64,000 nt of DNA from a bacterium (GCA_963662285.2 CAXXMV010000002.1:1728001-1792000); one strand, 5' to 3'. Numbered from the stretch's first letter, positions 1 to 64,000 are shown. The notes: generated by a model from the sequence alone, not told the origin. Numbers and translations: made by a program.

Positions 1-85
1 ACCTAACATTTCAAGAATGCATCAAAATTCTACCCGGACTCTTTAAACCCCGGTTTCTATATGATGTTAAAGAGGAGAAACAGGC

Positions 86-1063
86 ATGACTCGCGTAGCT
101 ATAGGCATCGATTTAGGCGGCACTGACATCAAAGGCGGTCTTGTTTCAGAAGACGGTTCCATCATCGGCAAATTCATAAAATCCACCGAAGGCCATCTCG
201 GCGGACGTAAAGTAGTTGATAGAATAGGCGACCTCATCCAGGAAATCATTGATTCCGAAGCAATGAAAGGTCGCAAAGACGACCTGGTTGGCGTAGGCAT
301 CGGCAGCCCCGGTCTGGTCGATCAAGAAAAAGGCGCCATTACCCGTCCCGTCAATATCCCGGACTGGGACTATTGGATAAATGTGCGTGAAATATTCCAG
401 GAACGTCTCGGTCTTTTCACCTGGGCGGATAACGATGCCAATGTCGGCGCGCTGGGCGAAGCCTTGTATGGCAAAGGTAAAGGCAAAAAAGTTGTCATGG
501 TGCTGACCTTGGGAACCGGCGTCGGCGGTGGAATTGTTAGTGAAGGCAAAGTATTCCACGGCTTCGCTGGTTTCGCTGGAGAGTTGGGACACATTATGGT
601 CAATCCCAATGGCCCGGTATGCGGCTGCGGCAACGAAGGATGCCTGGAAGCATACACCTCAGCCACCGCTATCGCCAAATACGCACAGGATCGCATCCGG
701 GTTGAACACATCCCCTCTATCTTAAAAGATATGGCCAAAGAAAATGGCGGAAAACTGACCTCAAAAATGGTGCATGACGCAGCGCTCAAAGGCGACGCCG
801 TTGCTTTGCAAACCGTTGAACGGGCTGGCATCTATCTGGGCATCGGCATCGCTTCACTGACCGTTTCTTTCAATCCGGAAATTGTCTGCATCGGAGGCGG
901 CGCCGCGGAAATGGGCGATATGCTGTTTGATCATGCCCGCAAAGAGATGGAAAAACGGGTATTCTTCCACTCGCATTACCAGACTCCAATCGTCAAAGCC
1001 CAGCTGGGCAACGACGCCGGACTAGTCGGCGCCGCTGGATTGGCTTTAACCGGCAGCTCATGA
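86..1063 (+). CDS. ROK family sugar kinase (glucokinase)
   Basis: GIDLGGT ATP motif, NDAN, TLGTGVGGG, GELGH, CGCGNEGCLE zinc motif; RBS gaggag. Confidence 0.93.
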   Translation: MTRVAIGIDLGGTDIKGGLVSEDGSIIGKFIKSTEGHLGGRKVVDRIGDLIQEIIDSEAMKGRKDDLVGVGIGSPGLVDQEKGAITRPVNIPDWDYWINVREIFQERLGLFTWADNDANVGALGEALYGKGKGKKVVMVLTLGTGVGGGIVSEGKVFHGFAGFAGELGHIMVNPNGPVCGCGNEGCLEAYTSATAIAKYAQDRIRVEHIPSILKDMAKENGGKLTSKMVHDAALKGDAVALQTVERAGIYLGIGIASLTVSFNPEIVCIGGGAAEMGDMLFDHARKEMEKRVFFHSHYQTPIVKAQLGNDAGLVGAAGLALTGSS

Positions 1064-2163
1064 CATCCGATGAATTAAAAGAACATGCGTCGATGCTTGG
1101 TTTCGACGATCTGCGCATCGCCCCCGCCTCTCCTGATCACTGGGATCAATACCGTGATTGGATTGCGCAGGGGCATCATGGCGGGATGAAGTATCTCGCC
1201 AACCGCGCAGAGGAGCGACGCTCTCCAACTATATCAGATCAACCCGCCCGCAGCATAATCGTAGTCGCTAAACGCTACCTCACAAATCCGATCAAATCCC
1301 CCCCGAATCCATTCACCGCCATAGTTTCACGCTACGCTGTGGGAGACGACTACCACGATGTGATGGGAGAATCGCTCAAACAACTCACGGCTTACATCGA
1401 CCAACAAACAGGTGGATCGTATAAATCACGCTGGTGCGTTGATTCATCGCCAGTGATGGAAAAAGATTTCGCCGCCCAGTCCGGCATCGGGTGGTATGGC
1501 AAACAGAGCAACATCATCAACAGCCATTTAGGCGCCTGGTTTTTCCTGGGGGCGATTATCACCACCCTTGAGTTGGTTCCCGACCACCCCATACCAAATC
1601 GTTGCGGAACATGCATCAAGTGTATAGAAGCATGTCCCACCAAAGCCATCATTCAACCCTATGTTGTTGATGCAAGACGTTGTATATCTTACCTGACCAT
1701 CGAAAACAAAGGCCCCATCCCCGTTGAGTTCCGACGGGCTATGGGGCAGCGTGTATATGGCTGCGACGACTGCCTCGCCGTCTGCCCCTGGAACCGTTTC
1801 GCCCAACCCACCGATGAACCGGGATTTCAACCACGGGAAATATTGCGTACGCCGAATTTGATCCAACTAATGAAATTAGCCGATGATGAATTCCGCACGA
1901 TCTTTAAGGGAAGCCCTATCAAGCGCACCAAGCGCCGGGGATTATTAAGAAATGCCGCCATTGCGCTAGGTAATACCCATGATCCCGGCGCCATCCCGGT
2001 TTTATTAGAGGCGCTCAGAGATCATGAACCGTTGATCAGAGGACACGCCGCATGGGCTTTAGGTGAGATTGGGGGATCAAAGGCCGCGAAGGGATTACAA
2101 GAGGCGCTTGCTATTGAACAAGATGAGTGGGTCATCAGTGAAATACAACAGGCATTGAGATAG
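1060..2163 (+). CDS. queG: Epoxyqueuosine reductase QueG with C-terminal HEAT repeats
   Basis: SRYAVGDDYH, VDSSPVMEK, CGTCIKCIEACPT, RCISYLTIE, YGCDDCLAVCPWN; ATGA overlap with ROK gene. Confidence 0.95.
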   Translation: MTSDELKEHASMLGFDDLRIAPASPDHWDQYRDWIAQGHHGGMKYLANRAEERRSPTISDQPARSIIVVAKRYLTNPIKSPPNPFTAIVSRYAVGDDYHDVMGESLKQLTAYIDQQTGGSYKSRWCVDSSPVMEKDFAAQSGIGWYGKQSNIINSHLGAWFFLGAIITTLELVPDHPIPNRCGTCIKCIEACPTKAIIQPYVVDARRCISYLTIENKGPIPVEFRRAMGQRVYGCDDCLAVCPWNRFAQPTDEPGFQPREILRTPNLIQLMKLADDEFRTIFKGSPIKRTKRRGLLRNAAIALGNTHDPGAIPVLLEALRDHEPLIRGHAAWALGEIGGSKAAKGLQEALAIEQDEWVISEIQQALR

Positions 2164-2179
2164 ATAATGGAGATAATGG

Positions 2180-2824
2180 ATGAGATTTTTTAACAATAAG
2201 AAACTCATGATCGAATGCATTGCGGTGATGATCGTTTTGATTATTGTGTTTATCTTAATTTTACCGCACTTTCTCAACGCTCAAATAAGTAGAAGAGTCG
2301 CAATACGAACAAAAGAATTACAGGCGTTTACCGCACTATTCCGTAGCAAAGAGTTGCAATACCTCCGGGAAAACGGATCTACGACAGGAGCGCCGGACAA
2401 CCAAAAAAAAGTGCACGATATAATGCATAGTTCAATGAACGAGATTGGCTCACTTATGAATATTAAATTTTTAATTTCTTCAAGGGGAGGCCCATGTATG
2501 ACGGAGTCTTTTCGGGAGTCACGGGACGGCTATGAGATGGAGGGAATGCATATTGTTACTACTGTGAATAGATTTAAAAATTACATATTATGGGTCACCG
2601 CCGCTCCAGTTACTACAGAGGGTGCAAGTTGGCCTCAGTTCAAAAACCGGTTCAGGGATACTATACTTCTACATAATTACATCAGTCAAAGAGGAACTGA
2701 ATTGGGCTATTACAACGCAGAATTTTACCGTGAGTATTATCGTCCATATACATTTGATGTCAGCAACGGGCTGGGCAGTGATGGGGCGATTATCGTTATT
2801 GAATCTGAACCGCTTGCTCGATGA
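2180..2824 (+). CDS. Pilin/pseudopilin-like protein with degenerate prepilin leader
   Basis: LMIECIAVMIVLIIVFILILPHFLNAQI resembles FTLIELLIVVAIIGILAAIAVPNFLNAQI of 36858; C-terminal FDVSNGLGSDGAI. Confidence 0.6.
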   Translation: MRFFNNKKLMIECIAVMIVLIIVFILILPHFLNAQISRRVAIRTKELQAFTALFRSKELQYLRENGSTTGAPDNQKKVHDIMHSSMNEIGSLMNIKFLISSRGGPCMTESFRESRDGYEMEGMHIVTTVNRFKNYILWVTAAPVTTEGASWPQFKNRFRDTILLHNYISQRGTELGYYNAEFYREYYRPYTFDVSNGLGSDGAIIVIESEPLAR

Positions 2825-2859
2825 GAAGCAATGTCGTTAACTTAGGTGATGTTAAAATA

Positions 2860-2887
2860 CCCCTAACCCTAGTCGCTCTCCCGGAGG
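2860..2887 (+). repeat. Family C (BoxC-like) repeat, degenerate
   Basis: ccctaaccctagtcgctctcccggagg resembles 45544-45579. Confidence 0.45.
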
Positions 2888-2891
2888 ACAC

Positions 2892-2924
2892 GGGTGCCAA
2901 GGGCAGTGTTCTTTCTGCCCTTGA
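2892..2924 (-). repeat. Family A2 hairpin repeat
   Basis: reverse complement is tcaagggcagaaagaacactgcccttggcaccc. Confidence 0.85.
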
Positions 2925-3025
2925 CGTTAACTATAGACTAACTGAAAAACTATGCTTATTTATCTTTTTTTAGAATTATTTTTCTGCTTATCGGTTGAAA
3001 CAGTGATCACATTATCGAATTATAT

Positions 3026-3071
3026 GAGGTGAACTCAATCAAGGGCAGAAAATACACTGCCCTTGGCACCC
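3026..3071 (+). repeat. Family A2 hairpin repeat
   Basis: gaggtgaactcaatcaagggcagaaaatacactgcccttggcaccc; near-identical to 44101-44147. Confidence 0.9.
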
Positions 3072-3183
3072 TATATTGTTCTATATTCAGCTAATAGTAT
3101 TTCTCATAATATCCCATCTTGATATTTGTAGGTAAAGATCAACCCGATAGATAGGGGATAACCCGGCTTAACTAAATTGCATT

Positions 3184-3205
3184 GGCCCACGAGGAGCGCC
3201 CCTAC
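3184..3205 (-). repeat. Family B GTAG-type REP, degenerate
   Basis: ends gcgcccctac like 21076-21100. Confidence 0.45.
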
Positions 3206-3216
3206 ATCTTAGTTGG

Positions 3217-4098
3217 CTAATTCAGTTCACCGAGAAACACATTCAAACCTTGTGACGAGGCTCTATCGTAAATTGGTTCAATGGATTCCAGAAATCGTTC
3301 TTTGCCGCGCCAGTATGGGAAATTCCCCAAACGCTTGGCAAGCGCTGCGTTAACCGGGGAAATTTCCACTTTCCCCAATAGATCATCTGATACCCCGCCT
3401 CCCTGCCAGAAAGTTGTACTCTCCGCTGCTAAAGGTTCAGGCGGGAAGGTCTCTTCCGGGATTTCAGTAGTATCAAACTCCGCATCACGCGAAACAGTTT
3501 GAGGAAGATTATTGAGCAACTCATCCCGGTCCATGCCGCGCATTTTGAACATCAGAAACGGGTCGCGGTCGAACTCTTCGCCGAGAAGATAAAAAACAGC
3601 GGCGATATGTTTGCAGGGATTGGACCAATCCGGGCAGTTGCAGTCAGTCTTGAGATCATTATATTTATTAGGGAAAAGAGATAATCCCAAATCGTCAAAT
3701 ATTTTTTCGATATCTTCCGGCATTTCCCCCGCCAAGAGTTTCGCCGTAAAAATCGGTTGTTCCGATAGCGCTTTAACTATCTTGTTCCAATCGCTTTTTT
3801 GTAAGGTTTTTACTTTTACGGTTATGGAATAAGCGCCGGAGCGTGAACCCTGTACTTTGGCTTTGATTGATCCGGCATCAACCTCAAGCGAGGTGACCTG
3901 GCCTTTGCGGGCGTAGCTGCGCCCCCGTCCCAACCGGGCGCCGATGTTAAAACTTTCCAGAACCGCTATCCAGCGTTTGGCCCACCAGCTAGTTCCAAAG
4001 GCGCCGCGCTTGGTTTGAGCCTTGATGCCGCCTTTAGCCTCAAGGGGAGTCGAAGGTGGGAAATATCTGAAATCATCATAATAATATCTTCGAGACAT
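3217..4098 (-). CDS. SWIM zinc-finger protein (usual partner of SNF2/DUF3670 helicases)
   Basis: FGTSWWAKRWI, RLGRGRSYARKGQV, CNCPDWSNPCKH SWIM motif, FDRDPFL. Confidence 0.92.
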   Translation of the reverse strand: MSRRYYYDDFRYFPPSTPLEAKGGIKAQTKRGAFGTSWWAKRWIAVLESFNIGARLGRGRSYARKGQVTSLEVDAGSIKAKVQGSRSGAYSITVKVKTLQKSDWNKIVKALSEQPIFTAKLLAGEMPEDIEKIFDDLGLSLFPNKYNDLKTDCNCPDWSNPCKHIAAVFYLLGEEFDRDPFLMFKMRGMDRDELLNNLPQTVSRDAEFDTTEIPEETFPPEPLAAESTTFWQGGGVSDDLLGKVEISPVNAALAKRLGNFPYWRGKERFLESIEPIYDRASSQGLNVFLGELN

Positions 4099-4109
4099 GG
4101 TTCATACCT

Positions 4110-4535
4110 CTAAAATGGGAGTTCATCGCAATCTACAGATGGGAAGGGATTTTTGTCATAATCTTTCTTATCAACATCATAGTCATTCTCGTAAACAGCA
4201 TGGTCATCAACGGTTAAATAAGGATCATCCCATAAATCCAGATTATAACCAGTATCTTTAGAAGAAGGAATTTTCTGTTGTTGCGTTTTATTATGCGTTG
4301 TCTTATGCGTTTCCTTGTTAGTTTTCTCTCCAAAGCGTTCGTAATATAAATCACGAATCCATATCTTGACCGGGGCTTTCCACTGTTCGGTCTTGCTGGG
4401 AATATTTTTCATTAGATTTTTAGGCTTGAAACCAAGTTCTTTCGCCTTTCTGATATCATCCATATTCAGGCGGCATAGTTTCTTCGCTTTAGCCCACTCA
4501 GCGTCTTTGGGTGATAGTTTTTTCTTTTTAGGCAT
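4110..4535 (-). CDS. Hypothetical protein, basic N-terminal domain with acidic tail
   Basis: Operon-like spacing; WAKAKKLCRL...KELGFKP...WKAPVKIWIRDLY domain; acidic tail ending DELPF. Confidence 0.7.
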   Translation of the reverse strand: MPKKKKLSPKDAEWAKAKKLCRLNMDDIRKAKELGFKPKNLMKNIPSKTEQWKAPVKIWIRDLYYERFGEKTNKETHKTTHNKTQQQKIPSSKDTGYNLDLWDDPYLTVDDHAVYENDYDVDKKDYDKNPFPSVDCDELPF

Positions 4536-4568
4536 TTTTTTACCAAATTACAAATTATCTGAATAAGT

Positions 4569-4982
4569 TTACTTAATAAACGGAGAAACAAAATTAATAT
4601 AACCTCTTGCGTCCGGGGTTAATGTAGAATGAGTATGGATAGAGTCTAGAACTACCTGCAATGCATCATTCCAAATATCTTCTGAAATATCAGCCCGCAT
4701 CGCGCGAATTACCTTTAACTGAGTCACCACTTCCTGTACGCGAAGATCGCCATACGTTTTCTTGAAGAGAATTACTTTCAAGGCATCCCTCAGTACGCAG
4801 TCATCAACCGTTTTATCGCTACGGTAACATGATATAAGGGTGAACTCAATATTCTGTAAAAGATCAAGATGATTTTCTGATATTCGCTTCATCATTTTTA
4901 TTGGGTCTTTGGTTTTATTGGCAGTCTTTTTCATGATAGTTTTCTTTTTCGAATCTCTCCGTTGTTTTGATTGCATCGACAT
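4569..4982 (-). CDS. Hypothetical protein
   Basis: 137-aa ORF co-oriented between SNF2 and SWIM genes. Confidence 0.65.
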   Translation of the reverse strand: MSMQSKQRRDSKKKTIMKKTANKTKDPIKMMKRISENHLDLLQNIEFTLISCYRSDKTVDDCVLRDALKVILFKKTYGDLRVQEVVTQLKVIRAMRADISEDIWNDALQVVLDSIHTHSTLTPDARGYINFVSPFIK

Positions 4983-5015
4983 AATCAGATACTCGTATGA
5001 ATTATTATTTTATGA

Positions 5016-8000
5016 TTATTCCGCCACCGCGTCTTTGCTCAGTTTGAACAGTTCTTTCAATTCGTCGGTGGATAATTCCGTCAGCCAGGCTTCTCCGGCG
5101 CCGACTACTCCTTCGGCGATTTCCTTCTTATTTTCTATCATCTCATCGATTCGTTCTTCCAACGTCCCCACGCAAAGGTACTTGTGGACTTGCACATTCT
5201 TGGTCTGCCCGATGCGGAAGACGCGGTCGGTGGCTTGATTCTCTACCGCCGGATTCCACCAGCGGTCGAAATGAAACACATGATTGGCGTGGGTTAGATT
5301 TAATCCAGTGCCTCCGGCTTTGAGCGATAGGATAAAGATGCTTGGTCCCTGGTCGCTCTGAAAGCGTTCGACCATGGCATCCCTCTTTTTCTTAGTAACG
5401 CCGCCATGCAGGAAGAAAACCTCCTGGCCGAATTGCTCTTGCAGATAGGTTTGCAGCATTCCCCCCATCACAGAGAACTGTGAGAAGATCAATGCGCGGT
5501 CGCCAATGCCGATCATCTCCTCCAGCATCTCGGTTAAACGGTTTAGTTTACCCGAACGGTCGGGCATAGCGGAATTATCTCCGGCGAAATGCGCCGGGTG
5601 GTTGCAGACCTGCTTAAGTTTAGAGATGGTCGCCAGCACCAGCCCTTTGCGGTTAATGCCTTCGGCTGATTCCAGCGCCTTCTCCGTATCGTTCACCACC
5701 GCCTGATATAACGACGCCTGTTCTTTGGTCAAGTTGCAGAAGACCTTCATTTCCATCTTTTCCGGTAAGTCGCTAATGATGGTTTTGTCGGTTTTAAGCC
5801 GGCGGAGGATGAAGGGGCCGGTCATCTGTTTTAACTTCTGGATGGCTTCCGGATCGCGTTCCGCCTGTATGGGAACAAAGAACGAACGTTTGAATTCCGC
5901 TTGAGTTCCAAGAAAACCGGGATTGAGGAATTCCATGATCGACCAGAGATCGCCAACGTTGTTTTCGACTGGCGTACCGGTCAGAGCGATGCGGTAATCC
6001 GCGTTGAGCGACCGCGCCGCTTTCGATTGCTTGGTCTCAGGATTTTTGATGTTCTGCGCTTCATCAAGCACCACGCCCGACCAGGGGATTTCTTTGAGTA
6101 TCTCAAAATCCCGGTGCAAAAGCGCATAACTGGAAATCACGATTGAATGTTTGCTTGCTTCTTTCTTGAAGGCGGCGCCTTTTGCGCGGGTGGTTCCATG
6201 ATGGATCATAACGGGCAGTTCCGGCGTAAAGCGCGAGGCTTCCTTATGCCAGTTGCCAACCACCGAAGTCGGGCAGATCAGCAGTACGGGGCGTTTGCCA
6301 TTGTTATGCCAGTTCCGTTGGATGAGGGTTAATGTCTGGATTGTTTTACCGAGTCCCATATCATCGGCCAGACAGGCGCCCAGTCCCCATTGCTGTAAGA
6401 AATTAAGCCACGAGTAGCCTCGCTTCTGGTAAGGGCGTAGGATTCCCTGGAATTCTGGCAGAGGTTCGATTTCGTCATACGAGGCGTTGCCATTGAGTTG
6501 TTTGAGGAATTTGGCGATCCAGCCGGTAGCCGATACGCCGTCGAATTCCAAGCCTGCTGGCGCCTTGGCCCGTCCCAGCGACATCTGCACCAATTCACCA
6601 ACGCTTGCCTCCTGCTTCTCTCTCTTCTTCCAAAATGCTATCGCCTCTTTGATCTCTTCTGCGCTGATATGCACCCATTGGCCGCGGATTTGCACTAATG
6701 AAGATTTCATTTTGGCAAGTTCCTGCAATTCACGCAGAGTAATCTTTTTGCCGCCCAAGGCCATTTCCCATTCAAATTCAATTATTTCACTCAAGGTCAG
6801 GCCGCCGCCGCCTTTTAACCGGGGGCTTTTTACTTTGGCTTTGATGGATAAGCGTTGTTTGGTTCCTTTTCTGGTCCACCATGAAGGCAGCAATACGCCA
6901 AAACTCATTTGTTCCAAAATAGAAGACTTTTCGTTCAGAAAATTGAAAGCTCCGTCTGAGTCGATAGCATAACCGCCAGGGGCTGAAGTCTTCAGGCTGT
7001 TTTCTACATCGGGACAGATTCCAGAGGCCTGCCCCAGTGAGAACAAAAGGTATTCATTGGCATTGAATCCTGCCTTTTTGAGAAAAGCCGCTTTTTGTCC
7101 TTTAGCGTTCCACACCTCATCCACCGGAAGCAAAAGACTGGGATCGCTGATATCCTGCAGCAGGTAACGGACGAACCATGAGTCCTGAAATTTCTTGGTT
7201 TTTCTGGTTGTTATTATTTCTGTTCCCGGTTCTTCCAAACGGAAACAGAGCCGGAATGGCGCATCGGTCGAAACGGTCACCGGGCGTTTCCATGCTTGAA
7301 CCTGCGCCATGAATTGGGTTAATTCATTCTCATCGCCTTCTATAAGTCCATCGGGTGAACAGAGCGCATGAAGCCACTGATCATGGATGCTGTCAAATGA
7401 GGATGATTTTTTCTTTAGCAACCGCTTAGGTTTACTAGGCGCTGTTTTTTTCATGTGAGCATAACGCACCAGGAAATCAACCGTCATATTGCAAAAGTCT
7501 GATAACAGCGATTGTGAGGAAACCGTCGGCTCAGTTTCAATGTCGAAAGATAACGCACGGCAGGCGCCGGGCATGGCTTTGGCTAATTCAGTCTGATTTT
7601 TACGTTCTTCCCCTGCAATGACGGGTTTCCAATATGCGCGAAATTCTTCATCCTTTTTGACGACATCAGGAATGAATTGCTGCCGCGCCGTCAAAGCGCC
7701 GCAATAGCGCATAGCGGAAGACCAATAAGCCAGATCATTTCCAATAAGCACTCCGGGAGAGAGTAATTCCTTACCAGCGCAATGACATAGCAACTCTATA
7801 GTATCTTTGGCATTAAGAGGAAGAACGTTTATTTGCCAGGGTGTAATTGTGATTTTATAGCGGGTTGCAGGCGGCGCATCAATAATAGGGCTTGAAGCGA
7901 AAGGTTTAGCGCCTTTCGATGGAAGCCATATAACCGCCGGAAGCATATCGCGCTTGTATGCTTTATAACTGTATCCTGAATCTATGAGCGCTTGAGATAT

Positions 8001-8147
8001 TTTTTTGAATCCGGCATCGTACGGCAAAACGTTTAAATCCGACGCTTTATTTGTTTTTCTCTGTTTGAATGCTTCTGATGATTCAACTGCTGTTTCACCC
8101 CACAATAGAAACTGCTCATCAACAAAACCCGCATGCAGAATAATCAT
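5016..8147 (-). CDS. SNF2-family helicase with DUF3670-type N-terminus
   Basis: LRPYQ, LADDMGLGKT, DEAQ, LTGTPVEN, LRRLK, SGKL, KAGGTGLNL, WNPAVENQATDRVFRIGQ. Confidence 0.95.
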   Translation of the reverse strand: MIILHAGFVDEQFLLWGETAVESSEAFKQRKTNKASDLNVLPYDAGFKKISQALIDSGYSYKAYKRDMLPAVIWLPSKGAKPFASSPIIDAPPATRYKITITPWQINVLPLNAKDTIELLCHCAGKELLSPGVLIGNDLAYWSSAMRYCGALTARQQFIPDVVKKDEEFRAYWKPVIAGEERKNQTELAKAMPGACRALSFDIETEPTVSSQSLLSDFCNMTVDFLVRYAHMKKTAPSKPKRLLKKKSSSFDSIHDQWLHALCSPDGLIEGDENELTQFMAQVQAWKRPVTVSTDAPFRLCFRLEEPGTEIITTRKTKKFQDSWFVRYLLQDISDPSLLLPVDEVWNAKGQKAAFLKKAGFNANEYLLFSLGQASGICPDVENSLKTSAPGGYAIDSDGAFNFLNEKSSILEQMSFGVLLPSWWTRKGTKQRLSIKAKVKSPRLKGGGGLTLSEIIEFEWEMALGGKKITLRELQELAKMKSSLVQIRGQWVHISAEEIKEAIAFWKKREKQEASVGELVQMSLGRAKAPAGLEFDGVSATGWIAKFLKQLNGNASYDEIEPLPEFQGILRPYQKRGYSWLNFLQQWGLGACLADDMGLGKTIQTLTLIQRNWHNNGKRPVLLICPTSVVGNWHKEASRFTPELPVMIHHGTTRAKGAAFKKEASKHSIVISSYALLHRDFEILKEIPWSGVVLDEAQNIKNPETKQSKAARSLNADYRIALTGTPVENNVGDLWSIMEFLNPGFLGTQAEFKRSFFVPIQAERDPEAIQKLKQMTGPFILRRLKTDKTIISDLPEKMEMKVFCNLTKEQASLYQAVVNDTEKALESAEGINRKGLVLATISKLKQVCNHPAHFAGDNSAMPDRSGKLNRLTEMLEEMIGIGDRALIFSQFSVMGGMLQTYLQEQFGQEVFFLHGGVTKKKRDAMVERFQSDQGPSIFILSLKAGGTGLNLTHANHVFHFDRWWNPAVENQATDRVFRIGQTKNVQVHKYLCVGTLEERIDEMIENKKEIAEGVVGAGEAWLTELSTDELKELFKLSKDAVAE

Positions 8148-8457
8148 CGATTTATTGTCTCCAAAAAATTCGTTTTTTGAGGGGCGCCGAATGGTTATCT
8201 ATTTGGCCTATGACCCAATATCCCCGCTCCCGATAACTTTATTTGTATAGGAAAGACAAATATGAAACTTATTATGTAAATATTTATGAATATTTATCAT
8301 GAATATTTATTATGGCATAAATATTGCTCAATCTTCTAGAGTCTTGGCAATATTTTGTATAAACAAAATATGAAATACAAATTTAGCTATGATTCAATTT
8401 AATAATGACTTTGGCTAGATAAATACATAATTATCAAACCATTACCAGGGATTAACT

Positions 8458-9687
8458 ATGTACAAGATTGCTTATAAACAAATTCGTTATTATATCATTA
8501 TAATATTTCCTCTTTTTGCATTCTTGGCAAATATCCATCCAATCCATGCTCAAAACGCGAAACATAATAATGATATTACTCTTGGCATGTCAACCGCTTT
8601 GAGTGGTCCAGCCTCCTTTCTCGGCGTGAATATGCAAGCAGGAGTTTTGGCTGCTATCAAAGAAATTAACCATACAGGCGGCATAAACTCTCATGACATA
8701 CGCCTGATCACTCTTGATGATGGTTACGAGCCTACTCTGACCATACCCAATATCCATAAATTGATCAATGAAGAAAACGTATTATCCATTATTGGTAATG
8801 TCGGAACGCCAACCGCGGTTGCCGCGGTACCCATAACCAACAAAAACAAGGTACTCTTCTATGGAGCTTTCACCGGCGCCGGAATTCTGAGAAAGCATCC
8901 TCCAGACCGTTATGTGATAAACTTTCGCGCCAGTTATGCGGAAGAAACCGAGGCCATGGTTAATGCGCTTTGCGAACATGCGGGCGTCAAACCGGAAGAG
9001 ATTGCATTTTTCACTCAGAGAGACACCTATGGAGACGCCGGATATTCAGGAGGAATGACAGCTCTCATAAAACATGGACTTATAGACGAGAGCAGTATTG
9101 TTCATGCGCGTTATGAACGCAATTCTCTAGCCGTAGAAAATGCGTTGGCTGACATTATCCTTGGTGAATCCACGCCGCGCGCCATCATCATGGTTGGCGC
9201 CTATGCTCCCTGCGCCAAGTTTATTCGTCTGGCAAAATCTCATGGCCTGAATCCGTTATTTCTCAATGTATCCTTTGTCGGCGCCGAGCAACTGAATACA
9301 GAACTGGGCGCCGTTGGAAATGGCGTAATTGTAACTCAGGTCGTGCCTCATTACGATTCTGATACTCCTATCGTTCACGATTATCTCAAGGCTCTTAAAG
9401 AACTGGACAATAATATTAAACCTACATTCGCTTCGTTAGAAGGATATGTCGCTGCCCGGATTCTTTTCAAAGCTATGCAACTTCATCAAACCATCCCAAC
9501 CAGATCGAGCATTGTTGATTATTTGGAAGAATTGGGTGATTTCGACATTGGATTAAACACGCCTCTTCATCTGACAACAAATGATCATCAGGCCAGTCAT
9601 CTTATTTGGCCGACAATATTTCAAGATGGGAAAATTCATACATTTGAATGGGCTGATTTAAAAAACACTGATAGTGGAAAGTCATGA
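8458..9687 (+). CDS. LivJ/LivK-type (Peripla_BP_6) substrate-binding protein, probably a sensor input
   Basis: Signal peptide; LGMSTALSGP, DDGYEP, GNVGTPT, NFRASYAEE, SLEGY; no ABC permease adjacent. Confidence 0.88.
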   Translation: MYKIAYKQIRYYIIIIFPLFAFLANIHPIHAQNAKHNNDITLGMSTALSGPASFLGVNMQAGVLAAIKEINHTGGINSHDIRLITLDDGYEPTLTIPNIHKLINEENVLSIIGNVGTPTAVAAVPITNKNKVLFYGAFTGAGILRKHPPDRYVINFRASYAEETEAMVNALCEHAGVKPEEIAFFTQRDTYGDAGYSGGMTALIKHGLIDESSIVHARYERNSLAVENALADIILGESTPRAIIMVGAYAPCAKFIRLAKSHGLNPLFLNVSFVGAEQLNTELGAVGNGVIVTQVVPHYDSDTPIVHDYLKALKELDNNIKPTFASLEGYVAARILFKAMQLHQTIPTRSSIVDYLEELGDFDIGLNTPLHLTTNDHQASHLIWPTIFQDGKIHTFEWADLKNTDSGKS

Positions 9688-11651
9688 TGGAAAAACAAAT
9701 TGAGAAGCCAAAATCTCATATTATAGGATTTGCGCGACTACTTCTTATTTTAGGATTGAGTTCAGTGCTGGCCATGGTCGTTATGATCTGGTGGACCATT
9801 TCAACTATTAACAATGATCGGGAAATCAGCGATGCCTTAAAAAAAGAGGTCACAGTCCTAATCAGGGAATTCGATCAATATATTGATAACGGAGATAAAG
9901 AAATCCGGGGATTTCTTGAAGGAAAATGCAATATTAAAAAGGGTCGAACCTGGATCGACTATATGGGATTCGCTTCTAATAACTTTATTAAATCAATAAA
10001 TGAATTAGATTTATCCATTGAATTTATTAATACTGACCAATACTTGAATCAACTCAAAGAACTGCGCCGGAACTGCATCGATTGGTGTAATCATAAAAAA
10101 ATCATCGATGAAAATTCACCAGCAGCCATCATGAAATTAAAAGCCTCTTTGCATCAGCTGCAAGTGGCGGTAAAAGGGGTCGAAGGTCAGCAAAAACTTC
10201 AACTTGCTGTACTTATTCGTGATTTCCAACAAGCGGATAGCAATCAATCAGATCAATTTGCGCATAATGTCATTAAGCAAATCCGTTCTGGCGCCAACTT
10301 GATGAAAATCCAGGATGAACTCTACGATCTCAGTATTCTGATTGAGCATCTTTTTAATGAAAACCAACTGGATTATCTCATTGATTATAAAGATAACCAA
10401 TTCAAACCAGTGTTAGAGCGCCTGAGAAGTAATGTATTAAAATGGGATCAAACCAAAGACGATTCTCAGCCATTCTTTTCCACATTATTAAAGAACATTG
10501 AGACCGATTTATTTGGAGAAGGCGTCAAGTTTGATAACGCCCACCAGACCATCATTCCCGGACAGGGAGGCTTTTATTATTATATCAAAGAGAATTTGGC
10601 AATTAATCAAATGAACATTTTCTTGCAAAAACAGATATTAGAATCATTCAAGAATATGAGAGATGCACAACAACAACTGGATATCGCATACCAGAATTAC
10701 ATGCTTCAACTGACTCTTCAAAATGAAAAAGCGTTTAATAATACCTGGCATTTGATGTTATTCTTAAGTTTGATTATTTCCGCCATCTTCGTATTTCTGG
10801 CATTGTCCATCATAAACTCGGTTAAGACCCAGGTCGCTATCATCGAATCGACCAACGAAGCTTTGGACAACCATATTCATGAACTGGGTATTGTCAACAA
10901 TGATCTTCATATTCAAAACGAAAAGAGAGAAAAAGCTGAAAAAGCCTTGCTCAAAAGTGAAGAATATTACCGTAGTCTTTATGAGACCAGCCGTGATGGA
11001 ATAGTCTACGTCGATTTAAATGGCTACATCCTGGACGCTAATCAGGCGTATTTAAATATGTTTGGATACAGTTTAAACGAGATTTATAACAAAAGATATA
11101 TGGATTTTACTCCCCAAAAATGGGTTACATATGAAAATGAGATAATACAAAAGCAAGTACTTGAAAGAGGATATTCCGAAGAGTTCGAGAAAGAGTCGTT
11201 TCATGAAAATGGAACCCTGGTTCCATTAATGGTTCGCGCCTGGCTGGTTAAAGATGATCAAGGTCAACCGGTTCGCATGTTGCGGTTGGTGCGTGATATT
11301 ACTGAACAAAAGCGCCTGGAACACCAACTAAGAAATTCCATGTTGGATGCCGAGCGCCATAATGTCATGATTGAGAGTTTCGGCGCGGTATGCCATCACC
11401 TCAGCCAACCGCTTACTGCTCTCTTCGGCAATCTGTCTCTCTTGCAAATTAAGGTGGAAAAAATTGGTAACGCTGATCTTGGAGTATATTATCAAAATTG
11501 CCTGGATGCCGTTGACCGCATGTCTTCTCTTCTCCAAAAGTTGCAGAAAGTTCAGGATTATAAAACCTTGTCCTATACCCAATTGACTGACATTATCGAT
11601 ATCGATGATCAAGTCAATTATCATGATCAGTCGGATGATGACAATACATGA
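9684..11651 (+). CDS. Membrane sensor: periplasmic domain, PAS, HisKA-like helix, no HATPase domain
   Basis: Two TM segments; PAS (DGIVYVD..NQAYLNMFGYS..RDITEQKR); H-box AVCHHLSQPLT; protein ends about 80 aa later. Confidence 0.8.
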   Translation: MMEKQIEKPKSHIIGFARLLLILGLSSVLAMVVMIWWTISTINNDREISDALKKEVTVLIREFDQYIDNGDKEIRGFLEGKCNIKKGRTWIDYMGFASNNFIKSINELDLSIEFINTDQYLNQLKELRRNCIDWCNHKKIIDENSPAAIMKLKASLHQLQVAVKGVEGQQKLQLAVLIRDFQQADSNQSDQFAHNVIKQIRSGANLMKIQDELYDLSILIEHLFNENQLDYLIDYKDNQFKPVLERLRSNVLKWDQTKDDSQPFFSTLLKNIETDLFGEGVKFDNAHQTIIPGQGGFYYYIKENLAINQMNIFLQKQILESFKNMRDAQQQLDIAYQNYMLQLTLQNEKAFNNTWHLMLFLSLIISAIFVFLALSIINSVKTQVAIIESTNEALDNHIHELGIVNNDLHIQNEKREKAEKALLKSEEYYRSLYETSRDGIVYVDLNGYILDANQAYLNMFGYSLNEIYNKRYMDFTPQKWVTYENEIIQKQVLERGYSEEFEKESFHENGTLVPLMVRAWLVKDDQGQPVRMLRLVRDITEQKRLEHQLRNSMLDAERHNVMIESFGAVCHHLSQPLTALFGNLSLLQIKVEKIGNADLGVYYQNCLDAVDRMSSLLQKLQKVQDYKTLSYTQLTDIIDIDDQVNYHDQSDDDNT

Positions 11652-11794
11652 GACTTGCAAGCCCTGGATTAATTCAAAATCACATCTTTTAGGAACTTTG
11701 AACTGCTGCTTTAATATATCGCATATCTGGAATCGTTCTGAGTTAATTATTTTATAACCTTGCTCTCAAAATAAATGCTTCATCGATCCGTACT

Positions 11795-13264
11795 ATGAAC
11801 CTGACCTTCGTTAACCGCTTCAGTATTCGAACAAAGTTAATTCTCTCAATGAGCATTATTCTATTTGTAGCCTTTTCATTGACCAATATCGTCAATTATC
11901 AAGTCGCCAAAACTTCTTTGCATAATTCTCTGGTTGGTGATTCGCTCCCCCTGATCAGCAATAACATCTACTCCCAGTTCCAAAATGACCTGATGCGTCC
12001 CACTCATGTCTCTTCCTTGATGGCGCATGATACTTTCGTTAAGGATTGGGTGCTGCAAGGAGAGCAGAATATTGAAGAAATCAGCAAGTATCTTAAGGAA
12101 ATTAAAGATAAATTCAATTTCGTCTCAACTTTTTTAATCTCTACCAAAACTAGAAAATACTATTTTCCAGATGGCATCCACAAGATCATAAATGAAAATG
12201 ATGCGCATGACGTCTGGTATTTTGATTTCCTCAAACTGGATGTGGATATTGATTTGGACGTCGATGAAGATCAGACCAGAAACAATGTACTGACTATCTT
12301 CATCAACCACCGGATGGTTGATCTACAAGGTAATATTATTGGCGTGATCGGCGTTGGTCTTAGTCTGGATAAAATTGTTGATTTATTTACTTCATACAAA
12401 GAGGAGTTTGGCCGGGATATATATTTAGTTGACGCCGCAGGCGTTATTGAGGTTCACTCGGATATTGCGCTAATGCGGGAAAGAAATATCCATAATTTGC
12501 CAGGCATAAATGATTTCGCCGACTATATCATCTCTAATCAAACCGGTCTAACCGCTTTTGAATTTAACCGGGATGGCAAACACTTCGTTGCCGCATCACG
12601 TTACATATCTGAAATCCAAAGATATTTAATCATTGAACACGATGAGACGGAAACCCTATCTGAAATCAAGAGTAATCTTGTCTTGAATCTGCTTTTTGGT
12701 TTTTTCATAACTTGCACGATTATTCTGATTAATATTTTCACTGTTAATTATTTTCAATCCAAACTAGTGATCCTGGCAACAACCGATCCCCTGACCGGCG
12801 CTTTAAATCGCAAGGTTTTCCATGAAAAGGCGAATACCGAATTTAATCGATCACAGCGCTATAAAAAATCCATGTCCGTCTTGATGATGGATATGGATAA
12901 TTTCAAGAACATCAATGATACTCACGGACACATGATAGGAGATATGATCCTTAAGGCCGTGGTTGATGAATGCTTGCGCAATTTACGGACTCCTGACGTG
13001 TTCGCCCGTATAGGTGGTGAAGAATTCGCCGCTATATTGGTTGAAACCAATTGCGAAGAAGCGGTAATGGTTTCAGAACGGCTCAGAAAATCTATCGCCG
13101 GATTGGAAATATTAAATGGCCTTCAACCGGTTAAATTCACCGTCAGCATCGGGGTGACTTACCTCCAATCTTCCGATGATAATTTCGAACAACTCCTGCA
13201 ACGCTCCGATAAAGCGCTATATATAGCTAAGGATAAAGGCCGAAATCGAGTTGAGCAGTTATAG
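11795..13264 (+). CDS. Cache-type sensor diguanylate cyclase
   Basis: Two TM segments; TDPLTGALNR, DMDNFKNINDTHGH, RTPD I-site, GGEEF, KDKGRN. Confidence 0.93.
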   Translation: MNLTFVNRFSIRTKLILSMSIILFVAFSLTNIVNYQVAKTSLHNSLVGDSLPLISNNIYSQFQNDLMRPTHVSSLMAHDTFVKDWVLQGEQNIEEISKYLKEIKDKFNFVSTFLISTKTRKYYFPDGIHKIINENDAHDVWYFDFLKLDVDIDLDVDEDQTRNNVLTIFINHRMVDLQGNIIGVIGVGLSLDKIVDLFTSYKEEFGRDIYLVDAAGVIEVHSDIALMRERNIHNLPGINDFADYIISNQTGLTAFEFNRDGKHFVAASRYISEIQRYLIIEHDETETLSEIKSNLVLNLLFGFFITCTIILINIFTVNYFQSKLVILATTDPLTGALNRKVFHEKANTEFNRSQRYKKSMSVLMMDMDNFKNINDTHGHMIGDMILKAVVDECLRNLRTPDVFARIGGEEFAAILVETNCEEAVMVSERLRKSIAGLEILNGLQPVKFTVSIGVTYLQSSDDNFEQLLQRSDKALYIAKDKGRNRVEQL

Positions 13265-13408
13265 GGTTATTCTTATCTACTCTTCTAACAAAATTATTTA
13301 ACCGTCAGACTAAACCCCCTCCAATATTCCTACGTTTTCTATTTATGGCATCAATATTGAACTAATTCTACTCTTCATGCGTTCAATAATATAAAGGTAA
13401 ATTACACC

Positions 13409-14704
13409 ATGAAAAAAATATTAGTTTTTGCTTTGCTATTAGTAATCGGGATTTATTTCGGCCTGCATTATTTAATTAACCAATGGGTTCGTGGACAATA
13501 TACGCCGGAAAACTATGCGGTGATGAGAGAATGTCTGGACAATACTTTGGATGTCCCGCCTGAGTGGTTTGCAGATACAGATTACGATCAGGGACTGATT
13601 CAACAGAGCAATGATCTGAGTATTATCTATCAAAATCTTGATCTGCAAAAATATGCTTTTGATATTATTACAAAAATTCTGAAGGGCGATGCAATCAGCC
13701 AAGAGCAATGGGATGTTATACATCAAGATGTTGAATCGATGAGGGCTTATACTGATAAATTAATGGCTTATACCAAAAGGCCGGATTATGAATTATCCGC
13801 TTTAGCGGAAATCCCTTCGTATTATAGCGCATCCCGGTCACCCAATTATTTAATGCTGCAAATCGCTTCAAAGGCGCTGCAATTACGGACTTATTCCGCA
13901 GCCAAATCCGGGCAGTGGCGCGACGCTTTCCAAGCCAACCTGGCTTCGCACCGTATGGCGCAGCGCCGTCCTGCTATTGATTTGATTGCTCATTTGATAG
14001 CAGCGGCGATTCAAGAGATGTCATGCTACAGCACTGCATGGTTGATGAAGCGTTGTGATGATGAGGTGGTTCTGCGTGAGGCGTTAGAAGAATTAAAATT
14101 ACTTGATAAAAAAGTAAACCTCAATGTGCTGGATAAGATATTGGAACTAACTATCATTAACAGATTGCATTGGGTCAAAAAAGATAATCCAGATATCGAT
14201 ATGACTCCTGGAAAAACAGGCTATTTTTATTTCCAACAACTGAGTAGTTCATGCTTGGCGGAAATGAAGATGATGCAAAAACAACATAACATCCAAACCA
14301 ATCTTCCATCAGCAGAAGTATTATCTATATGGAAAGCCATCGGATTTGAAAAACAGGTTACTGAGATGTTATTCAGCGTCTCTATGCCAAATATACTTAA
14401 TGCCCGATTCCGCGAGAAAAACGCCACCGCAAGATACCAGGTCACGCTTCTATATCTGGCCTCGAAATTATACCAGATAAATAAGGGCGAACATCCCCAA
14501 AAATTCAATGATCTTATGCCAGATTATTTCGATGCGGAGATATATGATCCATTCGTTGAAGACGGCGTCACAAAACCCTACGCCTTTGACGCCTCAAAGA
14601 AAATGTTCTACAGCATCGGACCCGATAAAAAGGATGACCTGAATAAAATACCGTATGATCCCAGTAATGGGCTAAGCAGCCGCGGCGATATATCTGCGTA
14701 TTAG
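13409..14704 (+). CDS. Membrane-anchored protein with C-terminal GspG/pilin-like head domain
   Basis: N-terminal TM; SMPNILNARFR...YDPF...YSIGPD...YDPSNGLSSRGDI matches the pilins at 36858 and 44773. Confidence 0.7.
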   Translation: MKKILVFALLLVIGIYFGLHYLINQWVRGQYTPENYAVMRECLDNTLDVPPEWFADTDYDQGLIQQSNDLSIIYQNLDLQKYAFDIITKILKGDAISQEQWDVIHQDVESMRAYTDKLMAYTKRPDYELSALAEIPSYYSASRSPNYLMLQIASKALQLRTYSAAKSGQWRDAFQANLASHRMAQRRPAIDLIAHLIAAAIQEMSCYSTAWLMKRCDDEVVLREALEELKLLDKKVNLNVLDKILELTIINRLHWVKKDNPDIDMTPGKTGYFYFQQLSSSCLAEMKMMQKQHNIQTNLPSAEVLSIWKAIGFEKQVTEMLFSVSMPNILNARFREKNATARYQVTLLYLASKLYQINKGEHPQKFNDLMPDYFDAEIYDPFVEDGVTKPYAFDASKKMFYSIGPDKKDDLNKIPYDPSNGLSSRGDISAY

Positions 14705-14707
14705 AAA

Positions 14708-15319
14708 TTAACTGCTGAAATAGGTCCAGGCATTGCGGATAAACAATACCGCAAACAGCAGAAGCAGACAGCCGATAATGCGGTTTACATAGATGAAGAG
14801 GTTGCTCTTCAAGAATTTTCTTGATCCGGCTGAAATTATTGCGATAATGAATTTGCCGCCTAATAATAGAAAATAGAAGATTACCAGGAACGCAACCGCA
14901 TAGATTAGATTAACCTGATACGCCCTCAAAAGGGTTGGACCAAGCACCGATAACCAGAACATATAAGGATTGGGGCTAAGAAAATTTGTAATGATTCCCT
15001 TGCGAAACGATTGAGGCGCGCAATCGCCGACAGTCAGTTCGGTTCCCTTGTAAGTGATATTCTCATATCCCAGATACAATAAGTATAATCCACCGCATAA
15101 CGAAATCACGCCCAGGATTATATCAAGATTCGATATACGTGATAAGATCAAAAGGCAGATAATGACTATGGGCAAATCAGTGATCAGCGGCGCCAGGGCA
15201 ACTTTAAGGCCTTCTTTTTTGCCATGCTTGATGGATTCGGACATGATGACTGTCATCAGCGGACCGGGGGAAAATCCGGCGCTGAGACCGCACACAATTG
15301 CTAGTGATATAAATTCCAT
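14708..15319 (-). CDS. LysE/RhtB family translocator
   Basis: SPGP motif, F.KGIITNFLSPNPY.FW, hydrophobic. Confidence 0.9.
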   Translation of the reverse strand: MEFISLAIVCGLSAGFSPGPLMTVIMSESIKHGKKEGLKVALAPLITDLPIVIICLLILSRISNLDIILGVISLCGGLYLLYLGYENITYKGTELTVGDCAPQSFRKGIITNFLSPNPYMFWLSVLGPTLLRAYQVNLIYAVAFLVIFYFLLLGGKFIIAIISAGSRKFLKSNLFIYVNRIIGCLLLLFAVLFIRNAWTYFSS

Positions 15320-15349
15320 GTTGTACTTTCTTTAGCGTGCTCTATGTTT

Positions 15350-15595
15350 TTAAGACGTGTGGCGCTGGTTCTTGAATCCCGATATTATCACGCAAAACCC
15401 GACCAAGGCCATTGCCGCGATATAACACCACTCTATCCAGGGAAGGTTGGAAAAATATTTCATCATGTTGTGGTACGAATATGAATAACCCGTTTCCTGA
15501 ACAGCCGCATACATAATCAATGTGTGATGCATAACCGGCAGCAGCAAACCCATAAACCAGATAATGGCGCCAGTGAGTATCTTTTTCTCATCCAT
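15350..15595 (-). CDS. Small two-TM membrane protein
   Basis: Start MDEKK after aaggag RBS; two hydrophobic segments. Confidence 0.6.
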   Translation of the reverse strand: MDEKKILTGAIIWFMGLLLPVMHHTLIMYAAVQETGYSYSYHNMMKYFSNLPWIEWCYIAAMALVGFCVIISGFKNQRHTS

Positions 15596-15782
15596 TATTG
15601 AAAACTCCTTTTGGAGAATGACAGCTGCTCTTGCTTGGGCAATGATAATCCATATAATCTTATTTTCCACTGCTGAGAACTATAAATCCGAATAAACTAT
15701 ATCCCTCTTCTCTATTCAAAAAAAGATATTATAGATTAATATCTCCTTATTGCTTATTTGCTATATCCAGGGAGGTTCAATC

Positions 15783-17513
15783 TTGCGAATCAATTACGTA
15801 TTACTGTGGTTAATAATTTTGTTATGTCCGGGCGTATGGTTGTCTTGCAGTAAAAGCGAAACCGGGAATTCAGGCGTCAAGGAAGCGAAACCACAGGTTA
15901 AATCCCGTGAGCCGGGATTCCATGACGTGCTCAATGAAACAGGCATTACTTTCGTGCATACCGACGGCAGCTGCGGCCGGCACTATCTGGTCGAGACGGT
16001 CACCGCCGGACTCGGTTTGTTCGATTACGACAACGACGGCGACCTTGATATATACTTCGCCAATGGCGCCGCGCTGCCCGGCAAGACCTTTGACGTCCCC
16101 CCCACCAACCAGCTATGGCGCAACGACGGCAACCTTAAATTTACTAATGTGACCCAAGAGGCTGGCGTAGGCGATACGGGATACGGCATGGGTTGCGTGA
16201 TGGGCGATTACAACAACGACGGCTTCATGGATATCTATAACTCCAATTTCCGGGAAGACGTGCTTTACAAAAACAACGGCGATGGAACTTTTACCGACGT
16301 CACCAAACAAGCCGGACTGGGCGATCCCCGGTTAGGAGCGGGTGCGCTGATGGGTGATTTCAACAAAGATGGCCTGCTCGATATATTCGTGGCCAATTAT
16401 CTTGAATGCCCCTTGGAAGAACCGGCGCCCTGCACCATCAATGGAGTGTCGACCTATTGCGATCCCAGCACCTGGGATATGTACGAACCTCTCAAAGACA
16501 GCCTCTATTTCAATAACGGCGACGGTACTTTCACCGACGTCAGCGAAAAATCGGGCATTGCTCAACACAGCGGTCGCGGTATGGGAGTAACAATGGGCGA
16601 CCATGATAACGACGGCGATACGGATATCTACATCGCCAATGACGTGACCGATAACTTTCTCTATGATAACCAGGGCGATGGAACTTTCGAACAAGTCGCC
16701 CTTTTCGCAGGCATCGCCTATGACCTGCACGGAGAAGAGCAGGGCAGCATGGGCTGCGACATCGGCGATTACGACGGCGACGGCTGGTATGACATCATCG
16801 TAACCAGTTACCAGGGGCAGCCCAATACTCTGTATCACAATATGAAGGACGGATCGTTCGAAGACGTCACCATCCCCGCCGGAGTGCTGCCCGGCAGCAT
16901 GAAATACGTCAGCTGGGCCTGCATGTTCTTCGATTACGATAACGACGGACATCGCGATATCTTCATCGCCAACGGACATCTGCAAGACCGCATCGAAGAG
17001 ATTGAACCGCATACCAAATATCTGGAACCCAATCAACTATTCCGTAATAAGGGAGATGGAACCTTTGAAGATATTTCCCAACAGGCTGGACCGGGCTTCC
17101 AGGTAGAACTCGCAACCCGTGGCGGGGCTAAGGGAGATATTGATAATGACGGCGACATTGATCTGGTGCTGTCGAACTCGCGCCGCGAACCGACTATCCT
17201 GCTCAACGAATTACAGAACGATAACCATTGGATTAATATCAAACTGCGTGGAACCAAAAGCAACCGTGATGGAGTTTCAGCCCGCGTCGAAGTTACCGCA
17301 GGCGGCAAAACCCAGGTCAACGAAGTCCGCGCAGGCAGCAGTTATCAAAGCCATTACGATCTAAGGCTGCATTATGGATTGGGCGAAGCAACTGTGATCG
17401 ATGATATAGTGGTCTATTGGCCTAGTGGACAGGTCGATGAATTCAGCAATGTGAAACCGGACCGCTTTGCGTTGATTATCGAAGGGGAGACGGAATTAAC
17501 TGAGCAGTTTTGA
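15783..17513 (+). CDS. CRTAC1 / FG-GAP repeat + ASPIC-UnbV protein, probable lipoprotein
   Basis: Repeated DYDNDGDLD and N.GDGTF.DV; C-terminal GSSYQS..LHYGLG..WPSG; LSC lipobox; TTG start after ggagg. Confidence 0.9.
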   Translation: MRINYVLLWLIILLCPGVWLSCSKSETGNSGVKEAKPQVKSREPGFHDVLNETGITFVHTDGSCGRHYLVETVTAGLGLFDYDNDGDLDIYFANGAALPGKTFDVPPTNQLWRNDGNLKFTNVTQEAGVGDTGYGMGCVMGDYNNDGFMDIYNSNFREDVLYKNNGDGTFTDVTKQAGLGDPRLGAGALMGDFNKDGLLDIFVANYLECPLEEPAPCTINGVSTYCDPSTWDMYEPLKDSLYFNNGDGTFTDVSEKSGIAQHSGRGMGVTMGDHDNDGDTDIYIANDVTDNFLYDNQGDGTFEQVALFAGIAYDLHGEEQGSMGCDIGDYDGDGWYDIIVTSYQGQPNTLYHNMKDGSFEDVTIPAGVLPGSMKYVSWACMFFDYDNDGHRDIFIANGHLQDRIEEIEPHTKYLEPNQLFRNKGDGTFEDISQQAGPGFQVELATRGGAKGDIDNDGDIDLVLSNSRREPTILLNELQNDNHWINIKLRGTKSNRDGVSARVEVTAGGKTQVNEVRAGSSYQSHYDLRLHYGLGEATVIDDIVVYWPSGQVDEFSNVKPDRFALIIEGETELTEQF

Positions 17514-17542
17514 TATTATTAAATACTACTTAGTATAAAATC

Positions 17543-17592
17543 AGGTGGCTTGATCAAGGGCTGAGCGCAATGCGCTCTTGCCCTTGGCACCC
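17543..17592 (+). repeat. Family A1 hairpin repeat
   Basis: aggtggcttgatcaagggctgagcgcaatgcgctcttgcccttggcaccc. Confidence 0.92.
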
Positions 17593-17659
17593 GTCGGCTC
17601 TTCAGGTGGCTTAGCTTATGCTTTTGTCGTGATCTTAAACTTAGGAGAATAATAAACAT

Positions 17660-18355
17660 ATGACAACACAACCCGAATTAGATGCTAAACCATCATTCAG
17701 ACCCAATGCGGCTGTATGCGTTTTCGGCATCCTGAGTTTCTTGCTGGTTGTAGCGGCCATCTTGCAGCGCTATACCGATTGGGGTCTCTCCACCAAGGTC
17801 TTTCTCATGGCTGGTTCGACGGCCTTCGTACTGACCGCAGCAGTCGGAGGAGCGTGGAAATCTCGTTATGGCATCCTGATTCTCATCGCCCTAATCCTAT
17901 GCTGGCTGGGTGATTTCTTCGGCCCTTGGAATTTCCTGCTGGGCGCCGGATTCTTTCTGATTGGGCATTTCGTCTTGATCGCGGCATTCATTGTTAATGG
18001 AATCGTGCGACAGCGTTTGTGGTATACCATTGACGGCATGTTCGTAGTTGGCGGAGGGTTGGCTTTTTGGATACTGCCCGAAGTTTTCCCCAACGAACAA
18101 TGGTTCGTTGCTTTATATATCACCTTTATTTCTTTGATGGTCGCCTTCGCTTGCGCAGCCAGGGGTCGGCTGGTCGTTAAATATCTGGCTGCGGGGGCGA
18201 TACTGTTCTTTATTTCTGATGTTCTGCTGGCGTTGAATCGTTATATGCAGATGAAGGTTGATTATACAATTTTCGGTTATCCGATTTATTACTCAGCCTG
18301 CATATTTTTTGCTATCAGCGTCGCCGCTTACCAATATGAAACAAATGATGGTTGA
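17660..18355 (+). CDS. YhhN / lysoplasmalogenase family membrane protein
   Basis: WLGD, FLIGH, GAILFFISDVLLA, YY motifs; multi-TM. Confidence 0.85.
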   Translation: MTTQPELDAKPSFRPNAAVCVFGILSFLLVVAAILQRYTDWGLSTKVFLMAGSTAFVLTAAVGGAWKSRYGILILIALILCWLGDFFGPWNFLLGAGFFLIGHFVLIAAFIVNGIVRQRLWYTIDGMFVVGGGLAFWILPEVFPNEQWFVALYITFISLMVAFACAARGRLVVKYLAAGAILFFISDVLLALNRYMQMKVDYTIFGYPIYYSACIFFAISVAAYQYETNDG

Positions 18356-18463
18356 TGCTTATGTTCAAAATATTGTTTTACTAAAAACTGCGTTAAATAT
18401 CAGTCATTGAAAATAAGTAAAAGGACATCCAATTTGTTTTTAGAATCGCTCTCACCTTGTAAT

Positions 18464-18513
18464 AGGTGGCTTGATCAAGGGCTGACCGCAATGCGGTCTT
18501 GCCCTTGCCACCC
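18464..18513 (+). repeat. Family A1 hairpin repeat
   Basis: aggtggcttgatcaagggctgaccgcaatgcggtcttgcccttgccaccc. Confidence 0.92.
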
Positions 18514-18546
18514 AGTCAGTGAATGTAAATGAAAGGAATTATTAGA

Positions 18547-20517
18547 ATGAGATTAATATCGAAATGGTCAGTAATTGGTATAATGCTGCTCAGCGTAGTA
18601 TCTGCTTTTGCGGCTGATGGAGCGCATGATTACCCCATAAATCCGGTTCCCTTTACAGCGGTCAAGATCAAGGATGGCTTCTGGGCGCCCCGTATGGAGA
18701 CCAACCGGACGGTTACTATTCCCTACGATTTCAAGAAATGCGAAGAGACCTCCCGCATCGATAACTTCGCCGTTGCTGGAGGTTTACAGCAAGGCGAGCA
18801 TGTCGGGATATTTTTTAATGATTCGGATGTGTTCAAGGTTATGGAAGGCGCCGCTTTCTCGCTATCGCTGCATCCCGATTCACGGCTGGACGCCTACCTG
18901 GATGACCTCATCTACAAGGTCGCCGCCGCCCAGGAAGATGACGGCTACCTCTATACCGTACGCACTATTAATCCCGAGAAAGTTACTAAAAGTTCAGGCA
19001 AAGAACGCTGGTCGAATGTTAAAGACGGCCATGAGTTATATAACGTAGGTCACATGTACGAAGCAGCCGCAGCTCATTATATGGCCACCGGCAAATGTAC
19101 TTTGCTCGACGTCGCAATCAAGAACGCCGATTTAATCGATAGCGTTTTCGGTCCCGGAAAAAAACACGACGCCCCCGGACACGAAGAGATCGAGATCGGT
19201 CTGGCCAAACTATATCGCGTAACCGGAGATGATAAATATCTTAAACTGGCTAAATTTTTCCTTGATCAACGCGGCAATGAGAAAGACCGTGAAATATACG
19301 GCGCCTATTGCCAGGATCATGAACTGGTGGTTGATCAAAAGGAAGCAGTTGGTCATGCCGTGCGAGCGGGATATCTGTATTCAGGTATGGCTGACGTGGC
19401 GGCTCTAACTGGCGACCCCGGTTATATCAAAGCCATTGATCGTATCTGGGAAAATGTTGTTAACAAAAAAATCTACCTGACCGGCGCCATTGGAGCGCGT
19501 CATCAGGGCGAGGCTTTCGGCGATAATTATGAACTGCCCAATAAAACGGCCTACAATGAAACCTGCGCCTCCATCGCCAACGCCATGTGGAATCATCGTC
19601 TGTTCCTGTTGCATGGCGACGCGCAGTATATTGATGTCTTGGAACGGATTCTATATAACGGTTTTCTATCCGGCGTCTCGTTGGATGGCGACGCCTTCTT
19701 TTATCCCAATCCTCTGGAATGCGATGGAGAGTATAAATTCAATCAGGGCGACTTGCTGCGCAAACCCTGGTTCGGCTGTTCATGCTGCCCCTCCAATGTA
19801 GTGCGTTTCATGCCGTCGATCCCCGGTTATGTTTACGCCTGGAGAGATGATTCGATTTACGTCAATCTATATACCAGCGCCAGCGGCGCTATTGAGATTA
19901 AAGGCAATGTGGTCAACCTAACCCAGAAAACCGATTACCCCTGGGACGGTCTGATAAACATAACCGTCGATCCACAGGTCAGTGGAGAATTAACCATCTG
20001 CCTGCGCATCCCCGGTTGGGCGAGAAATCAGCCCATGCCCGGCGACCTCTATAGATACGCTGATGATATTGATTCTGATATTACGCTAACGGTCAACGGC
20101 AGACTGGTTCCCATAGAATTGGATAAAGGCTATGTAAGCATCAAACGCCAGTGGTCTGAAGGTGATCTGATCAAACTGGATATTCCCATGCCCATCCGGC
20201 GGGTGCTTTGCCGTGATGAGGTCAAAGATAATGTAGGTAAAGTCGCTATTGAACGCGGCCCTATTGTGTATTGCGCTGAAGGGATCGATAACGGCGGCCA
20301 GGTCTTCGATTTAAGCCTGCCGGATAATGCGGAACTTAATGCCCGTTTTTATCCGTATTTATTGGATGGCGTAACCGCCATCAAAGGCCAGGCAATAGCA
20401 ACATATCAGCAGGATGGCCAATCAGTTGAGAAGAAACAACCCATAATGCTAATCCCATATTACGCCTGGGCCCATCGCGGCGCTGGGCAAATGCGCGTCT
20501 GGCTGCCGAGGGGATAA
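18547..20517 (+). CDS. GH127 beta-L-arabinofuranosidase family glycoside hydrolase
   Basis: Signal peptide; DSDV.K, HELYN.GH, GHEE, GHAVR, YNETCA, CSCCPSN, PYYAWAHRG. Confidence 0.92.
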   Translation: MRLISKWSVIGIMLLSVVSAFAADGAHDYPINPVPFTAVKIKDGFWAPRMETNRTVTIPYDFKKCEETSRIDNFAVAGGLQQGEHVGIFFNDSDVFKVMEGAAFSLSLHPDSRLDAYLDDLIYKVAAAQEDDGYLYTVRTINPEKVTKSSGKERWSNVKDGHELYNVGHMYEAAAAHYMATGKCTLLDVAIKNADLIDSVFGPGKKHDAPGHEEIEIGLAKLYRVTGDDKYLKLAKFFLDQRGNEKDREIYGAYCQDHELVVDQKEAVGHAVRAGYLYSGMADVAALTGDPGYIKAIDRIWENVVNKKIYLTGAIGARHQGEAFGDNYELPNKTAYNETCASIANAMWNHRLFLLHGDAQYIDVLERILYNGFLSGVSLDGDAFFYPNPLECDGEYKFNQGDLLRKPWFGCSCCPSNVVRFMPSIPGYVYAWRDDSIYVNLYTSASGAIEIKGNVVNLTQKTDYPWDGLINITVDPQVSGELTICLRIPGWARNQPMPGDLYRYADDIDSDITLTVNGRLVPIELDKGYVSIKRQWSEGDLIKLDIPMPIRRVLCRDEVKDNVGKVAIERGPIVYCAEGIDNGGQVFDLSLPDNAELNARFYPYLLDGVTAIKGQAIATYQQDGQSVEKKQPIMLIPYYAWAHRGAGQMRVWLPRG

Positions 20518-20524
20518 CGCCGCT

Positions 20525-20995
20525 TTATTCCCGGATGCGTTTGCGGATTTTTTCTAACAACATGCAAATGCTCTTCATATCTTTTTCGGAAAGGGTATTC
20601 ATAACTTCGTTGATGCGGGCGTAGTAGGTTTTCTCTGCTTTCTCCAATAGGGCGCTGCCCGCCTTGGTTAACTGGACTTGATTAATGCGGCGGTCTCCGG
20701 CGACGGGAGTGCGTTTGACCCAGCCCGCTTCTTCCATGCGGTCGACCAGCCCGGTGACGTTGGAACGGTTCACTAACAAACGGTTGCCCAGTTCGGTTTG
20801 AGTGATGCCTTCAGCCTCCGCTTGATGCTTCAGAATAATCAGGACGTTGAATTGCGAATCGGTCAGTTTGAGAGGACGGAAAATCCGCTGGCCTTCCTTG
20901 GCGATCATCTCGCCAGTCAGCACGATATTCATTATCGATTCATGCGCTTTATCGCTTATCGGATTGGGCAGACCCAGTTCATATTGTAAACTCAT
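20525..20995 (-). CDS. MarR family transcriptional regulator
   Basis: LTDSQFNVL, QTELG..SNVTGLVDRME..GWVKR..DRR..LT; start MSLQY after gggagg (the longer ORF runs through repeats). Confidence 0.9.
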   Translation of the reverse strand: MSLQYELGLPNPISDKAHESIMNIVLTGEMIAKEGQRIFRPLKLTDSQFNVLIILKHQAEAEGITQTELGNRLLVNRSNVTGLVDRMEEAGWVKRTPVAGDRRINQVQLTKAGSALLEKAEKTYYARINEVMNTLSEKDMKSICMLLEKIRKRIRE

Positions 20996-21075
20996 ATATA
21001 ATTCCTCCCATGAAATACCAAACATTGGATGATGCTCAACACTGTAGAAGCAATGCCTTGCGGTGGTTCGATACC

Positions 21076-21146
21076 GGGCGCCCATGAAAGGCGCCCCTAC
21101 AATTTGAATTCCCAGGCGCTGTAGGGGCAATCCCTTGTGGTTGCCC
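21076..21146. repeat. Two Family B GTAG-type REP palindromes in opposite orientation
   Basis: gggcgcccatgaaaggcgcccctac (21076-21100) and gtaggggcaatcccttgtggttgccc (21121-21146). Confidence 0.8.
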
Positions 21147-21172
21147 GGTTGTACTGCCGCCTATGGGCGACC

Positions 21173-21200
21173 GTAGCATGTAGCATGTAGCATGTAGCAT
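21173..21200 (+). repeat. Heptamer tandem repeat (GTAGCAT)x4
   Basis: Four perfect copies, followed by hairpin atgggaga...tctcccat. Confidence 0.9.
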
Positions 21201-21311
21201 GGGAGAAAGCGACCGCGTCTCCCATCTAAACCACCTATCGTTCCAACCTAAACCCATTTTAACTTCATGTTAGGATTATTCATACCTGAACCATCTATCA
21301 GGAAGGTTTTT

Positions 21312-21776
21312 TTATTTCTCCGGTTTTGTGGTTGAAGAGGAATTATGGATTCTGAGCGTTTTGCTTTTTTGCGCCCGTTCTTCGGGAACAGAGGCTTGGC
21401 TGCATTCAATATCTTCCAGAGTGGATTGCAATACCGACAAATTCGTTGGACGCTCAATAATTACGATTTTGGGGCAATTATTTAACTGTTCGAGGTCTAT
21501 GGATTTGGAATCATTTAATATAACGGTTATATACGCCTTAGAAGCGATGCCGCGTATCAACCATACTCTGAAACTGGGGTAGGGCAGGGATTCCGATTGC
21601 CCCAGCACGAACAAATCAAACTCAAAATCACAGGTTTGCTTCCATAATTCGATCTCTGAATCGGCCTGATAGATGATGCAATTGGTTTGAGCAGCGATTT
21701 CATATAGATGCTTCTGCTCTTCCAGAGTTAAGCCAAGGGTTAAAATGCGTAAGTAGTTCTGTCGTTTGATTATCAT
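21312..21776 (-). CDS. Hypothetical protein, possibly a degenerate receiver domain
   Basis: Alternating beta/alpha pattern, FDLFVL, IIERP; RBS gaggtg. Confidence 0.55.
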   Translation of the reverse strand: MIIKRQNYLRILTLGLTLEEQKHLYEIAAQTNCIIYQADSEIELWKQTCDFEFDLFVLGQSESLPYPSFRVWLIRGIASKAYITVILNDSKSIDLEQLNNCPKIVIIERPTNLSVLQSTLEDIECSQASVPEERAQKSKTLRIHNSSSTTKPEK

Positions 21777-21967
21777 GATGTCACCTCACAAATAATGCCA
21801 TACTCGCAGCCATTCGCTATAAAAAAACGCATATATTCCATCTGCAAATTATGTTGTCAGCTAATAGAGTATTACGGGAGGAGGATTTTGTCAGATAATA
21901 TCGGATTAGATAAGGTATTTTTGCCTTTAAATCAGCGTTTTAAGGAAAGAATTGGATTTATTTATAG

Positions 21968-22007
21968 ACTCCATTACTTGAACCAAGATTGATTCAAGTA
22001 ATGGAGT
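21968..22007. terminator. 15-bp perfect stem downstream of the Gfo gene
   Basis: actccattacttgaa ... ttcaagtaatggagt. Confidence 0.55.
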
Positions 22008-22032
22008 TTGAAGGATTTATGAGTAAATAACA

Positions 22033-23256
22033 CTAAGAGATAGTGCGTTTTTCGGCGTCGTAGCGCAGCCGTTTTCCGGTTAGGTTTGATTCGGCGATCA
22101 TGATTCCCGCTACGGAATGAGATAAGCCGTATTCGATGCTGCATCGCGGGTCTTGGCGTGAGCGGATGCATTCCAGCCAGTTCATCATGTGGCTATTGGA
22201 TTTGGCTGGTTCGAGTATTTTTTCCTCTTTTATCAGTTGTTTACCGGCGCCGCCGTCGCCTGATAGAATGCGCTTTTGTACATCCAGTTTACCGTTTGAG
22301 CCATAAACGATGAAATGGGTATCGGCGGAATTGCACAGGCTCATGGATATATTGAGCTGGAAGCCGGAGGGATAATCCAGAATGGCGCTGAGCGTATCGG
22401 ATGTCTGACGGTCGTCGTCAGGGTCGTCTTTATTCCAGCGCAACACGGCGCTGCTGGATACCACCTCAAAGGGATAAAGGTCCTGCATATAACAGGCAAC
22501 CGCGTTCAGATAATGCGACAACCACAAACCGGGCAGGCCGTTGGTGTAATCGCGGTATAGATACCAGCGTTTGAAGCGTTTGGCGCTGAAAGGTTTGTTG
22601 GATTTTCCGAATTGGAATAGATCCCAATTGACGTCATCCTTTTTGACGTTGGAATAAGCCTTGCGCCAGCGGGGTTGGTTGAAATTTTGTGATATGGCGA
22701 TGCGGGTGATTTTACCCAGTACGCCAGACTGAACCGCATTGGCGCCGGTGATGTAGTTACCGTCGCTGCGCCATTGGGTTCCAACCTGGACGATGCGTTT
22801 TTTAGCGCGAACCGCATCGACCGCCGCCAGACCATCGGCCAGATTAACCGCGAAGGGCTTCTCGCAATAACCGTCTTTACCAGCTAACGCGGCCTCTGTA
22901 AGAATAGGCGCATGGCTTATGTCAGGCGTGGCGATTACTACGGCGTCTATATCGGGATTATTTATTATCTTCTTGTAATCTTCAACAGATTGGGGCGCTT
23001 GCTTTTGGCCTTTTTCTTTGGCTAGAGCAACGGCTTGATCCCGCGCAACGCTCCAAACATCGCAAACATGGCTGACGCAGGCGCCCGTAGAGGCGCATTC
23101 AATGATGTCGGGAATATGCTGCCCGCCGCGCACTCCGCAACCGATCACTGCAATATTCATTTTGTCGTTGGCGCCCATTACGGAAGAGGCCTGAATAGCG
23201 CTAAGCCCCACTGCTCCCATGGCAATCGTGGTTCGATGGAAATCTCTACGTTTCAT
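22033..23256 (-). CDS. Tat-exported Gfo/Idh/MocA oxidoreductase
   Basis: MKRRDF twin-arginine; IGCGVRG, ATPD..H, CEKP, QVGTQWRS. Confidence 0.9.
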   Translation of the reverse strand: MKRRDFHRTTIAMGAVGLSAIQASSVMGANDKMNIAVIGCGVRGGQHIPDIIECASTGACVSHVCDVWSVARDQAVALAKEKGQKQAPQSVEDYKKIINNPDIDAVVIATPDISHAPILTEAALAGKDGYCEKPFAVNLADGLAAVDAVRAKKRIVQVGTQWRSDGNYITGANAVQSGVLGKITRIAISQNFNQPRWRKAYSNVKKDDVNWDLFQFGKSNKPFSAKRFKRWYLYRDYTNGLPGLWLSHYLNAVACYMQDLYPFEVVSSSAVLRWNKDDPDDDRQTSDTLSAILDYPSGFQLNISMSLCNSADTHFIVYGSNGKLDVQKRILSGDGGAGKQLIKEEKILEPAKSNSHMMNWLECIRSRQDPRCSIEYGLSHSVAGIMIAESNLTGKRLRYDAEKRTIS

Positions 23257-23320
23257 AAGATTTATCCTTCCCATTCATTTTTGACAATCCCATTCAGAAT
23301 TAATGCCAGTTCATCATACT

Positions 23321-25378
23321 TTAGTATAATGAAAAATCATCAACCCCGACAGGTAAAACGCTATTTAGGTACTCATGCCTGTCAGAAATGAATTTGCGGA
23401 TGTTATCATATCCTTCCTGGATTAAGCCGCGCCGCTTATCTTCATTTTCACCGGTGTACTCTTCCATCAATTTTATGTCATCCAGCAATAGCGCCTCTTT
23501 CTCATCAACACGGGTTAAAAGCCGCTCTTCGGCAAGCTGATTCTTTAACGCTTGCGCCAATCTTTCTATGTAGGTTTGGTGGAAAGGTTCATGCTTGTGG
23601 ATGAGAGCGGTTATCATTCCTCTAAGAGGACGAGATACATTCCCTTCCTCTCCATTCCCTGTCAAAGGATAATTGATCGATAACTTTGATAAATTATCAT
23701 CATAAACGAAAAAATTACATCCCAATGTATTATCCAGATCCCACGGAATGATCTCCCATCTATTGCTAGGATCGGGATTGTGGTAGAGTACATGGTTTTT
23801 ATGATATCCATCCCAATGAGAAATGAATACAGAGACTACATCATAACAAAGGAATGATTCCTGATCGATACAGGTTTCAATGGTCTCTTGCCGTTCCTCA
23901 TCATTATTCAATAACTGCAATAATTCCTGCAAATCATCATCAGGTTCGTATACATTACTTTTCTTGATATATATTGGATCAATCGCTTTGTAAATATTTC
24001 CGTTCTTATTCCTTCCATGTGATTCAAAAAAATGTTCGTTGGGTCGTTCAATTGCAATAACCTGAAAATGTTTCCCTTCTTGCATAAGCCGATACCATAC
24101 GCATTTGGGTGAAAGGGCAGGAAAATCTTGAAACAAACTGAAAGAAAAATCTTCAAGCAGATTATATAATGTGGTAAAAGTATATTCTTTGGGAACAGGA
24201 TCATTTACAATTTTCAGATTGCGAATTCCAAGATAATCATTATTTTTTAAGAACTTTATTTTATTACCATCAAGAGCTGGCTCGATGCGCGCTCCATCAA
24301 ACAGAAGAACATGGTCTAAAGTCGTTGGTTTAATAACAGCTCCACTAATCAACAAGTCACAATGTCCTTCATCTTGTTCCCGTGGAAACATCCAAAGAAG
24401 CGGTAGTTTGCTGTGGATTTCATCATCATAGACAAAGTAAGAAAAATAGGGGAATGGGTCGCCTGGATGAGGTAATTGGACCTTTCGCTCATCTACCCGC
24501 CGCACTTCAAACCAACATCTAACCAAAGTCTGTGATGGATAGGGAATTATCTCTGACTCAAAAGTAATTGAATCAAGATTATTCTCTTTGATAGACATGG
24601 CGAATGCAGTTGTAACTGTCGCTATGTCCGCGTTCTGTGATTTTGCAATTAAATGAATTGTTACCGATTGGATGATTTCAGGGCTGTCGAATGAGGCCTC
24701 GATTTGTACTGAATCAGTTGATTTTGGATATTCTGGATTGCAATTCATGGATAAGATCAAAGGTTGTTCGGATACATTGAAAACCGTATTTTTCTTTAAT
24801 GGGCTTCCATCAAAAGTCAAAGACGTCCGCCATGAATGGACGTCATTGGAAGGGAGTTCTGAGGAGATTTTTTCCAATGAAAATCCATAACCATCCGCCC
24901 CTCTTGGCCAAGGCAATTCGTCGGTGTATTTTACTTGATCTATAATTTGACCACTCGAATTGCATAATGTAACAGTTTCTCCATCATTTGATAGTTTCCC
25001 TTCATAAGGGCCAAATGTTTTCTCTTGAATTTTCCAATCGTTAAGCATATCTTTTACAACAATAACGAAATCATTGGATTTAATCAGAGAACCTTCGGGA
25101 AAAGTATAAGAAATTCCTTGAGTAAATTGATAATTACTCAAATCAATATCTGCATCTGTTGGATTGTATAATTCGATGAATTCTGGATCACGATTATTTT
25201 TATGGTTGAATATATCTTGATTTGGCAATATAAGGGGGCCGCTTACTCTGGGTATAAAATAATACGGAATTCCCTCAGACGGGTGATAGTGAATTTCATT
25301 AATCACCACATCGCCATAACAGCAGTTAACAGTCAAGTAAAAGAAGCATAATGATATCCCTAAAATAATCCGTTTCAT
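23321..25378 (-). CDS. Secreted lamin-tail-domain + CotH kinase family protein with C-terminal tail motif
   Basis: Signal peptide MKRII..; VVINEIHYHP, EFIELYN, LSNDGE (LTD); WDGYHKN, PWDLDNTLG (CotH); ends VGVDDFSLY. Confidence 0.88.
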   Translation of the reverse strand: MKRIILGISLCFFYLTVNCCYGDVVINEIHYHPSEGIPYYFIPRVSGPLILPNQDIFNHKNNRDPEFIELYNPTDADIDLSNYQFTQGISYTFPEGSLIKSNDFVIVVKDMLNDWKIQEKTFGPYEGKLSNDGETVTLCNSSGQIIDQVKYTDELPWPRGADGYGFSLEKISSELPSNDVHSWRTSLTFDGSPLKKNTVFNVSEQPLILSMNCNPEYPKSTDSVQIEASFDSPEIIQSVTIHLIAKSQNADIATVTTAFAMSIKENNLDSITFESEIIPYPSQTLVRCWFEVRRVDERKVQLPHPGDPFPYFSYFVYDDEIHSKLPLLWMFPREQDEGHCDLLISGAVIKPTTLDHVLLFDGARIEPALDGNKIKFLKNNDYLGIRNLKIVNDPVPKEYTFTTLYNLLEDFSFSLFQDFPALSPKCVWYRLMQEGKHFQVIAIERPNEHFFESHGRNKNGNIYKAIDPIYIKKSNVYEPDDDLQELLQLLNNDEERQETIETCIDQESFLCYDVVSVFISHWDGYHKNHVLYHNPDPSNRWEIIPWDLDNTLGCNFFVYDDNLSKLSINYPLTGNGEEGNVSRPLRGMITALIHKHEPFHQTYIERLAQALKNQLAEERLLTRVDEKEALLLDDIKLMEEYTGENEDKRRGLIQEGYDNIRKFISDRHEYLNSVLPVGVDDFSLY

Positions 25379-25571
25379 ATTTCTCTCCCCCGTGAACAAA
25401 TATTTTAGCGTTCTGTCGATAAAGTATCGCAATATGATTAATTTGTCAGATTGACCAATTGAAATCATTTTGCTATCGTTTGCGCTTTCTGCATGTTGTA
25501 TCTGTTCTCACTGGATTGATGCTGAGTGGTGAGGTGATATAGTTCAGAATAAGATATTATGAAAACAGGAA

Positions 25572-26486
25572 ATGAACATTAATATGACTCAGCCGATTTT
25601 CTCTGATCCCACAGAGGATGCGTTCGTCCTGCAGAAGGGCGCTATGCGTAATGTGCTATTTGAGACTCCTCATTTAGGGCGCATTGTACCCAACGAATTT
25701 AGCGGACATTCACAACTGGTAGATTCAGCCAGGCAGCGCTGGGATAATGGCATCGATAAGGCTGGTGAATACCTGCTCAAGAAAACCGGCGGCGAGTGGC
25801 TGGCTTCAACGGCGTCGCGTATGGTGGTCGATCTCAATCGCGGCGTGGATAGAGTCGATCAGCGGGTCTGCCCGCGTTGGCCGGGGGCGCGCATCCATCA
25901 GGACGGCGGCGTCATAGTTCCTTTTACGCGGAGTAAAAATGGTATGGTTCAGTTGTATTCCGAACCGTTGCATCCCGAAGAGGTGGAGTTTCGACTGAAG
26001 CATTATTGGTATCCATATCACGATGAATTAAACCGACGCTTGAAGATCATGCAGCGTCGCTATGGCAGCGCTATATTGATATGCCTGCACAGCGCTGAAC
26101 CCGAACCGCAGCATCAATGTGGTAAACATCCGGTGGTATACCTTGGAACAGGCAATGGCCAGACCTGCGATGTTGAGATTCTCGGCGCTCTGCGCAATGC
26201 TCTTGAGAAGAGTGATGTGGTGGTTATTTCTGACGGTTATTATCAGGGCGCATTCACCACTCAAGCCTATGGCGTCGAAGAGAATGTTCAGGCTATCCAG
26301 ATTGAATTGGACCGGCGCTATCTTGATACTGAAAAAAACCTATTATCTCAGCTTGAACCTGTCTCGTCAGCACTGACTTCCGTCTCTATTTGTGGAACCT
26401 CTCCAACCTCTTCCAGTGGGAGGCGCCGCGCTTATGGCGCCCGCACCTACGTTGATCCTCTAACTGGCGATGTTTCATTGTATTAG
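25572..26486 (+). CDS. N-formylglutamate amidohydrolase family protein
   Basis: PH.G, SR.VVDLNR, Y..PYH, LHS, LGT, Y.GAFTT..YG, QIELDRRY. Confidence 0.82.
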   Translation: MNINMTQPIFSDPTEDAFVLQKGAMRNVLFETPHLGRIVPNEFSGHSQLVDSARQRWDNGIDKAGEYLLKKTGGEWLASTASRMVVDLNRGVDRVDQRVCPRWPGARIHQDGGVIVPFTRSKNGMVQLYSEPLHPEEVEFRLKHYWYPYHDELNRRLKIMQRRYGSAILICLHSAEPEPQHQCGKHPVVYLGTGNGQTCDVEILGALRNALEKSDVVVISDGYYQGAFTTQAYGVEENVQAIQIELDRRYLDTEKNLLSQLEPVSSALTSVSICGTSPTSSSGRRRAYGARTYVDPLTGDVSLY

Positions 26487-26741
26487 GTAATTGCGCCTGT
26501 TATCATATCTGCCTTATTTTTATATACTTAAAAAATCAATGTAACGTTACGTTGCTTTGGATGTGCTTTTATCTATACAAAATAATATATGAAATATTTT
26601 AATTGCATGTAACGTAATATTGCATCAAGTAGGTATATTACTAAAATAATATTTAATTTGACTTCCATAAATATCCATTTGGCATTATTCTTAGTTGTAA
26701 TGAATTAGTATATTTTTGTTATTTTTATTTTATTTTTTTGG

Positions 26742-27728
26742 ATGCAAGATGCAGGGTTAATATTTATCATGAACAGCCAAGTTTATGACAGCGCCAAAGA
26801 GAAAATACGTAAAGCCTTGGTTTACGAATATCTCAAAAAAAATCCTGGCGTTCGTGAGAAGGATGTCGTTCTGGCCTGTCGAAAAGGTGAACTTATTTTT
26901 ACCGAAATATCCACCATTCTCGCCGATGTAGAATTAAGAGATCAATCCAACCAAATATTCAAACAAGCCAATTCCATGTTCTCTGAATTAGCTATACACC
27001 ATGATCAAAGATGGAGGGATTGCCTGGAATCGAGCCAACATTCAATCCAAATGGTGGTTTGTCTTCATTCGTCAATGTTCTCCTATTTCGATGATGATGA
27101 TAAAAAAGAGCAGGAAAAATTTTTCAATAGAAAAGAAGGGCTTTGCGCACAAATAACTGTCCAGATTCATCAACTTTCTCAAGATATCAAAAGGATGAAT
27201 ATCCAAAAAGTATCACAAGATTCGGTGGCTAAAAGAGAAATTCTTCTACAATATCTGAAACGGGTTGTTGATCAACTGGAAATACTGCATGAAATGTTGA
27301 GTCGAGAAGTGGAATTAGGCGATATCTTTTCCACCCAGACGGAAAAGTACCTTGATATCCAATTCAAAAATATAAAAAAAACTTATACTTTTAATATTAA
27401 TCAGATTACGGATATCTACAAAGCGCTTAAAAACGATAAACGGGCTACCATTGATGCATCGTTGCAATTTAATGAAAGTATTCTTAATTCCACTAAAAAT
27501 ACGCTATTATCCGCGGTTGACAGTATGAAGAAGGATCTAACTATACGTCGAAGTCAAATCCAGGAAATTTGGATGGCGATATCCTCTTTGAGTGATACCG
27601 TCAAGCAAATTGAGAGTATTCAAGAACTGGATAAAGAAGGAAAACTTGATGCTTCGATCTCTTTATCTCCCAATGGAAATCGTATGGTTCGTTTTATGGA
27701 CCGGGTTAAACAGATAATCAAATCTTGA
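26742..27728 (+). CDS. Hypothetical helical/coiled-coil protein
   Basis: 328-aa ORF with no recognisable motif; start may be 26769. Confidence 0.7.
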   Translation: MQDAGLIFIMNSQVYDSAKEKIRKALVYEYLKKNPGVREKDVVLACRKGELIFTEISTILADVELRDQSNQIFKQANSMFSELAIHHDQRWRDCLESSQHSIQMVVCLHSSMFSYFDDDDKKEQEKFFNRKEGLCAQITVQIHQLSQDIKRMNIQKVSQDSVAKREILLQYLKRVVDQLEILHEMLSREVELGDIFSTQTEKYLDIQFKNIKKTYTFNINQITDIYKALKNDKRATIDASLQFNESILNSTKNTLLSAVDSMKKDLTIRRSQIQEIWMAISSLSDTVKQIESIQELDKEGKLDASISLSPNGNRMVRFMDRVKQIIKS

Positions 27729-27733
27729 TCACT

Positions 27734-28999
27734 CTATTCAACAAAGTCACGGCCATCTTTTTTTGATGTTTCCCATTTTTTTGATGTACTGAAAACTTTG
27801 ACTCCATAGGGCGCTATGCGAGTGGTTAATGCGCCATCAAGAATTTCATTTTCCTGGCTGCCGTATAATTCAAATAACGTTTTACCTTCTAATTGATCCA
27901 AGCCGTTCAGTTCTACTCCCATGTGCCATACGTCATCTTCATTGACCAGGATAATCAACCAATCATCGGCAATACGGCGGACTGAAGATGATACGCCACG
28001 TATGTCTTTTTCTTCATCCGGTATTTCAGCCAGATTGATGTTCGGATTTCCCTGTTCGGGAGCGGTGAGAAAAGGTTGCAGGGATGCTAATTCGCTGGTT
28101 AGGGCGTAAACTGATTGACGGAATTGATCGCTTTTTAAGTAAGCGGAACCCCAATATAAGATGCCATTGGCGCCATGAGTGATTACGTTATAAGCCATGA
28201 ATCTTGATTCATCAAATGTTGGATAGGCAGTCTCTGTTGCTCCATAATAGTCGCCTAATTCGTTCCAGGAGAAAGCCTGTAGAACCATCCAGACCGGCTT
28301 GCCTTTGCCAACAATTTGCCAACGATCCACGGCCTGACCCATTTTATAGACGCGCCGTTTATCTTTTTTGACGGGATATATATCACAACCAGTGATATCT
28401 ACAAATTTGAGGTACTGCCGGACGTAATGCAAGTCGCTTTCCAGCGCCTCATTGATCCAGACAGGTCTATTGTTATTATCAAGTTTTCTGATGAGTTCAA
28501 CAGCGTCGCGCATGTTGGGTATGATGGTCTTGGCTTTTTCACGGGAGTATTCGACTGCGGTTGGCGTTTGCTTCCACCATGCTCCGGGTTCTTTGTGGAT
28601 TTTTTGAGTGCGATAGAGCATACTGGCCGCTGTGAAATTCCAGGCAATTTCATCGGGGCCTTCCCAGACGGCTAGAGCGGGATGGTCTTTTAATTCGAGG
28701 ATGGTCTGCTTCAATTGATCGGTGGCGCCATTTTGAAGAGGCAACGATATGACGCCTTTGATGCCTACGGCATGAATCCTATCAAGGTCTTTTTTCGCAC
28801 TACACCTGATCAGGTTGATTCCAGATTCAGCCATTCTTTGCAGGTCAGCGTCTTCTTCGGGTAGTTCATAGAATCCAAGCGGGAACAGCGTTTTGGCATT
28901 ATTTTGAATCAGACCATTTTGGTCTGCGGTAGATAGAATCGTAGTGAAGAAAAGCATAATTAGTATGATAGATATACTGGAAAACAACTTTTTCATCAT
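27734..28999 (-). CDS. Secreted hypothetical protein with glycoside-hydrolase-like TIM barrel
   Basis: Signal peptide; FPLGFY, HPAL.VWEGPDE, DITGCDIYP, KPVWMVLQAF, HGANGILYW. Confidence 0.72.
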   Translation of the reverse strand: MMKKLFSSISIILIMLFFTTILSTADQNGLIQNNAKTLFPLGFYELPEEDADLQRMAESGINLIRCSAKKDLDRIHAVGIKGVISLPLQNGATDQLKQTILELKDHPALAVWEGPDEIAWNFTAASMLYRTQKIHKEPGAWWKQTPTAVEYSREKAKTIIPNMRDAVELIRKLDNNNRPVWINEALESDLHYVRQYLKFVDITGCDIYPVKKDKRRVYKMGQAVDRWQIVGKGKPVWMVLQAFSWNELGDYYGATETAYPTFDESRFMAYNVITHGANGILYWGSAYLKSDQFRQSVYALTSELASLQPFLTAPEQGNPNINLAEIPDEEKDIRGVSSSVRRIADDWLIILVNEDDVWHMGVELNGLDQLEGKTLFELYGSQENEILDGALTTRIAPYGVKVFSTSKKWETSKKDGRDFVE

Positions 29000-29180
29000 C
29001 GGATCTACTCCTGGAATGGTTGGATATTATGGTGTGCGTCTTATTTTATAATATTATTTATTATTTGAGATATCTAGAGCGATTCTCAAAATAACGTGCG
29101 TTAATGCGGTTTCAATACGCATATATTTTTGTTAACCGCTATAGTAGAGCGTTTCACTTGGTATGTCCGGTGGTGGTTTA

Positions 29181-30173
29181 TTATTCTTTTATCCAATCCG
29201 GGCCGTTTAATGCGGATAGATTCCGCATGGCAGCGGAGGGATGTAATTGCAACCTGATTGTTTTAGATAAACTGGAAGCCAGCCATTTTTTTACTTCGGT
29301 CGGCTCTCCAAGCAAGGTTAGGATTTGAGGATCAGCGAGGCTTGCCGCAACTGCATCTTCACTGAAAACTTGCAGTGTTTCGGCTATGGCTTCCATGCGT
29401 TGACGGGTGGGCGTTAAGGTTATGTTCCGGCCGCAGGCGGCGAATGGTTTTCCGGGATGGAGATTCCCCCCGATGGCATCCAGAACAATCTTAAGGTTTT
29501 CAACAAAATTCCAGTGACAAGGCCACAGCATGTCGATAGCAATGCCCAGCGAAAGTGCCGCTTCATCTCCGTTTTCTGCGTCATGGATGATGGTTTTCAC
29601 TGTCGTCAACCAGAAATCCGGGTGCTCTCTGTAGTGTTCGGGGCAGGTATGGTGATAACCGTAATCGTATTCTTCTGCGCTAAGCAGCATCCAGACGTAT
29701 TGAGTGGAGGGATCGTCTTGCGACAACGGCCAGTTGATCAGACTACGGATTTTGTCGATCACTCTTTGGACTTGCCATTCCTTCAGTGGAGACCGTTTTC
29801 CAAGACCGGAAAGCAATTCTGATGCGGGAACTTCGCCTATGGATTGATCAATGGAGGTGTTTGGAGGCCCCACGCACCATGATGAGAGAGTAGCGCAAGC
29901 CATTTGCCAGATTTTTTCGGCTGTGTGGAAATTTCCCGGCTGTCTTACGCCCAAGCCCTTATCTGTTGTACCAAGCCCAATAGCCTCGATAATGTTGCTT
30001 ACCCAGCGCTCTGATTTGTGGTGGCATAATTCAAGAGTTGAAATCAGTTCCCGAATCTTTAATGTGTTTACATCAATGGGAGCAATGCGATCTTCTATTG
30101 CATCTATGTTCTGGATTTCTTCATCGGCTTCCAGTGCGCAATTACGCCAATGTGGTCTACATGATTTCTTCAT
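29181..30173 (-). CDS. Hypothetical protein
   Basis: 330-aa ORF with ggag RBS; Cys/His/Trp-rich motifs. Confidence 0.72.
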   Translation of the reverse strand: MKKSCRPHWRNCALEADEEIQNIDAIEDRIAPIDVNTLKIRELISTLELCHHKSERWVSNIIEAIGLGTTDKGLGVRQPGNFHTAEKIWQMACATLSSWCVGPPNTSIDQSIGEVPASELLSGLGKRSPLKEWQVQRVIDKIRSLINWPLSQDDPSTQYVWMLLSAEEYDYGYHHTCPEHYREHPDFWLTTVKTIIHDAENGDEAALSLGIAIDMLWPCHWNFVENLKIVLDAIGGNLHPGKPFAACGRNITLTPTRQRMEAIAETLQVFSEDAVAASLADPQILTLLGEPTEVKKWLASSLSKTIRLQLHPSAAMRNLSALNGPDWIKE

Positions 30174-30291
30174 GATTTTTCTCCATTAGCAGTTAGAACT
30201 GTTCTGCAAATATTATAGAATGATTTTCAGGAATTTTTTTATTACAGAAATAAACTGGATTATTCAGTTTGGATAATGCGGAGGAAATATT

Positions 30292-31350
30292 ATGACTTGT
30301 CGAATAGATCGTCGCAGTTTTCTTGGTAAGACGGCTCTGGCTGGCGCGGCAGTCGGCATTAGAGGACCGGAAGAGAAACAATTACTGGCTATGTTGGAGA
30401 ATCCCTCTGATTCAACGGCAAAGCAGAAATCAGTTTCCGGCAAAATTCCCTGCGGCAAGATAGGCGATATTTCAATCAGCAGGCTTATCGGCGGTGGGAA
30501 CATCATCAGCGGATGGTGTCATCAACGCGACCTGCTCTATGTTTCTACATTGGCGTCAAAGTATCTGACCCGAGAAAAACAATACGACACCCTGGAGATG
30601 ATGGAGGAATACGGCATCAACACCTGTTCCCCTGATCCCAGTCAGATGGACTTCATCAATAAATATAAGGAAGAACGGGGCGGCGAGATTCAAACTATCG
30701 TCGGCGTACATCAGGATTGGGCGGATTTCAGTAATCCCTACTGGTCTGATGGGAAAAAATCCGGCTTGAAGGAATGGATCGATTTTAGCATTGATGAAGG
30801 TTCCACCATTATTTATATTCAGGGCGGCTATGCTGAACATGTCATGAAAACCGGCGATCCAAAGAAAATCGAAATAATCGCCAAAGGCGTCGAGTATATC
30901 AAAAAACAAGGCATCCCCGCCGGTATCGGCGGCCATGACGTCAAGGTTATCGAGGTTGCTGATGAATATGGCATCGAGCCGGATTTCTATTTCAAATCCT
31001 TCCATCACGATCAATACTGGTCAGCGCTGCCCAAGGATAAACGTATTCCCTGGTCAGTGGATAGCACCCGTTATCTGGATCACAATAAATTCCACGACAA
31101 TATATTTGATCTCTTCCCGGAAAAAACCAAAGCGATAATGGAAAAAAAGAAAACGCCCTGGATCGCATACAAGACGCTGGCGGCTGGCGCTATCCGCCCG
31201 GAATCGGCTTTTGAATATTGCTTCAAGAACGGCGCCGATTTCATAACAGTAGGTATGTTCGATTTTCAAATCGCCGAAGACGCTATCGTGGCTAATAAGA
31301 TTCTGGCTATGGATGAGGTTCAAAACCGTAAGCGCCCCTGGTGCGCTTAA
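30292..31350 (+). CDS. Tat-exported aldo/keto-reductase-like TIM-barrel protein
   Basis: DRRSFL Tat motif; ISRLIGGGN, GIGGH, AYKTLAAGAI.P, GADFITVGMFDFQ. Confidence 0.7.
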   Translation: MTCRIDRRSFLGKTALAGAAVGIRGPEEKQLLAMLENPSDSTAKQKSVSGKIPCGKIGDISISRLIGGGNIISGWCHQRDLLYVSTLASKYLTREKQYDTLEMMEEYGINTCSPDPSQMDFINKYKEERGGEIQTIVGVHQDWADFSNPYWSDGKKSGLKEWIDFSIDEGSTIIYIQGGYAEHVMKTGDPKKIEIIAKGVEYIKKQGIPAGIGGHDVKVIEVADEYGIEPDFYFKSFHHDQYWSALPKDKRIPWSVDSTRYLDHNKFHDNIFDLFPEKTKAIMEKKKTPWIAYKTLAAGAIRPESAFEYCFKNGADFITVGMFDFQIAEDAIVANKILAMDEVQNRKRPWCA

Positions 31351-31362
31351 GAAGATATACTG

Positions 31363-32349
31363 TTGATGGAGATAAATATGAATCATCGATTAATCTGCGT
31401 TTGTTGCATTGCCCTGGCTGGATTTGTTATGTTGACGGATAAGGTTGGCTATTCAGATAATGACTACCCACTGGAGACTTTGGATATCCGCATTCGCGAC
31501 CCCTTTGTTTACGCCGATGCGGATTCACAGACTTATTATATGTATGCTCAAACGGGCAACCGCGAGGGCGAAGGAAATGTAGGGCTTGGCGTCGAGGTTT
31601 ACAAAAGCAAAGACCTCAAGCATTGGAGCAATCCTGACCTGGTATATAAGCGCGACAAGGATTTCTGGGGCGGCGAGCAGATTTGGGCGCCGGAGATGCA
31701 CCGCTTAGGTGATTGGTTCTATCTTTTTGTATCTTTCAATGGTCGTGTAGGAGGCCGGGGAACGCAGATCATCCGCGCAGCTAAACCTGATGGGCCATTT
31801 ACTATTGCAAGCGACAAGGCATGCACGCCAGCTGCGCAATGTTCACTGGATGGAACTCTCTGGATCGACGAAACAGGCGCTCGCTGGATGGTCTACTGTC
31901 ATGAGTGGGTGCAGATTGGCGATGGCGGTATGTTGGCTGTGCGTATGAAAGACGATTTGAGCGAGCGGATTGGCGAGCCTACAGTATTGTTCCATGCATC
32001 CGACGCGCCCTGGGTGCAACCTGTTGGTAAAAAGAAAGGCAATTACGTTACAGATGGTCCTTTCATTTATAAAACTAAAAGTGGGAAACTGCTGATGCTG
32101 TGGTCAAGTTTTACCGGAGAGGGCGCTTACGCCATTGGCGTTGCTGAATCGGAAAGCGGACTAGTTAAAGGTCCATGGAAACAGCATGATAAACCGTTGT
32201 ATGATAAAAACGGTGGTCACTCTATGTTATTTAAAACCTTCGACGGTCAGTTGATGCTGGCTTTTCATCAACCTAACAGTGGAGCGAAAGAACGCGCACG
32301 GTTTTATAAAGTGATTGAGGGGGATGATGGGTTGACACTGGTGGATTAG
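31363..32349 (+). CDS. GH43 glycoside hydrolase
   Basis: RDPFV, WAPE, SLDG, HEW.Q, VTDGPF, GGH, HQPN; signal peptide. Confidence 0.9.
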   Translation: MMEINMNHRLICVCCIALAGFVMLTDKVGYSDNDYPLETLDIRIRDPFVYADADSQTYYMYAQTGNREGEGNVGLGVEVYKSKDLKHWSNPDLVYKRDKDFWGGEQIWAPEMHRLGDWFYLFVSFNGRVGGRGTQIIRAAKPDGPFTIASDKACTPAAQCSLDGTLWIDETGARWMVYCHEWVQIGDGGMLAVRMKDDLSERIGEPTVLFHASDAPWVQPVGKKKGNYVTDGPFIYKTKSGKLLMLWSSFTGEGAYAIGVAESESGLVKGPWKQHDKPLYDKNGGHSMLFKTFDGQLMLAFHQPNSGAKERARFYKVIEGDDGLTLVD

Positions 32350-32370
32350 ATTACGTCCTGGTCCTATATT

Positions 32371-32420
32371 AGGTGGCTTGATCAAGGGCTGACCGCAATG
32401 CGGTCTTGCCCTTGGCACCC
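32371..32420 (+). repeat. Family A1 hairpin repeat
   Basis: aggtggcttgatcaagggctgaccgcaatgcggtcttgcccttggcaccc. Confidence 0.92.
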
Positions 32421-32437
32421 AGCGTGACCCATCCTAC
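32421..32437 (-). repeat. Family D REP half (gacccatcctac)
   Basis: Related to 44011-44072, 45683-45714 and 56603-56629. Confidence 0.5.
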
Positions 32438-32449
32438 GCGATGGTTTTG

Positions 32450-32484
32450 CCCTCACCATAGCCCTCTCCCGGCGGGAGAGGGGA
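32450..32484 (+). repeat. Family C (BoxC-like) hairpin repeat
   Basis: ccctcaccatagccctctcccggcgggagagggga. Confidence 0.85.
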
Positions 32485-32500
32485 TTTTGGCCTTCACGCA

Positions 32501-34852
32501 TTACTTGTGCTGCATCCACTTATTACATTGGGTTTCGTCGCTTTTATTGACATGGAAATTCATGGTAGATATTTCAACTCCATCGGCTAATGTATAAGGC
32601 GCGTCGCTGAAATTAACTGTTATTATGGTTCCATTATCAAATTCCGTCTGCTGTATGCTGCGGTCAGCGGTCAAGAAACGGTGATCGGTCATTTCGCTGT
32701 AACCGACGCTGCGAACTATAGGGCATACATTCTTATAACTCTGCACGAAACGGTCTTTATTTTCATTCCATATTGCCTTGTTGAACATGAACATGGGGGG
32801 AGTGGCGTAGAGGATATTAAACAGGTCGCGTTTATCCCATAGACTTGGTAGTTTGTTATTGTAATCTCCCCAATACCATTGCGCGACGACGCAATCATGA
32901 TAAACCAGTTCCCAGAGCGGCAGTCGGTAATCATGACCGAGTTGGAATTTTGCAACTCTCTCAGGAACCTCATCCCAGATATCCTGAATATGTCTTCCCG
33001 CATCTGGAACGCGGTAAGGCCCCAGGCTGAGCATTCCTTCAAAATAATGCGCGAATGGAACCGCCGCATCGTGTCCCGTCTCTGAACCGCATACCAGCTT
33101 CATCTCTTCCGAAACCAGGCGCAGCAGCTCCATTTTCCAAAAGCGGCTTTCGCTGCGCGTCATGGGGTGGTCGGGATGATAATCCTCGCGCCACGGACTG
33201 GCGGTGGTGGTATCAATAAAACGCGAGCGGTAAGCATGGGTTTGCAACTCATTCGATATGCGAGGGCGGGCGTAATCCAACGCTTTGCAATCGCTCAACA
33301 CTCCGCAGGGATACTTTTTCCCATCTTTGCCCGTCACTTCCCAGCCGCGCCGCCAGTCGCCATTTTTATCCAGCATGATATCATCCGGCCACCCGTCTGT
33401 AGTCCAATCCGGGTGGACGCCATTGAGATACTGGAAATAATCGGGATTCATTAAATCCTGATAAATATCATAGCGGCTGGTTAATACATTACGCTGATTC
33501 ATCTGTTGAATATTATTGGGAGATTCACGGTGGCTCCACAGAATACGTTCGATGCCCAATTGCTGCATCTCATTAACATAACTCAGCGCCCCATCCCAAC
33601 ACCAGACGTTGACCGCTCCGATAAGTAGATCGACATTAGGATTCTCTTCACGCTTTTTGGCAAGTGTTTTGAATATCCCGGTTTCCTGCGCATGAGCGCG
33701 GTAACGCTTGCACATGGCGACATGGCCGCCTTTATCGAAAAAGACGTAGCGAATCCTGCGCGGGTAGCCGAATTTTCCTTTTTGAGAATCCCATTCGGGA
33801 GCGACGCAGAGCAGATCATTGATTCTCGTGATGCGGATAGCGGCGTCATCAGCTGTTTCGAGAATAGCCATGTGTCCAGCTGCGCCATCAGTAGCGCCCC
33901 AGAACCCCATGCAAATGCCATGACCTCCATAGCCAATCAGGCGGCCTGTATTAATGGTCAAGTCATCAACCGGATAAGATATCCCCTCGTTCATGGGAAT
34001 AACCAGATAACTCTCTTTATCGGTAACGAAGGGATTCGGGAATGAAAGCGAACCGGGTAAATCCCCGGCGCCGGTAATGGTTAGAAGCAGTTCAGGGCGT
34101 GATTGCGCGATTGCGAATGTGACATTTACATCAGCCCCGGTCTGGGCGTAAAACCAGGTTGTATCCAAACGGTCTTCATTTACCTCAGCGCTTTTTAAGA
34201 CCATCATGTCGTGGTATGGTTGCTGCTCCCATATCTGACTGGTTCTGGAATCTTTAACCTTCAGGATTCCGGTCTCAACCTCCAGATCAACTGATATCAG
34301 AGCATTTTTGAAATTGATGATGTCGGGCAGGTCGCTCCGGAAATCGCTGATGTTACCCTCTTTGGTCAGTTTGAAATCATCGATCCACACCGTGGCCGGA
34401 CCATGTCCTATGATGCGTGGATATATTTTCTGAACATTATGAGGAACGAAAAAGCGGCTGGTCAAATGATTCCAGTCTTGGTCGCCGCTCAGGTTTTGTC
34501 CGGCGTAACTCCACTCGATAACTTCATCATTTTCATCGCGGGTTATCACGCAAATCTCAGCGTTTCCTGTACCGGTGATTTTGATCCATCCATCAAGTAT
34601 AAAGAAATCGCCGTTTCTAACATCAAAATTGACGCCGGGATTAAAACTCCAATCCTGGGCGCCGCTATGTTCAATGCGGGCGGAGTTATTTCCGGTATGA
34701 ACCACATCATTATCAATGCTTACGCTTCCAACTCCCGCATCGCGCGTCCAGAGTGATCCCCAACCTTGCATGCCTGATTCAAAGTCGCCATTGGGAACCA
34801 GGTTGGTCGCGCTAATTACTGTGATAAATGATAAGGCCGCCAGAAATGTCAT
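32501..34852 (-). CDS. Secreted CBM4/9-like domain + glycoside hydrolase (DUF5696/GH129-like) with C-terminal tail motif
   Basis: NLVPNGDFESG..W..WIDD (CBM); RYDIYQD, FIDTTTA, GSETGHD, PLWELVYHD; ends TQCNKWMQHK. Confidence 0.8.
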   Translation of the reverse strand: MTFLAALSFITVISATNLVPNGDFESGMQGWGSLWTRDAGVGSVSIDNDVVHTGNNSARIEHSGAQDWSFNPGVNFDVRNGDFFILDGWIKITGTGNAEICVITRDENDEVIEWSYAGQNLSGDQDWNHLTSRFFVPHNVQKIYPRIIGHGPATVWIDDFKLTKEGNISDFRSDLPDIINFKNALISVDLEVETGILKVKDSRTSQIWEQQPYHDMMVLKSAEVNEDRLDTTWFYAQTGADVNVTFAIAQSRPELLLTITGAGDLPGSLSFPNPFVTDKESYLVIPMNEGISYPVDDLTINTGRLIGYGGHGICMGFWGATDGAAGHMAILETADDAAIRITRINDLLCVAPEWDSQKGKFGYPRRIRYVFFDKGGHVAMCKRYRAHAQETGIFKTLAKKREENPNVDLLIGAVNVWCWDGALSYVNEMQQLGIERILWSHRESPNNIQQMNQRNVLTSRYDIYQDLMNPDYFQYLNGVHPDWTTDGWPDDIMLDKNGDWRRGWEVTGKDGKKYPCGVLSDCKALDYARPRISNELQTHAYRSRFIDTTTASPWREDYHPDHPMTRSESRFWKMELLRLVSEEMKLVCGSETGHDAAVPFAHYFEGMLSLGPYRVPDAGRHIQDIWDEVPERVAKFQLGHDYRLPLWELVYHDCVVAQWYWGDYNNKLPSLWDKRDLFNILYATPPMFMFNKAIWNENKDRFVQSYKNVCPIVRSVGYSEMTDHRFLTADRSIQQTEFDNGTIITVNFSDAPYTLADGVEISTMNFHVNKSDETQCNKWMQHK

Positions 34853-34889
34853 AGTTATCGCTCCAGAAGAGATAATTCCATGCCGCCTT

Positions 34890-36605
34890 TTAATGCATCA
34901 GCCAGTTTTGGATATTGGTAAAGTCTGAATTGACCGCCGGAACCAGCAGGTGCGATGGATACTCGGGCGATAGATGCAGGGTAGTTATGGCTTCAGCCGG
35001 GTTGCCGTCCTGACCCAATGCTTGATAAAGCGGATTAAGATCAAAACGGGGATAATTGGTATTGGCGATGATGATGCGCATACGGTGTCCTTGATTGAAA
35101 ATAAGGCTGGTGCTCCAGCAATCTACCTCGTATTTATATACTTCGCCTGGAGTGATAGATGACGGATCTGTTTGCGAATCACGGAAACTGGCGCGGGCGA
35201 CGCCGTCGCAAACCAGCATGGAACGGCCATCGGGATATACATCAGTTACCCGGACGGTAAGGTCGTTGTCTGTTAGATTCGTGGCGGCATATAGAATGGC
35301 TTTGATGCGACCGGTTATTTCGAGCGGCTTATCCAACGCCGCAGTGCTGAAGACCAGCACGTCATTGCGATTCTCGAGGGTTGTTTGATCTTGTGGGCCT
35401 GCGGAAATTTCAAGATTGGCGCCGCCCTTGGTTGTAACCGGGGCGGTAGGATTCATTTGCAATTGGCTGGTTTGGGATGCTTCAGGAGCATTGATAGAAA
35501 GGGCGCCATCCTGCTGCAAATAAAAGGCGACCTGCTGGGCTTCAATGGGCCATACATCACTGGTGCGCCATTCATTGCCTGTGGCGTCAGCCGCATCAAC
35601 GTCGCCCATGACATAATATCTGACTGCTGGTTCGCTCATGATGCCATTGGCGGTTCCCTTCATCCAGTAATCGTAAAAATCGATGGTTATATCGAGTTCC
35701 TCTTCAAATTGAGAATTGGCGGGGTAAGTCAATTGTCCCTGCTGCGCTTCGAATTCATTGACGTGAGTCCATGGACCCATAACCAGTTTCTGGTTATTCC
35801 TGGCGCCTTCGGCGCCCAGGGTTTGCCGTCCGGTAAAACCGCTTAATGTTCCTTCTTGGAAGCAATCATACCAGCCGCCGACAAATAAGGCGGGGACGTT
35901 AACCTCCGCATGTTTTGAAGCAATGTCCATTTGCGCCCAGAAATCATCATAGGTTTTATGTTCTTTAAAAAGTGGTAGATGTTTCGTCAAGCCAGTTCCG
36001 GCGAACCATCCTTCGATTAGAGATTTACGGAAAACGCCGTTTTGATATGCGGCTTGACCGTACATGGTTGTCGGTGCGTAACCTATGACCTGACAAACCA
36101 GATGCGGTGGAAGAGTCGGCGCCATCAGATTCTGAGTGATGCCCATGGCAGATGGACCAAAGGTTCCAACTTTGTCATTGCACCATGACTGCGCCGCAAT
36201 CCACTCAACCGTATCGTATCCATCCTGGTTGTCGCCCCAACCATCATTGACGAAAACCATGTCGTCGCCTTCAGAGTCATAGCGCCCCCGTACATCCTGA
36301 ATCACCAGGGCATAGCCCTTCAACAGAATTAATTGCAGCATCTCCAGGCTTTCATCATCTTTTCCATAAGGCGTGCGGATTAATATAGTGGGAAACGGCC
36401 CGCCCAAAGGCGACTTATGCACGGTGGTTGATAGTTTGGTTCCATCACGCATGGGAACCATGTGAGTTTCATCAAATATCCCCTGTTGCCGCATCTTGGC
36501 GTTCCATTCATCATAAGAGAACGGCTTGGTTTGTTTTGAATATGCTTGATTGACAAAAGTTATAACTAGTAAAATTAACAATAGTCCCGGAATTTTCTTC
36601 ATCAC
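34890..36605 (-). CDS. Secreted CocE/NonD family hydrolase with C-terminal tail motif
   Basis: VPMRDG, RTPY, QDVRGR..SEG, GPSAMG (Ser), GGWYD, GPWTH; ends TNIQNWLMH. Confidence 0.92.
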   Translation of the reverse strand: MMKKIPGLLLILLVITFVNQAYSKQTKPFSYDEWNAKMRQQGIFDETHMVPMRDGTKLSTTVHKSPLGGPFPTILIRTPYGKDDESLEMLQLILLKGYALVIQDVRGRYDSEGDDMVFVNDGWGDNQDGYDTVEWIAAQSWCNDKVGTFGPSAMGITQNLMAPTLPPHLVCQVIGYAPTTMYGQAAYQNGVFRKSLIEGWFAGTGLTKHLPLFKEHKTYDDFWAQMDIASKHAEVNVPALFVGGWYDCFQEGTLSGFTGRQTLGAEGARNNQKLVMGPWTHVNEFEAQQGQLTYPANSQFEEELDITIDFYDYWMKGTANGIMSEPAVRYYVMGDVDAADATGNEWRTSDVWPIEAQQVAFYLQQDGALSINAPEASQTSQLQMNPTAPVTTKGGANLEISAGPQDQTTLENRNDVLVFSTAALDKPLEITGRIKAILYAATNLTDNDLTVRVTDVYPDGRSMLVCDGVARASFRDSQTDPSSITPGEVYKYEVDCWSTSLIFNQGHRMRIIIANTNYPRFDLNPLYQALGQDGNPAEAITTLHLSPEYPSHLLVPAVNSDFTNIQNWLMH

Positions 36606-36857
36606 ATAATCTCTTTCTTGAATTTCTCATATTTTATAAATAACTCAAATTATTTACTTCGCTCAAGTTTATCACTGTTTTCGATTAAATCACTGCAAAC
36701 TCGATAAATCAACCACAGATTTTTTTGAAGGGGCATAATTAAATCAAACAAATCTAAAACCTTTGAATATGTTGTCGTTTAAGTTAGAATTAATGTTTGG
36801 GCAGATTTTATAAAACATTGTCTTTATGTGAAACAATGTATATGAGGTAGGTATATT

Positions 36858-37451
36858 ATGAAAAAAGGATTTACGCTAATTGAATTGCTGATAGTCGTTG
36901 CGATTATTGGCATTCTGGCAGCCATCGCAGTACCAAACTTTTTGAACGCGCAGATCAGGGCGAAATGCGCACGGGTTGTTTCGGATATGAAAACTATCGA
37001 AACAGCGTTATCGATGTATCGACTGGATAACAATGCTTTTCCACCAGCGAACCTAGCTCGCGTGCCGGGAAGCGGTGATCATTATCATCCCAATGAAATT
37101 CGCTTCTACCGTTTGACGACTCCAGTTTCTTTTATGAGTTCCGTCCCGAAGGATCCATTCGCCAATACAGCCAACCAAGCAGATTTTGCTCAGTGGGGTT
37201 CAGCCTATGATTACGTCAATAATTATGGCGGCGAGCATAACGGCGGATGGGGTCATGTCTGGCGCTTAAACAGTTGGGGGCCGGACACAGTTAACGGTTG
37301 GGGCGGTCAACGTACTGGTACATGTCCTGGCGGCGTTCCAGATTTTATTTATAACACATCTAATGGTCTGGTCAGTGTTGGAGACATCGTTTGGGTTGGC
37401 GCTAAAGATTCTCAGACAACCAATTTCTGCAATATCATCAATGGCATTTAA
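36858..37451 (+). CDS. Prepilin (type IV pilin / GspG-like)
   Basis: MKKG|FTLIE class III signal; PNFLNAQ, LTTP..DPF, SWGPD, YNTSNGLVSVGDI. Confidence 0.92.
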   Translation: MKKGFTLIELLIVVAIIGILAAIAVPNFLNAQIRAKCARVVSDMKTIETALSMYRLDNNAFPPANLARVPGSGDHYHPNEIRFYRLTTPVSFMSSVPKDPFANTANQADFAQWGSAYDYVNNYGGEHNGGWGHVWRLNSWGPDTVNGWGGQRTGTCPGGVPDFIYNTSNGLVSVGDIVWVGAKDSQTTNFCNIINGI

Positions 37452-37478
37452 GTCTTTTTTCGTATTTAATATAATTAT

Positions 37479-37508
37479 AACGGGTCTGTTGTTTCAGACC
37501 CGTTTTTT
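37479..37508 (+). terminator. Rho-independent terminator
   Basis: aacgggtctg-loop-cagacccgtt followed by a T run. Confidence 0.85.
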
Positions 37509-37555
37509 ATCTTTAAATTAATATATTTCGAAGCAATTTTCACGAAAAAATATGC

Positions 37556-39397
37556 TTATTGAAAAGCATCAACGATGATTTTGGCGCGGTGATGAGGCAG
37601 GTAACGGTCTAAAATGGTTTGGCGTCCATTAGTAGATAATTGATTTCTGCGGTCTTCGTCATTGAGCAGCAAGGCGGCTTTTTCTGTGAATTCTGCAGTA
37701 GTTGTCGCCGTCTCGCAATCACGCCCGGCAAGAATCGCATCTTCAGACATGCCATCCACTGGATCTGAAAGCAAGCACCCGCCAGCCATCAGCACGTCGC
37801 AGTCGCGTATGTTGATGGCGGTTGGCAGTTGGAGGCTATGGATGCCAATCACCACTTGGGCGGACCGGTATAGATCAGCCAATTGATGGTATGGAATAAA
37901 GCCATGATAGCGATCAGCATATTTATCGCCTAAAAGAGGCTTCCAATCATAATTGCCATATACATGCAAGCCTAGCGGTAAAAGCGCTTGAGTCATGTTC
38001 CATCTTCTATGATATATGTCGAGCATATATACAACGTAAGCCAGGGTTTCCGAGGCTTCCTGATGCCTGCGACCGCATTTCTCATAGAGTTGCGCGGCGC
38101 ATGTCAGTAACGAGGCGGGAATCTCGCGTTGCGACCAAAGCGCTTTTAAGCCGCTGGTTCCCGTCTTCAATTGTAATCCTTCCGCATAAGTCTCTTCCAG
38201 TAAATCGCGATCCTGCGTCTTGAGGGAGCTGAGAAATGGCGCCATGTTCCATGTTATTCCCACGAAAACCAAGGGGTATGCCAATTCTTGTTTGAATGTA
38301 CCTTCCCGTTCAAGCAAGGCGAATACCGGGAAATGCTTCAAGCGTTGAGCGCCCTGCCTGATCAATTCTTCTTTGTAAGTCTGATCGGCGTAGAGCACCA
38401 GCTCTTCTGCATCATATCTTGGAGCAACCTGGTAATTCTTGCGGAAGGATGGATCGTCGGTTACCCAGGTTATACGATGGAAGGCGCCGTCGGGGACGTA
38501 ACATCTGGTAGGATCATTCAGGAAAAGTATGGCATCCGGATTGGTTTGCATCTGGCCATAATACTGGACTAATCGTCGTGAACGTCCACAGGGCAGAAAA
38601 GTGAATGCGCTTTGGATGTCAAATGCTTCCAAGCCGCGATGGATGGCGAGTAGTATGGGGGTTGCAGTATATTCGGTAGGCGATCCTGCTGACCATACAT
38701 GTGATAAATTATCCGGGCGCCGATTCAGGTTTTCGGTTGATTTCGCAGTAATGGCATTTTTGTTTTTACACCATTCAGCGATTTCTTGAATCGACTGTTG
38801 AAACCCTTGGATGTATTGATTTTTGGTTGATTGATCCTGCGCTGTCGAACTGAATAGCATTTCAATATTATTACTGAATACAAGAAACAGTGCGTTATCT
38901 TTTATTGCTTTGGTCAGCGTTTCAACAATAGGTTCTCCAATTGACCAGGTAATAATTCCGCTTAACAATATTTTTCTCAGATCGCATATTGACATGGCCA
39001 GTAGGATGTTGAGTGGATCGTGTTCGACAACGACCACAATGGTTTCAGTCAGGTTTTGAACAAACTCATGCATCAATGTCAGTTCAGCGCCATATCCTGA
39101 TCCGGCTAGTAATAATAATGAAGGTTTTTGTTTCTGAATTGCATCTAATTTAGTATGGAGCGCCTGGATTAAATTCTCCGGCGGCTTTAATGTCCAGTAA
39201 TTATTCTCTGCATCACGGGCCTTCTCCGGGATGTTATCAATCAATAGCAGTTCTATTTTTTCTAATTGATTAATATAGGAAGAGAGATATTGATATAGCG
39301 CAGGTTCAACCAGTTTTAAGGTATCAAGATTATTCCCAAGATAAAAGTTTGAGTATTGATGATATGGTATCCTGGAATATGATTTTTCCGCTGTCAT
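37556..39397 (-). CDS. Glycosyltransferase, MAF/DUF115-like N-terminus + CgeB (Glyco_trans_1_2) C-terminus
   Basis: NNL..L, GSGYG, VVVEHD; VYGNYDW, YRSA.VVIGIH, NIRDCDV..AGG.LLSD. Confidence 0.75.
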   Translation of the reverse strand: MTAEKSYSRIPYHQYSNFYLGNNLDTLKLVEPALYQYLSSYINQLEKIELLLIDNIPEKARDAENNYWTLKPPENLIQALHTKLDAIQKQKPSLLLLAGSGYGAELTLMHEFVQNLTETIVVVVEHDPLNILLAMSICDLRKILLSGIITWSIGEPIVETLTKAIKDNALFLVFSNNIEMLFSSTAQDQSTKNQYIQGFQQSIQEIAEWCKNKNAITAKSTENLNRRPDNLSHVWSAGSPTEYTATPILLAIHRGLEAFDIQSAFTFLPCGRSRRLVQYYGQMQTNPDAILFLNDPTRCYVPDGAFHRITWVTDDPSFRKNYQVAPRYDAEELVLYADQTYKEELIRQGAQRLKHFPVFALLEREGTFKQELAYPLVFVGITWNMAPFLSSLKTQDRDLLEETYAEGLQLKTGTSGLKALWSQREIPASLLTCAAQLYEKCGRRHQEASETLAYVVYMLDIYHRRWNMTQALLPLGLHVYGNYDWKPLLGDKYADRYHGFIPYHQLADLYRSAQVVIGIHSLQLPTAINIRDCDVLMAGGCLLSDPVDGMSEDAILAGRDCETATTTAEFTEKAALLLNDEDRRNQLSTNGRQTILDRYLPHHRAKIIVDAFQ

Positions 39398-39414
39398 TAG
39401 GTATGTTCCTTTAA

Positions 39415-41304
39415 TTACTGATGAGTCGTATATCGTTGGGTAATCCGGTTTTTTAGAGTTTCTAGAACTTTTGGCGCACGAGCTGCATAGGTGTGTTCGT
39501 ATAGGACTCTGGCGCGGCCTTTATTTATAATCTCTTGCCGTTCTTCGCTGTGTTCAAGGTAGTACTGTAATTTATTTTGTAAGTCATGGCGGTCATTATA
39601 AAAAACCATCTCCTCATTAGGTATAAAAAAATCATCCGCTCCCTCTACCCAATCGGTCAATAAAAAACCGCCTGAAACCGGGCAGTTGAAATCACGTTGG
39701 TTTAAGCTGGTCAATGCTTGCAGGCTGTGGATGTTTAAGTTGATCTGGCTGGAGGCGAAGATGTTTGGGACATCACGCTCCGGATCGGCGGGTCCGGCGT
39801 AACAATCGCGCAAAGGATTATCTTTCAATAAAACCAGCCAGTCGTCGTTGCCGTATATCTTTAAGCCGAATGGCATAGCCGCTTCCAGCAGCCATATTCT
39901 ACGCAAGGCGTTGGCTGTTATATAAATGCCATATCGCACAAACTGGGGCAGGGGATCAGTTTCAGTTTTGATGATGGAAAGGCCGAATTCAGATTGATGT
40001 TCCAGGATGAGAGTTTGATAGTCGCTCTGTGGTTGATGCGCTTTAATTTCAGCCGCATGTTTTACCAGTTCAGCAGTTTTTTCATCTAATCCCCATTCAT
40101 CGGGAGAGAAGGCTTTGACCTGACCGATATAACTTACCGGAGAGCGAAACCGTTCTTGAAACGTGGCATCGACCTTATCAAGATCGGCCACATAGGGGAA
40201 GAAATCCACGCTACGGGCCTGCATGTCCTGCAAGTTCTTTGTATACCATTTATCCCAGGTAAACACAAAATCATTTGGCCCGAAATTTTCTTTGACGAAG
40301 CAGTTAGGATCATCCAGGCACCAGATCAATCTGGGCAGCCGTAGGCTATCAAGTATTTTTCGATCAGTATATTCATCCGGCGACTTATTGATAAATAGCA
40401 GTAAGTCGGGCTGCTCTTTTTGTATGGTTCGAATAAAACTTACATCACTGCGAAAACCGGGGTGATGATAAATTATATCAATGCCCAGCCGCTTACATTC
40501 ATCCAGAAACCTTTGCTGGATATATGGAATAGCTTTGCCGTCCTGCTCTGAAAGATGTAAGGCCATTATGCTTTTTATGCGCTCAGGCGGTTTTGTAGCA
40601 TAATATTGGCGTATGCTCTGCAAGGCTTCAGCATAAGATTCTCTACCATTGCGCATCCATGATGTGATGTAATTTTTTAGCGGTTGCCAGATAGACAATC
40701 TATTTGTAAACCGCGCTGTGGCTGATAAAAATATATCGGGGCGATCTATGGTGAAGAAGTTTTGGGCGTCGAATATCTCTTCCAGTTGGCTATGCCAGTC
40801 TTCACCAATAATAATGAAGCACCGGTTGCTTTGCAGCATTCTCTCCAATGAAAAGGAGGCCAGCGTCAAGGCGAAAAAGACGGGATCGCTTTCGAGCCAT
40901 ACCAAAGCTTTGTGCGGCGACTGGTTTAAGTGTTGGTGAACAATGTTGTAAGTATTACCCAAATCGCAGCCCAGGTAAAAAATAACCGTTGCATTGGTTG
41001 AAGGTGAAAAAGTGTTGATGGCGGCGGTTATCGACGGCCAATCCTGTTTGAGCCGATCTGACGACAACAGAATCTTAAATTCTTCTTCTGCATGAAAGGC
41101 GCATTCAATTACCTGGCGCTCTCCCAGACGAAGATAGTAGGAAGAATTCTGTAATATGGGTTGAACTATATGGAAAAGTTCGGGGTGGTGTTTTTCTAAT
41201 ACATCCAAATTATTTTGCAGGACTGGTGGATTAAACCGCGTCCACTTCTGCCAGCCGGGAGGAATTGTATTATTCAGTCCAATCGATGAGTTCATAATTC
41301 TCAA
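39415..41304 (-). CDS. Glycosyltransferase, MAF/DUF115-like N-terminus + CgeB C-terminus (paralog of 37556)
   Basis: NNLDVL, LGCDLG; IYGNDDW, SQINLNIH, NQRDFN.PVSGGFLLTD, HTYAARA; start may be 41295. Confidence 0.8.
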   Translation of the reverse strand: MRIMNSSIGLNNTIPPGWQKWTRFNPPVLQNNLDVLEKHHPELFHIVQPILQNSSYYLRLGERQVIECAFHAEEEFKILLSSDRLKQDWPSITAAINTFSPSTNATVIFYLGCDLGNTYNIVHQHLNQSPHKALVWLESDPVFFALTLASFSLERMLQSNRCFIIIGEDWHSQLEEIFDAQNFFTIDRPDIFLSATARFTNRLSIWQPLKNYITSWMRNGRESYAEALQSIRQYYATKPPERIKSIMALHLSEQDGKAIPYIQQRFLDECKRLGIDIIYHHPGFRSDVSFIRTIQKEQPDLLLFINKSPDEYTDRKILDSLRLPRLIWCLDDPNCFVKENFGPNDFVFTWDKWYTKNLQDMQARSVDFFPYVADLDKVDATFQERFRSPVSYIGQVKAFSPDEWGLDEKTAELVKHAAEIKAHQPQSDYQTLILEHQSEFGLSIIKTETDPLPQFVRYGIYITANALRRIWLLEAAMPFGLKIYGNDDWLVLLKDNPLRDCYAGPADPERDVPNIFASSQINLNIHSLQALTSLNQRDFNCPVSGGFLLTDWVEGADDFFIPNEEMVFYNDRHDLQNKLQYYLEHSEERQEIINKGRARVLYEHTYAARAPKVLETLKNRITQRYTTHQ

Positions 41305-41473
41305 CCCGCAATCAAATTAGTGATAATATATTCTGTAATAGGGGATGTTTATGATCATGTCATCATACAACGCCTTGTTTATAAATCAACTATTTTAATG
41401 TGCGGCGTTGATTATGCGGCCTGTCTTCAAAATGGTCTGGCATGGATTAGCCCGGAAAGATAACAATAATTGG

Positions 41474-42235
41474 ATGAAAAACGAGATATACGATCTGACA
41501 TTCGAACTTGAAGAACATTACTGGTGGTATGTTGCGCGGCGTAAAATTATACTATCGCAAATTCAGCAGATGCTTCCGGCAGCCGACCTGAACTCTAAAC
41601 CGCGCATACTGGAGTATGGCTGCGGAACAGGGAAAACGCTATCATGTCTATCCCCATGGGCGGAGGTATATGGTTTGGATATCTCGCAACAAGCCCTGGA
41701 TTATTGCCGACAGCGCCAGTTGGTTAATCTTAAACTGATAGATTTGTCCAAAGAAATGGATTTGGATAATCCCTTTGATGATCCCTACGACCTGATCCTC
41801 ATGCTTGATGTGCTTGAACACATAGAAGACCAAACAGCGCTGCTGGAGAGAATTAAACGCTGGTTGAAGCCCGGCGGTCAGTTGCTGATTACCGTACCGG
41901 CATTCAATTTTCTGTGGAGCGGGGAGGATTACGTCTCTAATCATCTGCGCCGATATACTAAATCAAGCCTGACTGAAATAATGCGGGAATCCGGTTTGCA
42001 TATTGAACGCATATCCTATTTTAATTTTTTCCTGTTTCCTTTGCAGGCCGGAATTATTCTGTTTAATAATATGTTTTGTCCCAGAACCATGCAGCAGTCT
42101 AACCTGCATACATTATCAGGAAGCATCAATTCGATGCTGACGGCTATTATGTCGGCTGAAGTACACTTGCTTAAAATGTTTAATTTTCCCTTTGGCGGAT
42201 CGATCATCTGTGTTGTGAATAATAAACCAAAATGA
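41474..42235 (+). CDS. Class I SAM-dependent methyltransferase
   Basis: EEHYWWY.ARR, LEYGCGTG, DVLEH, LKPGG.LLITVPA, HLRRY. Confidence 0.9.
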   Translation: MKNEIYDLTFELEEHYWWYVARRKIILSQIQQMLPAADLNSKPRILEYGCGTGKTLSCLSPWAEVYGLDISQQALDYCRQRQLVNLKLIDLSKEMDLDNPFDDPYDLILMLDVLEHIEDQTALLERIKRWLKPGGQLLITVPAFNFLWSGEDYVSNHLRRYTKSSLTEIMRESGLHIERISYFNFFLFPLQAGIILFNNMFCPRTMQQSNLHTLSGSINSMLTAIMSAEVHLLKMFNFPFGGSIICVVNNKPK

Positions 42236-42271
42236 TACCGACTACAAAAAGAAATCAAAGCTAATCTAAAG

Positions 42272-42314
42272 GGAGGCTTAATCAAGGGCAGAAAAAACAC
42301 TGCCCTTGGCACCC
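42272..42314 (+). repeat. Family A2 hairpin repeat
   Basis: ggaggcttaatcaagggcagaaaaaacactgcccttggcaccc. Confidence 0.9.
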
Positions 42315-42376
42315 GCATATTATATCTTCCCAACTATTATGATTTAACTTTTATTTGAAGAATTGTTATAAAATAA

Positions 42377-42404
42377 TTCGCCCGGCCTGAAGAGGCCGGG
42401 CGAA
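42377..42404 (-). terminator. Hairpin terminator downstream of gnd
   Basis: ttcgcccggcct-gaag-aggccgggcgaa; T-rich on the minus strand afterwards. Confidence 0.75.
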
Positions 42405-42431
42405 GATATAATTCACTCAATTCTATCCAGT

Positions 42432-43841
42432 CTATTCCATCCAATTGGTGTGAAAGACGCCTTCTTTATCGGTGCGCTGATAGGTATGCGCTCCGAAATA
42501 GTCGCGTTGTCCTTGAATCAGGTTGGCGGGCAGGCGGTCGCGTCGATAGGCGTCGAAATAGGATAACGAAGCGCTCATATCTGGAACCGCCAGACCCAGG
42601 CGGATGGCCAATGATACCGTCCAGCGCCATGCTTCGACCCGCTCAACAATCTCTTTATGGAAACTGGGGGCAACCAGAAGGTTAGGTAGATCGGGTTGTT
42701 CTTCAAATGCTTCGCGGATGCGGTCGAGGAATGCGGCGCGGATAATGCAGCCGCCTTTCCAGATGCGGGCGATTTCGCCATAGTTGAGGCCATAGCCGAA
42801 CTCCTGGCAGGCGGCGCGCAGCATAGCGAAGCCCTGGGCGTAGGAACATATCTTTGATGCATATAAAGCCTGGCGGATATTATTCACCGCTTCGGTTTTA
42901 TCCGGCAGATTTTCTATCATTGGCCCCTGGTATAATTTGGATGCGCTGACGCGTTCTTCTTTAAGAGAAGACATGAACCGGGCATCGACCGATGCGGTGA
43001 TGGTCGGTACGGCCACGCCAAGTTCGAGTCCGGTTTTAGAAGTCCATACGCCAGTGCCTTTTTGTCCGGCGCTATCCAGAATGCAGTCGATCAGCGCAGT
43101 ACCCCCGCCCTGGTCGTCGGGGAAATCGACGATCTTGGATGTGATCTCGATGAGGTATGATGAGAGTTCGCCTTTATTCCATTCAGTGAAGGTTTCGGCG
43201 ATTTCCGAGGAAGATAATCCCAAGCCATTACGCATGATATCGTATGACTCAGCGATGAGTTGCATGTCGCCGTACTCGATGCCGTTGTGGCACATTTTGA
43301 CGAAATGTCCGGCGCTTTTTTCGCCCATGTATTCTACGCAGGGTCCGCTGTCGGTCTGGGCGCTGATTTTTTTGAGAATGGGTTCGAGGATATCATAGGC
43401 TTTGCGGTTGCCGCCGGGCATGATGCTCGGTCCCCACAAAGCGCCTTCTTCGCCGCCGCTGATGCCCATGCCCAGGTAGTGGATGCCTGAGCCTTCGAAA
43501 AGTTTGATGCGCCGTTCGGTATCGTAGAAATAGGAGTTGCCGCCGTCTATCAGGATGTCGCCTTCATCGAGCAGCGGTTTGATCTGTTCAATAACCGCAT
43601 CGGTGCCCGCTCCGGCTTGAACCATTACCAGAATGCGCCGGGGACGTTCAAGAGCCTTAACGAATTCCTCAAGGGTATATCCTGCTACGAAATTCTTGCC
43701 CGCCGCCGGACCTTTGATAAACGCTTCCGTCTTGGAGGCGGTGCGGTTATAAACTGCTGTGGGGAAGCCATTACGCTCGATATTCAGGGCAATGTTCTGC
43801 CCCATGACTGCTAAACCAATTACGCCAAACTGCTGGCCCAT
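42432..43841 (-). CDS. gnd: NADP-dependent 6-phosphogluconate dehydrogenase
   Basis: GLAVMG, NRT, DGGNS, SGGEEGA, VKMCHNGIEYGDMQ, QKGTG, GGCIIRA, QRDYFGAHTY. Confidence 0.97.
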   Translation of the reverse strand: MGQQFGVIGLAVMGQNIALNIERNGFPTAVYNRTASKTEAFIKGPAAGKNFVAGYTLEEFVKALERPRRILVMVQAGAGTDAVIEQIKPLLDEGDILIDGGNSYFYDTERRIKLFEGSGIHYLGMGISGGEEGALWGPSIMPGGNRKAYDILEPILKKISAQTDSGPCVEYMGEKSAGHFVKMCHNGIEYGDMQLIAESYDIMRNGLGLSSSEIAETFTEWNKGELSSYLIEITSKIVDFPDDQGGGTALIDCILDSAGQKGTGVWTSKTGLELGVAVPTITASVDARFMSSLKEERVSASKLYQGPMIENLPDKTEAVNNIRQALYASKICSYAQGFAMLRAACQEFGYGLNYGEIARIWKGGCIIRAAFLDRIREAFEEQPDLPNLLVAPSFHKEIVERVEAWRWTVSLAIRLGLAVPDMSASLSYFDAYRRDRLPANLIQGQRDYFGAHTYQRTDKEGVFHTNWME

Positions 43842-44010
43842 GTTGATCTCCTTTGATCAATTATTATTTATAATTTCAGATAAATTTGCGATTATATGGT
43901 TATTGAATGATGGATTATATTATATGTGATAGAGATTTTTTGGGTAGCGCGGGGGTAATGATTATAATCGTAAATCGTAACTGATAATATCAAGGGTTGG
44001 TTTAGGGTGT

Positions 44011-44072
44011 GATGGGACACGCTGCAATGGTGGTTTGGAGGCTGGAGTTTTTTTTGCTTTGTCCCATCTTAC
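44011..44072. repeat. Family D REP-like inverted repeat
   Basis: gatgggaca ... tgtcccatcttac. Confidence 0.5.
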
Positions 44073-44100
44073 GGTTTGGGTTCCGTGTTGAACCATAACT

Positions 44101-44147
44101 ATGAGGTAAATCAATCAAGGGCAGAAAATACACTGCCCTTGCCACCC
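44101..44147 (+). repeat. Family A2 hairpin repeat
   Basis: atgaggtaaatcaatcaagggcagaaaatacactgcccttgccaccc. Confidence 0.9.
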
Positions 44148-44188
44148 ATGTTGTTGACGTCCACTAGCTTTATACAAAGAATCTATGC

Positions 44189-44773
44189 TCAAATTCCGAT
44201 CAAACTTTTATCGCAGGGATAAGCGGTTGGCGGCCCCAGGCGGTACATGTCGCCCCAGCTGCGCAGGCCGTTGGATGCATTATAGAGCGGCGCCGTGCCA
44301 TAGGTATCCGCGTTGTTATCCGGTCCAGCGCCGGAGATTTGCCATTCAGAGCAGCGCAGGCTGCTGCCAACTATGGCCTGTTTGCCATTATGAATTACAG
44401 ACCATGCATCTACGTAATCATAAGTAACATAGGCTTCATGCTGGTTTGCAACAATGCGCTGGCCGTATCGCGATTTCAAGAAAGGGTCTTGGGGGACGGA
44501 GGCGATATAGGATATTGGCGTAGTTAAGGGGATCAGGCGCCGGTTGACTGGATTGATGTTGACTCCATCGGGGCCGACGAATAGGGGATAGCGGTTGTTA
44601 TCCAGGCGGTACATCTCCAGCGCGGTTCCAATGGATTGCATTTCCGATTCGGCTTTGGCGATTTGCGCCCTCACCTGCGCGTTTAAGAAATTGGGCACGG
44701 CGATAGCGGCCAACACGCCGATTATGGCGACTACGATTAATAATTCGATTAGAGTGAAACCTTGGTTATTCAT
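44189..44773 (-). CDS. Prepilin (type IV pilin / GspG-like)
   Basis: MNNQG|FTLIE; PNFLNAQ, LTTP..DPF, GAGPD, YNASNGLRSWGDM; RBS agggag. Confidence 0.92.
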   Translation of the reverse strand: MNNQGFTLIELLIVVAIIGVLAAIAVPNFLNAQVRAQIAKAESEMQSIGTALEMYRLDNNRYPLFVGPDGVNINPVNRRLIPLTTPISYIASVPQDPFLKSRYGQRIVANQHEAYVTYDYVDAWSVIHNGKQAIVGSSLRCSEWQISGAGPDNNADTYGTAPLYNASNGLRSWGDMYRLGPPTAYPCDKSLIGI

Positions 44774-44808
44774 GAATCGCTCCCTACTAGATTTTTTTTC
44801 TATATTTG

Positions 44809-44852
44809 GAGAAAAAAACCTCAATAAATCGAGAAAAAAACCTCAATAAATC
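44809..44852. repeat. Perfect 22-bp tandem duplication
   Basis: gagaaaaaaacctcaataaatc x2. Confidence 0.9.
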
Positions 44853-44963
44853 ATTGAATAGGAAAAGATATTCATTAATATCTTTTCTATGATAGCCTCA
44901 ATTTCATGAAAAAACTCAAATAAAGATCAACCCTCAAAAATATATTCGTTGAGAATCACATAT

Positions 44964-45002
44964 CGCCTTCAAAAAGCTGATGATACTTGCTTTTTGAAGG
45001 CG
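44964..45002. terminator. 14-bp perfect stem, probable terminator
   Basis: cgccttcaaaaagc ... gctttttgaaggcg. Confidence 0.6.
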
Positions 45003-45061
45003 TTTACTTTAGGTGAATCAATTATCTTTGGTTATTCTTTTACGGGGGTGTTTGATTTCAA

Positions 45062-45095
45062 CCCTCTCCTAGCCTCTCCCAATCTTGGGAGAGGA
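45062..45095 (+). repeat. Family C (BoxC-like) repeat
   Basis: ccctctcctagcctctcccaatcttgggagagga; same loop as 58414. Confidence 0.8.
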
Positions 45096-45113
45096 ATACT
45101 CAATCCAAAGTTT

Positions 45114-45510
45114 CTATTCTAATAAACCGGATAGATGCTCCAGGCTTTTCTCGGCCTGTTCAGGGGTGCCGCATTCTACTGAGAAGACGATGTCGTTGGG
45201 GGTTTTGGCGCTGACTATGTCGATGATCCTGCGCCAGTCCAACACGCCTTCGCCGCAGGCGCATCCCACCGGGGTTCCGGTTACAGCGCCTTTTTCAGCG
45301 TCGGAGTGTTCCACCGAAATATCCTTGGCGTGGAGATGCACCAGACGTCCCGCCACCCGCTCCAGCCACTGATAGACGTCGTGGCCGCATAAGTAGGCGT
45401 TGCCCGTATCGAAATTGATGCCGATGGCCGGTGAATCGACCAGGTCGTAGATGCGGTCCAAGCCATCAGGCGTCTTGGAGTACTGGGCGTGCGGTTCCAG
45501 CCCGATTTTG
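45114..45510 (-). pseudogene. 5'-truncated sugar phosphate isomerase/epimerase (AP_endonuc_2) fragment
   Basis: Reads KIGLEPHAQYSKTPDGLDRIY..INFDTGN..HLHAKD..GEGVLDW..SVE; N-terminal half of the barrel and a start codon are missing. Confidence 0.8.
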
Positions 45511-45543
45511 GGGGATTTTAAGGATCAAGTGAATTTAAATTTC

Positions 45544-45579
45544 CCCCTTACCCTAGCCCTCTCCCGGCGGGAGAGGGGA
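45544..45579 (+). repeat. Family C (BoxC-like) repeat
   Basis: ccccttaccctagccctctcccggcgggagagggga. Confidence 0.85.
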
Positions 45580-45632
45580 TAGTGTTGCTCGACATAATAA
45601 ATATGTAAAACTACCAGGAATAATCATCAAAT

Positions 45633-45657
45633 GTAGGGGTAACCCTTGTGGTTACCC
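45633..45657 (+). repeat. Family B GTAG-type REP
   Basis: gtaggggtaacccttgtggttaccc. Confidence 0.85.
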
Positions 45658-45682
45658 GATTATGCATTCCCTTTAGTTTTCC

Positions 45683-45714
45683 GATGGGACGCGCTGGCGA
45701 TTTGTCCAACCTAC
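45683..45714 (-). repeat. Family D REP-like repeat
   Basis: gatgggacgcgctggcgatttgtccaacctac. Confidence 0.5.
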
Positions 45715-45735
45715 TTAATGACATCGCCTTGAGGT

Positions 45736-47112
45736 TTACTCATCCCACATGGCGTTGATTAACTGCACGGTTTTATTGACCAGTACCTGCCCGCCTTCCG
45801 GGCCGACTACGTATTTATCAGCGCTGTATCCGCCTCCCTGAGTGGCTTTTTCGGTTGGTAGATAACCGTTGTTCTGGCTGGATAATTGAACCAGAAATGT
45901 TAATAGCGCCTTGCTCCGGGCTTTTATACGGACGCCGTAATCCAGATATAGTTCAAAGGGATTAGTGGCGATGGCCATATCTCCCAGACGTAATATATGC
46001 AGTTCGACGGCATCCGTCGGTTCGGTGTTATAGAAAGGCGCAAGCGAAGGGTCGACGGTAGGGAGGCTGATTTCTACTGACGCATGTTTGAAAACCATTT
46101 TGGTGTCAATCTCTTTTTTGGCCAGAGGCATAACGTCATCCACAGCGTTGACGATGCGGCGGGCGATCTCGCGGCGACGTGATAATCCTCTTCGTTCTCT
46201 CATGGCTTCTTCGGCGCGTTTATTGAACATCAGATGCGGCGACAGGTCTCCTGCAGCGGAGCATTGGGGCAAGATGAAAATATCCGGTGAATAGCGTTTT
46301 TTCAATTCCAACCTTACTTCATGCCAGAAATCGGCTGAGATGTCGCTTAGGCCTTCGGTCTCCTGCGAGGTGCAGGCGATGTTGATTATCATGCCGCTTA
46401 GTTGACCGTTCCTGTTCCAGAAGAAGAGCAGGTTTACGCTGTGATCTTCATAGCCTTCCAGGTTGGAAAATTCATCTTGATCGGTTTTGCCATACATGAC
46501 GGTTGTACCATCGAAATAGTGCGCCCGGCGGTTCATGCCCACTACAGCGTGTCCCAAGCCCCAACTCATGCCGCCCGGCTGCCGGTTTTTCCAGGCTTTG
46601 ACGACGGTCGGAGCAACGCGCTCTAAAAAGAAGTCGGCGTATTCCGAAGCCTTCATGACGCCTTCGTCATTGCTGACGTCGTAGAGTCCCTTGTAGGCGC
46701 CGTCAATGAATCCGGGACCGGTATGGGTGTGAGTGGCGTTTAAGAATAACTTTGATATATCAAAATCGGGGATTAGCTCTTTAACCTGCTGGCGTAGGCG
46801 TTGTTGGATCACTTTTTTGATCGAGATGACGTCGCACGAAACCATGATGGCCTGCTCGGATGAGCCATTCTCTCCACGGGTTTCTAAAGCCAGAACTGTG
46901 GCGGTTAGTGGATCAAGCACCGATTTGGAAATTCGCTTGTGTAATTGACCTGTCAGGGCAATCGGCTTCTGCGGCGTTATATCCGCAGCCGCCCACCCGA
47001 CATAAAGCGGCATATTCAATTCTTGCTGTGTTTGCTCTGATGCATTGGTTATTTCATTAACACAAAAACTCAAAGTTAATAATACCACCAACACCTGTAG
47101 ATAATTTTTCAT
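45736..47112 (-). CDS. Secreted neutral-ceramidase-like hydrolase
   Basis: Signal peptide; GWAAADITP, DPL.AT.L, NATHTHTGP, NRR, ISADF, GDLSP, PFELY, GYLPT, GGYS. Confidence 0.78.
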   Translation of the reverse strand: MKNYLQVLVVLLTLSFCVNEITNASEQTQQELNMPLYVGWAAADITPQKPIALTGQLHKRISKSVLDPLTATVLALETRGENGSSEQAIMVSCDVISIKKVIQQRLRQQVKELIPDFDISKLFLNATHTHTGPGFIDGAYKGLYDVSNDEGVMKASEYADFFLERVAPTVVKAWKNRQPGGMSWGLGHAVVGMNRRAHYFDGTTVMYGKTDQDEFSNLEGYEDHSVNLLFFWNRNGQLSGMIINIACTSQETEGLSDISADFWHEVRLELKKRYSPDIFILPQCSAAGDLSPHLMFNKRAEEAMRERRGLSRRREIARRIVNAVDDVMPLAKKEIDTKMVFKHASVEISLPTVDPSLAPFYNTEPTDAVELHILRLGDMAIATNPFELYLDYGVRIKARSKALLTFLVQLSSQNNGYLPTEKATQGGGYSADKYVVGPEGGQVLVNKTVQLINAMWDE

Positions 47113-47149
47113 GATTCCGGCTCCATTTTACAAAACTCTAAAACAACAC

Positions 47150-48469
47150 TTAGCCCTTTAATGTCCAGGGGGCGCGCATAGGCCGCGACAACATCGCGTT
47201 GGCCTGGTAATCGTCAATGAATGTTTCCTGCTCAGGATTCCAGTTCAACTTACGGCCCAGGCGGGTGGCTATATTTGATAGTTGACAAAGGGTATCGGAA
47301 TGAACCGCAGTATCTACCGGGCTTATGGTTTTGGCGCGGCTTTTAACTGCATCCAGGAAGTGGCGGTAATGATCGGCGCTTTTGGTAAGGTTAATTTCAT
47401 CCTGGCCGATTGTGGTTTTGAGCAATGATTTGGGATTGGCGTCAATGCCGCTGCGGTTTACATGCACCCAGCCCCGGCTTCCTTCAAAACGCACGCCTTG
47501 TTTGCTTCGGCCCTTATTGTCGGTGTAGATCATGGTAACGCCATTGGCATATTTGAATTCCAAATCCCATTTCATACAGCAATTAGCCATGCCTTTTTCG
47601 GGGAACTCTCCATTGCCTTCTACGCTGATGGGGGTTGTATCATCGGTTCCATTACCCCATTGGGCGATATCCAGATGATGAACGCCCCAGTTGGCGATGA
47701 AGCCCAGGCAATAATCATTGATATGATACCATGTGCTATAACTCTCTTTATCATTGTGGGGGCGGCAGCGCTGGTAGGAGTATGGCGCCTTGGCCGCTGG
47801 TCCCAACCACATGTCGTAATCCAAACCATCCGGCACGGGAATAACCGGGTCTTGCGGAATCGGCCAGCTGGCCGGGGCGCCGACGTAGATGGTTTTAAGT
47901 TCTCCAATGCGTTGGTTACGGGCTAATTCACAGGCGAAACGGAAATTTTCATCCGAGCGCTGCTGAGTGCCGAATTGGAAGACGTTTTTGTTCTTATGAA
48001 TGGCGGCCCGCAGAGCCTGCCCCTGCTCCATACTAAGCCCGACGGGCTTCTCATAATACATATCCTTACCGGCGCGGGAAGCCGCCAATCCCGCCAGGAC
48101 ATGCCAATGATCCGGTACGGCCAGGCTTACCGCATCGATATCCTTACGGGCCAACAACTCGCGGAAGTCGTTATAGACCTCGCAATCCTGGTTGACGTAA
48201 TAATCATCAACGATCTTTTTGGCTTTATCGCGCTGCCCTTTATCCACGTCGCACACCGCCGCCACGATTGCATCATCATGCCTGAAGAACTGCCGCATGT
48301 TTTTCACGCCGCGAATGCCCAGACCGATGCTGCCGATAACGATCTTGTCACTAGGCGCAGTCGCGCCGTCTTTGCCCAACGCAGATGATGGAATGATGGT
48401 GGGGAAACAAACTCCACTGGCTATCATAGACGTAGTTTTTATAAACTGACGTCGCTTTATAGTATTCAT
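47150..48469 (-). CDS. Tat-exported Gfo/Idh/MocA oxidoreductase
   Basis: KRRQFIK; IGLGIRG, PDHWH, YEKP, GTQQRS, NWGVHHLD. Confidence 0.92.
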   Translation of the reverse strand: MNTIKRRQFIKTTSMIASGVCFPTIIPSSALGKDGATAPSDKIVIGSIGLGIRGVKNMRQFFRHDDAIVAAVCDVDKGQRDKAKKIVDDYYVNQDCEVYNDFRELLARKDIDAVSLAVPDHWHVLAGLAASRAGKDMYYEKPVGLSMEQGQALRAAIHKNKNVFQFGTQQRSDENFRFACELARNQRIGELKTIYVGAPASWPIPQDPVIPVPDGLDYDMWLGPAAKAPYSYQRCRPHNDKESYSTWYHINDYCLGFIANWGVHHLDIAQWGNGTDDTTPISVEGNGEFPEKGMANCCMKWDLEFKYANGVTMIYTDNKGRSKQGVRFEGSRGWVHVNRSGIDANPKSLLKTTIGQDEINLTKSADHYRHFLDAVKSRAKTISPVDTAVHSDTLCQLSNIATRLGRKLNWNPEQETFIDDYQANAMLSRPMRAPWTLKG

Positions 48470-48669
48470 GTTGATTCCTTTTTGATAATAAGATAATGCG
48501 CATCTATACAATGCAATCCGAAAATATGGATTCATCTTATCAAAAAAGGGATTGGATTAATATAGGGTATTTGATAAAAGTAGGAGAAAAAATTGGCTTT
48601 TACGAAAACCTAACTTGATAATGCAAGAATATAATCTCTCTATCATTCCTTTTCTTTATAAAACGCAAA

Positions 48670-49215
48670 TCAAATCCCCGCATAGTCATTATCAATCAAC
48701 GGATTGGTCTTATCGCGTTGGGAGAGTTCCGTGATTTCTTCTGGCCATTTTATGCCCAGTTTGGGGTCGTTGTAGCGGATTCCGCCCAGGTGGTCGGGGC
48801 TGTAGTAGTTGGTGGTGAAATAGATTACTTCGGTGTTTTGTTCCAGGGTTTGGAATCCGTGGGCGAAGCCTTCGGGGATGTAGAGCATGGTCATGTTTTC
48901 TTCGGAAAGGATTTCTCCTTGCCATTGCAGGAAAGTTGGTGAATCTTTCCTGATATCCACCGCCACATCAAAAATGGCGCCTCTGACGCATTTAATGACT
49001 TTTACTTCCGCTTCTGGTGGATATTGGAAGTGAAGGCCCCGCAGAGTTCCTTTTCCCGCGTTTCTGGTATGATTGACTTGGATAATAGGTTTAGTTAAAC
49101 CGATCTGATCCAATTCATGTTGGGTGAACACTTCAGAGAAGAATCCCCGGTTATCTTTAATAATTTGCGGTTGGCAAATGAATAGGTCTTTTATTTTAGT
49201 ATCAATAATTTTCAT
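48670..49215 (-). CDS. rfbC: dTDP-4-dehydrorhamnose 3,5-epimerase
   Basis: DNRGFFSE, GTLRGLHFQ, DVAVDIRKDSPTF, PEGFAHGF, NDP.LGI.WP. Confidence 0.93.
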   Translation of the reverse strand: MKIIDTKIKDLFICQPQIIKDNRGFFSEVFTQHELDQIGLTKPIIQVNHTRNAGKGTLRGLHFQYPPEAEVKVIKCVRGAIFDVAVDIRKDSPTFLQWQGEILSEENMTMLYIPEGFAHGFQTLEQNTEVIYFTTNYYSPDHLGGIRYNDPKLGIKWPEEITELSQRDKTNPLIDNDYAGI

Positions 49216-49359
49216 ACGGTCTCTTTAGGTGAATGTTGTGTAGTGTTGAACCTTATCTTAATGGAATTGAAACGTATTTTAAATAGCGGCAATATTGGTT
49301 TTACGCTTAAATGCTATATAGATATGTAATAAATAATCTGGTGATGATAAGAAAATTTA

Positions 49360-49398
49360 TTGACAAGAGCCAGTTATAATCGATAGAATCAACTGGCT
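49360..49398 (+). promoter_or_regulatory. Candidate sigma70 promoter with overlapping inverted repeat
   Basis: TTGACA (49360) -18 nt- TAGAAT (49384); agccagtt/aactggct inverted repeat spans the -10 box. Confidence 0.4.
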
Positions 49399-49617
49399 TT
49401 GCTCAAGTATGCTTAGATACTCTTTGGATTTAGGTAATCCCGATTAACAAACCAAAAGCAAAAATGAATGCCATTGTGTTCAGCATTTTAAATGTTTTAT
49501 ATCGATTGTATTGTTTTCAGTAAAAAACGTTTGTTTTATAAAAGTTCCCTATTATGCATAAGTAGTTTCTATAAAATAGAATTTATAAATTCATACTTAT
49601 TAAAAAGGAGAATGGAA

Positions 49618-51015
49618 ATGGGTAAAAAGTTTTGTCTATCAGTAATGATGTTATGCATCATAGCGGTTCCGGCATCTATGGCTCAGAGTCTTACCTACGA
49701 GATAAGTGAACCTGTTATATTGGGGGATCTTCTAACGGCGCGGGCCAATATGTCGATAAGCACTCATGAACCTATAGCGCTTCTGGTTACAGTGGACACT
49801 TCCAATTATTATGAATTCGCCGATCCCATCACGGGCGAAATCGCACAGGCTGCGGTTTTGGGATTCTTTTACAATACCATCACGCTTGAACCTATTGGCG
49901 AACCGTTCATCATCGTGGGGAATCCCGGCAGTGATTTTGATACTCTGGATGTGGATTACAACCCCGTCTCACAGCAATACATTGTCGCAGCCTCCGCGAA
50001 TAATTATCTTCCCGGGGGAGGCCAGGCCAATTTACTCTCCATCGTCAGTTCATCCACCGCCGAACCAGTTGTCAAAGCCTGGGTATACGAACCGGACAGC
50101 GCAGAAAGCTTTGACGATATCGCCGTCAGTTGCAGTTCTAACAACGGCAACATTCTGATGGTTTCAGAACGTAATTTTGCAGGTGAAGGCGAAGGCGTCA
50201 TCGGAGCGCTTTTTGATCAGGATGGAAACCTCCTGACTCCAAATTTCGGACGGCTCGATCAACTCCAGCCGACTGGTGATGAAGATGATCCTGACGTCGT
50301 GTTCCTGCCCGTTAACGATGTCTTTCTGTTTTTAGTGAACACCGATGATGGCACTTATCAAGACCGGATAACCGGCGCGGTCATTTTGCCTGTGCCTGAT
50401 GCGGACGGTAATATGCAAATCGGTGAGCAGCAGATTTTGGGATCCGAACGTAAACCAGCTACAGCTCAAGGCCATCCGGCAGCCATCGAGAATCCTTTTA
50501 ACAGCGAACTGGTCGGCGTATTCGATTACTCCAATGGCGCTGATGGCGGCGATGTATTCTACTTCACGGTTGGCGGCGCCCCGGATTATGTCCTATCCGA
50601 AGCCCGCGATCAGGTTGCTTACCTTGAAGCCGCTGGCAGTAATCCGGTCAACCAGCGCCACCCCCAACTCGCCGCCGATCCCAGCAGCGGCGTAATAGTA
50701 GTCGCATACAACGTCAACAATGATACCAATGCGCTCGAGGCAGGCGGCATTCTATTCACTGTCTTGGGGCCGGATGGCGGGGTTTTGCCTGACAACGGAA
50801 ATTCGGTCGGGACGGATCAGGTCATCTATAAAATGACGCCGGATGAATTAGGAGTCATCAGCAATGACGCCAATAACTATAACATGCTCTACGATCCTCA
50901 CAGTGATTCGTTTATTTGCGTCTATGCCACCAACGAACAATACACCAAAGCTGTTCGTCTGAAGATCACTTCAAATCATCTACCCGTGAGCGTTGATTCG
51001 TGGATGTTGCATTAG
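49618..51015 (+). CDS. Secreted acidic beta-propeller-like protein with C-terminal tail motif
   Basis: aaggag RBS; signal peptide MGKK..SMA|Q; about seven repeated blade-like motifs; ends VSVDSWMLH. Confidence 0.8.
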   Translation: MGKKFCLSVMMLCIIAVPASMAQSLTYEISEPVILGDLLTARANMSISTHEPIALLVTVDTSNYYEFADPITGEIAQAAVLGFFYNTITLEPIGEPFIIVGNPGSDFDTLDVDYNPVSQQYIVAASANNYLPGGGQANLLSIVSSSTAEPVVKAWVYEPDSAESFDDIAVSCSSNNGNILMVSERNFAGEGEGVIGALFDQDGNLLTPNFGRLDQLQPTGDEDDPDVVFLPVNDVFLFLVNTDDGTYQDRITGAVILPVPDADGNMQIGEQQILGSERKPATAQGHPAAIENPFNSELVGVFDYSNGADGGDVFYFTVGGAPDYVLSEARDQVAYLEAAGSNPVNQRHPQLAADPSSGVIVVAYNVNNDTNALEAGGILFTVLGPDGGVLPDNGNSVGTDQVIYKMTPDELGVISNDANNYNMLYDPHSDSFICVYATNEQYTKAVRLKITSNHLPVSVDSWMLH

Positions 51016-51040
51016 AAGACTTGTTTTGAAAAGCAACCCC

Positions 51041-51072
51041 AAGGGCTGAGAGTTTTTCTCAGCCCTTTTTTA
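51041..51072 (+). terminator. Rho-independent terminator
   Basis: aagggctgaga-loop-tctcagccctt followed by a T run. Confidence 0.85.
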
Positions 51073-51093
51073 TTATATTTGGAGTTCTACTGA

Positions 51094-53366
51094 TTAGTTA
51101 TCAATGACATAAGCATTAAGTTTACGGCGCCTGGATGAATCCGGCGTATCTTCTTTGGATTCCATCCAATAGGGCAGCATCCAGAATACGCCGTTGCTTT
51201 CCAAATGACCTGCGTCGTCGTTGAAATCTCCTGATACGATAGCCCAGGGATTCTTATCCCAGCGCATTACGCCGCGTTCGCTGGGAGGCGGCATGCGGTC
51301 TACCTGCATCGGCTCAAATATGGGGAAACGGACGGTTCCAATATCTTCCCGTTTGGAACTGTCAATCCTCCACTGAACCAGATCGAGCGGTTGGTCGCGC
51401 AGGAACTCTATGCACTGATCAAGATGGAAATTCTCTCCTCCGGTCAGACCGAACATGAAGTTGAAAAAGGGATTTTGTTCATTATCAACCGTTCGATATG
51501 CCCAGGTGTATCCCTCCAGCAGCACGGAGCGGATGGCGGGATCGTCTTCATATAACATCAATCCCGGTGCGGCCATAGTCATCAGATCGTCATCGATATG
51601 AGTGCGGTCAGCCCGGCCATAACTTTTAGGTCTGCCGCGCCATTTCCAGATAACCATGTTGGTTGATCAGTTTCAAGTATTCTTTCTGATATTTTTTGTC
51701 GCCAGTGATATGAAGGGCTGTTTTTAGAAATGACAAAATCTCAAAGGCGTTGATCGGCGCTTCGACCCGCCAGTCGGGATCGTTATGCAATTTCTCTGGA
51801 GACCAGACGCCCCACCGGGTATTCTTGCCATCAATATCCAGCAATTCATAACCGTTATCAATAATGTAGTCCATGATCTTGGCGACCAGCGTTTTTATCC
51901 GTTCTCTACGCCCTTTATCTGCGGCTAAGTCGTAATAGAAAAGATAACTGAACATGTGTCCGGTTATTTCATCTGAACTGGTGTCGCCTTTCCAAAGCCA
52001 TTTGCCATCGCTCGATGGACGCCAGCGATTTTCAATCGGTTTGTATCTTGGGTCGCGCACCCTGTGTTCAACCGCCTGTTGTTCTGTGTAGGTGCGGTTG
52101 GGATCAGCCATCTTTTTCCAGTCGCCGGGGATGATGGTGCGCGCCACGAATCCTTTGGTTTCGGTGATAGTCTGAAGCATTTCCAGGGCATCGAAGGCTT
52201 TATCGGCGTTTATCTTGGCCTGCGGGTCTTTGGTTACAGCGTAACGCAATGATTCCATCACCATGTAGATGCCGGTATAACTGCCGTCGTTATCATCATC
52301 AAGCGCTTCATAAACGCTATGGTCGGCGGGATCGGGGAAGCGGCATTTCTCCACGAACCAAGGCGTCTCTGATATGGCGTTTCTGACAGATTTCCAGATA
52401 ATATTCGGCTTTGTCCTGCAAGGTCATCATACGGGATTTAATGGCGCTGACTCCCGCAGCTGTGGCAATCCAGGCAGCGCCATTTTGGTCGAAGGCGATA
52501 TCGCGCACATCGTCGCTCAGCAGCCAGCGCTTGGAATGTCGAAGAGACCAATTGCGTCCATCATACCTGACAACGCCCAGAGCGGTTCCTATCCAAAGAC
52601 GCCCATCGGGACCGTTAGCTAGCGCATGAACATCGAAATTGGGCAAGCCATCATCCTGGTTTATGGTATTGATTCTCACTCCATTCTCATAAACATCCAT
52701 GCCGCCGAACTCGCCGATCCACAAACGGTTATCCGGCCTGATGAGCAGCGAGGTGAGTTCTGATGAATACAGTGCGTCATCCTGATAGTAGCATTGAACC
52801 TGTCGGCCCTGCTTACGGTAGAGTCCTATGCCGGTTGCGATCCACAGATCATCCTTACCGGCGAAAACCGCGTCGCGAATATTACCCGACCATTGGCGCT
52901 TGATGCTCTTCCATTTTCCGTCATCGCATTGCCAGGCCTTATCCGGTCCTAAAGCTACCATGCGGCCTGGGCGCCCCGCAATAACTGATACTGCGGTATT
53001 TATCTGCGCAATTTTATCGACTTGATCCTGGGCGACGCGGTATAAACCATCCCATGCGCCGACCCATAGAACGCCTGCATCATCCAGGTAAAGATCATAC
53101 AGCGGGCCGTCGGTTACCTGCTCGTTGCGGCGCCATACGCCATCCTGCAAGACGAATAGACCGCCCTTGGTCGCCGCCCAGACTTTACCGGTCGCGTCGA
53201 CCGTTATGGCGCGGACGTCATTGGCCTCAGCCCCGGTTAGGGGATAGGGTTCATGATATTCCTGCGCAAAGGGAACGTCTTTAACCGGAACTACCGCGTT
53301 TGCATTGATCGCGGCGAAGATCGCAAAAACCGTTGATAATACAATCGTGAATGATATTTTTTTCAT
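51094..53366 (-). pseudogene. Secreted Reg_prop beta-propeller + helical-barrel protein split by two +1 frameshifts
   Basis: Three overlapping ORFs rejoin if one base is removed near 52364 (RHIRD/PWFVEKC) and near 51634 (EMAR/RPKSYG); LWIGT repeats, WKGDTSSDE. Confidence 0.8.
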
Positions 53367-53553
53367 ATTTAAGTTCCTATATTTTCCAGCGGGAGTAGAA
53401 ATCATGTCTGTTTGTAGTCATATCCCCACTGATTTACAGTAATAGTTCAGACACATGAAGGAATAAGATGCTTCATCGGGCTGACCGATTAACTTTTTCT
53501 CAAAGCACCTGATAGTTTTATCATGAATGAGGTTGAGTTTCCAGCAGGGGAGG

Positions 53554-54255
53554 TTAGAAAAGCAGGTCTTGATCCATTTTTTGTTTCTTGACTTCAATTG
53601 GCTCAATGCAATCGGGCGACTCGTTGCGGGCGTTATTGACTAAAGAGCCTACCTGATGCAGCGCCATCTGATCGGGGGCGTATGGCCTCAGCATTTGTTT
53701 CAATATCTCCTGACGTTGCATTTGGGGATCAAGCCAGGCGTCATGCTGATCAATCGGCAGTATTACCGGCATACGGGGGTGGATGGGTTTGACCAGATCA
53801 TTGGCGTCAGTTGTTAGAACAGTACACGACTGAATCTCGGCGCCATCGGGTGATTGCCATTTCTCCCATAATCCCGCCATAGCGAAAGGTTGTTTGTCTT
53901 TGAGATAGATATAATGCGCTTGTTTGGCGCCGCTTTTCCGCCATTCATAAAAACCGTCAGCCGGAATCAGGCAGCGGCGCGAGCGGGCCGCTTTACGGAA
54001 AGAGGGCTTCTCAAACACCGTTTCGCTCTTGGCGTTGATCATGCGTGCTCCGATTGATGCATCCTTAGACCACGGTGGAATCAAACCCCACCGCAATTGA
54101 GCCAACTCCCTCTCAGAGTTATTAACCGCGATGCGCACCACTGCCGCATCCTGGGTGGGGGCGATGTTAAACCGGGGCTGCACCGGAGCGCGGTTCAATC
54201 GGAAAATCCGTTTGATCAATTCCTCCGATGATATCAATGAAAACCTGCCGCACAT
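53554..54255 (-). CDS. SOS response-associated peptidase (SRAP/YedK/HMCES family)
   Basis: MCGRF, RFNIAPTQ, WGLIP.W, INAKSET, DGFYEW, IHPRMPVIL. Confidence 0.95.
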   Translation of the reverse strand: MCGRFSLISSEELIKRIFRLNRAPVQPRFNIAPTQDAAVVRIAVNNSERELAQLRWGLIPPWSKDASIGARMINAKSETVFEKPSFRKAARSRRCLIPADGFYEWRKSGAKQAHYIYLKDKQPFAMAGLWEKWQSPDGAEIQSCTVLTTDANDLVKPIHPRMPVILPIDQHDAWLDPQMQRQEILKQMLRPYAPDQMALHQVGSLVNNARNESPDCIEPIEVKKQKMDQDLLF

Positions 54256-54258
54256 GTT

Positions 54259-54909
54259 TTAACATTCTGTTGTTAAGGGATTACTTTTTATTATATCACC
54301 CTGATTATTTATATCAGAATTATCTTCTGCAACCGATTGGCGTTGAAATCTCTTATAAACCACTACTGTACCAGCGATGTAATCATGTATTGCCCGTCTT
54401 CGTCGATTGGATATACAGACAAACGCTTCACTCCAAATCCATATATACCCAAGGATTTGCCATATTATATACCAAGCCGGATAATAACCTTCCAGAAGTA
54501 TAGATCGGTCACTAAAGCCTTGTGAGGCATAGTCCGAATAATCTACTAGAAGAAGCGCCCAAACCTGAGCGATAATCAAGAAAAAACTAAAGACCAAATT
54601 TACTGAACAGCGTTTCCATGCCTCAATCCATCCAATGCGCGAACCATCAGGTTTTGTTATTCGTATACCTACGGCTAATTTACCAAGATTACCGCCAAAT
54701 CGGGCATCTAAATAAACATGGAACAAAGAGAATAATATTTTGTAGGTAATAGTAATAGTTATTGCCATGATTATGTTGAAAGTTACAAAGGAGTTAAATA
54801 AATAACTTATTGGTAATATTAACATTACGTTAACTAAACCAGCGTAAAAACGTCTCCATACGCCGGCATATACTCTTTTTCCCTCAATCCTGATTGGTAA
54901 GAATTCCAT
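54259..54909 (-). CDS. RDD family membrane protein (copy 2)
   Basis: YAGVWRRF, GG.LGK...GIRI, RAIHDYIAGT. Confidence 0.88.
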   Translation of the reverse strand: MEFLPIRIEGKRVYAGVWRRFYAGLVNVMLILPISYLFNSFVTFNIIMAITITITYKILFSLFHVYLDARFGGNLGKLAVGIRITKPDGSRIGWIEAWKRCSVNLVFSFFLIIAQVWALLLVDYSDYASQGFSDRSILLEGYYPAWYIIWQILGYIWIWSEAFVCISNRRRRAIHDYIAGTVVVYKRFQRQSVAEDNSDINNQGDIIKSNPLTTEC

Positions 54910-54970
54910 GTTTTTCCTTTGTTGAAAATAAATCTTATAATATCCATTTTGTAATAAACACTTATACTTA

Positions 54971-55030
54971 TTACAACAGAATCCGTTTGATCAATTCTTC
55001 CGATGATATCAACGAAAACCTGCCGCACAT
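54971..55030 (-). pseudogene. Duplicated SRAP 5' fragment (MCGRFSLISSEELIKRILL-stop)
   Basis: 54980-55031 matches 54205-54256 with two mismatches, both synonymous. Confidence 0.85.
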
Positions 55031-55070
55031 GGTTTTTACATTCTGCTCGGTATTTAGTCTTTAATTCGGC

Positions 55071-55727
55071 TTAATCCCACATACCAGCCAAATATTTCTG
55101 GTCATCCTCGGATGCTTCAGTGGAATCCTGTTCAGTATCATATCCTGCAGCAAGTTGATCTAGAACTCTCTTATGAACAACTACTGTTCCACCAATCAAA
55201 TCGTGTATGGCTCGTCTGCGACGATTACATAGACATACAAACGCTTCACCCCAAAACCATAAACCCATAAGAAGACCAAGAAGGATACCCCAGGATGGAT
55301 GATGAGATCCTATAATTTCATTTTTACCCATAAAATCTGCTGAGGAATACTTTACAAAATCAACCTGAATTAGCGCCCAAATCGATAAGACAATCGATAC
55401 TAAAGCAAATACTAAATCTACAGATGAACGTTTCCATGCTTCAATCCACCCGATGCGCGATCCATCAGGTTTTGTTACGCGTATGGCTACGCCAAGTTTA
55501 CCGAGAGTACCGCCAAAACGGGCATGGAAATATACGGTATACAAAGCAAAGAGAAGAGATGAGGGAATTGTAATAGCTATTGCCAGGATTTTATCTAAAC
55601 TACCTATGTAGCTAAATAAAAACGTTATAGGGATGAAAATAATTCCATCAGCAGCACCAGCGCAAAAACGTTTCCAGAAACCAGCATATACTCTTCGGCC
55701 CTCAATCCTGAGTGGTAAGAATTCCAT
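55071..55727 (-). CDS. RDD family membrane protein (copy 1)
   Basis: YAGFWKRFCAGAAD, GGTLGK, RAIHDLIGGT; same MEFLP start and aaagga RBS as copy 2. Confidence 0.9.
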   Translation of the reverse strand: MEFLPLRIEGRRVYAGFWKRFCAGAADGIIFIPITFLFSYIGSLDKILAIAITIPSSLLFALYTVYFHARFGGTLGKLGVAIRVTKPDGSRIGWIEAWKRSSVDLVFALVSIVLSIWALIQVDFVKYSSADFMGKNEIIGSHHPSWGILLGLLMGLWFWGEAFVCLCNRRRRAIHDLIGGTVVVHKRVLDQLAAGYDTEQDSTEASEDDQKYLAGMWD

Positions 55728-55985
55728 GTGTTTTTCCTTTGTTGAAAATATATCTTGTGATAGACCTGCTATAATAAGCACTTATACTTATTACAACAGA
55801 ATTTGCCTATTCTGTCATAAAGAAGGGGTATTGTCAATAATTACTTTATATAATCATGCTTTTTAATGCTTCACATGTAGAAAAAAACAAAATACGCTTG
55901 ACCAATCCATCTAATCCGTCACAATAAACATATATTCAACCGCGCAGCATCAACGGTGTAACTATTTGATTCGAGGTGATATCTC

Positions 55986-56561
55986 ATGGCTCTTACTGCT
56001 TCAACCATGCTTCCTTTGGGGACGCCAGCGCCAGATTTTGCGCTGCCCGATATTGATGGTAAAACGGTATCGCTGGATGACTGCCGGGACGCCAAAGCCT
56101 TGCTGGTTATGTTTATCTGCAACCATTGTCCATTCGTGGTTCATGTAAGGGATGAGTTGGCCAGGATCGGTCGCGATTATCAGGAAAAAGGCGTGGCCAT
56201 TGTCGCCATTAGTTCAAACAATGTGGAAACCCATGCCGCCGACAGTCCCGCTTTGATGGCTGAAGAGGCCAGGAGCGCCGGATATAGTTTCCCTTATCTC
56301 TATGATGAGTCGCAGGAAATCGCCAAAGCCTATCAGGCCGCCTGTACGCCTGATTTCTTTCTGTTTGATGGCGACCGTAAGTTAGTATACCGTGGGCAGT
56401 TGGATGACAGCCGGCCCAACAATGGCCTTCCCGTAACCGGGGCTGATCTTCGCGCTGCGCTGGACGCTGTAATTGCTGGAAAACCTGTCTCGGCTGAACA
56501 GAAATCCAGCATGGGCTGCAATATTAAATGGAAGCCCGGTAATGAGCCGAAGTATACATGA
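55986..56561 (+). CDS. Thioredoxin family (AhpC/TSA-like) protein
   Basis: APDFALP, FICNHCPFV, AACTPDFF, YRGQLDD, SMGCNIKW. Confidence 0.93.
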   Translation: MALTASTMLPLGTPAPDFALPDIDGKTVSLDDCRDAKALLVMFICNHCPFVVHVRDELARIGRDYQEKGVAIVAISSNNVETHAADSPALMAEEARSAGYSFPYLYDESQEIAKAYQAACTPDFFLFDGDRKLVYRGQLDDSRPNNGLPVTGADLRAALDAVIAGKPVSAEQKSSMGCNIKWKPGNEPKYT

Positions 56562-56574
56562 TGGGATTGGGTGT

Positions 56575-56655
56575 GGTGGTTTGATTTTTGAGGTGGTTCT
56601 TTGATGGGTCGGTGAAGCGCTGACCCATCTCATTAGCGGTCTTGCCCTTGGCGCC
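56575..56655 (+). repeat. Interrupted Family A1 copy containing a Family D hairpin
   Basis: ggtggtttgat (56575) ... gatgggtc-gacccatc (56603-56629) ... gcggtcttgcccttggcgcc (56636-56655). Confidence 0.6.
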
Positions 56656-56836
56656 TCTCCCGTCCTTGGCGTCCGTTATTACTTCCGTCATTTTTTGGAT
56701 GAGATGCCATGTTAATTCTTATGGGAATCATTCTCAGTAGGAATTACATATTTGATAAAACCGAATATAATCAATATAGAGAGGTCTTTATTAAGATCAT
56801 AATTTCTCAAAAATAACCTTCGACGAAAGGCTTTTA

Positions 56837-58339
56837 ATGCTTCCCGCGATTACTTTACGTAACCTACCTTTAAAACTCAACTTGTTTGTACTAGAAACCA
56901 TCTTTTCCACTAATCGAATTCAATGGAAAGATGCGGTTTTATGCCCTGATTCAGATGATTCACTCATTGCTTTTGTACTATTAAAAAGCGCGAAATCCGT
57001 TAAATACGCCATGCAGAAAATGAATGAATGCGAAATATCTGACAGGATTATTGAAATATTACCTTCAACCGAAGAAGAAATTGCGCGATTAGAAGAAGAA
57101 CTCGAAAAAACGCGCCAAAAAGAAAAAGAGACTTCCCGCAGTTCTAATAACATTAATTCTTCATCTGAAGATAAACAATTACCTAAAGATAATAAATTGC
57201 CTGATGAGGATGAAGATGAAGACAAAGAAGAAGTCGATAATATTGAATGTCTTCCATTTTCTTCAATGGGCTTATCTGATGCGGTAATGCGGAATTTGGA
57301 ACGTTTAAAGTTTGAAACAGCAACCCCGATCCAGACGTTGGCTATACCCCCGGCTTTGGAAGGGTGTGACATTATCGGTCGCGCCCAGACCGGAACAGGG
57401 AAGACGATGGCTTTCGGCATCCCCATAGTGGAACTGTTATTGAAACATCCCGGAAAAGGTCTACGCGCCCTGGTTATTGCGCCTACCCGCGAGTTGGCTG
57501 TTCAAATCAAGGATGTCATTGCAGACATCATTGTTGATACAGGTCTGAAAACACTGGTGGTTTATGGTGGAGACAATATCCTTGATCAAATGCTCACTTT
57601 GCGTGACGGTATAGATATACTGATCGCTACTCCGGGACGTTTGTTGGATATTCAGAGCCGCGGCCGCTTACGGGTTGATGCGGCGGAAATTCTGGTATTG
57701 GACGAAGCGGATCGAATGTTGGATATGGGATTCCTGCCTCAGATGACCAAAATTTTCCATTGTTTCTATGAACATCCCCAAACCATGCTGTTTTCAGCCA
57801 CTATACCTACGGAACTGGGTAAACTGACAGGCATAAACTTAAAGAATCCCGTATTGGTTGATGTGGGAGCCACTGATTTAACTCCACTCGAAGCCGTATC
57901 GCAAAAGGTATTATACCTCTCTCCTGAAGAGAAAGAGCACTATCTTTATGATCTGCTGGATCATGAAAGCGGCCCGGTTCTCGTTTTTGCCAAAACCAAG
58001 CGTTCTACCGAGCGGCTCGCTCAAACGTTAAAATCCAAGGGTTACTCGGCGACGCGGATTCATGGTGATATTGATCAGAGCATACGTACCCGCGCTGTAG
58101 AAGCATTCCGCAATGGAGAGTATAAAATCCTGGTGGCAACCGACGTCGCTTCGCGGGGATTGGATATAGATGGCATCGCCCATGTGGTTAATTTCGATCT
58201 ACCCATGGCGCCGGAAGATCATCTGCACCGCATAGGCCGCACTGCCCGCGCCGGAGCAACCGGCAAAGCCACTACCTTCATAACTCACAAAGAACGCCGC
58301 ACCATCAAACCATTCAACGTTGTGCTTGGACAGGGATAA
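56837..58339 (+). CDS. DEAD-box RNA helicase with N-terminal RRM-like domain and acidic linker
   Basis: TPIQ, AQTGTGKT, PTRELA, TPGR, DEAD, SAT, HRIGRTAR. Confidence 0.93.
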   Translation: MLPAITLRNLPLKLNLFVLETIFSTNRIQWKDAVLCPDSDDSLIAFVLLKSAKSVKYAMQKMNECEISDRIIEILPSTEEEIARLEEELEKTRQKEKETSRSSNNINSSSEDKQLPKDNKLPDEDEDEDKEEVDNIECLPFSSMGLSDAVMRNLERLKFETATPIQTLAIPPALEGCDIIGRAQTGTGKTMAFGIPIVELLLKHPGKGLRALVIAPTRELAVQIKDVIADIIVDTGLKTLVVYGGDNILDQMLTLRDGIDILIATPGRLLDIQSRGRLRVDAAEILVLDEADRMLDMGFLPQMTKIFHCFYEHPQTMLFSATIPTELGKLTGINLKNPVLVDVGATDLTPLEAVSQKVLYLSPEEKEHYLYDLLDHESGPVLVFAKTKRSTERLAQTLKSKGYSATRIHGDIDQSIRTRAVEAFRNGEYKILVATDVASRGLDIDGIAHVVNFDLPMAPEDHLHRIGRTARAGATGKATTFITHKERRTIKPFNVVLGQG

Positions 58340-58413
58340 ACCACGTTTAATCATTAACCATTGGCGCCTGTTCATATTAACCTCGTTTTTTTTACGCAGG
58401 TAATTATTATCAA

Positions 58414-58448
58414 CCCTCACCTAACCTCTCCCAATCTTGGGAGAGGGA
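58414..58448 (+). repeat. Family C (BoxC-like) repeat
   Basis: ccctcacctaacctctcccaatcttgggagaggga. Confidence 0.85.
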
Positions 58449-58577
58449 TATTCGCCTTCCGTTTTTACATGACAAAATAAAAATTGTTTCATACATAGAA
58501 ATCCAACTCCATTTCATGTTATGTTAGGTATATTATTAGATCAATTCTGATAGTATTTCACTCACAGGAGACATAAC

Positions 58578-59861
58578 ATGATTAGGCGTGATTTTATCAA
58601 ATATTCTTCAACCGTTGCCGGAACATCACTGATAGGCAACTCAAAAAGCTGGGCTGGCGCCAACGATAGAATCCGCACCGGCATCATCGGCATGGGCGGT
58701 CGCGGCGGTTATCACATGCATAGCGCCTCGAAATTCGACGGCGTTGAAGTGGCCGCTATCGCTGATCCCGATCAACGCCGCATTGATAAATGGGCGGCTG
58801 AACTTAATGAAAAAACCGGCAAAGCGCCAGCCAAATATCAAGACTTGCGAAAAATTATTGAAGATAAGAGCATCGATGCGGTCATGATCGCTTCCAGCAA
58901 CCATTGGCATGCCCTAGCCGGGATATGGGCTTGTCAGTCGGGCAAACACGCATATGTTGAGAAACCTGTTTCACACAATATGTTCGAGGGACGCAAACTG
59001 ATTGAAGCTGCGCGAAAGTATAATCGCTGCGTACAAGGCGGAACCCAGCGCCGTTCTTCGGGTTTGTTCCGCAAAGCGGTTCAACTGTTGCACGACGGGA
59101 TTATAGGCGATATCTACATGGCGCGCGCTATAGTGTATGGCGCCCGTGATTCAATCGGCTTTAAACCGCAAGAACCGATTCCTGAATGGTTCAATTGGGA
59201 CGTCTGGCTTGGACCGGCGCAGGACCAACCCTATCACGGCAATATGACTCATTATAACTGGCACTGGTTCTGGGACTTCGGCAATGGAGAACTGGGCAAT
59301 AACGGAAGCCACATTCTTGATGTAATCCGCTGGGGATTCAACCGGGGATTGCCGGACAAAGTCAGTTCCAGCGGAGGCCGCTTCGGATATAAAGACCAGG
59401 GCGAAACCCCCAATACCCAACTGTGCAACTTTGAATATGATGACGGCAGTTATATCTCCTGCGAAGTACGCGGGCTTCCCACCAATACTGAAGCCGATGG
59501 AAAAGAGTGGGGCGGATTCTTCTATGGTACAAAAGGTTATATGGCGATTGATGACAAGAATTATCAAATCTTCCTGGGAAGGAACAAAGAACCTGAACCG
59601 GATCAGGGACAATTGGAACGCATCCAACATCAGGAGAATTTCTTTAACGCCATCCGGGCGGATGACCCCAAATTGCTGACGGGCGATATAGAAGAGATTC
59701 ATCAATCATGCGCCTTCTGCCTCTTGGGCAATATCGCTTACCGCTTAGGGCGCGAACTTAAGTTCGATCCGGTAAAAGAAAAATTCATCGGCGACAAAGA
59801 AGCGGATCGTCTGCTGACCCGCGATTACCGTAATCCATTCATCGTTCCTGATAGGGTATAA
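58578..59861 (+). CDS. Tat-exported Gfo/Idh/MocA oxidoreductase
   Basis: IRRDFIK; IGMGGRG, NHWH, VEKP, GTQRRS, GELGNNGSH.LD. Confidence 0.92.
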   Translation: MIRRDFIKYSSTVAGTSLIGNSKSWAGANDRIRTGIIGMGGRGGYHMHSASKFDGVEVAAIADPDQRRIDKWAAELNEKTGKAPAKYQDLRKIIEDKSIDAVMIASSNHWHALAGIWACQSGKHAYVEKPVSHNMFEGRKLIEAARKYNRCVQGGTQRRSSGLFRKAVQLLHDGIIGDIYMARAIVYGARDSIGFKPQEPIPEWFNWDVWLGPAQDQPYHGNMTHYNWHWFWDFGNGELGNNGSHILDVIRWGFNRGLPDKVSSSGGRFGYKDQGETPNTQLCNFEYDDGSYISCEVRGLPTNTEADGKEWGGFFYGTKGYMAIDDKNYQIFLGRNKEPEPDQGQLERIQHQENFFNAIRADDPKLLTGDIEEIHQSCAFCLLGNIAYRLGRELKFDPVKEKFIGDKEADRLLTRDYRNPFIVPDRV

Positions 59862-59864
59862 AAA

Positions 59865-60824
59865 ATGAAAAATTTTACTCTGAAACATATCACACTAATC
59901 ATTTCTATGTTTATCATATTGCTTGCGCCGGGAAGCGGCAAACTCCAGGCGCAAGACGTCAAGCCTGCGTTCAAGCCGGTTCCGGAGATGCAGGTTATAC
60001 CACAGCCCTATGATCAGACATCGATACACCGTAATGGCGTTGAAATCGCGCGTTATCATTTCGGGCCGCAACTGAACCGCCCCTTTATCTTTCCCATAAT
60101 CGGTCCATCTGGTTTATCGTTGGTCCGCATGGCGCATCCCCGTGACCCCAATGGACATAGCCATCACAATGGAGTCTGGATATCGCACAATATTATCAAT
60201 GGCATAGACTTTTGGGCTGATACAGGCGAAGGCAGGATCGTCCATAAGGGCATCGTCAAATATATCGATGAAGGCGGCGATGCTGCAATCATCGCTGAGA
60301 ATCATTGGCTGGATGGTGATAAGAAAGCGCTATTGCAGGAGACGCGGGGCATGACCGCGCATCCACTGCCCGACAAGGAATGGCTGCTTATCATTGATCT
60401 GCAATTCAAAGCGTTGAATGGCGACGTGAAATTTGAAGATACGCCGTTCGGTATGATCGGCGTGCGCATGGCCAAAACAATCGGCGTACATGACGGCGGA
60501 GGCATGATCCGCAATGCTGAAGGCGCGGTTAACGAAAAGGCCATTTTCCGTAAAAAAACGCGCTGGGTGGATTATAGCGGACGCATTACCAATGATGCGG
60601 TTGAGGGAATCACTCTATTCGATCACCCCATGAATCCGAACCACCCCGCGCCATTCCATGTGCGCAATGATGGATGGATGGGCGCCTGTCTGAATCACGA
60701 GGCGCCGTTCACTCTCAAAAATGGCGAGTCGCTCAAACTGCGCTACGGATTATATATCCACAGCGATTTGAAACCGCTTGCTGATATTGAAGAGCATTGG
60801 AAACAATTTACGCAGATGGATTGA
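59865..60824 (+). CDS. Secreted DUF6807 (so-called PmoA-family) beta-sandwich protein
   Basis: Signal peptide; RPFIFP..GPSG, H.HHNG.W, DFW, WVDYSG, DHP.NP, HVR.DG. Confidence 0.75.
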   Translation: MKNFTLKHITLIISMFIILLAPGSGKLQAQDVKPAFKPVPEMQVIPQPYDQTSIHRNGVEIARYHFGPQLNRPFIFPIIGPSGLSLVRMAHPRDPNGHSHHNGVWISHNIINGIDFWADTGEGRIVHKGIVKYIDEGGDAAIIAENHWLDGDKKALLQETRGMTAHPLPDKEWLLIIDLQFKALNGDVKFEDTPFGMIGVRMAKTIGVHDGGGMIRNAEGAVNEKAIFRKKTRWVDYSGRITNDAVEGITLFDHPMNPNHPAPFHVRNDGWMGACLNHEAPFTLKNGESLKLRYGLYIHSDLKPLADIEEHWKQFTQMD

Positions 60825-60884
60825 TGATTGTTATTGGCGATTATAAATCCTCTATCAGATTAGCTTTGGTTATATCGTAATGGC

Positions 60885-60933
60885 GGGTGCCAAGGGCAAG
60901 AGCGCATTGCGCTCAGCCCTTGATCAAACCACC
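60885..60933 (-). repeat. Family A1 hairpin repeat
   Basis: reverse complement is ggtggtttgatcaagggctgagcgcaatgcgctcttgcccttggcaccc. Confidence 0.92.
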
Positions 60934-61034
60934 AACGATAGGATGATATTCCTTAACTTAATGACATTGCTTTTGTCGGCGCTCGATATGTCAGGCGACC
61001 TGGGTGCCGGAATCATTGGCGGGTTCTATCCATC

Positions 61035-61060
61035 GGGCAACCACAAGGGATTGCCCCTAC
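61035..61060 (-). repeat. Family B GTAG-type REP
   Basis: Exact reverse complement of 21121-21146. Confidence 0.9.
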
Positions 61061-61065
61061 GGTGA

Positions 61066-61419
61066 TTATAAATCCTCTATCAGATTAGCTTTGGTTATAT
61101 CGTAATGGCTGTAGTCGCCAACCGCGCTGCCATCTTTGACGCATATTACTTGCGGGCTTTGATGGGTCACGCCTAACCGATCAGCGATTTCGGCAGAAAG
61201 ATTGCGCTGCTCCTGGACGATAACCAGATATACCGTTGCGCCAGTCTCTTTGATGAATCCATTAACCTGGTTCTTTGCTGAACTGGAAATTGGACAGATA
61301 GTGCTATGTTTCAAAATAAAAACCGTTTCATCCCGGCTTCTCTCCAGACATTGATCCACATTTTCCATTTTGGAATATAGTTCATCCCTATCATCGTTCA
61401 TCAAATTAAAAAGACTCAT
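61066..61419 (-). CDS. ytxJ: YtxJ/DUF2847 monothiol thioredoxin-fold protein
   Basis: KHSTICPIS, R.LS.EIA.RLGV.HQSPQ, SHYDIT; start MSLFN after aggag. Confidence 0.85.
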   Translation of the reverse strand: MSLFNLMNDDRDELYSKMENVDQCLERSRDETVFILKHSTICPISSSAKNQVNGFIKETGATVYLVIVQEQRNLSAEIADRLGVTHQSPQVICVKDGSAVGDYSHYDITKANLIEDL

Positions 61420-61563
61420 GCTGCATAATCTCCTATATATTTCGCATAAACATTGATTTTCATTATACCCAATTATATCAGTGTAATCACTCTGTAAGAG
61501 TATATGATTGACTGATTGTTTTCTATAATTTTGGATATTAAACATTAAGGGGCGAATAAGAAA

Positions 61564-63075
61564 TTGGGCGGAATCACTGATCCTATTGTACTTTCCATTG
61601 ATATTGGAACTTCTTCCATACGTAGCCAGCTGTATGACGCAGCAGGCCGGGTGGTGGAGAATGCCGGCGGGCGGATTAAGTACGCTATGTCTAATACTGA
61701 TGACGGCGGCGCATTTATTGATCTAAATGAACTATGTGAAATGGTTTACAAGGTTATCGACGTTGCGGTTGATGATGCGCAACGGCTAGGCGTCTCCATC
61801 GCCGCCGTGGCCTGTTGCACCTTTTGGCATAGTCTGGCTGGCATCGACCATAACAACGATCCCTGTACTCCAATGATAAACTGGAATGATACCAGACCGG
61901 AAATTATCCTGGATGATTTACATAAACGGCTCGATGCTGATGCATACACCAGCCGCACCGGCTGCCCGGTGCACGCCAGTTATCACCCCGCTAAAATTAC
62001 ATGGATGCATCAATCCATGCCCGAAATCGCCTGTAAAGTGCGACACTGGATGTCTGCTGGCGAGTATCTGATGCACCAAATAACCGGACGACGCGCCTGT
62101 TCTTATTCAATGGCTTCAGCCACTGGATTGCTCGATTCCGCCAATCTGGTGTGGGATCAAGCCACCCTGGCGCAGATTCCCGCTGAGGTTGAAAATCTCT
62201 CTCCATTATGCGATGCGGGTGATGGAGTGCAGAACCTTACGCCGCAGTTCGCCCGACGCTGGCCTGCGTTGCAAAACGCCATCTGGCATCCGGCGCTGGG
62301 CGATGGAGCATGCAGCAATATCGGCTGCGGCGGCAGCGTCGCCGAACGGATGGCGGTTATGATCGGCACTTCCGGCGCCATGCGCATCGTATGGCGCGGC
62401 GAGTACCGCAAACCCCCGGCAGGACTTTGGTGCTACCGCGTTGACGGACAACGCCCCATTCAAGGCGGGGCGCTAAGCAATGGCGGCAACCTGTTCGGTT
62501 GGATGAAGGACGCTATCGATTTTTCGACTCAGGGAATTGATAAGAACCAATCCGAAGGCCTGCGGAAACTGGATCGTTTGCTGCATGAAGCAAAACCGGA
62601 TGGACATGGTTTGACCTTTCTGCCATTTCTGGCCGGGCAACGTAGTCCACGCTGGAATCCGCACAGCACCGGATCAATCCACGGTTTGCGGTTATCAACT
62701 AAACCAGCTGATATTGTTCAGGCCGGGCTGGAAGCGGTGGCTTACCGGTTCAAGATGATCCATGATCTGCTGAGCGGCGTAGTCTCAGAGGATCACTCGA
62801 TCATAGCGACCGGCGGGGGACTGCTGCAATCACCGGCCTGGGTGCAGATACTGGCTGATGTCCTGGGGCGAACGGTATATACTTCAACCATTACAGAAGC
62901 ATCATGCCGGGGCGCAGCATTGCTGGCGCTGGAGTCTCTGGGCGCCATTAATGACGTCGCAGAAATCGACGCCGGATTGGGCGATAAGGTTACGCCCGAC
63001 ATGGATGCGCATTTGATATATCAATCCGCATTGCAGCGCCATATTGATTTCGAGAACCGTTTGAGAAATGATTAA
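61564..63075 (+). CDS. gntK: FGGY-family gluconokinase
   Basis: IDIGTSS, TFWHSL, W.DTR, TGCPVHASY, GDGACSNIG, IGTSGAMR, GGALSNGG, PFLAG.RSP. Confidence 0.82.
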   Translation: MGGITDPIVLSIDIGTSSIRSQLYDAAGRVVENAGGRIKYAMSNTDDGGAFIDLNELCEMVYKVIDVAVDDAQRLGVSIAAVACCTFWHSLAGIDHNNDPCTPMINWNDTRPEIILDDLHKRLDADAYTSRTGCPVHASYHPAKITWMHQSMPEIACKVRHWMSAGEYLMHQITGRRACSYSMASATGLLDSANLVWDQATLAQIPAEVENLSPLCDAGDGVQNLTPQFARRWPALQNAIWHPALGDGACSNIGCGGSVAERMAVMIGTSGAMRIVWRGEYRKPPAGLWCYRVDGQRPIQGGALSNGGNLFGWMKDAIDFSTQGIDKNQSEGLRKLDRLLHEAKPDGHGLTFLPFLAGQRSPRWNPHSTGSIHGLRLSTKPADIVQAGLEAVAYRFKMIHDLLSGVVSEDHSIIATGGGLLQSPAWVQILADVLGRTVYTSTITEASCRGAALLALESLGAINDVAEIDAGLGDKVTPDMDAHLIYQSALQRHIDFENRLRND

Positions 63076-63113
63076 TTCAAAATATTTCAATATACTTTTA
63101 TGTTTTCTACTCG

Positions 63114-64000
63114 TTAAATCACAATTTTTTTTATTTCGTTTGTATTTGGATTAAACAATGCAAATTCTGTTTCTCCTGGTATTTCTAAAAGGTCGTTATA
63201 GGCGATCAAAATTGAATCATCCCCAGAATCCCAATTTTTGTATTGTCCATTATAGACAAATCCATATTTATGATGATAAAAAAAATTAGAAACAAGAAAT
63301 TCTTTATTTGAGTTTTTTTGGTTTATACCAATTGATCCCGGAGCAATTATTTTAATTTCATCATCACTTACTATAATTTCATCTTGATCAGAAAATATAT
63401 CTTCTTCTCTCCCAACTTTTAAGCAATGATCTATATTAATAATCGCATCCCTCGATTGTGTAGTTAATTCATATTGAATCTCACTGTTTGCCAAATCTTC
63501 CATTTTCCTGACAACTCTTTTGAATATTTCTTCATCTAATAATCTAGAAGATAATCTTAAACTACCATAATTCTGATCTAAGAGACAGATGAATTTTTGA
63601 CCTTGACACAAGATTTCCTTACTTTTTTTTAATTTACCGAAACCGAAATTCAAATCATTACGCTCGAATGGAATTGTTAATAAGAAGGCTTCATACAAAA
63701 TATCTGAAAGCAAATTGTATTGAGCATAAGTCTCATCAAAAGATGGGTGAAACAAGAGAACTCCAGTTGTAAAGAATGTATTTGAAAAATATTTTTCTTT
63801 GTAATATAGGGATTGTTCGCCAGTTAATGGAAATGAGAATTTTTTTTCTTTATTTCCTCTCTTTTCTAAAAAACCTATGATTGTTTCATGAACTTGTAAA
63901 TCACATTCGATGAGAACCAGATCGTTATATCGAATACTTTGTTTTATTCTGGTATTATCTAAATTAGGATATATTTGAGTTGGCAGAATTATTGGTTTAG
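63114..64000 (-). CDS. C-terminal part of an AT-rich gene running in from beyond the window; resembles the DUF1998-like end of YprA/Hrq1-type helicases
   Basis: Frame stays open from 63755 to the window end (KPIILPTQIYP...FFTTGVLLFHP); LLDQNYGSLRLS resembles the DUF1998 LYD..PGG.G motif. Confidence 0.5.
   Translation of the reverse strand, partial: KPIILPTQIYPNLDNTRIKQSIRYNDLVLIECDLQVHETIIGFLEKRGNKEKKFSFPLTGEQSLYYKEKYFSNTFFTTGVLLFHPSFDETYAQYNLLSDILYEAFLLTIPFERNDLNFGFGKLKKSKEILCQGQKFICLLDQNYGSLRLSSRLLDEEIFKRVVRKMEDLANSEIQYELTTQSRDAIINIDHCLKVGREEDIFSDQDEIIVSDDEIKIIAPGSIGINQKNSNKEFLVSNFFYHHKYGFVYNGQYKNWDSGDDSILIAYNDLLEIPGETEFALFNPNTNEIKKIVI

Follow-up and report, generated by a model that had tools for sequence, protein, structure and literature searches.

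Outside the T5 and T9 systems, little is understood of how folded proteins are selected for passage across the outer membrane or for display on it, and type II secretion is not known to use a linear signal. Among C-terminal signals described elsewhere, LPXTG, PEP-CTERM, GlyGly-CTERM and MYXO-CTERM consist of a motif, a transmembrane helix and a basic cluster, and are cleaved in the membrane. The PTS1 and KDEL signals of eukaryotes must sit at a free C-terminus, where they are read by a soluble or a membrane receptor. PDZ ligands of the DegS/DegP type likewise present a free C-terminus, with key side chains at positions 0 and -2, and the WxL region (PF13731) of monoderm bacteria is a whole domain with two motifs.

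The window analysed here is a stretch of 64,000 nucleotides from an uncultured bacterium, in which a first-pass annotation had proposed that four secreted proteins of different folds end in a candidate sorting signal. The observation is far larger than these four proteins: about 170 unrelated exported proteins of the same genome share a nine-residue C-terminal tail that seems to be an address or docking label of an undescribed kind.

The tail in the window and in its genome

The four C-termini are present exactly as first annotated, in sequence and in position (Table 1). Three of them, those of the CotH protein, of the CocE hydrolase and of a protein then called 'propeller-like', fit the motif defined below, but the GH129-like protein fails it. 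Pfam confirmed the LTD+CotH, GH129-like and S15/PepX_C (CocE/NonD) assignments; for the family-less protein, an Atlas look-up gave leads at 0.85 only, all under 0.9. Paralogues of LTD-CotH elsewhere in the genome end in ..PTPVSNWSLY or ..PVPVSDWQLY. In the GH129-like family, none of the 150 best representatives carries the tail; P0002 has a 13-residue extension after its ..GFxV.. segment, near which most of the homologues listed end, and the C-terminus is at best a decayed copy of the tail. The statement that cytoplasmic, GH127, GH43, DUF6807, ceramidase-like and FG-GAP/ASPIC proteins of the window are without it held, 3 of the 53 window ORFs passing the PSSM.

Table 1. Features of the window that bear on the C-terminal tail
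Feature	Position	Strand	Basis
LTD + CotH protein, 715 aa ORF, signal peptide	23321..25468	-	Pfam; PSSM 17.6 bits
Tail VGVDDFSLY of LTD-CotH (C-terminus ..LPVGVDDFSLY*), then stop codon	23324-23350	-	
GH129-like glycoside hydrolase, ends ..SDETQCNKWMQHK	32501..34852	-	Pfam; PSSM -5.3 bits
GH129-like C-terminus ..TQCNKWMQHK*, doubtful degenerate tail of '+1 residue' type	32504-32533	-	
CocE/NonD hydrolase (peptidase S15 + PepX_C), signal peptide	34890..36605	-	Pfam; PSSM 16.9 bits
Tail codons of CocE (linker and tail NSDF-TNIQNWLMH)	34893-34919	-	
GspG-like pseudopilin of 197 aa, next to the CocE tail gene in divergent orientation; 82-copy family	36858..37451	+	N_methyl domain
Second GspG-like pseudopilin, same 82-copy family	44189..44824	-	N_methyl + T2SSG
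Secreted protein without Pfam or NCBIfam family	49492..51015	+	PSSM 22.3 bits
Tail VSVDSWMLH of the family-less protein (C-terminus ..LPVSVDSWMLH*)	50986-51012	+	

Across the genome we used a crude set of greedy longest ORFs of at least 80 aa (n=5429). The regular expression of the first-pass annotation, anchored at the C-terminus, already matched 60 of them, against 0.05 expected from internal occurrences. The motif that recurs genome-wide is P-T-x-[VI]-x-[DNE]-W-x-[LIM]-[YFH]-COOH, which stands at the last or second-to-last residue of 170 of the 5429 ORFs where about 0.4 would be expected; 146 ORFs have it at the very end and 23 with one additional residue, with single cases at offsets 2 and 6, and only 18 matches, mostly weak, occur over the remaining 2.14 million positions. 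Scores of an iterated PSSM were bimodal, with 143-146 ORFs above 10-12 bits (0.4 expected). According to this PSSM, conservation falls on positions 0, -1, -3, -6 and -8, and information upstream of -8 does not exceed 0.7 bit. Position 0 is Y in 87, F in 25 and H in 22 of 143 proteins, position -2 (S51/M28/E27) is the most variable of the last four, position -4 is D, N or E, and glycine is absent at -5. Because 23 proteins accept an additional residue, the aromatic residue need not itself carry the free carboxylate. About 3% of the ORFs bear the tail, and most of them code for enzymes or binding proteins related to polysaccharides.

Carriers, lineages and neighbouring genes

The tag is short, strictly C-terminal, modular and almost confined to proteins with a signal peptide, as had been supposed: by a hydrophobicity heuristic, 154 of the 170 tail ORFs have signal-peptide-like N-termini, compared with 1733 of 5429 overall (odds ratio 22, p 1e-59), and among the 16 left outside this class at least six have, by eye, an evident signal peptide missed by the heuristic and one more a Tat-like N-terminus. 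A lipobox occurs in 6 of the 154 against 117 of 1579 other signal-peptide ORFs, a difference that is not significant. That the tail sits on unrelated folds was borne out as well, the Pfam families of the carriers being different: 146 tail proteins fall into 82 blastp clusters, and the families include CotH, S15 peptidase, WD40, beta-lactamase fold, ConA-like, CBM9, beta-helix and LRR-phosphatase, while for 10 of 20 sampled tail proteins no family could be assigned. Many carriers have ConA-like or beta-sandwich domains at their end, with ..DN[VFI]xV.. ahead of the tail. CocE paralogues devoid of the tail stop at the domain boundary. In AF2 models the tail is predicted to be a flexible add-on beyond the last domain: in two otherwise confident models the last nine residues have pLDDT below 50 and no secondary structure, one of the two being CocE (mean pLDDT 93), where residues 563-571 are coil.

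By record label, the tail occurs throughout its own phylum (Hinthialibacterota/OLB16) and is patchy in a second one labelled Sumerlaeota; both are uncultured and are thought to degrade complex glycans. A strict DNA pattern, which detects about one third of the tails (64 matches for 170 ORFs) over a background of 1-6 in unrelated genomes, gave 10-64 matches per genome in 20 genomes of the same family (controls, 0-7), 12-30 in four out of five genomes from the same order with good coverage, 7 in another genome of that order that is 77% complete, and, for the second phylum, 5-18 in 15 of 61 genomes. There, 9 of 14 carriers have no blastp homologue in the window genome. Looser tails are present in genomes where the pattern finds none, so that presence or absence by DNA pattern is unreliable and too soft for co-loss profiling.

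The CocE orthogroup is the one in which the tail was compared with another sorting system. Among the best 120 CocE homologues, 19 pass the tail PSSM; 17 of these belong to the 40 closest (50-85% identity), where several more have looser W-x-x-[YHF] ends, and two are more distant, P0044 (55% identity) and P0087 (+1 form). The remaining distant homologues mostly stop at ..HPSHILLPVV or bear Por_Secre_tail, the T9SS CTD, the latter being labelled KSB1 and others. CocE C-termini are of three kinds, a stop at ..PSHxLLPV, a T9SS CTD or the tail, and in this orthogroup the tail takes the place of the T9SS sorting domain. This position gives indirect support to the first-pass proposal of a sorting tag, which would route a subset of periplasmic proteins to the surface or exterior. 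In the window genome (92.5% complete) no Por_Secre_tail scored above cut-off, a single sub-threshold match reaching 26.1 bits for a cut-off of 27, and the SprA model had no match, but it had none in 14 control genomes either.

It had also been suggested that the tag acts through an expanded set of GspG-like pilins. The two pseudopilins of the window have the prepilin methylation motif, PF07963 being found in the one adjacent to CocE and PF07963 with PF08334 (T2SSG) in the other; both domains were found on most of the matches listed for P0126. Of the 82 genes of the family, 17 have a tail gene as immediate neighbour, against 5.0 ± 2.2 for random genes, i.e. a 3.4-fold excess (at most 15 in 2000 random draws). 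Both genes run in the same direction in 16 of the 18 pairs, with gaps of -3 to 301 bp and one of 810, and one pair appears, judging indirectly from the contigs of orthologues, to stay together in three other assemblies. In the second phylum 6 of 18 tail genes adjoin a pseudopilin gene (p 0.024). The adjacency is thus above chance and suggestive, but only 18 of 170 tail genes have such a neighbour, and pseudopilin families of comparable size exist where the strict tail pattern was not found (28-49 matches, versus 43-61 in tail-rich genomes); adjacency could merely mirror islands of secretome genes. A DNA pattern for the pseudopilin C-terminal motif counted 0-13 per genome in the second phylum, with a Spearman coefficient of -0.03 against tail counts, but this comparison is not valid, as the pattern misses the NG-T variant of that phylum and protein searches returned 28-61 matches per genome. 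Complex prediction with alignments for an operon pair, tail protein P0125 (27-441) and pseudopilin P0126 (33-198), scored 0.01 and 0.00, values that favour neither an interaction nor its absence.

Two other candidates were considered as readers and set aside. A TPR-STN-secretin (L127:2643-5816:-) has long-frame homologues in nearly all 61 second-phylum genomes, including those with zero pattern matches, and was rejected as a tail-specific reader; it may still have some role, since pattern-zero genomes can hold looser tails. A 642-aa ORF without Pfam domain that follows a 975-aa GspD (L125:2944-4872:-) had, with this query, homologues in none of the 61 genomes at E ≤1e-6. Two cohesin-domain proteins lie beside a secretin cluster, and none of seven PDZ loci is close to any of eight secretin loci. 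Five Hsp20-looking ORFs all lie within three genes of a tail gene, at two loci only, which is weak; a 24-member family ending in ..GFR[LV] and sensor kinases, also found near tail genes, are weak associations or unannotated.

Possible functions of the tail

We lean towards the view that proteins exported by Sec are sorted by means of the tail, a linear signal at the C-terminus that would be recognised in trans. A carrier would be exported to the periplasm via Sec and folded there; its flexible extension of 9-10 residues, ending in W-x-[LIM]-[YFH]-COOH, would then be read by a putative receptor, which would set the final place of the protein beyond the periplasm, either passage across the outer membrane or a hold at the cell surface. 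The tail may in this way have, in Hinthialibacterota and in part of Sumerlaeota, the role that the T9SS CTD or PEP-CTERM has in other phyla. Reading in trans, control of localisation and the involvement of a type II secretion/type IV filament machine with many pseudopilins are what we infer. A more specific version, for now tentative and rather improbable, is a PTS1-like signal for outer-membrane secretion, common to two candidate phyla without T9SS-type signals, in which a component of that machine would bind folded periplasmic proteins by their free nine-residue peptide, and the GspG-like pseudopilins, with tens of paralogues that often share an operon with a cargo, would serve as adaptors or carriers.

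The tail could instead act after export, as a minimal dockerin-like tag that tethers enzymes and lectins non-covalently to a surface scaffold, to a pilus fibre or to each other, and not as a translocation signal. We regard this as possible though not probable. A terminal, flexible tail on carbohydrate-active and binding proteins fits equally well, its conserved residues would point to either side of an extended strand (T, V, D/N and Y versus W and L), as in a strand buried by a partner, tail genes adjoin pseudopilin genes, and the two cohesin-domain proteins lie beside a secretin cluster. However, no scaffold with repeated acceptor modules was found, nine residues are very short for a stable tether, and the position shared with the T9SS CTD is that of an export signal, even if the CTD also leads to surface attachment. 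Less probable again is that a periplasmic protease, HtrA-type or S41 (CtpA-like), recognises the tail through its PDZ domain and would then degrade unsecreted copies, trim a C-terminal propeptide or sense secretion stress. PDZ domains do read free C-termini with a terminal aromatic residue, as DegS does with OMP Y-x-F, and CtpA cuts off short extensions at the C-terminus. The genome has four HtrA-like proteins, a CtpA-like S41 protease, RseP and an odd secreted beta-helix-PDZ protein. But the conserved residues are at 0, -1, -3, -6 and -8 with -2 variable, which departs from the 0/-2 ligand pattern, conservation spans nine residues, one more residue is tolerated in the 23 proteins, these protease families are near-universal while the tail is lineage-restricted, and a genuine OMP encoded here has the usual ..YKF end.

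Two further readings fare worse. It is very unlikely that the tail is the last strand of a shared C-terminal domain or an element acting in cis on the folding of its carriers. The frequency of terminal ConA-like or beta-sandwich domains may speak for such a strand, but nothing is conserved upstream of -9, alpha/beta-hydrolase, CotH, WD40 and beta-helix domains all precede the tail, AF2 leaves it unstructured (pLDDT <50), and both paralogues and orthologues fold without it; this reading is largely refuted. Scarcely credible, and the least so of all, is a BAM-handled motif resembling the OMP beta-signal, or else a functionless chance or compositional convergence: the terminal aromatic residue would suit BAM, but -2 is S, M or E instead of hydrophobic, -5 has no glycine and the carriers are soluble enzyme folds, while chance is refuted by 146 cases against 0.4 expected and by conservation across two phyla.

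If the tail is a sorting signal, the exoproteome of tail-bearing organisms could be predicted from sequence alone, the peptide could serve as bait for a new receptor, and it might become a portable tag for secretion or display. Were it a protease-recognition tag, it would still point to many extracytoplasmic proteins that form one jointly controlled regulon. Should the pseudopilin-adaptor version prove true, it would be the first linear targeting signal for the type II secretion/type IV filament class.

Comparison with described C-terminal signals

Overview-level searches of the literature found no description of the tail, and the retrieved passages of PMC9324843 contain no occurrence of 'C-terminal'. 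The comparison with CTERM models that the first-pass annotation proposed found none that fits, and no NCBIfam or Pfam model matches the tail: NCBIfam CTERM models had no hit to the four whole window proteins at E ≤1 (short models can be lost to HMMER filters), nor had NCBIfam families to the last 40 aa of eight tail proteins at E ≤10 (where the filters may likewise drop short models). Its distinction from PEP-CTERM, LPXTG, GlyGly-CTERM (the tail having no transmembrane segment or basic end), the T9SS CTD and the OMP beta-signal also stands.

The T9SS CTD (Por_Secre_tail, PF18962/TIGR04183) resembles the tail in that it labels a subset of exported proteins, is the last element of folded enzymes and adhesins, from many families, that leave the cytoplasm via Sec, and has the same position in the CocE orthogroup. 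However, it folds as a domain of some 70-100 aa, with about 75 positions in the profile, whereas the tail is predicted to be 9-10 unstructured residues, and no PF18962 or TIGR04183-type CTD was found among 24 tail proteins scanned. With LPXTG/sortase, PEP-CTERM/exosortase, GlyGly-CTERM/rhombosortase and MYXO-CTERM it shares a short signature near the C-terminus of many unrelated exported proteins, a restriction to certain lineages and many copies per genome; in contrast to these tripartite signals, its carriers end with the motif (146) or have a single residue more (23), which leaves no room for a transmembrane helix. The OMP beta-signal and the DegS-activating Y-x-F have in common with it a terminal aromatic residue, hydrophobic surroundings and the diderm periplasm, but the beta-signal alternates at 0, -2 and -4, with hydrophobic residues at -2, -4 and -6, a spacing the tail does not follow, and the carriers, among them an alpha/beta hydrolase and beta-sandwiches, are not barrels. 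Nor does the tail fit the DegS/DegP-type PDZ ligand, given its variable -2 and the extra residue in 23 proteins. Surface-associated proteins of Firmicutes with the WxL domain likewise have W-x-L close to their C-terminus, but the Pfam domain was absent from the 24 tail proteins scanned. The T1SS C-terminal signal serves one-step export of proteins lacking an N-terminal signal peptide, unlike the carriers, 154 of 170 of which are signal-peptide-like. By analogy, and with no homology implied, since kingdom, compartment, sequence and length (3-4 residues versus 9) all differ, the tail would work most like PTS1 (SKL-COOH) or KDEL, as a very short linear motif at the C-terminus of a folded protein.

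The terminal motif and its excess over chance

Translation of the ORFs reproduced, in wording and coordinates, the C-termini of the four window proteins on which the first-pass annotation had based a nine-residue sorting tag, and the remaining contents of the window also agree with its inventory (GH127, GH43, DUF6807, ceramidase-like and FG-GAP/ASPIC proteins, and two GspG-like pseudopilins). The Pfam/NCBIfam families found are LTD + CotH, GH129-like and peptidase S15 / PepX_C (CocE/NonD); the fourth protein has no family in either collection. The window's genome (7.29 Mb in 8 contigs, 44% G+C) was represented by our own crude gene calls: ORFs of 80 aa or longer were picked greedily without overlap, which gave 5429 and accounted for 88% of the DNA. 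The regular expression proposed initially closes 60 of these ORFs, when 0.05 are expected from its internal frequency, and a tighter one ([VI]xxWx[LMI][YH]$) closes 89 for 0.14 expected. An iterated position matrix of the last 12 residues gave bimodal scores, with 143-146 ORFs above 10-12 bits for 0.4 expected. The consensus is P-T-[SAPD]-[VI]-x-[DNE]-W-[SME]-[LIM]-[YFH]-COOH; residue counts (n=143) are T 96, V 112 or I 27, W 136, L 85, I 32 or M 12, and Y 87, F 25 or H 22, and information content is at most 0.7 bit upstream of position -8.

The tail is confined to a few proteins in the window, as had been noted, since only three of its 53 ORFs score above the matrix threshold. These are three of the original four examples (17.6, 16.9 and 22.3 bits). 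The GH129-like protein has to be withdrawn: because it failed the matrix (-5.3 bits) and no tail is present on any of its family's 150 best representatives, its C-terminus is at best a decayed copy.

When a nine-column matrix was run over every position of every ORF, the motif was found at the extreme end of 146 ORFs and one residue short of the end in 23 (+1 forms, the extra residue being mostly E, D, N, Q or K), once at offset 2, once at offset 6, and elsewhere in 18 copies, mostly weak, among 2.14 million other positions. The tag must therefore be terminal, and its carriers amount to about 170 ORFs (3.1%). The sole strong non-terminal copy (..MSVPVNDWSIH, 22.6 bits) is followed by 139 more residues in an 803-aa signal-peptide protein (see table); a fusion may have extended this protein beyond an earlier C-terminus.

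Carriers and phylogenetic range

Equal frequency on cytoplasmic proteins, an outcome named beforehand as contrary to a sorting role, was not observed: 154 of 170 tail ORFs have a signal-peptide-like N-terminus by our own hydrophobicity heuristic, compared with 1733 of all 5429 (odds ratio 22, p 1e-59). Of the other 16, at least six have a clear signal peptide that the heuristic overlooked, and one more has a Tat-like N-terminus. Lipobox frequency is no different between tail ORFs (6/154) and other signal-peptide ORFs (117/1579). The carriers are diverse: single-linkage clustering by blastp sorted 146 tail proteins into 82 groups, of which the largest has 42. Compared with Pfam, 10 of 20 further tail proteins have no family; the other 10 gave WD40, beta-lactamase fold, Laminin_G_3, CBM9-like, CarboxypepD_reg + SGBP_B_XBD, beta-helix, and LRR + tyrosine phosphatase, as well as weaker matches to DUF11, LRR_adjacent and Reelin subrepeat B. 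The tail is an appended element, and CocE paralogues devoid of it stop at the domain boundary. It is also predicted to be flexible: AlphaFold2 modelled the CocE protein with a mean pLDDT of 93 and P0125, an unnamed two-domain tail protein, with a mean of 77, and in both models exactly the last nine residues fall below 50 and have no secondary structure.

Other genomes were searched with a strict DNA pattern, [TP]x[VI]xxWx(NTN)[YH]-stop, whose sensitivity is roughly one-third; it finds 64 sites in the window's genome, versus 8 with a non-stop codon replacing the stop, and 1-6 in five unrelated genomes. The own-phylum sample comprised 33 genomes of at least 80% completeness, all from one class: matches number 10-64 in each of 20 genomes of the same family (reversed-pattern control 0-7); in the same order, four of five sampled genomes have 12-30, and a sixth, outside the sample at 77% completeness, has 7; the range in the other families is 2-28. 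With a narrower pattern applied collection-wide, the multi-match assemblies among the matches listed bear the record labels Candidatus Sumerlaeota, Omnitrophota, 'bacterium' and, once, 'Candidatus Hinthialibacteria bacterium OLB16', and the single matches listed are spread over unrelated taxa; all taxon names used here are record labels. Two Sumerlaeota-labelled assemblies represent a phylum other than the window's. In 61 genomes of this second phylum, 15 have 5-18 matches (controls 0-3) and 14 have none, a zero class that is soft: fetched loci from such genomes contain looser tails, e.g. ..AAVADWQLF or ..DQTGWMLY. Loci around the matches in two genomes of the second phylum yielded 14 tail ORFs, at least nine with obvious signal peptides. 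Nine of the 14 are without a blastp homologue in the window's genome and the best match is a tail protein for only two; the tag has thus come to sit on different proteins in the two phyla.

The C-terminal slot in CocE and the genes beside tail genes

Among the 120 best CocE homologues, 19 exceed the tail-matrix threshold, and 17 of these are within the 40 closest (50-85% identity), with source names, where given, of Omnitrophica/Omnitrophota or 'bacterium'; the occurrence on homologues from unrelated phyla that would have spoken against the proposal was not seen in this set. Several more of the closest have looser W-x-x-[YHF] ends, and two more distant homologues, P0044 (55% identity) and P0087 (a +1 form), have the tail. 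Others at 45-50% identity mostly end directly after a conserved ..HPSHILLPV or bear Por_Secre_tail, the T9SS sorting domain, together with FlgD_ig (about 645-660 aa, some labelled KSB1). CocE homologues carry the tail, nothing or Por_Secre_tail at this place; in this one orthogroup, the tail thus fills a position that elsewhere belongs to a known signal for secretion and attachment. In the window's genome no Por_Secre_tail match exceeds the cut-off, and the SprA model matched neither this genome nor any control genome. Endings in W-x-x-Y-R (..SNWAIYR, ..SRWVLYR or ..SNWRFYR) were seen on the distant homologues P0087, P0105 and P0114, of origin not given, and may represent a version of the tag from a different lineage.

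In an unbiased survey of tail-gene neighbours one family stood out, GspG-like pseudopilins. Its roughly 80 members are 175-255 aa long, share almost the same N-terminus and conserve a C-terminal motif, NG-x-x-S-x-G-[DE]-hydrophobic. A tail gene lies within three genes of 29 of 78 of them (p 1e-6) and is the immediate neighbour of 17 of 82, versus 5.0 +/- 2.2 for random genes; 16 of 18 such pairs are co-directional. Signal-peptide-like neighbours of pseudopilins carry the tail in 18 of 72 cases, versus 154 of 1733 genome-wide, and orthologues of P0125 and of its pseudopilin partner P0126 may lie together in three other assemblies, where their longest contigs are equal in length. In the second phylum 6 of 18 tail genes have a pseudopilin no more than 5 kb away (4/9 and 2/9; pooled binomial p 0.024). 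The family is similarly expanded in the second phylum, but there pattern-zero genomes (28-49 matches per genome) have about as many members as tail-rich ones (43-61). Most tail genes have no pseudopilin beside them. The pilin route suggested at first retains an adjacency above random, but the link is therefore only suggestive.

Some other features of the genome were noted in passing. The C-terminus of a 431-aa ORF that has no Pfam family reads ..SNGLSSRGDISAY, the pseudopilin family's C-terminal motif; this ORF has twice the pseudopilin length and no prepilin N-terminus was seen. A secretin of 1057 aa has TPR repeats at the N-terminus and an STN domain; homologues of it occur in nearly all 61 second-phylum genomes, and its neighbours are a PilM-PilN fusion and two Cohesin-domain proteins with signal peptides. 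A GspD-type secretin is seemingly split into two adjacent ORFs (N0 + Secretin_N, then Secretin), followed by a histidine kinase and, 8 kb downstream, a DUF1349 tail protein. Five ORFs of 133-178 aa, small heat-shock-like by eye, are all within three genes of a tail gene, at only two loci.

Locations of individual features in the window and in its genome (contigs C1-C8)
Feature	Location	Strand
GspG-like pseudopilin, family member	window 36858-37451	+
GspG-like pseudopilin, family member	window 44189-44824	-
431-aa ORF	window 13409-14704	+
Protein with internal tail copy	C2:537179-539590	
TPR-secretin locus (L127)	C8:417780-431653	
Split-secretin locus (L124)	C1:558832-576410	
Beta-helix-PDZ protein (L121)	C8:28298-30739	
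Heat-shock-like ORFs	C6:1386610-1387493	
Heat-shock-like ORFs	C8:307686-309246	

Possible readings and known signals

The reading that we favour, with some reserve, is that the tail is a C-terminal sorting signal, read in trans, that fixes the fate beyond the periplasm of Sec-exported folded proteins. The protein would be exported by Sec and folded, its tail would then be read in trans, and the protein would finally either cross the outer membrane or be held at the cell surface. The genome has eight secretin genes, which lie in several T2SS-, T4P- and Tad-like clusters. That the tail is a purely extracellular docking tag is in our opinion unlikely; the slot that it shares in CocE is that of a signal serving both secretion and attachment. 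A tag for recognition or processing by a PDZ protease seems more improbable still. The genome does encode seven PDZ proteins (four HtrA-like, one CtpA-like, RseP and one secreted beta-helix-PDZ), none of them beside a secretin gene. Arranged as an extended strand, the tail has conserved side chains on either face (T-8, V-6, D/N-4 and Y0 versus W-3 and L-1), and this feature of the logo suggests a tail buried in a partner groove rather than bound in the classical 0/-2 PDZ mode. The beta-helix-PDZ protein (813 aa, right-handed beta-helix with DUF5123/GH141-like matches and a C-terminal PDZ) is an unusual pairing in itself.

The comparison with NCBIfam CTERM models that had been advised gave no match, nor did any other model, with whole proteins at E up to 1, and the C-terminal 40 residues, searched separately for eight tail proteins at E up to 10, matched none. 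No description of the tail was found in the literature searched, and the term 'C-terminal' is absent from the passages of the paper naming the phylum (PMC9324843). C-terminal sorting signals as such are of an already known kind; this one differs from all the known C-terminal signals tested in being an unstructured peptide of nine residues, with neither a membrane anchor nor a folded domain.
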